This document shows, in pieces, positions 1 through 37,882 of a DNA stretch of 37,882 nt. Source of the DNA: Neolecta irregularis DAH-3. Lineage: Eukaryota. Below the pieces are notes generated by a model that saw nothing but the letters and a program-made list of their open reading frames with translations, searched no databases and was not told the origin of the DNA. Positions within the stretch are counted from its first letter, which is position 1. Each line of letters begins with the position of its first letter. The stretch is from the NCBI GenBank assembly GCA_001929475.1, contig LXFE01004415.1, forward strand, positions 1-37,882, in the 5' to 3' direction. The position numbers were made by a program, and so were the translations under genes.

Positions 1-63
1 AACTAGGTCATTGGATCGGTCTGGCTCGCCATCGGTCTCTCGTATAGGGGAAATGCGGCCGGT

Positions 64-257
64 TGTATCACTGGGTCTAGTTTAGAGAAGTTTCTTATCT
101 TTTATTTTTATTAGCTTACTTGGTTTTCCGAGCCACTTGGCATAGCGTGTGTTCTGCGGATAGGATAAAAGGGCTGCGAAGGTTTCTTTTATAAGGAGAG
201 GATACTGTCTGAATAGCGAGTCAAGTCTTTTCTTTGATAACTTGATTCCTCGCTACA
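64..257 (-). mobile_element. Possible solo LTR (~194 bp)
   Basis: Minus strand begins TGTAGC and ends GATACA (TG...CA with a short imperfect inverted repeat), with an internal TATAAAA followed by two AATAAA. No target-site duplication or internal ORF. Confidence 0.35.
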
Positions 258-340
258 AGGCCCCGCCCTAGCACAACAAAGCTTCAACCCCATTCCCACC
301 AAGGACCTACCATTCGTCAAAGCAGTCAAAACTCACTGTG

Positions 341-524
341 AACACTGATTGGACCTGTGTGCTAACAGGCCCATGGGCCGGATGGGCCGGGCTTTTTGGA
401 TGGGCCGGGCTTTTTCCATAGTCGAGTCCATGAAGACTTTTAATGGGCCGGATTAAGTCCATGGTCCATCCACAACACTGGCATCCGGCGGCGGCGTTAA
501 GCCGCCCGCCCGCTGGACACACTG
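341..524 (-). mobile_element. Possible DNA-transposon end relic(s) with GC-rich subterminal repeats
   Basis: Minus-strand CAGTGT-type termini at 524 (CAGTGTGTCC), 480 (CAGTGTTGTG) and 347 (CAGTGTT). Repeated ATGGGCCGG motifs at about 373-451, including a tandem GGATGGGCCGGGCTTTTT. GGCGGC-GTTAA-GCCGCC hairpin near 490-506. No transposase. Confidence 0.35.
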
Positions 525-861
525 CTTTGCAGGAAATCTTGAACAGAAGGAAGTCGGAAAGATAAGCTATTATCATTTTGCATCTGGAGTTATAGGTAAG
601 AATGGGTGCAAAACACTGGTCATGATCTGAAATGATTATCAAATGAACTTGAGTCCCCTCACAAGTAGTATATCTAGAAATATAACTACCTAGATGGTCT
701 TTTATTAATAAAACAATATCCGGCTTCAAAATCGTTATCCATATCCAGATGGGTTTACCAAAGTCGGTGCTTTTATATTGGAAGCAAAAAACATGGGGGG
801 TTTAAGAGCACGTGCCATTGAGTACTTCACCATTACTTGTGCCAAATATCGAGTCCGGTCA

Positions 862-1949
862 ATGTCAGACAGCACAGAACTGGCGGTGCGGCCTAACGAC
901 AACACTATAACAGCCGCAGTGCCGCCTCTGAAAAAGTTGAAACGCCCTGCAGTTGTTCTCGAGGAAGATGAGTATATTGAAGCGCTGAGTAAGATCATCG
1001 AACGCGATTTCTTTCCCCAACTGGCCGAACTTCGCGCCTACAATGAGTATATGGATGCCCTGCAATCAAAGAACGCAGTGTGGATAGAGTCATCTGCAAG
1101 GAGGCTTGCAAATCCGGAGCAACCCAAAGAGAAAGATACCGAGAAATATGATATGAGTAAACGGCTGGATACTTTCCAGGCCATGTACACGAGCGAAGAC
1201 AACGCCTCATTCATTGGACTACTTGATCATACAAATGAACAGAGGAGAAAAGCCCGTCAGTGGGCATGGGAGGGTAATCGGATCAAGAACAACTCGAGAA
1301 CCAAAGACAACCATAACCAGATCGCCTGTATCGACAACCGGCCAGCTTCTGTTCAGAGTTGGAACCATAATGTATTTTGCGTCTTATGTGGATTTTACTA
1401 ATAGTACAGCCCATGAACTCATTGATGTATTTTCCAGAGGGCATTGATGAACCTCTGGTCTGTGACCGTTCAGCTCCAAAAGTCATTTCGCACGCGGCGA
1501 CCCGCCTGCAAACTCTAAAAGACACGTTGGAAGAACCTGCATTATCTAAAGAATCCTCTACAGTCACATCGACCAACGAGCCTTCTGTTCGTGGATATAC
1601 ATTCGTTGATCCAGAAGCCGCTCCCGCGGAACTCGGTGCCCCTCCACTGACTTGGGGTTCTATCGAATCAACTCCCTTGAGGATAACAAGGACACCAGGA
1701 TTCAAAATGCAGGAAATGCCGCGGCGCGATATCTTGGCCTCAAAACTAGTTGACAAGAACTCTAAAAGTCGAAAGATTCCCAAGTTCAGCAGTGGTCCAG
1801 ATCTCAAAAAGGCTATGATGAGTCCTGCAGGCCAGAGATTACTAGGAATGACGAGCGGTGATAGCAATAGTCTACGGACTGCATTGAGAACGCCTGCTCG
1901 GAGTAGACTGAAAGAAGGGTGGACGGTCACACCCAAGGGAAAAATGTGA
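862..1949 (+). CDS. ESS2: Splicing factor ESS2/DGCR14 (S. pombe Bis1-like)
   Basis: Motifs VLEEDEYIEALSKIIERDFFPQL, LDTFQAMYTSEDNASF, NSLMYFPEG, GYTFV, PPLTWGSIESTP and MSPAGQRLL. One 38-nt GT-AG intron (1372-1409) joins the two ORFs in frame. Confidence 0.9.
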
Positions 1950-2054
1950 GTTTTACTTTTCTGGAGTTAGGTTTATAAATCTTTGTAGATCATTATAATA
2001 ATATGTCCTCTCACTCATATTTCTATCCACAAATCAGTCAAGTTGATCGATTTT

Positions 2055-3066
2055 TCATCTTTCAGAGCCATCGACACTAGGCTTCCCAGATTCTCTCCTT
2101 GCTTTGGCCCTCTTGGTCCCTTTGAAAATCATATTATCAATCCCAATGTTATCAATCTCAAATTTTAAAGCGGTAATGATCAGGTCTAAAAAATTGAACT
2201 TACGCAATTCATTCTCTTTAGCCCATCTCCTACGTCTCTCTTCTTCTTTCTGTAATAACGCCATATCTCCGATGTCTTGGGCATGAACGCGACGATCTTT
2301 TACTATCGCGAGGAGATTGAAGCGTATTTCATTCGCGGGATATGCGTTGATTCGTTGTTGAATTACTTGGACCACTTTTTCGGGGAAAGAAGAGCAGGTT
2401 CCGTGGTTTATAGGAGCTTCTCTTAGACCGTCTAATTCAAACAACTGGCCGGCGTGTTCTAGATATGCAATAAAATGGAAAACATCGTCATCATCCGTAG
2501 CGGTTTTGACATCCTCGTTGACCCAGGGTTCATTTCGTGCAAAGCTGTTATGGACGCTTCGAATGAGCTCTGTCAGTTAGAATTATCGAGAAGGATGACA
2601 ACCCGAATTACTTAATGCTTCACCTCGAAATTCGGAAGGTAGGTGTTGAGAAAATTCTTTAAATTGAAGTAACTCTGGTCCTAGCTCAATTTCTGGACGG
2701 TTAAGCAAAACAGAAAGGATTGCTTGTGTTGCGCAGGCGTTGTTGATAGTCTAAATATGGATCAGTGTGAAAAATGTAAAAGTGATCCAAATACCTGATT
2801 TGCAAAACACATATCATGCGATGCATCGTAATCCAATCGTCCAAACATTTCCTGCTTCCCGGATCCAACATACTTGAAAAGAAAAATAACTCCATACGGC
2901 CTAGAAAGCTGTAAACATAATTTAACTGGGACTATTACAAAAGTGAACCAAGTTCCGCTACATCTAAAGAGTACAATTCTTCCACCTGTACATGTTTCGT
3001 GCCTAACGATTCGATCAAGGATGTGAAAACTCCGGGATCAGATTCGATGAGTTGCCACCCAGACAT
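2055..3066 (-). CDS. UCH37: Ubiquitin C-terminal hydrolase, UCH37/UCHL5 family (Uch2-like)
   Basis: [15 protein letters not shown], catalytic [35 protein letters not shown] and C-terminal ENELRKFNF. Introns at 2901-2938, 2751-2794 and 2570-2602. Confidence 0.92.
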
Positions 3067-4137
3067 TGCTGGTAGTTTATGTCAAGTGTTCTCTGTTGCA
3101 TGCGGACTTGGTTTATGATGCACTTTGCATAATCTCTACATAGTTCACGAGATGAAATATGCGTTTAATCTCGTTTCTGTTTTTCGTAACGACTAGATTT
3201 AAACCCGAGATATCTTTCGTTGGACCTCTCAAAAGGGGTGGATGAATTTACCAGACATCAATGATAACCGTGAACTTTCAATTTCAAAAAGCTGATATCG
3301 CTTTGCCTTGATCTCTTGAATGGCTCATTTGATAAAGGGTAAAGGTACCCTATTTCTGTGCTTACAAAATGCACATTTGCTGTGGGATTGAGTTATTGGT
3401 GCTACCCTTAAAGCAGTGTATCCTTCAAATCTTTGCTCTTATGACACGATTTGGAAAGTGTTCGGGACAGCTTTCCTACTGCTGTGTATCTTGCTCCAAT
3501 GAATTACACCTGGACAAGAGATGTAACTAAAACTCTTGTCTAGTGATCTCATGACGACATGTAAAGACACCGATTGTGGTTCCGTCTTTAGAAGACAAAT
3601 TAACAAGCCATAATTACTCCTGTTTAACTTGCTTAACCTGATTTACCTCTTTTAAGTAAGAATGGAATTGAGTATCATGAAAATTCCCTAATCTATTTTA
3701 TTAATGACGACTCAGCAAACCTGTAATGAATAGCTCGGCAAATATGGATGACTCTGAAAGTGAAATGACTATGTTGCAAAACACGGGATAGTCATTTAGG
3801 GAATTTAAAATCGATCAAAAAGCTTTGGTATAACAAAGACAGGATTTGCTATCAAATACAGTTGCGTACTCCAACCAACAGATACTGATGGAGACATACA
3901 GTGTAATGATTGGAATCGTACAGTCCCAGATAAAGGCGAGTAAGGAGCACAACGTAGTGCTAGAGACTGCAACATTCCCCACAGTAAAAAAGCAAGAGGG
4001 ACAGTAAGCAGCAATCGAAATATCCTTTGGTCTAATTTCGACTGAGACGAAATATAAGGCAGAGAAGCACAAACGGAAGTGAAAGAAAAAAAACATCGCA
4101 TCCCAGTGAAATCGCAATAATAAAATGAGTCAAATAC

Positions 4138-4855
4138 TCAGCGATCTTCAGCCCACTCGTTTTCTTTTCGAATTTGCGCCTAGTAATTGAGTATACCATA
4201 GACATAAAGAAAAAGACCTCCTCCTCAGGGGTAAAATCGTTGACAATATTGAAAGCCTTTCGGATTTCTTCTGGCGACTTTCCTTTTATCATGTTGGCGA
4301 CAGTTTTACATCCAACGTCAAGAAGTGGTTTTATGTCCATGTAATTCGCTGCCTAAAATGATTGTTAACATATGAAGGAGCAAGATCACGATTCGATTTA
4401 GGTTAAAAATGGTGAAAGCTTCATCGGCGTGATGAATGCGGGAGAGGACATACTAGAATGATTTCAAACAGCATTTCTTGGTCAACCTGCATGAACTTTT
4501 GGTCCCATTCTTCGATATCAGTGCTCTTTTTTCGCGTATCGTCAACCTCTTCTTCTAAGGCAACTGGGTCTGCTCGGTGGTGATCGCAGTATTCCAGAAC
4601 CTGTGGTGCTTAGCCCAAGGATGTAACACATAGCACATCGGCAGTACCTTCTTGAGAACAGGAGTGGTAACGTTTTGCAATGGGATGGCATCTTCACTCT
4701 CACCAACATCAGCAATCATATGTTTGATGAGGATGCTTCGTTCGGCGACTTCGCGATCTGTGCAGACGTTAGGATATGCCACACAATTAGACGCAGGTTG
4801 TTATACCGACCGAAATAACCACGCCATCGCTGGACTGGAGGTTTACTTTGGGCAT
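4138..4855 (-). CDS. SKP1: SCF E3 ligase adaptor Skp1
   Basis: [74 protein letters not shown] and C-terminal ENEWAEDR. Four GT-AG introns. Confidence 0.97.
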
Positions 4856-5121
4856 GACAAGTATGGGTTGCGATAGCTAGAATAGGCGACGGGGGCAGCT
4901 GGTTAGGTGTTGGTGAGGCGGCTGAAACAAGCCCAAGTCGCTCACGACGAAGCAAGATTTATAAACGGCCTTTTGCAATCAGTGCAAGTTCAAAATGATT
5001 CTGTTTGAGAAATCCCAAATGTCGTGCTCCAAGTGTTCTGCATGAATAAAACGATATTCCTTTCTGTTTTATCTATCGCCGTGTCCAACTCGAGAGCGTG
5101 TTCTGGTGTCTCCAGAACTTA

Positions 5122-6704
5122 ATGTTTTTTCTTACAAAGAAGCGGGCACTCTACGGTCTTCTAGTCCTTTTTCGACTTTATTTTGCCTTTCAGCCTTCGT
5201 ATATCCATCCTGACGAGCATTTTCAGGGCCCAGAGGTCTTGGCGGGTAAGGCGCTCGCTTACATTTTGATTTGTAACAAGGCATTTCAGGAGATTTATTC
5301 AAATGGGAGACAATCAAGACATGGGACTTCAGTTCAGATAAACCAATCCGTGGAATCCTTCCGTTGTGGATCTTTTATGCAATTCCGTTATTATCAACAC
5401 ATCTCTCGCGAGGTTATTTTTTCATTCAATCCTTCTGATTTCAGCCTATTTAAATCCAACATCGATATTCTATGCTTTACGTGCAGCGTTCTTTGTATAT
5501 TCATTCGTGATAGGTCTCACATGTCCTACTGAAAAGTTTAATATTGTATAGATTTATCACTTTACTTCTTAACACAAGACTTTACCTCGGTGCTCGTTTA
5601 CGCTTCAAGTTATATTACATGGACATATCAAACTCATACACTTTCAAACTCTCTCGAAGCGATTATATTGCCATTGATCATTGTAAAAGGGAAACAGTTG
5701 AAGATTATGGTTGTTTTTCCGTACTGTGATTTCACTATTCTGATCCCCAGAATAATCCTGTTACAGCAATGATGTTTGGAGGCCTTGTATCAATTGGGAT
5801 ATTTACCCGTGTGACTTATCCTATATTTATACTTCCAACCTGCTTAGAACTTATTCCACTGTTCGCCCGACGGTATCCATCATCCTTCTCGTAATGAGCT
5901 TATACCTTAGTCCGCTCCAGATATTCATCGTGAGCATGTCTTTCATGTTCATCAGCAGCATGTGTATCGCCGCGGATTCATATTACTATTCATCATTTCA
6001 AATAACCCCTCTTAATAACCTTCGATACAATACCCAATCTACCAATCTCTCAAAACATGGGCTCCATCCCCGACTGACACACCTGCTCGTAAATCTTCCG
6101 ATGTTGCTTGGGCCAGGATTATTCATCCGACCCTCGTACATCCCAAATATCATCTCGGCTATCGTTATCCTTAGTATGATACCGCATCAAGAAGTTCGGT
6201 TCCTTCAACCACTGGTATCGTTATGGCTCGCAGGGCGCAAGCCTAGGTACAAACTATGGTGGTGGTTGTGGATATTATTCAATATTTTCATGGCGACACT
6301 GATGGGATCCTATCACCAAGCTGGAGTTATACCAATGCAAACTCACATCAGAGAGGTATCTAGCGGTGAAGTCGTATGGTGGAAAACATACCCCCCTCCA
6401 TCTTACATTCTTGGTTCAAATAATATCTCCACTTTTCACGCCATAGGATATGATAAAGAAGCCCTTTTCGAATATACCACCTCGCATAACTCATCGTGTG
6501 CTGCCCTCCCCTTTTCTTGTTAACGTGTATAGGTATCTTGTCCTTCCTACCCTACTGAAAGACTCCTTTGAAGGATTCTATGAGGTTTTTCGCTATAAAT
6601 CCCATATTGGATTCGATGATTTGGATTTTAGTGATAGTATACTGGTTGGACTGAAAAATATTTGGTCTTTGAGAGGTTTGAGTTTAATGCAGAGATTGGA
6701 TTAG
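5122..6704 (+). CDS. SMP3: GPI mannosyltransferase 4 (Smp3/PIG-Z, GT22)
   Basis: [31 protein letters not shown]...[33 protein letters not shown] and WWKTYPPP; multi-membrane hydrophobic pattern. Six short GT-AG introns. Confidence 0.93.
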
Positions 6705-8480
6705 ATTTATAAGATCGAATTTTGCAACCGTTCATATTGATTTAACCCTAACAGTATTAATGATAGACCAACCAGTGAATCAATTGCCGGAAGATAACTG
6801 TAACAAGATATCTTTACTACTATGATGAGTAGGTAACACAAAAGATAAGGCACTACAGGATGCACAAGGAGTGTACAAAGAATGATGAGAATATAGGCCA
6901 ATGCGCATCAACCAGCCAGCCTTCCACAATAAGAAATAATTAGACAAGAGAAAATATAACAAAGTAGAAGCCCCTCTATCAATGCCCTGGAACCGGCAAG
7001 ATAGGATGAATGACGGTATGAGAAAACGGTGAGAAGTCCGGGAAAAATAAGTATTCTGTTGACCGTGCTACAAGCTGTCTCTTCTCTCCAAATTGAACAC
7101 ATTTTAGCAAGAGCTTTCGTAAATGAGGAGATTCTGGGTTGAGATGATTCAGCCTCTCCTTATTTTTCCGCTATAGTTTTCATTCTACGAAACAGCTGTT
7201 AGGACGCCTCCGAGCCCGTGAGTCACTTCCTTCTCTTTGCTCCGCTTCACTTTCAGCTCTCTCCTGAGTTACCGTTATAAATTTTTTTCTTTGGGAGATC
7301 TAGGGATGCTCTTCATCCCCCGAGTCCAGGTGTAAGTGTTGAAGCTCGAGTTCGGATAAGACCAGGTTTTATTATACTAGCCTAAGTGAGTGAACTTAGA
7401 TAAGGAACGCCAATCTACTTTATATAATACAATTTAAAATGCCGCAATATTATTTCAAGCCTTCCTTCCGTAATGGTAAGCTCTACCCGATGGTATATGC
7501 TTACACCAGCTTTCCTCTCGTTCACCTGACTCAACCTCCGCTGTTCTCTTGTTTCTCCTCGATAATAAGCCTCTGTATACTGCACACCAGTAGCACAAGA
7601 CTAGTAAGCCCTTATTGTCATTATTTTAAATATAAACAAGGATACAGTTACTGGTAATGGTATGCTCTCTTCAGAGTAACAATACTGGTTAGAGCATTCA
7701 GTCTCTTGATACCCAGTAGTGTCCTTTATATATCCTGATATATACTGGATTACACAGAGTGTCTCGGTCTAACTAGTAGTTTGTCCACATGGCATTCTAA
7801 ATGACCATACATTTGTGAGCGGTAGATAATCTCTTATCAACGAGCCCCATGATCAACATTTCTAAAAAAACATACATCACAAATATAATATTATATTCAT
7901 TCCTATTGATTAAATTTATAATATGATGCCATGGTGCTTTGACACCCTTGATAGAAAGAGCCGGAATCGAAGCACCTGTACAGTCGTCACTCCATTGTAG
8001 TTTTTTAAAATTATACCGTAGTTCGTATCCGCCGTTCATTGAAGCTAAAGAAAGGGCTATATTTCACATATCGAATGCAGCAGCGACTATCTCGCCTATT
8101 CGATGCGACATTCGCAAGTTCACCTACATAAGGCACAAGGTCCGAAGTTGTCGGGGTGGCATGAAATTTTCTTCTTCAAAGATTTCTCTTGCAATAACTT
8201 GCAATCGTGTATTTTCCCCTATTTTTGATCGACATTGCCATTTGAAATCACTTTATAAATATACAGATGTTATCTCGGATTCGCACATTTCATCACACTT
8301 TTGGACTGACCGAAACCAAGACTTCTGAACAAGTGTATCAATACACGCTTGGCTAGTCCTTCGATTTTCTGACTCGCCCTCGTATTATGAAACGCAGTTG
8401 TGACCGTCTTATACAGGAACAGTTATCGGCAGACAATGTGTAAGCTAGAGGTATCTTTCATCGCGATAATAGTCAGAAAA

Positions 8481-11370
8481 ATGAGGGATCCTTCGACATT
8501 TATCGAGCCCTTTCAGGATCTGTTTGAAGGCAGTAACATACGAGTTACACGTCGTATGAAGCAAGAAGTCCTCGGCATACGGAATATAAGCGATAAACAC
8601 AAGAGCTCAAGGCATATAAAACCACCAAGACCTCATAAGAGAAGTATCAATTGGAACCCTGATCAATCTTCACATGTGCAAAATCGGGATATTGACTATC
8701 CCAGTATTCAAAATATGGATCCTATGACAGCTGATGCTATAAATCCATCACTCGTTCGAAGGCGCTTATTTTCAAGTAGTGAATGGTTCATGCAGCCTGA
8801 AGCCTTCCAGTTTGGCTCCTCGCGAGCGGACTCGAGTTTCACCACGCTTCAAGAGCCAAATGCAGAGAAATTTCAAATACCACCCATTCCTATCATTGGA
8901 TCGGCCCTACCTTATCGGGTTGAAAACACCTCAAGACTACCTTTCAGATCTCAGATATCTGACCATGAAGAATTTCATGTGAGGACTAGGGACTCAGCTT
9001 TTAAAAAGATCTCTCTTGCACAAAATGACACTCCAGGTCTCCAAAGATTCACAGGCGAACATGCGAATTTCCAGAACCTGATTCCACAAGCCGTAGACGT
9101 ATCAACAAGCCTTACTACGAGCATCGGTCCGTTCATGCAACAAGACAGACCGGCCCAGTTCGAAAGATATCCAATCCACCTCGTTCCAAGCGCCCCGAAG
9201 GATGTCCCGCATGTTCCCGGTACCTGGCAGAAATATCCTTCGCTAATTCCTTTGATACCTAAGCCTCCTTTAAAAGTTCAACCGAACGGAAAATCTCTCG
9301 GTTTTTCAACTGATCATATTCCTGTTCAGAAAATCACCCAAAATCATAGACGAGCTTCAGGACATTACCCCAATAATTTTGGGAATGAATATATCCAATC
9401 TCATGTTCACTGCACAAATCAAAAACCGGAGTGTATTGGAAAACCCAAGGTTTGGGCCAATACACGTCAGGAACTTTGCGAAGGTTTGTCATATTTTCGG
9501 AGCTATCAAGGAGGGTGTTATTACCACAATGGTCTTGTTTTCGGTTACCTTGTAGATGGGTTCGGTTCTCCACGTGATTACGTCGGACCCAATGTCGTGA
9601 TAAGTCATGGTGGAGGAAAATCACAGATGGATCCAAAAACAGGTATCTGTACACTGCAGGACGATCAGCTTGTTACGGACAAGGCTATTTCCGCTCTCCT
9701 AAATAACTTTGCGAAAAACATCCCGCTTGTACTTTTGATTGGGAAAAATTGTGATGCGGCTCCGGCGAAGTTGTGTACGCCGTACGCAGTGATGGATTGG
9801 TTCGTAATCACATATATGTGGGTAGGACCGTCAAGCATTGGTATATCATGCTAAGGTTCAGCCCGAGAAGGATCCCATATCTGGGTTCATTCGCTGGAAA
9901 TTGAAATTCGAAAAGCTCACACCAGGCCCTGGCTGGTGGACACCGATCACATTGCAAACATCCAAAATGTACTCCGATGAGAACGGCCTCGGAATTTTCG
10001 AAAGCACATCGACTTCTTTTGCTGACTACAGGAGTAAATTTGACCAAGCAGCAATGAATTTCGGTGATCAGGCATCCTGCCTATGCTGTCATCGACCGTT
10101 CGTGCGTGTTTTCGAGGAGGATTGGACCTGTCTCAATTCTGAATGTGCTTGGTTTTGGCATAATAGCTCCTGCAGGGACCTATCAGAGCATGCCAACTAT
10201 AGCAAAGAGTTTCTCAGCCTGACGTTACAACCCACCACAATTGTACCTCACGATCTACGTATTCCTCTTCCTCGCAATGCCGATGAATTTTACAATAGCA
10301 AAGACATTTCAAAAATCTTTTGGCGGGGTTTTTGTTGCGCCGTGTGCGGGAAGGTATCTTGCAGAGAATTCTGGAGGGGTTGGATTTGTTCAGGATGCGG
10401 TTTCGAGTTTTGTCCTCCGCGTACGACATATACCGCAGCATCACTTGCCTGCCCATATGCTCCTGTTTATACAGGCCTACCTATTATCACCGGGGACCGA
10501 ATCTTCCATGAATCTGGTGTCCAGTCCGAGGAATTTACACTTGAGAACATGCGAGTCGCTAAATACAGCCTGAAAGATTGCGGATATGTATACCATATTG
10601 TAGCAAATCAGTCCGGGAATATCGAAGCTGATGATCTCTTTTATCGCTACCAAACAGAAAACGTCAAATTCCAGCGGCATGAGCTAACGACTCATCGCAG
10701 TAGGAGCTCCTATATTTTTGAGTTCAATATCTGATTGATCGTTAGTAACTGGTCGTCTGCTAACACAACAATTCACCTTCAATGCTGGTAAATCATACAA
10801 ACACGTTGTCTCCATGAACACAACACCATTCGACGAAACACCTGCAGTTATTAGAGATACATTAACTGCCTTGAATAACCGGATTAGAAAGGTTAACCTC
10901 GGTGTTGATCCGAGATTCAACGAAATTCTCAGCATTGCATATATGGAGGGCCAAAAGATGGGATATCACGATGATGGTGAAGAATCTGTAGGGGATGTGA
11001 TCGCTTCTATTTCTTTCGGATCATCCGCCACCATGAGATTTCGTAGAAAGAAAAAACTGTTGAAGCCTACCACAGCCAAAGCCGGAATTGATAACCTCGA
11101 CTTACCAGATATTCAATCCGGTATGAACAACCGGCAGCTACCTGTACCTGGAAAGGTTGTTCTTGAACTCAAATTGAATCATGGCGATGTAATGATAATG
11201 TGGGGTCGACGTATCCAACGAGATTATGTAGTATAATTCTTCTCCGCTGTCTAGTTTGCTCATCTTAGCACACAGTTATTCCAGAGGGTTTGCGAATCGC
11301 GGCGACGGCAAGAAACCTTAATGTGCCAGAGTCTACAGTATTTGGTGAGAGATGGAGAGCTTCTGGATGA
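8481..11370 (+). CDS. Fungal AlkB-family 2OG-Fe(II) dioxygenase with N-terminal SRA/YDG-like and Cys-rich regions
   Basis: C-terminal FNEILSIAY...MGYHDDGE...IASISFGSSATMRFR...LNHGDVMIMWG...H...RIAATAR (HxD, distal H, RxxxxxR). SRA-like block at about 9436-9920; several CxxC pairs at about 10078-10460. Introns at 9822-9861, 10700-10745 and 11231-11268. Start codon uncertain. Confidence 0.8.
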
Positions 11371-12670
11371 TCTATCCACTCAAATCCCACAAACAAAAAC
11401 CCCTATATTCACCAACCGAAACTGTACTTTTTTGCATGGCCAAGAAATATATCGCCTTCGGATTGTAGAGTCACTTCCATCCGTTATACCGGCGTCGAGC
11501 GTATATCGAGATGATATCGTAGTCTCGACTCCGTTCCACGCGCCTAAGGGCCTGACCTCTTAAATACCATCAAGTCGCAATTATTCCGGGTGAACGATAG
11601 GTGCACAAGGTTTGTAACCTAGCCTATACTCAGATGAATGGGCTCATTTTTGCAAATGCCAATTATCTCTTCCTATGATATCATTTACATCAGAAGGGTT
11701 TCTCGTTCCACTTGGGTCATTATTGTGATGGTGCGGTAGCCCTTAATCGGTACTTATTACTGTTCATTATATTTCAACATATCGCCCATCCCTCTGGCGA
11801 TAGGCTAGGTAGGGTAGTTTAGTATTTGTGTTAATGGAGGTATGGCTTAATAGTCATTGTTTGACACCAAAATGTTCAGTCAAATGTTCAGTGATGCCTC
11901 CCATTAGCCTGTCAATGAGGCCTGTGTGATTAGCTATTACACCAGAAACTGATTTTGGTTGAAAATGACAAACAAGGGGAAGAAAAATGCCCAAGTCTGA
12001 AGCAATCAACCAGAATAAGTATGCTAGAGCATTCTACTTCTTCCTATTATTTACTTTGGAGATTTCAAAAAGAAATTTGAACGAGCCTCAATTTCGTCCT
12101 AAGCGGGGTTGCATTTGTTCAACTTACATCGGTAGATATCACTATACCCAGGGCAAACTGGCCAGGTGACACATTTCACACGCCAGATATGTTCGATATC
12201 GAGCCTTCTGAAAACCTATGGAATGGAGTCGAGAATTTATCAAACCTTAGAAATATTGAGTATGACATGAAATTGATCAACTCAACGTTTCTTGACGAAG
12301 TTCTCGTTATCTTGTTTTGGATACCTCGCCTGAAAATACTGGTGCAGAGGCTCAAAAATGGAATCGTTTCATAAGTCAATCAGATCGCTATAAATTGTGG
12401 GAAAACGGAATATGGTGGTCCATTTCAGCAGCCTGTTCGAAAAAGCATGGTGGACACCGGCTGAACAGGCTCGCTGTGCGAGGTCTTGTGCGACCCAGTA
12501 CTTTTAAGACAACTTTGAAGATTGGTAGGCGATTGCAAATGACACATGTCCAGATAGGAAGAGACCTTGAAGCATCAAAGTCTAAATTTTGATCAACCAG
12601 TGCAAGATATAACTTGTGGGAAGCAACACCTAGGACATATTTATTACACAACATATCGAAATCTCATGTT

Positions 12671-15600
12671 TTAGTCAAAGACCCATGATGCTGCTGCTTC
12701 TCTCTCACCGACACTTGTTCCGATAAAAGGTTCGTCAACAGATTTTATTGCCATGCTTCCGCACAAAACACATTCGGCTGCAATGAGGTGCTCCAATTCT
12801 TCTAGGTGCTCCTGTGTCCTTTTGCCTTCAATACCGGTCATCTGTGAAATTTCTAGATTGAGTTCCGCAATCCTCTTCCGTTGTACCGATGTTGCAACGC
12901 CCTTTGAGACTCTTGCAATCAAACAATCAGCGTGAAATGTATGTTGGCAGGGGAAGACGTAGAATTGTCGTGATAGTAGAGGATACTGGCAATGAAAACA
13001 ACGTTCTCCAGCTTGTATAATGGTATATCTCTTGCTTAGTTCGGTTATATCTGTTTGAATATGTTCTGCAGACCGTACAGAGTCGTCCATTTCGCGACGA
13101 AGCTGATCAATATGACTGCTATAATCTTCTAAAGCCGCACAAATTTCCTCCTAATCACATCAGTCATGAATTCTTCCCATTATTAACCTTGAAGTCATCT
13201 ATTACGACAAAATCTGGAAAGAACGGCACAAGATCTTCAATCTTCAAGAGACTGCATCGTTTCAGGAATTGAATTGCACTGCTGATGAGTGAAAAGTATT
13301 CTTGAAAAGTCATACGTCTTTATACCATCAGATCCAGAAACCACCTTTTGTGCAATGCGCAACCACAATTTCTTACGCGTGTTATCATCATCTTCCACCT
13401 GCTCGGCGACTTGGATTGCAAGTTCCACATCATCATACTTCAAAGCCATGTCTACTCCGCGTTCAAAAAGGCTCATAGATGAGTAGACATGGACACAGCT
13501 GCGGACATGGTCAAATTGACTACATAGGCGAAGTGCGAAATCCAAGTCGTAAAACGGTTGTGTCTGGCCTTAGCAAATGAACGGCAGCTTGCAATACCTG
13601 AGATTGCAAATAACACAAGAGCGCATCCTCATCCCCCGATGGATTCCTCGCGTAGATACTGATCAGAGTGTTGTGAACGGAAGAGTCGTTAATTCTAAGT
13701 TCAGTGATGGCAAAATTCAAGTATCTGATTGCTTGGTTCTAGAGCAGTCAATTATAAGCAAGATTACTATGCATACATTTTCCAGCGAGCCACCAATATG
13801 TTCGTTGTACCGCAACAATGCTGGGATGAGCCTTCGGGGATCAATATCGTTCTGCCGCATCCATATGTCGACGCTCTCTTTTGGCGATTTAATAAGCAGA
13901 ATCATGGCATACTTGTAGAAAATCTCCACCTCTGATTGCTTATTGAGAATCGCCAGCGCTTCTTGCCAATCTTGTTTGCGAACAAGATACGAAAGAAGAT
14001 AATCGTAATCCTGAACAATATTTGCAAAGACCAACATCTCATGCGGCCTGGCAAAACTGTTGATTAGATCGTAGGTAGCTTGGATATCAAGGTCTTTCTA
14101 ATTCCTAAGCCCTCTGTTGAACAGAAGAATATACCCTGTGGTTTGTAATGAACTCTTTGAACTCAACACAAATATTTGTCCTTTCTCGCTCAAGATTTAC
14201 TTTATCGGTCTGGAGTTTTCCTTCGTTTGACATAGCATCATCCAACTCGTTCATCTTTGTCAGATATATTTCCAAAACCCAAGTAGCGATCATCGTCCTC
14301 TGCATTAATAAATCTCGCTTCAGATTTGATAATTTTTTGACAAGATACAGAGACAAGGCATCTCGCTGGTTGTATTGGAGTAAACTCAATGTTACTTCAT
14401 CGAAGGGTTTAGTTGTTTGGGCATATATGGTAGCAGCTTGGGCATAAGATTGTTTTGCTATCATATCGTTTGCTTCAGCGATTAAGATGATGTCTTTCTG
14501 TGAATCGGCTTTCGCGAGCTTGAATGCAGAATCGAATGCTTTTCTATGGAGGAAGATTTTCCAAATATCGCGATCTTCATTGGAAACCACGACTTCATAA
14601 ATGGATTCGGCACTATAGATCCAGTACGTTGATTGAACGGTATCTGCAACAAAGCCTATTATCTTTTCGCCTGGTAACTTGATTAATCAGTTTTGTTAGA
14701 AATAGTTGGATCACCTTGGGAACTTTGTCTTGATAAATTATTGAATCATTCAAACGGTTGATAGCAGTGACCACGTCATTGCGGAGAATTAAGATATGAT
14801 ATTTGCTTGCAGCAATAAGCAGCGGGTCATTTGATTGTTCAAACAAGGTAGAGTACCTGTGGGTGAGCATCAATTCAATGATTTCATCCATACGGTATTA
14901 TTTTTGCATCGGAAAAAACGAGATCACTGTTTAGTGTTGATATGTCTAGGGTTTTCAACTCGCCATGAAAAATACCTGCGCCAGCAGCCCAAGCAAAGCT
15001 ACAGGAAGCTGCTGTTGATGGACCGATTGAATGCAGGTCTGGCGATATAGAAAGATGCGAATCGCTTCTTGCTTGTGAGAACTCTTGAAAATCTGCGACG
15101 AATAAGTTCTCCCGTGTTTAATACAGCGTACTAGATTTTTGGACGTGAAGTTGTTCAAAGAGTTTGGGATAAATGGGTGCTATGTCTGAAGATGTTCTCG
15201 CAACATTCCCTGAAATGAATGCAATTTTTGCAGGAGTCGCAATTAGAACAAAACGATGGGAAATCTGCCCTCCTATGGAATCTGAATGGAGTCCCACTAT
15301 AGAGTTGTTTGCTGGGTCACGATATAGCTGAGTATCACCAAGGGAGATATGCACGGGCAGATGATACCTGCTTCAAATACCGCTCATCCCGCTTAAAGTA
15401 TTCGTCCGCAGTTTCAATATACGTTTCGAAAATGGTGCCATTATCGAGACCAATGAGTATCTCCTTTGTAGAATTCGCCGTGGCCTGCTTATTCCATGCA
15501 ATCGAGCGAATATTGGAGCCCTTGAGCCGTGATAGGGGTTTTCCTTTTGTCCAACGCGAGTTGATGTAAAAGTTATCGCCTGGGTCGGTCGAGATGATCA

Positions 15601-15929
15601 AATGATGACCTGTAGCGTCTTGGAACAACCGTGATATCGGAGTGTCATCCCCTGGTTTGCGTGTGATTTCAAGATCTCGCTCCGGATGAGCGATTGGAGA
15701 ACACATACATACCATCAATATCCTGAGGATTTGCAAGATCCAGTCTGAGCAGCCGGCCCGAAGCCAATGCCATGATAAGAATATTGTTGCTGACGGTCAT
15801 GGCGGTTATCGACACTGCGAACTGGAGCTGGACTCTGGATATGGAGAAGATATCTGGTTGCTCGACAACGAGTCCTTGTGCGGCATCTTCGATATATGCT
15901 TGTTCGTGATCCAATGGCAAAGCAGCCAT
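12671..15929 (-). CDS. VPS18: HOPS/CORVET subunit Vps18/Pep3
   Basis: FQDATGHHLII, EILIG, EDRDIWKIFL, MIATWVLEIYL, FYDLDFALRLC, KKLWLRIA and C-terminal RING CFHC...FYVFPCQHTFHADC...AAECVLCG. Ten short introns. Confidence 0.95.
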
Positions 15930-16080
15930 GGTATATTATATGGGTGTGGTGTTGTTGATTCAGGTGGTTAGGCGATGCGATTGACACGAGACATGCGAGA
16001 CAGGTTGAAACATTTAATTCCTTTCAATCAAAGCAGCCCACTCGCCTGTTCCTTTCATCCAGATGTGCAAAAAGTAAGCA

Positions 16081-18721
16081 ATGGCCAACTATACACCACA
16101 TCCTTCAACATTTTCAAACCATTCATCGCCATTATTGCCTGATTTTGCACTAGAACGCCGCTCTGCGGTCAGAACATGGGACCAAGAAACAGTTTGCGAA
16201 TGGCTGCGTTCAATAAAGTGCCAGAAATACGAACTAGTCTTTACAGGAAAGTTCTATTTGCATGGCTGCGTATTCTTATTCGATCCAGATAACCACATCA
16301 CCGGCGATACTTTGCTCGAATGCGACCAGCAGGAACTCAAGGAACTGGGAATCACAAAGGTGGGCGACCGCATTCGCATTCTCGTTGCAATAAAGGCACT
16401 GCGTACTAAACACAAAAAGTCAAGGGTACTACTCCTATAACCGGTATGCGTATTCAGCATCATAGGCTCCGTCTGAAAACACCAGCAGCGCTCCCAGTCC
16501 GTATGATCCGCAGTATGTGCATCCAACTCCTCCACCAGAACATTCTTCAGGTCTGTCAAAGCGCTTCTCCTCAGTATCGCCATCCAACCCGCGCTCACTG
16601 CAGTCGCCAGCACATGATGTCGGTCATGGCCATCAGAGAAACCAGCCAAGCATCGATGCAAATGCGAATATTATGTCCATAGACAGCGTCAGACAGGTAG
16701 CTTTATCAACTGGTGCCGTATACTAACCTGTACCAGAGCTGTGTAAAGTTCATCGGCGAAGGTGGTCAAACTCGCATTGTCAACATCCAGAACTGTACTA
16801 GCGCGGGATCAATTCTCCAGAAAGCGCTAAAGAAATTCAATCTTCAAGATGATTGGACCAAATGGTGTGCGTCAGTTACCACAGAGAGCGGGTCTGCTCG
16901 CAAAGTGCCCTCTGAGGAATTAGTACAGATATGCCACGATCCATCACGTTCAGAACGCGAACGGCTGATCCTTCGATTAACAAAGAAGCCTCCTTCAGTA
17001 GAAGATTACAAGAGGGCGCATAGCATTGCACGCGAACAGCAGGCAGCAGCAGCTATGGCGGGTAATCTTTCATCAAATGCAAAAATGAGAAAGCTCGAAA
17101 CGTTCTTTGGCGAAAGGCCGAGTCCGTCATCAAACAGCTCTCCATCCCAAACACCAACCAGCGGGTCACATCTCAAAGGCCCTCAAAAGCGTCTGCGGAA
17201 TTTCTTTGGCCAGAGACCTCCCAGCGAGCTTATTTCCTCGAATTTGGCAGAATATTTTCCAGGTCATGGCAAGGAGGTCCTCGAACAAACAGTTCGGAAT
17301 TCAATGATGCGAAGATCGCGATACCGGTTCAGCGTGGCCACCCAGGGCAGCTCTGTATCAACTCGTGATGCTCCTCCAGTTCCCGTTGTCAACGAATCAT
17401 GGTTACAGGGCAATACATCAGCCGTATCTCTTGCTAAACCTCCTGCTCGACCCCCCAGACCTCTATCACTACGGCGGGTCATCCCGGCTATTCCTGATGA
17501 AGAGAGTCAAGAGAATCAAGAATCTTCTGAGAATCAACAAGACTCGACACCAGATGATATGCCCTTTCGTCGAGTCTCTGCGGATCGAAGAACAAAATCA
17601 TCAAGTCGTAAATCATCACGAGCGTCACATGTCTCTCATCTATCAATAGCAGAAAACCCATTGCTAGAGGAAACTGAAGAAGCAACAATTGTTCCCTGCT
17701 CAGCTTCCCAAACATGTATTCAAATTACAGATGTCGATGGTGAAGCAGTCAAGGTCGAGGGAGAGTACGAAGAAGGCATCTTCCTTGACGAGGAGGAGCC
17801 TGATTATGACGACCATGGTCCTACGAAATGGATTCGAGGAGCTCTTATTGGAATGGGCAGTTTTGGCAGTGTTTATCTTGGAATGAATCAAATCAGCGGA
17901 GAACTAATGGCTGTTAAACAAGTCGAATTACCTGAACAAGAGGTCCAGGGCGAACAGAGAAAGAAAACTATGTTGGATGCTCTGCAACATGAAATCGCTT
18001 TATTGAGAGAATTACAGCATGAAAATATTGTGCAGTATCTTGGTACATTGCATTACAAGTCGAAAATACTAATCGAATTTCAGGTTCGAATTCAGATGAC
18101 ACGCATCTAAATATTTTCCTCGAATACGTTCCAGGCGGCTCGGTAACTGCTCTTCTCAACAATTACGGCGCCTTTGAAGAGCCATTAATTCGAAACTTTG
18201 TTCGTCAAATCCTGCAGGGATTGAGTTACCTCCACGAACGCGATATCATTCATCGGGATATCAAAGGCGCAAATATTCTTGTCGATAACAAAGGAGGAAT
18301 AAAAATATCCGATTTTGGTATCTCGAAAAAGGTTGAAGCGAATTTACTTTCAACCGCCCCGAATCATCGTCCTTCACTTCAAGGATCTGTTTATTGGATG
18401 GCACCAGAAGTTGTAAAGCAGACCTCCTATACAAGAAAAGCGGATATTTGGAGTCTCGGCTGTCTCATCGTTGAAATGATGACTGGCACTCATCCATTTC
18501 CTGAATTTAGCCAGATGCAGGCTATTTTCAAAGTATCCCCCTTTTCCCTCATTACACAGTCTGACAACATATAGATCGGAACTTCGTGTTCGCCAGACAT
18601 ACCGCCAGCAGCAAGTGCCGAAGCTCAAGATTTTCTCTCGAAAACATTTGAGTTGGATCATCACCTTAGACCAACCTCAACAACATTGTTGATACACGAG
18701 TTTCTGGCTCCACTGACATAG
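16081..18721 (+). CDS. STE11: MAPKKK Ste11/Byr2 (SAM + Ras-binding + kinase)
   Basis: SAM domain ([10 protein letters not shown]...[15 protein letters not shown]), [20 protein letters not shown], kinase motifs [27 protein letters not shown] and [11 protein letters not shown]. Five introns; the first (16247-16288) would be GA-AG. Confidence 0.96.
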
Positions 18722-18929
18722 ATTTTTCAAAAAGATGCTACAGGTCTAGTCTAGCAAGGCGGTAGGGCTGATTGATATAAAGGTGGAGGTATTCTTCTTT
18801 TGCATGTTGAGTTTTGTCTCCAAGGCTTTTCTCTGTTTATTCACTTTTTTATTTTTTTCTGGAGTGGGTTTGGTAACTCGTTTTGGACGGCCGCATGATA
18901 AATATACTTTTGTAAACTGGATATAAAAC

Positions 18930-21159
18930 TTAAAGTGCACACATGTAGGAAGGCCTCTGAGCGCACCAAAGCGGTTGTATTGGTTCTGCATGAATACTTT
19001 TGCTGATCATGCGGAATCTCATTTCATGAAGTCGTGGTGTAGCTTCCAGGAATGTTCGATTGACACCATTGCTGTCTTGTCTTCCACTCCACAATACTTC
19101 GGCTGCTGCTGATGCTCGAGGCCAGAGCATCCTGTCCAGATTACTTGAGTCTGTTTGTTCCGCTAATCTTTTGAGTCAAGGTCGAGCCAAGGATGATACC
19201 CCAAAGATGAATTTCTCCGCCAATCACAGACTTGGTTTCTTCAATTGTCTATGACATAAGAATTAAAGGTTAGTCTTAGGAATGTGTATTACCAAGTTTG
19301 CCAGAGGATCATAACTATATATCAACTTGAAGAATTAGTTTAATCTGATATGTTCATACCCGCCAGCTCTTCACCGGGGAACAATAATCAGCAAAGGGAT
19401 AACATGAATGATAGGATTTCGCTGTAAAATCAAGCCATTGCCCACGCCCACAATCCAAATACCAAAAGTCATAGCTTCCCACAATTGCCTAGCCATAAAT
19501 TTTTGAGCGTGAAGACTCAGCATGCCTTGTACCCTTTTTGTATAACCCTCTTTACATTGGCTGCGGATTGCCAGACCTGGACAGTAGTATTCTTTGCAAG
19601 CGAGATATTCCAGTCACTTCAAGGTCACCAAAGTTTGATACGTCAGACATACAGAAGCATTTCCTCCCAGACGATTGCCTGCATATCATGTTTAAACACT
19701 TCCTTATGGGCATGTCTTTATATTAGCGCCATGTAAATCTGGCATATCATACTGTACAAAGCGTTCTACGAACGGTTGAAGCGTGGGTCCATCCGAAGTT
19801 CCAAGTGTGATTTCATATGCCTTTTTGTTGACTTCATCTCCCCCTAGTATATTGTTTAGTGAAAGAGGTTATTCTGATACTAACCAGTATGATAATATTG
19901 AGTATGGTGAACTAAACGGGGAAGGAAATCAGCGAACAGGCCAGACACAAAGTCTTCGACATTTGAGTCATTCAACTTCAACTTTCTATCAGTATAAATA
20001 TTCTGACCATTTCCCACACCGTCCCGGAGGGAGGTTCAGCTGCGTAATCTCCCCAAGGCTATTTAACTTTAGCGCATAAGCGAAAATCACTGTCACCTGA
20101 ATATTCGCAGAGGTTATCAATTCTGGGTGCGAGTAAGCAATGGAAGTACTATGACCAGGCATATCTAGGCATAAATCTCGATTCTTAAAGCCTCATTATA
20201 TTTACCTGTTTCCATGAGTATTTGGATGCCACGATCTTCAGCGGCCGATAGGAGGCTTTGTATATCTTGTGTCGAGTAATATTTTGTAGGCGAATATGCT
20301 GCTTTGATAAGTTCAGGAAAAGCCGGAATTTCAAGTGGCCAAGATTGAGCATCTGTGATGTGCAGATGAAGTCTAAGGTTAGATGAAATATATGATTTTT
20401 GGATGAAAACCTGTTCATTTTATTAAAAGCCATTGCATCGATCGTCCGAAGGATATCTTCTTTAGAAAACCAATTGCGAGATCTGCAAATTTAATGAAGA
20501 ATATCAAGAATTAACTCACAGATCTAGGTTGATTCCCCGATGTAGAAATCTTGGAGTGTCTGTAATCGAAACTGGAGCAATTTTAGTATACGGGGGTCCC
20601 CATGTATGTGTATAGAAGAGCTGAGAAAGTGTTGTGAGACCGTGAAGAATTCCGCTGCTTGTGGCTCCTGTAATCAGGATTTCTGTCGAATTATCCATTA
20701 TTCGAAGATCGTATGATTCATTCTCGTTTTCTGTAAGCACAGGCTTGACAGTATGCAAGTCTGAATTCCTTTAAATCAGTGGTTTTAGAGCCAAATTATT
20801 GTAATACAGCTGTACAAGTCGGACTGCATTGATTGTAAGGGCTTTTTCTATCTCTACAATAGATGGTTCAAATTTTGATATATCTCCAAATGGCTGCAGC
20901 ATATCTGGCACAAAGACCTTTGTAAAGAGATTGATCTTGAATCTTTCAATCGCACGATTTATTTTGGTCGTAGTCTCTGGTTTGACTTCCTGTAGTGAGC
21001 GAAACGTAATATTCGGATTGTCTTGTAATCAGCGACATGTCCGTTAATAAGATCCACACAGCTGAGCTTGACCACGGTATTTCCGGTAGACATTGTCGCA
21101 GGAATCGGCCATATCGCTACTGCAACTGCAATGAGAGTAACGATCAAGGGCAGCAACAT
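18930..21159 (-). CDS. Secreted beta-N-acetylhexosaminidase (GH20)
   Basis: Signal peptide then IWPIP, HRGINLD-SRNW, LHLHITDAQSWP, DMPGH, catalytic HTGGDE, VWEE, WYLDCG, GGEIHLWAEQ and LWPRASAAAEVLWS. The frame is restored by 14 short introns, one of them GC-AG (19489-19525). Confidence 0.92.
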
Positions 21160-21695
21160 GATGAATTGAGGATAGAAGAAAGTAAGACTTTCCACATATA
21201 TATACTTTCTTTCTCAAGCTAGTTCAATTTGGTGACCACTGATTTGAGACAACCAGCGTGTGATCTATCAGAAGAACATATTTCAATGTCTCTCTCACAT
21301 CCAAGAGCCTACTACCAATTCAGAATTAGTCCTTCTGCTTGAATAGAGACTTCCTTTGACCGAGTATGTTGTTTCAGAACGGCAAAGTCACGGGTATTCC
21401 CCGCTTGGCAATCGCCTCAGCCCAACCACCTCCTTGAATCGTTCGTTGTTTGCAGGTGTCGTACTATTCGGACAAGCCAATCTAGCGGTTATTCTCTCAG
21501 CTATACCGAGGTTGATCCATGGCAACTGTGTAGTTGCTCTCTACCTGCATACTCGGACTTTCCAATCTCGTCCATCGTCTACCTGTTCCGCCTACTGAAA
21601 CACCCCGTCTTTACAACTTCTCCGACGAAAATAAACAAATCGCAGCTCGTAGCCTGGTTGTACGCACTGTGTAACGCGATTCTTTGTCGGTAATT

Positions 21696-24421
21696 ATGGA
21701 TTACGACTCGAGTGCGGGGAGACAGTGGAGTATTCAGCAATGTCAACAGCGACAAGATCGTCCTTCGTCGGACTCGCAACTGCGGACTCCAAAGACAGAC
21801 AGGCACATTTTGCCCTCGCCGCATATTGGCGCGAGCGACACAGGCTCGCTGCCTTATCAAGCCTCAAATTCACCTTCTCGTCGAGATCTTGGCAGACTGA
21901 GCCAAAGTGAGTCTTTTGTGCCTTCTTATCCGACTTCGCCCAATCTTCCGCCTCCTTATTTCAGCCAGTCAACCGGGAATATAATACAATCGGCACAGCG
22001 ATCGACTATTTCGCGCTGTAGTCCCGCGCATCAAGACGCTTTTTCCCACCAAGGCGATGGAAGCTACAACTATAGTGGACAAGCCTCGCCTATGTACCGC
22101 GCCAGTCCAGGAACTGTTGACGCTTTTCAGTTCCCGCAATTATCGCCTATGCATGCTCAGTCTGTTTATAACCATGCGCCGCCTTCCGCAGTCCTCAATG
22201 TTCGGCGAGCTGCGGGATACGACAGCCCCGCATCGCACAATCCACAGTTCTATAACACAGAATCCATTTCTAGACGACCACCAGCAGCACAAACAACACC
22301 GGGACTAGGTTTTGACACTCCATTAACATCTCAAGGAACAAGATCGCCTAAGCGACCATCAACACACGCAATTGAACCGCCCCAGCGATTTCGCAGGGTG
22401 CGCGCACGGACAGATCTGGTTCCCAAACGCCACGAAACCCCGAAATTTCGGAGAGCTAACCCCGATGGCGGCTTCATAAGTGTATTTCCATATCTGCATT
22501 TGCATTACTGACGTAGATAGCCTCTCCAGGCTATGACTATGCACTTGAACTCCACATTTGCTATTTGCAACCCGAATTTTGTATACGATATATCGAAGAA
22601 TCCCCGGAGAGTCCTTACAAAGCCCAGTAAAGGAGTCAAAAACGATGGCTACGACAATGAAGATAGTGATTACATTCTCTATGTCAACGATACTCTTGGG
22701 AACGGAGAGGGTCACAAGTACAGTGTCCAATTATGGTCTGCTAATAAGATAGATATCTCATCCTCGATGTACTGGGTCAAGGCACCTTTGGACAGGTCGT
22801 AAAATGCCAAAATCTCAAATCCCGAGAAGTCGTCGCAATAAAAGTCGTCAAAAATAAACCTGCATATCTAAACCAGAGCAGAATGGAAGTCAATATACTG
22901 CATCTGGTATCTCGTGCGTGTAGGCCTGCGGCTAATTGATTTAGTTGAATCAGCAATTGGATAAACACGATGAACATCACATTCTTCGCATGAAAGATGA
23001 TTTCATGCACCGTAACCACTTATGTCTTGTTTTCGAACTTCTTAGTGTGAACCTTTACGAGTTGATCAAACAAAATCATTTTCGCGGCCTTAGCACAAAT
23101 CTTGTTCGAGTATTCACAGCACAGTTGCTTGATGCTTTGACGGTATTGAATGAAGCAAAGTTGATACACTGCGACTTGAAACCCGAAAATATTCTACTGA
23201 AAAAGCATATATACTTTATCTACTCAACTGACCCTCAAGCTTGGACAGTCCGGCTATTAAAGTCATTGATTTCGGATCCGCGTGTCATGAGCAAAAGATA
23301 GTTTATACATATATTCAGTCTCGTTTCTATCGAAGTCCTGAAGTGCTGTTGGGAATACAATACAACTCGTCAATTGACATGTGGTCTCTTGGCTGCATCG
23401 TTTGCGAATTATTTCTAGGACTGCCGCTGTTTCCAGGAAGTTCAGAATATAACCAAGTATCGAGGATGGTCGAGATGCTTGGGTAAGACCAACTCTCTAA
23501 AATGTGACTCACTTCAGGACGCCCCCGACCTGGATGCTTGAGAAAGGTAAGCAAGGCGCCGAGTATTTTGACAAAACAACGGACGAATTTGGAGGTCCTC
23601 GATATCGATTAAAGACCATGGAACAATATTCGAGGGAGCACAATACGAGCGAGCAACCCAGTAAGAAGTATTTCTCTGCTACAACGCTTCCTGAAATCAT
23701 CAAAACATACCCTTTACAGCGAAAAGGTTTATCTCAAGCAGAAATCGATAAAGGTAGAACGCTCTGATTAACTGCCTTAATAAGAATAGAGAAAGCCAAT
23801 CGTTTGTGCTTTATTGACTTTGCGCAGGGTCTTCTAAACCCGAATCCGTGGGAACGCTGGACCCCACAACAAGCTAAACTCCATCCTTTTGTTCGAGGAG
23901 AACCATTAGCTGTTCCCTTTGTACCTCCTGCCGCCCAGCTTGTTCGCCAGCCTCGCCTTCCTCATAGCACGAGCTCAAGTATTTCTCGCCAAACTGCGTC
24001 GCATTCTTCACACACAATGTCACCACCACACACGAGTGCGTATCCTCCTACGTATAACGGCGCGCCCATTCATCCTTATGGACCAACCTTGTATAGTCCA
24101 CCACGGCCTCCAGCCATATCAAGTCAATACCTACCATCACAACCATATCATAGTTCTCATCAATCGCATCTTGCTCCTTTATACAGCTCTCGTCCGACAG
24201 CCACCGGTCCTCGTCCGCGCGCAAACACCCAGATCGGCCCTATTCCCTCTCAAATCGCAGCTCATCTGATGGCTCCAGAACAACGAAACGCCCAACCTAG
24301 TCCTGCCGCATATTATCCTTCACCTGAGAACATGCTTTCAAATATGGATTTTAATGGACAGCATCATGTACGTGGACGAAGTAGCACACGGATTCTCGAG
24401 GAAGGCACTCTACCGTTTTGA
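21696..24421 (+). CDS. YAK1: DYRK-family kinase Yak1
   Basis: [60 protein letters not shown] and [13 protein letters not shown]. Six introns, one GC-AG (23205-23239). Confidence 0.95.
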
Positions 24422-24620
24422 TTAATCCACATGTTCAAGACATTGAGAAAAGAGATAAATGTAAATTAACATCTCAGAGTGAACATGCGAAGCATGCCAA
24501 GACGAGGAAACTGTTGATTCAGTTGGTGGCCTCGTCTTATTTCGTGTTTCAATCACTTGCTCCTCGTCTTCAAATATAATTTAATTGTAGCGAGAACCAA
24601 AGCAGGTGACATCTAGCAAT

Positions 24621-25568
24621 TTATCTACGAAAAAGATTGTCTCTAACAGGACCAATTTTGATCCATGACTTTTCTATAATTTCAACCTCCAATGATCAGC
24701 TCATCAATGGTTTTCATAGTGACTTTACCATCTCAATGAATTTGTTATCCTGAAGGCATTCTATGATCCAATCTTCCAAATTCTGTTCTTGAAATACCAA
24801 GGAATCCTCCGGTGATTTTGAGGAGGAATGAGATAAGCCGATTTATTGAAAAAGTACATACCGGCAAGAGAAAATTAATTTTACTAGCAGAGGCTTTCAC
24901 TGACAGTGACTGCTCGGGCAGATTGTCCTTTGGCGAAGATGCTGCCAGCTGAAGTGCATACATATGCCGTTTCTGGGAACAATTCGAGTTAGAAGGATAT
25001 GTGCTAGCCCGTGAGACATCTTGGAAGATAGAGGATCCAGGTGAGGACGGAGCCGTTTGTGAAGAATTTGTTGGTCTCGTGGGTTTTTGGGTCGCGTTAT
25101 ATGGTTGAGAACTCATTGAGATTAATCTGTCTTTCTCTGTATTTGATTTTAGACTATAAATACTCTTAAGAAGATCTCGATGTACGCTTTCAAACGTATC
25201 ATCATCCATAAATCGCATTTGGAGACGTCTAAGTTCCTTTTGTTACTGTTCCGCGGGCAAGAGTTGCCAAATACATGTTTCTGGCCATCAAAAATCTTGA
25301 TTCCTAGGCAAGGAGATTTTGAAATAGCAGTAATGATATGTTTGTGATCAATAGTATAAGTTCCATCATCAAAATTTGCTGTTGGAGACAATTGGAATGA
25401 TTCCAGCAAATTATTATCATTCTTGATTTCAAGGAGGGTAGAACACAGAACTCCGACCAGAGGTAGAGCAGACAGTTGAAGTCTAAGATTTGGACCATAA
25501 TCATGCGACCAGACAATTTTTGGAGTAGATTTAGCAGTAGAGTATTTTGATATCCTATAGCTTTGCAT
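24621..25568 (-). CDS. REC114: Meiotic double-strand-break protein Rec114/Rec7
   Basis: N-terminal ISKYS...WSH, SKSPCLGIK and RRLQMRF, a Ser-rich linker, and a spliced C-terminal helix LEDWIIECLQDNKFIEMVEIIEKSW resembling the Rec114 C-terminal motif. Three introns; the second acceptor (24807) is uncertain. Confidence 0.75.
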
Positions 25569-25703
25569 TGAAAAGAGATATCTTTGGAGTTAGGTGGGGG
25601 GAGGTGAATCTATGCTAGATTAATAAATTAAGGGCCTTGGATATTTTAATATTGCCACTAATAATCAGCCTTTGAAACCACACTCGCTCACCTCTACCGG
25701 CAC

Positions 25704-28352
25704 ATGTCCAGGTTCTTCAAGGGCAGCGACAGCGACAGCAGCAGTAGTGATTCATCAGACGACGAGATCTACTCTGATAATGAGCGGGCGATATCGGAAG
25801 AAGAGTCTTCCAGTGAAGACGAATCTAGTCTAGAGTCTGGTGGTGAATCAGATGCTCCGAAAAAGAAGTCCGCAAACCGCTTTTTGCGAGGCGGTGAGAG
25901 TGACGAGAGCGACTCGGATGATGCGAAGCGTATCGTAAAAAGCGCAAAGGACAAACGGATGGGCGAAGTTGAAGCATGCATAAAGGTGATTGAAAATGCG
26001 GAGAAAATCAATGATTGGAGTGCTATTTCCGTCGGTATAGTCGTCTTTCCTTTGAGTAGCCTAAGACCACAGAATTCGATAAATTGAATAAAGTTGTTCA
26101 AAAAGTCAGCCAGTCTGGAAAAACACCTCGCATTTATATTAAAGCAGTCGCCGATCTTGAGGAGTTCATGAATGAGACGCTTCAGAAAGAGAAGGACGCA
26201 AAAAAGAAGTTGAACGCCACGAATGCAAGAGCTTTAAACCAAATAAAACAGAGAATTCGAAAGAACAATCGAGCCTATGATCAAGAAATCCTAAAGTATC
26301 GTGCTGATCCCGAAGCTTTCGAAGAAGAGGAGGAAGTTTATGAAGAGGTTAAAAGGCCAAAATCGAAACCAGGCGAGGATGAAATTATTGTCGATGGTGT
26401 TTCGAGACGTGGAATTCTTGCGGATGGTGATGATGAAGGGTTTGCTACTGTTGGGAGAGGCGGGAAGGCGGTGCTTTACACACCTGAAGGAATCTTCAAG
26501 CATTTAACTGCCATTTTTGAAGCTCGAGGAAAGAAAAATACCGACCGCTCAGAGCAAATCAAGGTTCTTGAGAAACTTCGCGATGTTGCCCATACTTCTC
26601 TGCAGAAAATTGCTGTTCTTTTAGCCCTTATCTCTGCTCGGTTCGATTTAAGTGCCGGTACCGCTGTATATATGACGGTAGAGCATTGGAAAGCGTATGA
26701 CCTTTTGCGAAATTTGTGCGCTAATTGCAGTGCTGAAACCGAAATCAATATTTTGATCGATGTTCTCGAAACAGACCGTTCATTTGTCATTGTTGATGAT
26801 GGTATGGAAATCAACGAAGACGAATTGCCCCAGCCTGGGGAGGACGGTATCACTAGAGTACGCGGAAATGTCATGTCTTTTGTCGATAGGCTTGATGACG
26901 AACTTACTCGGTCATTACAAAACATCGATCCGCATACTTCGGAATATATTGATCGACTGAAGAATGAAACTAGTCTCTACAATCTCCTTCTTGGGTGTCA
27001 AATTCTTTTCGAACGGATAGATCCAGGCGAAAGTCTTAATCGAGTTGTTTCCCGCAGATTAGAGCGGTTATATTTCAAGGAAAGTGAAGACCTCGCATCT
27101 CTTATTAATAGCTACAGCCGGAACAAGTTATCACAACTCTCGAGCAAACGACTTGGTCATCTTTACCTTCGCACATGGATAGTTTTTTAACTCCACGAAG
27201 TCTGAGTATCAAATCCTCAGAACTCATCCATATTCTCTGCGTCCATCTTTACAAGAAGGGCACTGGTTTATCCCGCACCCGAGCAATGCTCTGTCACATT
27301 TACCACCATGCTCTACACAATCGTTATCACAAAGCAAGAGATATGCTACTTATGTCACATTTGCAAGAATCCGTTCATCTTGCCGAAGTTAATACTCAAA
27401 CTCTGCACAATCGAACCATGGTCCAGTTGGGGCTTTGTGCATTCAGACTCGGAATGGTATCAGAATCACATTCATGTCTCCAGGAAATTTGTGCCGCCGG
27501 CAAGCTGAAGGAGTTACTGGCCCAAGTATCTGCTTCCTAGCATCTCATTTAACAGTTCAGGGCATTCAGTCGCAGCGATACTCACAAACAACCCCTGAAC
27601 AAGAAAGGCTTGAACGACAACGACAGTTGCCTTTCCACATGCATATCAATCTCGAACTGATTGAATGTGTATACCTAACCTGTTCTATGCTTCTAGAGAT
27701 TCCAAATATGGCAGCTGCTGGAACTTTGCCCGAATTCAAAAAGAAGGTCATCAGCAAACCTTTCCGCAGAATGCTCGATTATCATGAACGTCAAGTCTTT
27801 GTTGGGCCTCCTGAAAACATGCGAGACCATATAATGCAGGCATCTAAAGCATTTTCAAACGGAGATTGGGTTAAGACGAAGGATTTGATTCGGTCCGTTC
27901 GGATATGGGATATTATGCCTCAAAGCGAGAGCATAAAAGAAATGTTGACACAGAGGATCCAAGAAGAAGGACTGCGTACTTATTTGTTCTCGTATTGTCC
28001 GTTCTACGATACGCTTTCCATCAGCGCTGTTGCCGGTATGTTTGACTTGCCCGAGGATAAAGCAATGGCTATTATGTCGAGAATGATAATGAATGAAGAG
28101 ATTCCTGCGTCGCTAGACAATATTGACAAGACGGTTATCTTTCATCGTATAGAAATCAGCAGATTACAAACCCTCGCTCTAACTTTGACTGAGAAAACCA
28201 CGGGACTAGCTGATGCCAATCAAAAGTTAGTCGAAGCCAAAGCCCAAGGCCAAGGAGAAGGACAACGAAGACCACTTCGACACGATAAGGATAAGCCTGC
28301 TCGAGGACGAAAAGTTGAGTTTAGAAACGCCGGGCGTGCTGTTCGAACATAG
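25704..28352 (+). CDS. NIP1: Translation initiation factor eIF3 subunit c (Nip1)
   Basis: MSRFF plus acidic/Ser tract, [57 protein letters not shown] and PCI region. Introns include 26695-26730 (in frame) and 27080-27117 (GA-AG). Confidence 0.97.
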
Positions 28353-28701
28353 ACATTCCATTTTTCTTTCTACATGTGTGCGTCTCATTCAAGGCAAGGT
28401 TGTGGTGTGTAAATACAAGATATGTGTTTAGACCATGTATCGCCGAATATCATTACATTGTCTCAAGTATTGCCTATCACGGGTTGAATTGTGTAGCAGT
28501 TCATAGAAATGACTTCACGCTGGAGTTGAATGCGGGGATTTCCCGTGACACGTATATATCAAATCTGCTATTTCACGTTCCAGCCCATACTAGGCTCTGC
28601 TCATTTTACTTTGTCCTTTCGGCAAGTTGACTTTTTTAAAAACGAGCTGCGAGTGAAAATCTCGCTTTTACAGGTCTGCTGACCGGCAGCCGTTGATAAT
28701 A

Positions 28702-30105
28702 ATGACATCTTCGTCATCATCCGTTCTCAATGACTTTCCCACAGAGATCTTGCTACGAATTTTCGAACACATTGAACCCAGAACACGGTCGCAACACCTC
28801 GAAGATTACTGGCCTTCTTATCTTGACCTCGACGAACCGCTCGATCATTCGCATCTCTCGACCGCTCTTTCAAGGATCCTGACATTGAGTGCTGTGTGCA
28901 AATTCTGGCGTGCGATAGTATCCAGTTGTGGCTTTTGGAATGTATTTGATTGGACAAAGACTATTCAATGGCATCAGCCGGTATCACAGCTCCGCGACTT
29001 TCATCGTCATATTGCGGATGAATTACCCCGAATCGCAAATGTTCGCGAAGTTATGATTAATCTCAAACTTTTACGGTTTCCCGATTACATCGAAACGCTT
29101 GGTCGTATCCTGCGGACGGGAAATGTTGAGGTTATCTGGGTCAAATTTAGAAATAACCCTGATTTCCACTATATCAACGACAGCAATTCAAGTAAAGGTA
29201 TTGATGCACTCATTTCCAAGGAATTTCGATCCATGCATCGCTACCTAAGAAAATTGAGAGTCTTGAAAGTACGCGATTGTCCACTAGATCCAAAAAACTG
29301 GAACAGATTGTTCAAAATCATTCCGGACAGTGCAATTAGAAGAATCACAGAACTTGACATTGCTTGCAAAATGTCCGACTCAACGCTAAACTACACTCTT
29401 CGAGAATTCTCGAAAAGAATGCGACGGTCTGATGCAAAAATATTATGCTTGTCTGAAGCAACTCAAAATGTTCATACTTTTTGGGCTTCTCCGTTATCTT
29501 CATTAACATCTTTTCTTGGTTGCTTCGGTCGTCTTGTTTCGTTAGAAATTGATTACACTACAATTGCACGAGCGTATAAGGATGAAGCTACTGATAAAGT
29601 AAAGAAGGCATGTATCGTCGAATTTCCTCATCTTTCGCGCGAACATCAATACTGTATGAACATCCTTCTCTCTACGGTTTTGAGGAATACGATATTGGAG
29701 TCTCTTAAAGTTTTATGTCTGGACTGGTTTGATGGTGAAGCTCTTGTTGTATTCAAGGAGAAAACTGGATTAAAATCCTTGGAAGTTGGATTCTACGATC
29801 AAATGGTGTTTTCAAGGTTGCGGGACGATAACCCGAATCTAACAACTCGAACGGAACAACTCGACTGGATAACTGCACAAAATGAAGCTCTGCTTGCAAA
29901 GGATATACATGTTCAATGGCAAGGTATTCGGGAGCTTTGTACGCGACTAACCCCGTTCTTTCATCATGCAGCAATCCATTTACACGACGAAGATGATTTT
30001 GACGATTTCGCCCCGATAGTTTTACCAGATTTTTTCATCGAGCCGGTCGTTCTTCCGGACCCATTAGGTCTCCTCGAAGATGAGGAGTTGCAAGAATTTT
30101 GGTGA
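28702..30105 (+). CDS. Intronless F-box protein with LRR-like C-terminal region
   Basis: LNDFPTEILLRIFEHI...LSAVCKFWRAIV F-box with an insertion, repeated LxxLxL segments and an acidic tail. Single uninterrupted ORF. Confidence 0.8.
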   Translation: MTSSSSSVLNDFPTEILLRIFEHIEPRTRSQHLEDYWPSYLDLDEPLDHSHLSTALSRILTLSAVCKFWRAIVSSCGFWNVFDWTKTIQWHQPVSQLRDFHRHIADELPRIANVREVMINLKLLRFPDYIETLGRILRTGNVEVIWVKFRNNPDFHYINDSNSSKGIDALISKEFRSMHRYLRKLRVLKVRDCPLDPKNWNRLFKIIPDSAIRRITELDIACKMSDSTLNYTLREFSKRMRRSDAKILCLSEATQNVHTFWASPLSSLTSFLGCFGRLVSLEIDYTTIARAYKDEATDKVKKACIVEFPHLSREHQYCMNILLSTVLRNTILESLKVLCLDWFDGEALVVFKEKTGLKSLEVGFYDQMVFSRLRDDNPNLTTRTEQLDWITAQNEALLAKDIHVQWQGIRELCTRLTPFFHHAAIHLHDEDDFDDFAPIVLPDFFIEPVVLPDPLGLLEDEELQEFW

Positions 30106-30233
30106 CCTTCATACTTTATTTAGTAAAATGTTTTGTATACTCGTTGTGCGAACTAGGGAATTCGCATGTACATATAATTTAGAGGAAATAGAATACTGCA
30201 TGGCTCATAAAAAGTCCAAATTAAATTGATAAG

Positions 30234-31607
30234 CTAATCCCCACCGAGGCGTTCTCTGAATGATCTTTTATTGTGCATAATTGTCAGAAGCCTCCTCAGG
30301 AAAGGCGTATAATCATGTTTCTTACGAATAGCGTATTCCTGACGTCAGTAACGAAATTTGCATAAAAGATACCGAGAAACGAACAAGTCGATCTTTCTCC
30401 TGCTGAATCTTTGCTCTCGTCTTGCCCACTTGCGTTTTCTTCGGCTGATATTGAGAAAGCAATTCCTCGATTTCCGGGCTCAACAGTTCAATTTTAATCG
30501 GCGGGATATCGCTGAGTTCTGAACGGCTGTTTAGAACAATTCGCCATTCCGGGTGTAACTCGTCGAGTTTCTTCTCAATCGCCTGAATTTCCTCGAGGGC
30601 AAGAAATTCCTCTTTTTGCCAATTTGGTGTGCAAAGCTCGTCAACTGCCAAAAGGTTGAAGCGGATTTCATCCGCTTGGTAGCTATGCATTTAACCCCTA
30701 TCACAGATAATGATATTACGCTTCCATGCGTTGCTGGATACGGGGTGCTGCGTGAGATACCCAGTTGTCTTCGGTGCAGGCGCCTAATCATGAATAATTG
30801 TTAGCAATAGAGACATACAGATACGAGTCGGATTTTTCTTCAGTCCATCCAACTCCCAGAGAGCGTCATTTTTATGAATGTATGCGATAAAATGGAAATC
30901 CTCGGAAAGTTCATCTACATCGGTCAATCGTTTTGTTGATGCTTCCATCAATGCGATATCTTGCGCCATCATCTCGGTTTTTCTTACTAATTAGCAGCGC
31001 CAAGAAAGGATTTCTAACCGACCATACTGGTTGTGTATGGATCGAAGGAAATCAAAGTTTTTGATTGTATAACCACGTTCCTATCATTCAGCCTCGTTAA
31101 ACGCGAGAAGTGCAACTGTTGGAGGTAAGGGAAATGTAAATTGCTGAAAGGATCTGAGATGCTCGCCAATATCCAACTGCGGACAATTGAGCACAATATT
31201 GAGAATCGCCAAGCTGGCACAGGCATTGTCGACTACCTTTACAATGAGCAGTGTTTGCCATTGGAGTGTACCTGATTTGCAAACCAGACATTCTCCGGAC
31301 AGCTGACTTCTACTTCCTCTTCTTCTCTCTCAGCCTTCCATCGAAAGAGGAAGATCAAGCCATATATTTTCCTTCGGTTCTTAGCTTGTGTATAGAAGAC
31401 TAGAATTCAAACCCCAAATCACGCATTGAATCCTCATCAATCGAGTATAGTTCTTGGACTTGCGCATCCTTTACCCCCAATGTGCACATAATGTCGTGAA
31501 ATATTGCCTAGAGTATCTAGTCGGGCATGAAGGAGATATACGGGCTCGCTCTCGAGGGTGCAGAAGCCTTTCCATTGCCGGCGTTCTTCTTCTGTATCAT
31601 AGACCAT
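30234..31607 (-). CDS. Second UCH37/BAP1-like ubiquitin C-terminal hydrolase
   Basis: [57 protein letters not shown], a coiled-coil-like region and RKKHDYTPFL. Eight GT-AG introns. Confidence 0.88.
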
Positions 31608-31836
31608 TCGTAATGTTCTTTTCCCAACTTTATTTCGACAGACAGGTGTCACAATAATTCCTAAAAGCGAACACAGCGCCACAAACTTATAAAGCTTTGA
31701 AACCGCCAATGGATACAGTAGGTTTATAAAAGAATATTCTTGGATAGAAAGGTCACATACGACGTGCTTTTGCTATGTATTGCTCTCTTTTCTGGCGGTA
31801 AGGCGTCACAACCTGATTTTCTAACCTTTCGCCCCG

Positions 31837-34800
31837 ATGGATGATCTTCAAACAGATCTGGGTGTCAGTCTTGTTGACCAAGACCAGTTTGAACGAGATG
31901 TGGCTGCAACGGTATTTACCTGAATCTCTAAACTTTGATTAAGTAGATCAAGGCCGACAAAGCTATTAATGAACGCGAAGTAGAGTTGGACAAGAAACGT
32001 CTGGAAAAGACTGAAAAAGACAAGGCGTAGGTCCCCATCTTACTATTGTACAAACGTATAGGAAAGCAAAGAGTCAAATACGCCTTCTAGAGGCTCGTCT
32101 GGAACATCCAAATACAAAAATTAGTACCAAGCAGTCCATCCGCGAACAGATCCGCGAACAAGCAAGTCACTTGGAGAAATATACTTACTAGAAGGAATCT
32201 CTTGTGAGTCAGCTTGAAAGAGATATTTTGGAAATTAACAGCCGTCTTGAAGAACGTCGGGAAGAAATTACCGAAAAGTCTACCTCGGCTACCGGTTCGT
32301 TTCAATGAAACGATTCGTTTTTGACATGTAGATCGTATTTCCAATGAAACAGAAAGAGAGTATCTTATAAGAACCGGGAAAATCACTCCTTTTGCAAATA
32401 TAAACGGGCTCGAGCGGGCATCTCATCATGAGAATGGTGATGGACGAGAACCTGGTGATGAGGAGCAAGTGATGTCTCATCGGGATTTACGAGAACCAGG
32501 ATTTGAGATTGAAACAACTTGTAAACGGTCTCGTCTGTCCAAAGGTCACAAGAACTCGGACGAAGAAGGTACATATCGTGATGAAGAGATTTTAGAATCG
32601 GAGTCTTCTGGTGATGATGATGACTCCTCGACAATTGGGGACTCGAGAAAACGACGACGAAAGGCGCGCAAGGGTATGCAGATTGTCACTGGAATCGATG
32701 ATGGAGATGAGAAACTATATCCCAGACGTATTTCTTTGTGGTGCGAAAGACGGAGTCGTGCACGAGAGAAATCTCAAATAGCCGTTCCGGATACTTTGGA
32801 TGACTCTCTACTCGAGGAAGAGTTCTACAAACCGCATCCTACTGAGCCTGATACAATTTACGATGGCGGATACGCAATTCCTGGCGATGTTTATCTTGGC
32901 CTATTCGATTATCAGAAAACATGTGTTCAATGGCTCTGGGAGTTGCATTGTCAGGGAACTGGAGGTATTATTGGCGATGAGATGGGCCTTGGAAAAACTA
33001 TTCAGATCATTGCGTTTCTAGCAGGACTGCATCACTCGAAAAAGTTGACAAAACCTGTTATCGTAGTATGTCCAGCGACAGTTATGAAGCAATGGGTGAA
33101 TGAATTTCATAAATGGTGGCCACCTTTACGGGTTGTAATTCTACATTCTAGTGGAAGCGGGATGGTAAATATCAGCAAAGAAGAAATGCTTGAGAAAGAG
33201 TTGATTAGTGTTGTTCAAGGCCAAGGCAAGAAAGCCATTCCAAAGAATGCCTCTTTTGCCGAGAATATCGTAAACAGGGTAGTTCAAGATGGTTCGTGAC
33301 ACTAAGGAAGTACTCACGTTTAGGGCATATATTGATTACCACGTTTACCGGGACAAGGATATATCGAGATCAATTGCTTAATGTCGAATGGGGCTACTGT
33401 ATTCTCGACGAAGGACACAAAATCCGCAATCCCGATTCCGAAATCTCACTAGCATGTAAACAAATAAAAACCGTCCATCGAATAATCCTCTCAGGAACTC
33501 CGATGCAAAATAATCTAGTTGAATTGTGGAGTCTTTTCGATTTTGTATATCCAGGTCGTCTGGGAACATTACCTGTTTTCCAACAACATTTTGCCGTTCC
33601 TATTAATATTGGCGGATATGCGAACGCGACAAATGTTCAGGTTCAGACGGCATATAAATGTGCTTGCGTCCTGCGAGATTTGATTAGTCCTTACCTCCTT
33701 CGAAGAATGAAAGTAGACGTTGCAGCGGATCTTCCAAAGAAAAGTGAACAAGTTCTTTTCTGTAAACTCAGTAAAGTGCAACGAGCAGCTTATGAAGAAT
33801 TCATTGGTTCAAAGGATATGGAATCGATTTATAATGGTAAACGTCAAGTCTTGTATGGAGTGGATATCCTCCGAAAGATATGTAATCATCCCGATTTACC
33901 TGCGAGAGACACCCTTTTAAAGAAGGCGGATTACGACTATGGGATGGGTGAAAAATCTGGGAAAATGCAAGTTGTCAAAGCTCTTCTTGAATTATGGAAA
34001 AAAGGGGGCCATCGTACGTTATTATTTACTCAGACACGACAGATGTTGGATATTCTTGAGAAATTTGCAAAACGGCTTGGTTCGTACGAGTATCGGCGAA
34101 TGGATGGGAGTACGCCAATTGGACTTCGACAATCGCTTGTTGATGAGTTTAATGAAAACACCGAGATTCATTTATTCCTGTTGACGACTCGAGTTGGTGG
34201 ATTGGGTATTAATCTTACTGGAGCAGATAGAGTGATTATTTACGATCCCGATTGGAATCCATCTACCGATGTTCAAGCTAGAGAACGAGCATGGAGACTG
34301 GGTCAAAAGAAGGATGTGACGATATACCGACTCTTGACTGTTGGAACGATAGAAGAAAAGATTTATCATCGACAGATATTCAAACAATTTCTCACAAACA
34401 AGATTCTTAAAGACCCTAAACAGCGACGATTTTTCAAAACGAATGATTTACACGACCTTTTTTCTCTTACTGGGGCAAATTCCAACTCTACGGAAACAGG
34501 AGACTTGTTTCACGGAAGTGAAATTTCGTATGGAAGCAACGACCGCCGTGTAAAGAAGCACAATCTTGGAAAAAACGACGATAATCCATCGGTATTAACG
34601 ACCATTGGTGGGGTAGCTGGAATAGAAGAATTCCAAACACAAGACTCTGAATTGCAAAACAACGACGAAAACAACGACGACGATACCCGGATTCTCGCAA
34701 ATTTGTTTGAAAGTGCAGGAGTTCACAGTGCACTTGAGCATGATTCAATAATGAATGCAAGTCGTCAAGAAACAGTACTAGTTGCCAAAGAAGCAAGCAG

Positions 34801-35191
34801 GGTAGCCAAACAAGCCGTTGAAGCCCTCTTAAAATCTCGAAGAGAAGCGCAAAAAGTTAAAATTGGAACGCCTACTTGGACAGGTCGCTTTGGAAGATAT
34901 ACATTTGATCAACAAACATCGTCGTCGTCATTGAATAACTTGTCTTCATCTATTTTGCTTGCGAATATGAAAGCGCGTCAAGATGCCACGCCCGGATCTG
35001 GAATATATTTAATTGATCGATTACGAGATTTTTTAAGTAATAAGGGTGGACGAGTGCGTACGTTTGATCTAGTCAAGCATTTTAGCGCGAGTGTAGTTGG
35101 AGCTCAACAAGTTTCTACATTCAAGATGATGATAAAAGAAATTGCAACACTTGAAGGTGGATTCTGGGTTTTAAAAAAGGAGTTTGAATAG
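31837..35191 (+). CDS. RAD26: Transcription-coupled repair SNF2 ATPase Rad26/Rhp26 (CSB/ERCC6)
   Basis: [61 protein letters not shown] and GTPTWTG. Five introns, one with a GC donor at 32162. Confidence 0.96.
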
Positions 35192-35336
35192 TATTTTCTT
35201 TTTGGGGGGTAATTGTATATAAGGGATACCAAATAGCCGATGTTAAAAATAGCATACCGCGCGTGAAACCGCGGAGACTAGTGCCAACACTCTAAACTCT
35301 AGCTTCTCCTTTCAACAAGATATTCTGTTGTGGTAT

Positions 35337-36239
35337 ATGTGGCTCTATTATCATTATTTTGTAACATGTCTATTGATGGTTATTGCTGCTACTGGTAAGG
35401 TTGATGGAAAATTAAACTGACTAGAGATTCTTTGTCAGCCAATGATGCAGGGACGATAACGAAGACCTCTACGGCGTCTATTAATTCTGGATCGGCTAGT
35501 GATTCAGCGACGATAACAAGTGCGGCATCGTCGCCAACGGGTACAGGATCGATCTCTAACAAGCATGGAGGGGCGAGCAATACCCATTCTTCGGCAGTCC
35601 CATCGATTTCAATAGATCCAAGAAGTCCAGCTGGTGCAGTTGTTATTGTTACACCTGCAGTGGCATCTGGAGTGTCATATTATCGGATCGGACAACAAAT
35701 TACTTTTGCATGGAATTATACGAATTTAATAGTGACGCCCACTCAAATCGTTGTTCAAGCTTACTGTTCAATGAACAAGTATGTTGCTTAATTTAACGGT
35801 TAGACTAAGTACTAGAGCACAATATACGATAGCAGCTAATATGAGTGCTGCGAAAACGACTGTAGTTTGGGATACCAGTGCTTACCAAGCGAATGCGACT
35901 GTTCCATTGTTGACGTATATACTAGTTACTTTATGGACTAATTATGGGCAAGGGCTTCATATACGCTTATGATTTACGATGCGGTGTCGGGGAGCACGGC
36001 TGCTCCGAAACCTGGGTATCTTGCGGCATTTAGTGGCTTATCATTTGGGATGTACTCATCGCAGCCGTATGCGCCGCTTGATCGTAGGTAAAATGTATAG
36101 ACTGGGGCTTACTGGGTTAGAATTTACTTGTGCGACATGTAATGTGAAAGGTTTGGCGTCGGCAAAGTATCTGGGATTATGGTTTATTGCGATTGGGGTT
36201 ATTTTTGCTAGTAGTTTTATGAATTTTTTGTCTGTTTGA
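35337..36239 (+). CDS. Conserved fungal secretory-pathway membrane protein of unknown function
   Basis: Signal peptide, Ser/Thr-rich stretch, IDPRSPAG, YYRIGQQITFAWNYT, FGMYSSQPY...FTCATC and a C-terminal hydrophobic segment. Four introns. Confidence 0.8.
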
Positions 36240-36672
36240 ATGAGTTGGATATGGTTGGGGTATTGCTGGTGGTATGTAGTAGAAAATCTTTCAACGAGAT
36301 TGAACCTAATGGGTGTGCAGAGAGACGGACACTCACGCTCACATCATACGCAAACACAGAATGGAGAGGACGAATGGGATGCCCGAATAGAGAGGAGTGG
36401 CTGTGCACCGCAACATTTGAAGCTACAAGAGTGTTTTTCGGCAAGCGGCGACTGGCGGCAATGCAGAGCCGAGGTTGTCTAGACTTTTCAGGTGCTAATT
36501 TGAGATGCAGCAGTTCCGCGAGTGTTTTGCGGCTGTGAAAAAGCAGGAGGATCAGTAGTTGAGAATAGTATACAATACACTGAATATTATAGATCAGATA
36601 CAAAAATATGCCGAACAATAGTACGGTAGTATGTATAACAGTGGGTGGTGTGAATTTTCTGCAGTCACCACC

Positions 36673-37539
36673 ATGACTGCTATTTTTGCCCGCCCATTTT
36701 GCCGGCTTACTATTCCCACTGTGCGCGCATTTAGCCGAGCGTTGCCTCGACGGGCGGCCTATGATTCCGGAGATTATGCAGATTACGAATCTGGTAGCAG
36801 CTCGACTGGCAGTAGCTCGACAACTGCACCTGCTTCTGCGACCACGCGACTCAACGACGCTCCTCTTGTTCTGCAGGAAGGCGATCCTACCAAGGTTGAT
36901 TGGGCTAGATCGTTCCATGGGCTATCTACTGAAGCGTTTCCGGAAGACGCCGTCCGGACTCTGACTGCTCCGATCGACATTGACGATATTGAAATAAAGC
37001 CAGGTGCGACTTGTGCTTTTGCCCCCATTAACGGGTGTTTAGACGGCGTTGTATATTTGCCTGAAATCAAGTATCGGCGTATACTGAACAAGGCGTTTAG
37101 TCCTGGAGGGTGGGGCCTTGCGCCTCGAGGCGAGACAAGCGTTACGGGGAAGCAGGTGTCGCGAGAATACGCACTGGTGTGCAATGGGCGGTAATGAGCC
37201 CATAGCGAGGCAAGTCATTAAGAAGCCAGGCTTGTTAGTGTTGCGCGTGGCGAGCAAGACTACTTTGACACGAACGGGATAGCGACCGCTACGGAGGGGT
37301 GCAAGAGCAATGCGCTGATGCGGTGCTGCAAGGATCTGGGCATTGCGTCGGAGCTGTGGTACGGCCGCAACAGGCTGCGGGGCTGACTAATCGCCAGGGA
37401 CCCGCGCTTTGTGCGCAAGTTCAAGAAGGAGCACTGTGCCGAGCAGTTTGCAGAACACGTGGTGAGCAAGAAGAAGCGCAAGCTGTGGCGCCGCAGGGAA
37501 GACCAGTTTGAGTATCCGTACAAGGCTGCGACGTTCTAG
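36673..37539 (+). CDS. MGM101: Mitochondrial genome maintenance protein Mgm101
   Basis: Arg-rich presequence, [69 protein letters not shown] and EYPY. Three introns. Confidence 0.96.
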
Positions 37540-37545
37540 CGGGGG

Positions 37546-37770
37546 TGAATAGGGGAAGAGTAGCGAGCGGGAGAGTAGGGGAAGAGTAGCGGGAGAGTAG
37601 CCGGAGANNNNNNNNNNTGAATAGGGGAAGAGTAGCGAGCGGGAGAGTAGGGGAAGAGTAGCGGGAGAGTAGCCGGAGAATAGCCGGAGAGGATACAGGA
37701 GAGAATAGCCGGAGAGGATACATGAGAGGATACAGGAGGAGAGAATAGCCGGAGAGGATACAGCCGGACA
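37546..37770. repeat. Purine-rich degenerate tandem repeat spanning a 10-N gap
   Basis: Units such as GGAGAGTAG, GGAGAATAGCC and GAGGATACA. A 62-bp block (37546-37607) recurs at 37618-37679 across Ns at 37608-37617. Confidence 0.9.
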
Positions 37771-37807
37771 GAGTTAGATAAGATATTGCTGCAATCAGAT
37801 TACAAGC

Positions 37808-37882
37808 TCAGCGCTCTGCCTGCTCTGGCGCCGCCGCCGCCGCCGCCGCCGCCCACCACCACGACGTGGCGCGGCGTGGCGG
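37808..37882 (-). other. (GCC)n tract, possibly the 3' end of a minus-strand gene entering from outside the window
   Basis: Minus frame reads PPRRATSWWW-polyAla-PEQAER-stop; only 25 codons are visible. Confidence 0.3.

Follow-up and report, generated by a model that had tools for sequence, protein, structure and literature searches.

Very short introns with weak and occasionally non-GT donors in the early-branching ascomycete Neolecta irregularis

Genes and introns of the window

The window, a stretch of 37,882 nucleotides from Neolecta irregularis DAH-3, holds 16 genes rebuilt by hand with 80 introns in total, and all hand-built models reach a stop after the last intron. An Es2/Ess2-family gene (862-1949, + strand; PF09751) with one intron (1372-1409) is followed by a UCH37-type ubiquitin C-terminal hydrolase (2055-3066, - strand) with three introns, where PF01088 is collinear across the 33-nt intron 2570-2602, and by Skp1 (4138-4855, - strand), where one of four introns (4353-4453) measures 101 nt. 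An Rfam scan of the window returned nothing up to E = 1, and thus no snoRNA was found in this Skp1 intron. A Glyco_transf_22 mannosyltransferase (5122-6704, + strand), which we take to be Smp3-like, has six introns, including one of 32 nt (5413-5444), and a 2OG-Fe(II) oxygenase (AlkB-like) gene (8481-11370, + strand) has three. Vps18 (12671-15929, - strand) contains ten introns, with one GAG and one AAG acceptor, and PF05131 is collinear to within about one position across five of its junctions. Next lie a Byr2/Ste11-type MAPKKK with SAM, Ras-binding and kinase domains (16081-18721, + strand; five introns), a beta-hexosaminidase (18930-21159, - strand; 14 introns, six with AAG acceptors) and a protein kinase, presumably Yak1/DYRK-type (21696-24421, + strand; six introns). 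Rec7/Rec114 (24621-25568, - strand) has three introns ending in AAG, GAG and GAG; its first junction is collinear with the profile, and the two GAG junctions rest partly on frame and partly on what we take to be a C-terminal motif. The remaining genes are eIF3c (25704-28352, + strand; four introns), an intronless F-box gene (28702-30105, + strand), a second ubiquitin C-terminal hydrolase (30234-31607, - strand; eight introns, three AAG acceptors), Rad26/Rhp26 (31837-35191, + strand; five introns), whose model equals public protein P0001, a DUF7137 gene (35337-36239, + strand; four introns), a CHCH-domain gene (36309-36558, + strand) with one 31-nt intron ending in GAG (36474-36504), and Mgm101 (36673-37539, + strand), where PF06420 is exactly collinear at all three junctions of its 39-nt introns. 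No gene was assignable within 3200-4130, 6800-8400 and 11980-12660.

Intron lengths range from 31 to 101 nt with a median of 38 nt, and 74 of the 80 fall at 32-45 nt. A preliminary description of this DNA had counted about 79 introns, mostly of that size, which the present count closely matches, and the lengths of its two examples (5413-5444 and 2570-2602) are reproduced exactly. The published mean intron length of the species is 41.5-42 nt, the shortest among the 15 rows of Table S1 accessible in that source. Lengths divisible by three are depleted (16/80, P = 0.012); a stop codon interrupts 13 of these 16 introns. All junctions are predictions from DNA sequence and homology. Scoring against homologue profiles covered 23 junctions, of which 19 ranked first, and each of the 21 with an alternative GT option beat it; the other 57 of the 80 rest on frame and, for some, on Pfam coordinates. 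Boundaries at 5710, 9861, 13279 and 32194 are ambiguous by one or two codons.

Donor, branch site and acceptor signals

Donor dinucleotides are GT in 75 window introns, GC in three and GA in two; the non-GT counts agree with those first described and put the non-GT share at 5/80, or 6.25%. All 80 introns begin with G and finish in AG, where the search admitted AG ends only. Inspection of the donors reveals 52 distinct hexamers, with GT(A/G)NGT fitting only nine of the 80, and all six hexamers quoted earlier for the wide variation at +3 to +6 occur. Only 44% of donors carry G at +5, and U is favored at +4 (41/80 in the window, 321/676 in a wider genome sample). Donor information amounts to about 5.3-5.5 bits, with a window value of 5.46 bits (bootstrap 5.27-6.08), versus 7.09-7.86 in other intron-rich fungi, about 1.6 bits under the lowest fungal row and above just one of the 61 species in Iwata and Gotoh (2011). 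A flat-donor finder run on independent genome DNA agrees at 5.02 bits. GT donors are weakly complementary to U1, matching at 3.0 of 7 flank positions on average, whereas GA donors are strongly so (6.5 of 7). Among the window's GT donors, exon-side and intron-side matches compensate one another (rho -0.28, P = 0.014); the set predicted ab initio does not show this (rho -0.02, P = 0.53).

Acceptors divide into TAG (35), CAG (26), AAG (15) and GAG (4), so that the recurrence of AAG and GAG ends reported before stands. Pyrimidines make up 52% of the bases before the AG, which is to say that a polypyrimidine tract is absent. Total 3' site information is 5.12 bits, within the fungal range of 4.96-6.07, and the oddity therefore lies mainly at the donor. 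Strict CTRAY occurs in 33 of the 80 introns, mostly 7-12 nt from the intron end, whereas shuffling gives 8.3 (at most 15 across 200 shuffles), and loose CTNA occurs in 65 versus 30.3, in agreement with the loose branch motifs close to the AG noted in the preliminary description. Strict branch sites lie closer than 10 nt to the intron end in 22 of 31 and in 194 of 252 cases.

The relative weight of these signals was examined by selecting the true intron among about 228 candidate donor/acceptor pairs per intron for all 80 introns. Splice-site matrices alone chose the true pair 19 times, rising to 45 with length added and to 35 with the branch site added; all features together chose 59, and 51 were still chosen when every donor flank was withheld. 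For recognizing the true intron, length and branch site thus outperform donor flanks. The test is partly circular, as the same window supplied its length prior and its branch matrix, and 21 of 80 introns are still missed. That length plays a larger part in fungi has been published (Iwata and Gotoh 2011).

Non-GT introns in the window and beyond

Homologues or Pfam agree with all five non-GT junctions in the window. A 42-nt GA-AG intron (CAG/GAAAGT, 16247-16288, + strand) lies in the MAPKKK SAM domain; it is in frame and stop-free, its removal leaves the SAM profile collinear, and its 14 residues are absent from homologues. Several read-through ORFs have an insertion at this point. The second GA-AG intron (38 nt, AAG/GAAAGT, 27080-27117, + strand) shifts the frame of eIF3c and scores 14.7 bits better than the best GT alternative against the homologue profile; an aromatic-aromatic-Lys-Pro motif at this junction occurs in 118 of 119 homologues, and public model P0121 loses the conserved proline by using a GT four bases downstream. 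A 37-nt GC-AG intron in beta-hexosaminidase (19489-19525, - strand), misread by public model P0241, exceeds its best GT alternative by 25.5 bits. A 35-nt GC-AAG intron (23205-23239, + strand) lies in the kinase domain of the protein kinase gene, where the flanking exons match Pkinase positions 52-132 and then 135-210; the GT alternative was rejected, as it would delete the catalytic loop. The third GC-AG intron (32162-32194, + strand), in Rad26/Rhp26, exceeds the best GT alternative by 15.4 bits and measures 33 nt with its AAG end, which the public model takes, or 30 nt with a TAG three bases earlier, which the profile favors by 3.9 bits. Two of the three public models compared are therefore wrong exactly at non-GT junctions, and since the species is a key early-branching ascomycete, comparative studies using those models are affected.

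A further 800 kb of genome yielded GC donors at ~3% after decoy subtraction and GA donors at ~0.3%, or ~3-4% non-GT. The preliminary figure of about 6% is accordingly exact for the window and probably a high draw relative to the genome (at a rate of 3.3%, the chance of at least 5 in 80 is P = 0.12). As an oddity it was overstated: published fungal GC-AG shares range from 0.4 to 3.8% with a mean of 1.0%, so that Neolecta stands at the top of the range, at three times the mean. Like GC-AG introns of the major spliceosome elsewhere, those of Neolecta have stronger flanks than GT donors, with A at +3 in 19 of 24 and G at -1 in 20 of 24 GC donors.

GA donors number 2/80 in the window and 2/676 in the wider sample, and they are in excess over decoys (2/130 versus 5/3376, P = 0.025, on small numbers). 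Of the 80 window introns the gene finder recovers 60-63 exactly, but no more than one of the two with GA donors, making its GA count a lower bound. At a lax setting it chose decoy donors 28 times in 3376, and other GA hexamers found there were left uncounted for this reason. A C/GAAAGT candidate in L106 was dropped because, given what we take to be its protein family, the better fit is a GT lying four bases further on. All four GA donors found read G/GAAAGT, with A at +3 in 4/4 and exonic AG before the donor in three and TG in one. Outside the window, one lies in an actin-family gene, collinear with Pfam actin at 99/100 and with neither a GT nor a GC alternative, and the other in an importin-beta gene, collinear with an importin-beta structure.

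We considered whether GA donors reflect assembly errors at true GT sites, or poorly spliced alleles that are tolerated because part of the transcript pool is enough. Retention of intron 16247-16288 would still yield protein, as it is in frame and stop-free, and intron retention is common in Pneumocystis according to the literature. Random errors, however, would be expected at typical weak donors, whereas all four GA donors share a +3 to +6 tail present in only 7 of 649 GT donors, and three of the four introns (eIF3c, actin-family and importin-beta) shift the frame. Such an origin is very improbable. That all GA donors are near-perfect U1 partners indicates that the donor sequence is still read.

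GA-AG introns of the copepod Eurytemora affinis and the tunicate Oikopleura dioica (Robertson 2017; Frey and Pucker 2020) are similar in their exonic (A)G, in A at +3 and in being missed by standard gene finders. They differ in share (3% to 12%, versus a few per thousand in Neolecta), and the Neolecta donors are a fixed GAAAGT hexamer in a fungal host. At least one Neolecta GA intron occupies a position common to other organisms, while copepod GA introns appear recently gained.

Spliceosome components and a model of intron recognition

A survey of snRNAs and spliceosomal proteins, suggested in the preliminary description, found conventional components apart from Prp18. The U1 5' end, the U2 branch-pairing motif, the U5 loop and the U6 ACAGAGA are all canonical, with one U1 found in a search that scored 41 of 209 candidates and whose single match lies under the Rfam cut-off. 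A genome search for U12 snRNA gave no match, as did its positive control, and the GAAAGT donors are unlike the ATATCC-type donors that, with CCTTAAC-type branch sites, mark U12-type introns (Iwata and Gotoh 2011). A variant U1 has been proposed in the literature for the copepod introns. The first exon of the Prp8 RNase H domain matches human PRP8 at 102 of 104 residues and the second is gapless across the domain, with no suppressor-like change seen; additional Prp8 matches are decayed fragments rather than a second gene. METTL16 and SNRNP27K look normal, the former keeping its NPPF motif and the latter its key methionine (Met141), and loss of either, or of Luc7 or U1C, was rejected, as all four were located in the genome. 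A dedicated GA route is the least probable of all, whether it used a U1 variant carrying a compensatory base (for which a U1 search that scored 41 of 209 candidates leaves room), the minor spliceosome, or editing of +2 at the RNA level, given the canonical 5' end of the one U1 found, donors unlike the U12 type and the fact that A-to-I editing would not produce U.

Given their G..AG ends, U2-complementary branch site and the presence of U1, U2, U5 and U6, the window introns appear to be U2-type. We consider it probable that they are major-class introns shrunk to ~37 nt and found across the intron by length and branch geometry, with a weak donor. U1 would pair with a weak G/GTAT-like donor and U2 with a CTRAY-like branch site ~29-30 nt downstream of it, and cutting would follow at an AG 6-11 nt past the branch A, the preceding base mattering little. 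With much of the information coming from length and branch position, the donor would have been free to decay; where the rest of the donor pairs well with U1, +2 may be C (~3%) or, in a few introns per thousand, A. Intron definition is the suggested physical mechanism. The original proposal of introns defined mainly by length or geometry, by an unusually permissive spliceosome, thus survives insofar as length and branch carry much information and donor information is far under that of other fungi. Its permissive part fares less well, in that non-GT donors are U1-compensated, 3-4% GC-AG is within the fungal range, and snRNA motifs and most checked proteins are conventional.

An unlikely alternative to this model, though the best of its competitors, is that Neolecta is simply an intron-rich fungus of the usual kind whose introns fall at the short extreme of a continuum, its weak donors and 6% non-GT share being due to sampling and hand-picking. 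Rozella, Malassezia pachydermatis and three Pneumocystis species have mean intron lengths of 46-51 nt, weak splice signals are general in intron-rich species according to the literature, and the lower non-GT share of the wider sample and the upper reach of fungal GC-AG values fit as well; the literature search turned up no donor statistics for either Pneumocystis or Saitoella. Short U2-type introns of Pneumocystis, Cryptococcus, Rozella and S. pombe likewise have GT/GC..AG ends, a CTRAY-like branch and no polypyrimidine tract, at high density and with a notable role of length and intron definition. Neolecta differs from those fungi in mean length (41.5 versus 46-88 nt in the accessible rows of the source), in donor information (~2 bits lower), in its scarce +5 G and in its recurrent GA donors, for which we found no fungal report. 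The donor deficit, its reproduction on independent DNA and the repeated GA donors weigh against the continuum.

Prp18 is the one departure among the components. The gene is present, its family confirmed by an Atlas search, and the first half of the conserved loop carries four changes relative to yeast, the one comparator species, at N190, W193, V196 and T197. The exon after the loop exon had no Pfam or PDB match, PDB searches with two short exons were blank, and of 469 pattern matches to Prp18 homologues in metagenomes none was confirmed. Loss of the loop in yeast activates GAG, non-AG and <10-nt-from-branch sites (Roy et al. 2023), and S. cerevisiae without Prp18 or its loop resembles Neolecta in AAG/GAG acceptors, short branch-to-end distances and an altered loop. 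The yeast case is a mutant with minor side products, whereas Neolecta presents its genome's normal state. In the yeast mutant the exon following a GAG site is enriched in A, which is not evident in Neolecta. The link is correlative, and Prp18 governing donor +2 has no support. We tentatively suggest that erosion of the Prp18 loop, in a genome with uniformly short branch-to-AG distances, has lowered exon-ligation fidelity. More doubtful is a broader reading, a major spliceosome with naturally lowered exon-ligation proofreading, where the eroded loop and near fixed-length introns admit GA donors and non-YAG acceptors in essential genes, and +4 U donors beside METTL16. If true, Neolecta would parallel in nature the fidelity mutants of yeast, and its genome would be a fungal one in which GA-AG introns form a regular class. 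The introns described here offer a natural test of how far sequence signals can be reduced for a spliceosome whose introns hardly vary in length, and of whether fidelity at donor +2 and at acceptor -3 depends on a common checkpoint.

The +4 U preference is common to Neolecta and Saccharomycotina (Parker et al. 2023). There it is tied to few introns and to loss of METTL16 or SNRNP27K, whereas Neolecta is intron-rich and has kept both, an exception to the reported link of +4 U donors with few introns and METTL16 loss.

Short introns and variable donors in the window

Neolecta irregularis is an early-branching ascomycete of the Taphrinomycotina. Gene models were built by hand from three-frame translations and then fixed to exact coordinates, with junctions judged by reading frame and homology. 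These hand models place 80 introns in 16 genes, alongside one F-box gene that lacks introns, and in 16/16 intron-bearing models the open frame past the last intron reaches a stop. Intron length has a median of 38 nt and a range of 31-101 nt, with 74/80 falling at 32-45 nt, which bears out a preliminary description of about 79 introns, most of 32-45 nt. The variable donors, five non-GT donors and recurrent AAG and GAG acceptors described there are likewise present. Inspection of the 80 introns reveals 52 distinct donor hexamers, nine introns fitting GT[AG]NGT, and donor dinucleotides GT (75), GC (3) and GA (2), where acceptors are TAG (35), CAG (26), AAG (15) and GAG (4). Donors carry A at +3 in 74%, T at +4 in 51% and G at +5 in 44%. 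The strict CTRAY branch motif occurs in 33/80 introns versus 8.3 expected from 200 shuffles. Only 16/80 lengths are divisible by three, a depletion with P = 0.012, and an in-frame stop is present in 13 of them.

Homologue profiles were prepared for three genes holding 23/80 introns, taking for each the first 60 homologues whose length was suitable, with Neolecta left out, and each frame-keeping G..AG alternative was ranked against the profile. The hand junction ranked first in 19/23 cases and second or third in the other four, and it outscored the best other GT option in 21/21 cases having one. For Rad26, the hand model equals the public protein P0001, including the GC intron (32162-32194, +). 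For eIF3c, the hand model and the public protein P0121 differ only at the GA intron (27080-27117, +), where P0121 drops the proline of a motif kept in 118/119 homologues and the GA junction gains 14.7 bits over the best GT option. The public beta-hexosaminidase, P0241, departs from the hand model at the GC intron only (19489-19525, -), with 16 residues missing, and the GC junction gains 25.5 bits over the best GT option. The second GA intron (16247-16288, +), in the SAM domain of a MAPKKK, is in frame, and its read-through is 14 residues longer than SAM homologues; Pfam SAM is collinear once it is removed. Among 14 SAM matches hand-picked from 150, seven match the spliced form and seven are ORFs interrupted there by an insertion, probably read-through of an intron at the matching position in other organisms. 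Pfam coordinates are also collinear at junctions of Mgm101, Vps18, DUF7137, Rec7 and both hydrolases; all other window junctions are based on reading frame and general features of the protein families.

Several features of the window stand apart from its splice sites. The sole long intron (101 nt, 4353-4453, -) lies in Skp1 and is a candidate small-RNA host or regulated intron; it has no Rfam match. All three Mgm101 introns (36673-37539) are exactly 39 nt, and this region is G+C-richer (52% over the final 1.9 kb versus about 43%). At 37540-37760, a 10-N gap sits amid purine-rich short tandem repeats, followed by a GCC run to the contig end. Two UCH37-type ubiquitin C-terminal hydrolases (2055-3066, -, and 30234-31607, -) share one 38-kb contig, each with a UCH_C match and an intron between positions 84 and 85 of the Peptidase_C12 profile. 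No gene model was fitted at 3200-4130, 6800-8400 or 11980-12660 (0.7-1.6 kb, with open frames of at most about 130 codons); the three of these frames that were scanned gave no Pfam match.

Intron statistics across the genome and among fungi

Outside the window, 80 separate 10-kb stretches were analyzed with a gene finder that has no donor flank model and includes decoy donors, and which, run on the window, finds 60-63 of its 80 introns with exact boundaries. Its output of 1,111 introns was filtered by flanking exon length, score and absence of N to 676, with a median of 37 nt, donors GT (649), GC (24), GA (2) and decoy (1), and 95 AAG and 27 GAG acceptors. After decoy subtraction, the GC share is about 3% at two priors. 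Both GA introns are G/GAAAGT, representing 2/130 such sites versus 5/3376 decoy sites (P = 0.025). One, first detected without flank information, splices actin-profile position 99 directly to position 100 and lacks any alternative with GT or GC; with the other removed, importin-beta stays aligned to a solved structure, but in a weakly conserved loop. Since at least one of the two window GA introns escapes the finder, the GA share of 0.3% is a lower bound. In a copepod and a tunicate, GA donors preceded by exonic AG and followed by A at +3 are described at 3-12% (Robertson 2017, PMC5714493; Frey and Pucker 2020, PMC7072748). The overall non-GT share is about 3-4%, with which the 5/80 of the window is compatible (P = 0.12). 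Against the mean of 1.3% given for fungi by Frey and Pucker 2020 (PMC7072748), the same count is too high (P = 0.004). The roughly 6% first noted for the window is probably above the wider level.

Mean intron length in Neolecta is 42 nt in the supplement of Nguyen et al. 2017 (PMC5309816) and 41.5 nt when derived from Table S1 of Lim et al. 2021 (PMC8476143). Our divisions from 15 rows of that table give 46.1 nt for Rozella, 46.8 nt for M. pachydermatis, 48.0-50.7 nt for Pneumocystis, 78.7 nt for Taphrina, 82.7 nt for Saitoella and 88.5 nt for S. pombe. The portion of Cisse et al. 2021 (PMC7940399) bearing on introns treats their numbers only. Computed over the same positions and with the same background as in Iwata and Gotoh 2011 (PMC3033335), the hand set carries 5.46 bits of donor information (bootstrap 5.27-6.08, with a small-sample bias of about 0.2). 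The ab initio set carries 5.02 bits, a value lowered by mis-calls, and their 11 fungal rows excluding S. cerevisiae lie at 7.09-7.86 bits; 1/61 of their species lies below Neolecta. Neolecta is set apart from the fungi compared by short introns and weak donors, but not by acceptor information, which at 5.12 bits is inside the fungal range of the same source. The fungal GC-AG span there is 0.4-3.8%. Donor statistics for Pneumocystis did not turn up in our literature search, which included the relevant parts of Ma et al. 2016 (PMC4764891).

Recognition of the introns

A Lim-Burge style test presented about 228 candidate pairs per intron, with matrices from the ab initio set. Donor and acceptor matrices chose the true pair in 19/80 introns, rising to 35 with the branch site added and to 45 with length added instead. 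All features together chose 59/80, and 51/80 without any donor flank, figures that flatter geometry because the window itself supplied both the length prior and the branch matrix. The branch A lies at about +29 to +30, 6-11 nt before the intron end, and strict branch sites fall <10 nt from the end in 22/31 and 194/252 cases. No pyrimidine tract was seen, and in 5/15 AAG introns of the window the final 12 nt include a YAG that is not used. Weak signals are described for intron-rich species, and constrained branch-to-AG distances for some yeasts (Irimia and Roy 2008, PMC2483917).

Donor sequence still matters. Mean U1 flank matches, of seven, are 3.0 for GT, 4.3 for GC and 6.5 for GA donors in the window, and the tail of the GA donors occurs in just 7/649 GT donors. 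Compensation among GT donors is present in the window and absent in the larger set. The earlier proposal of geometry-defined introns therefore holds in part: length and branch site contribute strongly, but the donor is still read. We infer intron definition with a low U1-pairing threshold, together with a tolerance of deviations at donor +2.

Splicing machinery and the Prp18 loop

An unusually permissive spliceosome had also been suggested. Most of the surveyed components are conventional: the recognition motifs of U1, U2, U5 and U6 are kept, the RNase H domain of Prp8 resembles the human one, and U1C, Luc7, METTL16 (with its NPPF motif) and SNRNP27K (with its key methionine) are all present. 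The NPPF motif and this methionine are tied to +4 A donors (Parker et al. 2023, PMC10581693). Neolecta runs counter to that trend, with mostly U at +4 (41/80 in the window, 321/676 in the wider sample) in an intron-rich genome that keeps both proteins. Its introns belong to the U2 class, and what is new is that extreme shortness, very low donor information and a fixed GA class occur together with +4 U in a genome that retains METTL16. Among the papers listed in our search, which reached few subscription journals, none dealt with this pattern in Neolecta or with GA-AG introns in a fungus.

The surveyed component that differs is Prp18 (L124, -, on contig G000:C702), where the conserved loop is altered versus yeast (Asn190 to His, Trp193 to Asn, Val196 to Ile, Thr197 to Ala). 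A 25-residue exon after the loop matched neither Pfam nor PDB entries; the next exon does match Pfam. The yeast post-catalytic structure shows this loop bracing acceptor positions -3 and -4, and U+2 of the donor paired with U6 A51 beneath the docked G of the acceptor (Wilkinson et al., 10.1101/212811). When Prp18 or its loop is lost, GAG and non-AG acceptors become active, as do sites <10 nt from the branch, and splicing can do without Prp18 at short branch-to-acceptor distance (Roy et al. 2023, PMC10711555). Short introns may thus have freed the loop from selection and lowered exon-ligation fidelity. S. pombe also has short introns and requires Prp18 for some (Melangath et al. 2017, PMC5728500). 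Loop erosion, with yeast as sole comparator, is offered as a lead only, and any link to donor +2 would be speculative.

The U1 gene (L001:1501-1646) scores 43.7 bits versus an Rfam cut-off of 69.5, with a first loop off consensus and a canonical 5' end, and two U2 genes (L003, L004) have differing 3' halves. The U6 gene (L002:269-417, -, on contig G000:C1963) carries a 50-nt mRNA-type intron with a perfect GTAAGT donor right after the ACAGAGA box; S. pombe U6 has an intron at the equivalent place. At least four decayed Prp8 fragments lie on other contigs (L117:2536-3354, L118:1578-1775, L119:1033-1330, L120:47-215) with nucleotide identities of 84-94% to intact Prp8, the longest covering both introns and therefore copied as DNA.

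Follow-up and report, generated by a model that had tools for sequence, protein, structure and literature searches.

Probable GA-AG introns at conserved positions in the byr2/STE11 and eIF3c genes of the fungus Neolecta irregularis

Splicing in yeast and mammalian in vitro systems is arrested at its second catalytic step when the 5' splice site is GA. In the human genes FGFR1-3, Brackenridge and colleagues reportedly described in 2003 a GA-AG intron whose GA donor is efficiently used and sits in an otherwise consensus-like 5' splice site; this site is said to be alternatively spliced and to depend on a canonical site 6 nt upstream. The two GA donors that we describe here in Neolecta irregularis differ from the FGFR1-3 case in that neither has a GT 6 nt upstream.

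In the copepod Eurytemora affinis, introns with GA and GG donors were gained recently in this lineage and account for approximately 10-12% of the total; their donors have an obligate exon-end AG and almost always an A at +3, and the introns are constitutive, their removal being required for full-length proteins (Robertson 2017, PMC5714493). The Neolecta GA sites share this context (exon-end AG, A at +3), but they number two in a single contig, and each occupies an intron position that is old and conserved. Automated gene models that admit only GT and GC donors are compromised in E. affinis (PMC5714493), and the same probably applies to the Neolecta models discussed below. GA-AG introns are also present in Oikopleura dioica (Robertson 2017, PMC5714493; Frey & Pucker 2020, PMC7072748). 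As in Neolecta, a single-nucleotide change at +2 of a conserved intron is seen in Trema orientalis, where intron 12 of SYMRK is a GA-AG intron with a functional GA donor (PMC10668435); there the ancestral dinucleotide was GC and function rests on experiment, whereas the relatives of Neolecta have GT and we infer function from comparison.

GA-AG introns are thus already known, and in fungi they are very rare: RNA-Seq yielded 35 GA-AG junctions (0.038%) in Ganoderma lingzhi (PMC11590231), and in Fusarium graminearum GA-AG is listed within the 0.31% of 'other' sites (PMC3577648). Both species show fungal spliceosomes able to use GA-AG introns, as we propose for Neolecta, yet at frequencies about a hundredfold below the two in approximately 50-70 introns of our single, possibly selected window; at the G. 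lingzhi rate, by our own arithmetic, the window should hold approximately 0.03 such introns. GC-AG introns are an accepted minor class, at approximately 1-2% in fungi (PMC3577648, PMC11590231). They resemble the GA-AG introns in that an otherwise strong donor allows a base other than T at +2, but GA donors are much less common and form a poorer duplex with U1.

The window, i.e. the whole stretch of DNA analysed, is an entire 37.9-kb contig of N. irregularis DAH-3. The deposited 'Protein kinase byr2' of this strain (P0001, 825 aa) maps exactly onto it and has the domain order of Ste11/Byr2-type kinases of the mating pathway: an N-terminal SAM domain (Pfam SAM_1, E = 6.8e-17), a Byr2-type Ras-binding domain (Ras_bdg_2, E = 6.1e-24) and a C-terminal kinase domain (Pkinase). 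The best relatives of the gene product carry the names byr2 or MAPKKK. The SAM_1 match spans residues 33-109 of the open reading frame at 16078-16437 and is interrupted by 42 nt, which the deposited model keeps as 14 residues. With slashes marking the proposed boundaries, 16237-16298 reads GTCTTTACAG/GAAAGTTCTATTTGCATGGCTGCGTATTCTTATTCGATCCAG/ATAACC. Coordinates of all features are collected in Table 1.

Table 1. Features of the byr2/STE11 and eIF3c genes in the window (slashes mark exon-intron boundaries).
Feature	Positions	Strand	Basis
byr2/STE11-type MAPKKK coding span	16081..18718	+	Exact mapping of deposited model P0001
SAM-domain coding region, split by 42 nt	16174..16404	+	Pfam SAM_1, matched in two stretches
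Proposed GA-AG intron of STE11, 42 nt, phase 1, AG/GAAAGT...CCAG/	16247..16288	+	Homology
5' splice-site context AG/GAAAGT, GA at +1/+2	16245..16252	+	Read in assembly
Possible branch site CTTAT, A 10 nt before the 3' end	16275..16279	+	Putative; matches yTnAy
3' splice site CAG of the 42-nt intron	16286..16288	+	Read in sequence
Canonical GT-AG intron 2 of STE11, 40 nt	16426..16465	+	
Canonical GT-AG intron 3 of STE11, 40 nt, branch TACTAAC	16697..16736	+	
Canonical GT-AG intron 4 of STE11, 41 nt	18043..18083	+	
Canonical GT-AG intron 5 of STE11, 42 nt	18533..18574	+	
eIF3 subunit C coding span (deposited model P0012)	25704..28349	+	
Second GA-AG intron (eIF3c), 38 nt, phase 0, AAG/GAAAGT...ACAG/	27080..27117	+	Reading frame and orthologs

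The original prediction, made from the DNA letters, held the 42 nt to be an intron with a GA donor. Its observations are borne out by direct reading: AG/GAAAGT is present at 16245-16252, the 42 nt keep the frame and contain no stop codon, their retention adds 14 residues, and splicing from the GT at +5 to the unchanged acceptor creates AAA TAA, an immediate stop. Excision joins the exons as VFT/DNHITG. The boundary can be written in four registers, since the upstream exon also ends in CAG, and the GA-AG register is the only one with an AG acceptor. When all nearby GT, GC and AT dinucleotides were listed as alternative donors, none gave an in-frame product with the usual SAM spacing in which the invariant Y and F were both kept.

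Comparison with relatives agrees with the predicted effect of excision, a normally spaced SAM core. The 14 residues are missing from all ten close relatives, so that the insertion which would have spoken for genuine coding sequence is not shared. In a wider set of 121 relatives in which the two anchor residues could be aligned, the spacing is standard in 108, shorter in one and lengthened by unrelated inserts in 12; ten of these 12 inserts start with S or G, the residues that a phase-1 intron with A or G before its GT would give when read through. Aligned to our sequence, the SAM domain of PDB entry 3bq7 leaves a gap of 14 residues opposite query residues 57-70. Scored against a SAM profile built from the relatives, the sequence reaches 123.8 bits after excision and 107.6 bits with the 42 nt kept, so that retention lowers the score by 16 bits.

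We also compared 19 metagenome loci encoding the SAM region. In five of them a GT-AG intron interrupts the same codon, likewise in phase 1 (L002, 76 nt; L003, 62 nt; L005 and L006, 53 nt each; L012, 47 nt), and the remaining 14 are uninterrupted at this site. L005 and L006 are near-identical, which leaves four distinct Pezizales-like contigs with the orthologous intron. Since the GT-AG introns of four related contigs share its position and phase, we take the 42-nt stretch to be an old intron with a T>A change at +2. In terms of sequence, the comparison shows them to be an intron by descent, and the SAM sequence would be restored only by their exact excision.

The internal properties of the 42 nt are in good agreement with this origin. 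Their length is typical, as the 52 credible local GT introns measure 34-60 nt (median 38); their GC content is 40.5%, compared with 38.5 ± 6.5% for introns and 45.4% for exons, and their codon score is low, at the 4.5th percentile of exon windows, so that both GC content and codon score are intron-like. Two properties point the other way. A retained form could be translated, since the 42 nt lack stops, a freedom seen in only one of the 11 local GT introns with a length divisible by three; and as a branch-like motif CTTAT is poorer than the CTRAY of most local introns. RNA folding of the two GA introns was no better than that of shuffled sequences (z = +1.4; 192 and 189 of 200 shuffles equal or better). 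Introns of the U12 type have the donor /[AG]TATCCTT and the branch motif TCCTTAAC; with the donor GAAAGTTC and no TCCTTAAC-like motif within the 42 nt, removal by the minor spliceosome was rejected. An Rfam search of the window gave no match.

The in-frame, stop-free character of the 42 nt and their place between SAM helices 2 and 3 are the one point in favour of regulated retention, whereby inefficient splicing at the GA donor would yield retained and spliced forms that switch SAM-mediated interactions of Ste11 off and on; the region between these helices is presumably used for SAM-SAM contacts. The orthologous introns of 47, 53, 62 and 76 nt argue against this, since none is in frame, which means that relatives have not conserved this property. 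In an AlphaFold2 model of the retained form, all SAM helices are intact and residues 57-66 protrude as a hairpin (pLDDT 63-75 at these residues; mean 72.7), which suggests that the predicted fold could tolerate retention and speaks against a switch. Furthermore, the second GA intron of the window, in eIF3c, is out of frame, i.e. GA donors are not tied to retention here. We consider regulated retention very improbable.

The prediction that eIF3c carries the same donor hexamer is confirmed, with GAAAGT following AG at 27080. Removal of 27080-27117 moves the reading from frame 0 to frame 2 and gives LYFK/PEQVI, which repairs the frameshift, and the orthologs after this K have P in 98 of 99, Q in 92 of 99 and V in 97 of 99 sequences. 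The deposited eIF3c model instead combines a GT at 27084 with an AG at 27127, and EI replaces PEQV; against an ortholog profile, the GA-AG form scores 179.2 bits and the deposited junction 163.9 bits. Two ortholog models have a retained-intron-like insert at the same K/P site. The heptamer TCTTATT, which surrounds the branch-like motif of the STE11 intron, is also found in the eIF3c intron. N. irregularis is represented by only one eIF3c among the 120 matches listed. Since the frame and the conserved residues would otherwise be lost, the eIF3c intron must be excised, and since it has the same donor hexamer, the organism should be able to use a GA donor. Judged by these comparisons, the deposited models of STE11 (14 extra residues) and eIF3c (EI for PEQV), built on canonical sites only, are probably wrong. 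Against this, the depositors had RNA data (PMC5309816) and their byr2 model still keeps the 42 nt; the main text of that genome paper has zero occurrences of 'intron' or 'splic'. In our literature searches on introns, splice sites and RNA-Seq, non-canonical splicing was nowhere described for Neolecta, and protein searches found no transcript-derived protein fragments of N. irregularis.

We compared the donor contexts within the window. In line with the prediction that the donor matches the U1 consensus everywhere except at +2, both GA donors match the flanks of AG/G.AAGT at six of six positions; the 52 credible GT donors reach at most five of six, none of them having AAGT at +3 to +6 and eight being preceded by AG. 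Ordinary donors of this genome are weak (GTAnnn). The octamer AGGAAAGT is not itself significantly enriched: it has three copies versus 1.37 expected, and 15 of 100 shuffles reach three. As the third copy (4277-4284, minus strand) lies in ordinary coding sequence of Skp1, where it cannot act as a donor, the octamer does not suffice by itself. Two of the three copies lie exactly on homology-defined junctions, which is more than chance.

The intron counts come from our own dynamic-program gene finder, which combines codon log-odds with heuristic intron scores and gives rough counts only: 52 strictly filtered and 71 total heuristic GT-AG introns in the one 37.9-kb contig, versus two GA-AG introns. 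In a per-gene run on eIF3c it chose a wrong GC-AG intron (27171-27220) over the homology-supported GA-AG intron, and it missed a weak GTTTTC donor in a GH20 gene. Counts of open reading frames bridged by each donor dinucleotide were swamped by background and were dropped. A probable GC-AG intron with the donor GCAAGT lies at 32162. Two GA introns picked by the gene finder (6653-6692, and 4991-4922 on the minus strand) were rejected for poor contexts and no homology support. An insertion of approximately 30 residues in the F-box of the gene at 28657, considered as a third in-frame intron, showed no splice-like signals. Two GA-AG introns in about 50-70 hint at a raised frequency in a sample that is one window, small and possibly selected.

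At both GA sites the A at +2 (16248 in STE11 and 27081 in eIF3c) is the base read from the assembly. Were it an assembly or base-calling error, or a rare variant, the true base would be T and both introns would be ordinary GT-AG introns. Each site is indeed one substitution from G/GTAAGT, which is exactly the donor of L012 at the orthologous position. Such an explanation requires two independent, identical errors at +2 in two of approximately 50-70 introns in 38 kb, against a stated genome coverage of 199-fold (PMC5309816), and the corrected donors would be the only AG/GTAAGT sites of the window, where AGGTAAGT has zero occurrences. We therefore give an error little credence, about as little as regulated retention.

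Somewhat less improbable, though still unlikely, is that the T>A change abolished splicing and that the dead intron is now coding, so that 14 residues are added to Ste11 between SAM helices 2 and 3. The open frame through the 42 nt, their retention in the deposited model and the hairpin and intact helices of the AlphaFold2 model would all fit, and GA donors are normally very poor, with 14 among 222,263 human introns (PMC5714493) and the 35 GA-AG junctions (0.038%) of G. lingzhi (PMC11590231). Set against this are the intron-like GC content and poor codon score of the insert, the 16-bit loss in the SAM profile and the identical hexamer in the single-copy, essential eIF3c, which must be spliced to avoid a frameshift. 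Furthermore, both GA donors have perfect flanks, as 0 of the 52 local GT donors have; such flanks make sense if use of the donor depends on the consensus, but would be surprising in a decayed site.

We therefore favour, with a probability of roughly three in four, the reading that 16247-16288 is a real U2-type intron of byr2/STE11 whose donor became GA by a T>A change at +2 and which is still spliced. The intron would have been present already in the common ancestor with the Pezizomycetes, its 5' end changing from GT to GA in Neolecta. The AG/G.AAGT context would pair fully with the conserved U1 5' end and, at a later stage, with U5 and U6, and this could offset the mismatch at +2, and the short 42-nt intron ends in CAG approximately 10 nt past a yTnAy branch-like motif. 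That it continues to be spliced is deduced from comparison. As regards the original prediction, the GA-donor intron is strongly supported by the missing 14 residues in relatives, by the orthologous GT-AG intron, by the lack of a canonical alternative and by the eIF3c intron; the proposed compensation by flanking pairing is consistent with the six-of-six flanks of both donors and remains interpretive.

Both GA introns occupy old, conserved positions and would thus stem from T>A changes in ancestral GT introns. It is possible, if doubtful, that N. irregularis uses AG/GAAAGT-type GA donors as a regular minor class at the percent level, as common as GC-AG introns, with drift from T to A at +2 of ancient introns as the source of these donors and perfect flanking complementarity as the reason for their tolerance. 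If true, this would be the first regular GA-donor class in fungi, and public annotation would mis-model every affected gene.

Our analysis would correct two public gene models: the SAM domain of STE11/byr2 would lose 14 spurious residues and eIF3c would regain the conserved PEQV. It also offers what appears to be a natural example of an ancient GT intron turned GA and apparently still functional, with the other donor positions at consensus. If the pattern holds genome-wide, Neolecta would be the fungal counterpart of Eurytemora and Oikopleura and would help to ask how the spliceosome takes a GA donor through both catalytic steps, and annotation and read-mapping pipelines restricted to GT and GC donors would be hiding such introns in fungi.

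The SAM-bearing open reading frame has as its top database match the deposited 825-aa model P0001, 'Protein kinase byr2 [Neolecta irregularis DAH-3]', and the gene encodes an MAPKKK of the Ste11/Byr2 type. P0001 translates through 42 nt of the SAM domain without splicing them out. As originally predicted, these 42 nt preserve the reading frame and contain no stop codon, and pairing the GT at +5 with the unchanged acceptor produces AAA TAA, an immediate stop. We listed every GT, GC and AT donor between 16215 and 16290, paired with frame-keeping AG or AC acceptors; none is satisfactory, as each loses invariant residues or keeps part of the insert. A SAM profile of seven relatives scores the GA-AG-spliced form at 123.8 bits versus 107.6 bits for the retained form. 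The stretch resembles an intron in length (34–60 nt, median 38, in 52 credible local introns), in GC content (40.5%; introns 38.5 ± 6.5%, exons 45.4%) and in codon score (4.5th percentile among exon windows).

Positions of the features discussed; slashes mark splice junctions
Feature	Position	Strand	Remarks
Third AGGAAAGT copy	4277-4284	-	within Skp1 coding sequence
byr2/STE11-type gene	16081-18718	+	SAM, Byr2-type Ras-binding and protein kinase domains
42-base stretch	16247-16288	+	...ACAG/GAAAGTTC...GATCCAG/ATAAC..., as read
TCTTATT, byr2/STE11	16273-16279	+	
GH20 hexosaminidase intron	20410-20373	-	GT-AG, 38 nt
DYRK-like kinase intron (candidate)	23205-23239 (or 23205-23248)	+	GC-AG; AA/GCATAT
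Canonical eIF3c intron	26695-26730	+	GT-AG, 36 nt
eIF3c GA-AG intron	27080-27117	+	38 nt; AAG/GAAAGT...ACAG/
TCTTATT, eIF3c	27099-27105	+	
F-box	28777-28872	+	in gene 28657-30102
SNF2-family intron (probable)	32162-32194	+	GC-AG, 33 nt; CAA/GCAAGT...TAGAAG/
Assembly gap	37608-37617		10 N, close to contig end

The 14 encoded residues are not an insertion common to relatives: they are exactly absent from all ten relatives found and aligned, and 3bq7, the most similar SAM domain of solved structure, leaves a 14-residue gap opposite query residues 57–70. In a wider comparison of 160 relatives, both flanking anchor residues aligned in 121; spacing at the insert site is standard in 108, shorter in one, and 12 carry 11–48 additional residues of unrelated sequence. 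The first inserted residue is S or G in ten of these 12 (database proteins P0132, P0164, P0193, P0197, P0236, P0246, P0251, P0261, P0273 and P0280), and we infer that these are unspliced gene calls reading through a phase-1 intron with an (A or G)/GT donor at the same SAM position. The 'proteins' concerned are short and come from unannotated fungal contigs, and such entries illustrate how unspliced gene calls enter protein databases. Among 19 metagenome loci encoding this SAM region the match is uninterrupted in 14, and five contain extra DNA inside it, namely GT-AG introns of 76, 62, 53, 53 and 47 nt in L002, L003, L005, L006 and L012, respectively (L005 and L006 are near-identical). The proteins encoded by these five loci are similar to proteins from two genera of Pezizales, Sphaerosporella and Ascobolus; N. 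irregularis belongs to Taphrinomycotina, class Neolectomycetes. All five introns split the codon following VF[E/M] behind its first base, in agreement with Neolecta in both codon and phase, and the L012 donor, G/GTAAGT, differs from the Neolecta site solely by the A at +2. This agreement in codon and phase we regard as decisive: judged by sequence comparison, the 42 nt are an old intron common to two ascomycete subphyla, the donor of which has changed from GT to GA.

The same donor hexamer recurs after AG in eIF3c, where the original prediction had placed it. Conserved eIF3c sequence runs in frame 0 through ...RLYFK and in frame 2 from PEQVITTLE..., and only excision of the 38-nt GA-AG intron joins both frames, giving a KPEQVI identical with that of several orthologs. 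Of 99 full-length orthologs, 98 have P directly after this K, and further along the motif 92 have Q and 97 have V. In P0012, the deposited eIF3c model, the GT at 27084 is combined with the AAG at 27127, yielding K-EI-ITTLE with EI in place of the conserved PEQV and P, Q and V missing; this junction would have to bypass a CAG that is well placed relative to a branch-like TTAAT, and the ortholog profile gives it 163.9 bits versus 179.2 bits for the GA-AG form. Two ortholog models carry, precisely at the K/P boundary, an insert with V as its first and Q as its last residue, as read-through of a phase-0 GT...CAG intron predicts, which argues that the eIF3c intron position is old too. N. irregularis eIF3c is single-copy among the 120 matches listed and the remainder of the gene is intact; reading the frames in this way, GA-AG excision is required, the alternative being a frameshift. 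The heptamer TCTTATT, found in both GA introns 9–12 nt before the 3' end, may be a branch site (yTnAy); by rough arithmetic, two such introns share a 7-mer by chance with a probability of ~0.07. Of the 11 local GT introns whose length is divisible by three, the canonical eIF3c intron alone is likewise in frame and stop-free.

Local GT donors were surveyed with a heuristic dynamic program operating without transcripts, which returned 71 GT-AG introns in 16 gene regions, 52 of them past a strict filter. These donors are weak, with GTA followed by scarcely any further consensus (GTAnnn): AAGT at +3 to +6 occurs in 0/52, AG precedes the donor in 8/52, and one to five of the six flanking positions of AG/G.AAGT are matched. 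Both GA donors match 6/6 and depart from consensus at +2 only, with the caveat of an ascertainment bias, as their consensus appearance is what drew the original prediction to them. Since the strict filter favours consensus-like donors, this contrast is no filter artefact. Across the whole window AGGTAAGT has no occurrence and GTAAGT is depleted (6 versus 12.6 ± 3.5 expected); none of the six serves as a census donor, and the three read in context show no intron. A scan of 53 AG/GAA sites on gene strands revealed no additional plausible GA donor, and two other GA picks of the intron finder were rejected for their poor contexts. The octamer AGGAAAGT is itself not over-represented (3 copies versus 1.37 expected). 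Its third copy lies in conserved, ordinary Skp1 sequence, with no clear YAG acceptor seen 30–70 nt downstream on reading the sequence; on its own the octamer is insufficient as a donor. Pairing with the conserved 5' end of U1, and later with U5 and U6, would offset the GA, and the complete flanking match at both sites is what such compensation predicts. The Neolecta sites mirror the GA/GG donors of Eurytemora affinis, for which an obligate exon-end AG and an A nearly always at +3 are described (PMC5714493).

We put the probability that the 42 nt are an ancient GA-donor intron that is still spliced at roughly 0.75. The A at +2 is read from an assembly with a stated genome coverage of 199-fold (PMC5309816), and no transcript-derived fragments of N. 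irregularis were found among the database matches. The deposited models use neither GA site, despite the RNA that the genome project is described as having sequenced (PMC5309816); canonical-only pipelines are reported to conceal such introns (PMC5714493). AlphaFold2 predicts the retained form (mean pLDDT 72.7) with its five SAM helices kept and with residues 57–66 as a protruding hairpin (pLDDT 63–75). As modelled, a protein retaining the 14 residues could fold, which keeps alive the unlikely reading that the intron is dead and its 42 nt have become coding sequence. The original prediction saw retention as a possible switch of SAM function, in favour of which there is solely the in-frame, stop-free property, and this is not common to the orthologous introns.

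Excising the probable GC-AG intron in the N-terminal part of an SNF2-family gene eliminates an in-frame TAG, and no GT-AG alternative of sensible length exists; its donor has AAGT at +3 to +6, as in the GA donors. In a DYRK-like kinase gene the reading frame has to change downstream of ...ENILLK in an interval containing no GT, and a GC-AG intron with the branch ACTGAC fits, its excision giving the usual 7-residue spacing. The GH20 hexosaminidase intron has the unusual donor GTTTTC (T at +3), and its removal connects ...AFNKMN with RLHLHITD. An F-box ~30 residues longer than the Pfam profile shows no splice-like signals in its insertion, and the additional residues are probably a genuine loop insertion.

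GA-AG introns are already known and rare, and the Neolecta STE11 case adds another. Published work gives 14 GA donors in 222,263 human introns (PMC5714493), 35 GA-AG junctions (0.038%) in the fungus G. lingzhi (PMC11590231), a few in F. graminearum (PMC3577648) and a functional GA-AG intron in Trema SYMRK (PMC10668435); GA plus GG donors reach ~10–12% in E. affinis (PMC5714493), which is a GA-AG outlier together with O. dioica (PMC7072748). Literature on Neolecta with introns or splicing yielded no mention of GA-AG introns. Two public gene models, STE11/byr2 and eIF3c, probably need the corresponding correction. At the G. lingzhi rate ~0.03 GA-AG introns would be expected arithmetically in ~70 introns, and two are seen; their presence in one contig of a 14.5-Mb genome hints at a raised frequency of GA-AG introns in Neolecta.

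Follow-up and report, generated by a model that had tools for sequence, protein, structure and literature searches.

The third intron of the eIF3c/NIP1 gene of Neolecta irregularis DAH-3 appears to begin with GA rather than with GT. We put at about 85% the probability that positions 27080..27117 (+ strand) of the window, by which we mean the whole 37,882-base contig that was analysed, form a genuine U2-type intron of this gene with a GA donor instead of GT. On the available evidence, its removal is also very probably constitutive. The intron is 38 nt long, reads GAAAGTGAAGACCTCGCATCTCTTATTAATAGCTACAG and lies in phase 0 between a lysine (K) and a proline (P) codon; its ends are those quoted in the earlier note on this DNA, GAAAGTGAAG...AATAGCTACAG. 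The assignment is based on the skipping of exactly this length in assembled contigs of a public run, on the fit of the spliced product to orthologous proteins, and on the presence of orthologous introns at the same site.

The coding region of eIF3c/NIP1 runs on the + strand from the ATG at 25704 to the stop codon at 28350-28352 (25704..28352) and consists of five exons, which give a protein of 833 aa if they are spliced as in the contigs of the public run X2. After subtraction of all four introns, 27080-27117 among them, the coding sequence is 2502 nt long, in frame and closed by a single terminal stop. The best database match of the product is the protein P0001, which is named eIF3 subunit C of N. 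irregularis DAH-3 and carries the precomputed domains PF05470 and PF01399. Besides P0001, there were 119 matches at E<=1.7e-85, most of them named eIF3c, and the next-best homologue is 53% identical. The product shows 45-54% identity to fungal eIF3c. It thus has the eIF3c N-terminal domain and the PCI domain, and it resembles fungal eIF3c over its full length. In yeast, NIP1 is an essential gene.

At the site in question, the frame that encodes ...ERLYFK has its last codon, AAG, at 27077-27079, and the protein resumes in another frame with PEQV at 27118, as the earlier note had described and as re-reading of the sequence found again. If the 38 nt were left unspliced, 37 foreign codons would be followed by a stop at 27188-27190, and such read-through would, judged from the translation, cost eIF3c its whole C-terminal half. 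The textbook donor consensus is MAG/GTRAGT (the slash marks the splice junction). The 5' splice site AAG/GAAAGT (27077..27085, +) agrees with it at eight of nine positions, the mismatch being at +2 alone, and the remainder is U2-like (AG/GNAAGT). The AG in use as the 3' splice site is at 27116..27117 (+), as indicated by the X2 contig and the alignment of orthologues. Upstream of it lies a candidate branch site, TTAAT (27105..27109, +), proposed by analogy with the three GT-AG sister introns of the gene; its A27108 is located 9 nt from the AG ending at 27117, 3 nt from a proximal AG at 27110..27111 (+) and 19 nt from the AG at 27126..27127 (+). The proximal AG is in phase with the GA donor, with which it would add the residues L-Q, and it is unused in X2. 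The AG at 27126..27127 is the acceptor of the public model behind P0001, and X2 gives it no support. The donor of that model is a canonical-looking GTGAAG (27084..27089, +), which lies 4 nt 3' of the GA site.

The transcript evidence consists of the contigs of X2 only, mapped to 25650-28400. X2 is labelled 'DNA?', which is a guessed kind, and is represented by contigs; it behaves as cDNA because it shows four precise skips and because its coverage starts only at 25705, and it is on the skips that its RNA nature rests. Since such contigs drop rare variants, they show which form was assembled and not how efficiently the donor is used, as the earlier note had proposed; a minor GT27084..AG27127 isoform, or retention of the intron in some transcripts, may exist beside it. 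Except for the four skipped stretches in eIF3c, the contigs have 0 other letters and 0 gaps relative to the window. The skips were mapped to 26034-26071 (26035-26072 when the cut is moved by +1), 26695-26730, 27078-27115 and 27526-27560, and three of them, 38, 36 and 35 nt long, have GT..AG ends. None of the four introns is present in the 3 X2 contigs mapped. At intron 3, X2 record 11 (8149 nt, depth 94) joins 27077 to 27116, with 38 nt skipped and with 0 other letters and 0 gaps over the 1870 nt of the mapped stretch, so that there are 0 mismatches on either side of the junction. The joint expected from the public model is absent from the X2 contigs, and the 38-nt skip is the sole form assembled. 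The skip has 2 nt of slack and can be written as 27078-27115 (AG..AC), 27079-27116 (GG..CA) or 27080-27117 (GA..AG). Only the last of these has an AG acceptor, and the GA..AG cut was therefore chosen by argument, from the acceptor and the conserved intron phase, and not read directly from X2.

Some further features of the X2 contigs lie outside this junction. The transcript contig is split at 26415-26451, where the translation includes part of the conserved D-D-E-G-F-A-T-V motif; a third contig (4153 nt, depth 198) matches this stretch of 37 nt except for 2 differences, beyond which it is unlike the window. Record 11 places 1870 of its 8149 nt on the mapped stretch; some 6 kb of it extend beyond the stop codon of eIF3c across neighbouring genes, a sign that transcripts may overlap or read through in this compact genome.

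The protein produced by the 38-nt excision fits its orthologues closely. A proline follows directly after Y[FY]K in 111 of 120 homologues, the other nine being P0001, a pair of odd models and six that the search pattern did not match. This bears out the earlier note, which had argued that removal of the 38 nt restores a conserved YFK-P junction. In alignment A1, whose eight orthologues include sequences of Pezizomycetes, Lipomyces, Pneumocystis and Penicillium, the junction RLYFK/PEQV is gap-free.

The position of the intron could be assessed independently of X2. Metagenome contigs were scanned with the eIF3c alignment, which gave 80 loci, and 23 of the 80 have an intron exactly at the K/P boundary in phase 0. 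These introns represent 18 distinct sequences of 48-78 nt, 17 of them GT-AG and one GC-AG. GA-AG was found among none of the K/P introns of the 80 loci. Another 46 loci are contiguous at K/P and comprise intron-less genes or transcript contigs, which were not separated, and the remaining 11 had no match to the upstream search pattern. The fungal introns (loci L002-L079) share with that of Neolecta the codon boundary, the phase, the AAG exon end and the AG acceptor, but they differ from it in their termini (GT-AG or GC-AG, against GA-AG) and in their length (48-78 nt, against 38 nt). The conserved phase-0 position fixes the Neolecta cuts at 27079/27080 and 27117/27118, so that the 2-nt slack of the contig is resolved by the K/P position together with the protein alignment, and the termini are GA and AG. 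Taken with the X2 skip and the gap-free alignment, these introns uphold the proposal of the earlier note that a GA..AG intron at 27080-27117 is removed from the eIF3c mRNA.

That 23 of the 80 loci carry an intron here indicates that the Neolecta intron is old. Its GA is probably derived, the likeliest origin being the replacement of T by A at +2 of a GT intron that was inherited and would also have shrunk to 38 nt; this polarity is read from distant fungi, the nearest homologue being 53% identical. The single GC donor, in locus L073, belongs to an intron of 54 nt that reads GCAGGT...TCTAG. Among the sequences compared, the donor of the K/P intron has consequently departed from GT on at least two occasions.

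The three sister introns in eIF3c, all on the + strand and delimited by the X2 skips, have weaker donors. Intron 1 (26035..26072, 38 nt, cut moved by +1) reads GTATAG..ACAG with the candidate branch CTAAG 8 nt before its 3' end; intron 2 (26695..26730, 36 nt) reads GTATGA..GCAG with CTAAT 6 nt before its 3' end; and intron 4 (27526..27560, 35 nt) reads GTATCT..TCAG with TTAAC 8 nt before its 3' end. In all three, then, a candidate branch yTAAy lies 6-8 nt before the 3' end. Agreement with the nine consensus positions is 4 for TCG/GTATAG, 5 for AGC/GTATGA and 6 for CAA/GTATCT, compared with 8 for AAG/GAAAGT, and the GTAT-type donors match the classical +4 to +6 positions poorly. At 35-38 nt, the four eIF3c introns are shorter than all 18 orthologous K/P introns. 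Intron 2 is in frame and stop-free and is hence invisible to ORF reading (the ORF 26060-27190 crosses it); it was revealed only by the spliced contig and P0001, and its retention would insert 12 residues.

GC-AG introns are a familiar case in which an otherwise optimal donor makes up for one bad core position. Considering that the donor of intron 3 is perfect except at +2, U1 and later U6 could still pair with AAG/GAAAGT, which matches at 8/9 positions as against 4-6/9 for the sister GT donors, and we suggest that this near-perfect context offsets the A at +2. The branch A would probably be A27108 in TTAAT. The AG ending at 27111, only 3 nt past it, would then be too close to be used, so that the next AG, at 27116-27117, is taken. 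Two other ways of accounting for the unusual terminus were rejected. U12-type introns have a 5' splice site of the form [AG]TATCCTT and a TCCTTAAC-like branch, whereas the donor here is GAAAGTGA, and no TCCTTAAC-like branch is present; an Rfam search of the window gave 0 matches, which is uninformative on minor snRNAs elsewhere in the genome. RNA editing that produces GU was dismissed on reasoning, because A-to-I editing would give a GG-like end and not GU.

GA-AG introns are rare but established, and passages of PMC4176328 name those of human FGFR1-3 and ITPR1. For the FGFR introns, the relevant sections of PMC4176328 and PMC7072748 cite Twigg 1998 and Brackenridge 2003 and report efficient removal. 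As far as these sections describe them, the FGFR1-3 introns resemble that of Neolecta in being U2-like, with a GA donor, an AG acceptor and a canonical GT a few nucleotides away. This likeness raises the question of whether the Neolecta GA site is used only with the help of GTGAAG at 27084, with U1 recruited there and the cut placed at GA. Such a 'parasitic' relation, as in the FGFR genes, would be a variant of the mechanism and not of the fact. The GT does sit only 4 nt from the GA site, and according to the same sections, elements within the intron and a canonical GT at a distance of 6 nt are needed for the GA site of FGFR to be used. However, the helper GT is upstream in FGFR and downstream in Neolecta; the FGFR GA site is an alternative donor, whereas in Neolecta GA is the sole form seen. 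Moreover, the GTGAAG register matches only 6/9 consensus positions against 8/9 for the GA register, no use of GT27084 occurs in the X2 contigs, and, according to PMC4176328, constitutive non-canonical sites are left unexplained by this model. FGFR also differs in being human, with Neolecta a fungus whose intron has only 38 nt. We therefore regard help from the neighbouring GT as a rather improbable addition to the direct recognition of the GA donor.

A broader possibility is that the Neolecta spliceosome is generally relaxed for U at +2, and that GA donors form a recurrent class across its genome, which is described as intron-rich in passages of PMC7940399. In that case, ultra-short introns (35-38 nt here) might be recognised as a whole, with the branch and 3' end near the donor. 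The sections of PMC7072748 on the copepod Eurytemora affinis and on Oikopleura dioica report thousands of GA-AG introns, which make up 3.2% of supported junctions in one species and have AG upstream and A downstream of the GA. The same AG/GA-A flanks are found in Neolecta (AAG/GAA), but only a single case is documented here, compared with the thousands reported there, and we consider the general relaxation doubtful. If it were true, annotation restricted to canonical sites would mask a class of GA introns, as in Eurytemora and Oikopleura, and Neolecta would offer a fungus in which the natural bypass of the 'dead-end' +2A block could be studied.

At the third intron, the eIF3c model deposited for N. 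irregularis is wrong, and the transcript-supported product has 833 aa. A model that takes GT27084..AG27127 (44 nt) as the third intron yields exactly P0001 (831 aa), in which K-P-E-Q-V-I becomes K-E-I-I, with PEQV replaced by EI. The earlier note had held that the nearby GTs at 27067 and 27084 are in the wrong phase; this is correct for the AGs ending at 27111 and 27117, but it overlooked GT27084..AG27127, which is canonical, in phase and stop-free. An exhaustive list for 26950-27200 contains 18 stop-free, in-phase GT/GC..AG combinations, among which this is the only one that costs either exon fewer than 4 codons. The note was right that an in-phase GT farther upstream would delete a conserved segment, since the use of 27044 or 27047 would remove 11-12 codons. 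Its statement that the GA-AG intron is 'required' was too strong on sequence grounds, as a canonical alternative exists and is annotated, although X2 does remove the GA-AG intron.

It could be argued that the public model is nevertheless right and that X2 shows an artefact or some minor isoform at this junction, and a passage of the genome paper (PMC5309816) states RNAseq support for 99.4% of its gene models. This is very unlikely. The model's joint, as noted, is missing from X2; it replaces P-E-Q-V although P is present in 111/120 homologues, and it leaves P0001 with a 2-column gap at the junction in alignment A1. It also moves the intron off the K/P position common to 18 distinct orthologous introns and uses an acceptor 19 nt from the branch candidate, past two earlier AGs. 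A similar error is described in passages of PMC4176328 for ITPR1, in which a GA-AG junction was mis-annotated to a nearby GT-AG and cDNA supports GA-AG without mismatches. In both genes, annotation and aligners forced a neighbouring canonical GT-AG, which gave a wrong protein model; the ITPR1 intron is human and long, whereas in the wrong Neolecta model the donor is displaced by +4 nt and the acceptor by +10 nt.

It might also be suspected that A27081 is an assembly error, or belongs to one allele, and that the gene as expressed starts this intron with the usual GT. GA donors are rare, and X1 may equal the assembly data and share a systematic error with them. However, the separate assembly of X1 by Logan gives the same letters: its record 1 shows 0 differences from 25650-27721 at a word depth of 393, and no variant at 27081 is listed among the X1 contigs, while contigs of minor variants do appear elsewhere, at 27692-27773. 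The site is also not a long homopolymer. The X1 contigs thus exclude an assembly slip and, being contigs from what is possibly the source of the assembly, fall short of independent proof of A27081; we consider an error here slightly less probable still than the public model. That the skip arose at the repeated dinucleotide AG...AG, through a template switch of the reverse transcriptase or in the assembly, is hardly credible. It is true that 2 nt of microhomology flank the skip and that passages of PMC7072748 count template switching among the possible causes of seemingly non-canonical junctions. However, any AG/G...AG junction would show at least 2 nt by chance, and the skip brings back into frame an essential gene otherwise cut off after 37 foreign codons, matches the conserved intron position to the base and is the sole assembled form at depth 94.

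The break of the X1 contigs at 27692-27773 is an observation of its own. The short contigs there have depths of 3.6-18.6, compared with 300-490, and carry 1-4 differences, so that the sample may contain a second haplotype or a minor variant.

GA-AG splicing is already known, and the eIF3c intron of Neolecta is no new kind of splicing. Among fungi, Fusarium graminearum has GA-AG within an 'other' junction class of 0.31% drawn from RNA evidence, according to the section of PMC3577648 on these junctions. Both fungal GA-AG junctions were thus found via RNA evidence, but Neolecta belongs to a distant lineage, the Taphrinomycotina, and its introns are much shorter than those of Fusarium. A literature search, judged by titles and abstracts, found no prior report of non-canonical splice sites for Neolecta, and a search for GA-AG introns in yeast likewise gave no report of the Neolecta intron. 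The words intron, splice, transcriptome, RNA-seq and cDNA do not occur in the main text of the genome paper (PMC5309816).

The practical consequence is the correction of a public protein in which a forced canonical intron replaced four conserved residues by two. If intron 3 is read as a GA-AG intron, a fungal spliceosome copes without U at +2 when every other donor position is optimal, and it does so in a gene that is expected to be essential. An evolutionary control is built in, as 18 other fungal sequences have this intron with a GT or GC donor. Where a genome is rich in introns and these are tiny, annotation that admits canonical sites only can conceal such cases.

Ab initio ORF-bridging scans of the window did not discriminate among donors, since they returned 5.1-8.2 candidates per 1000 sites for every donor dinucleotide tested, with 8.16 for GT, 6.68 for GA and 6.18 for GG. 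The filter missed intron 3 itself because read-through remains open for 37 codons. Given this lack of discriminating power, we drew neither an intron consensus nor an estimate of GA frequency from the scans. Two pairs of ORFs have no GT/GC bridge, but we do not take either as evidence of a non-canonical intron. Between the ORFs 7927-8328 and 8391-9854 (+), the gap looks like a gene boundary, and between 13240-13569 and 12674-13150 (-) a small intermediate ORF is present. The scans also returned a predicted intron of 38 nt at 1372-1409, which begins with GTATTT and lies between 220 and 179 open codons. It ends in ...ACTAATAGTACAG, where a putative branch, an AG that would be too close to it and then ACAG follow one another in a layout like that of the GA-AG intron.
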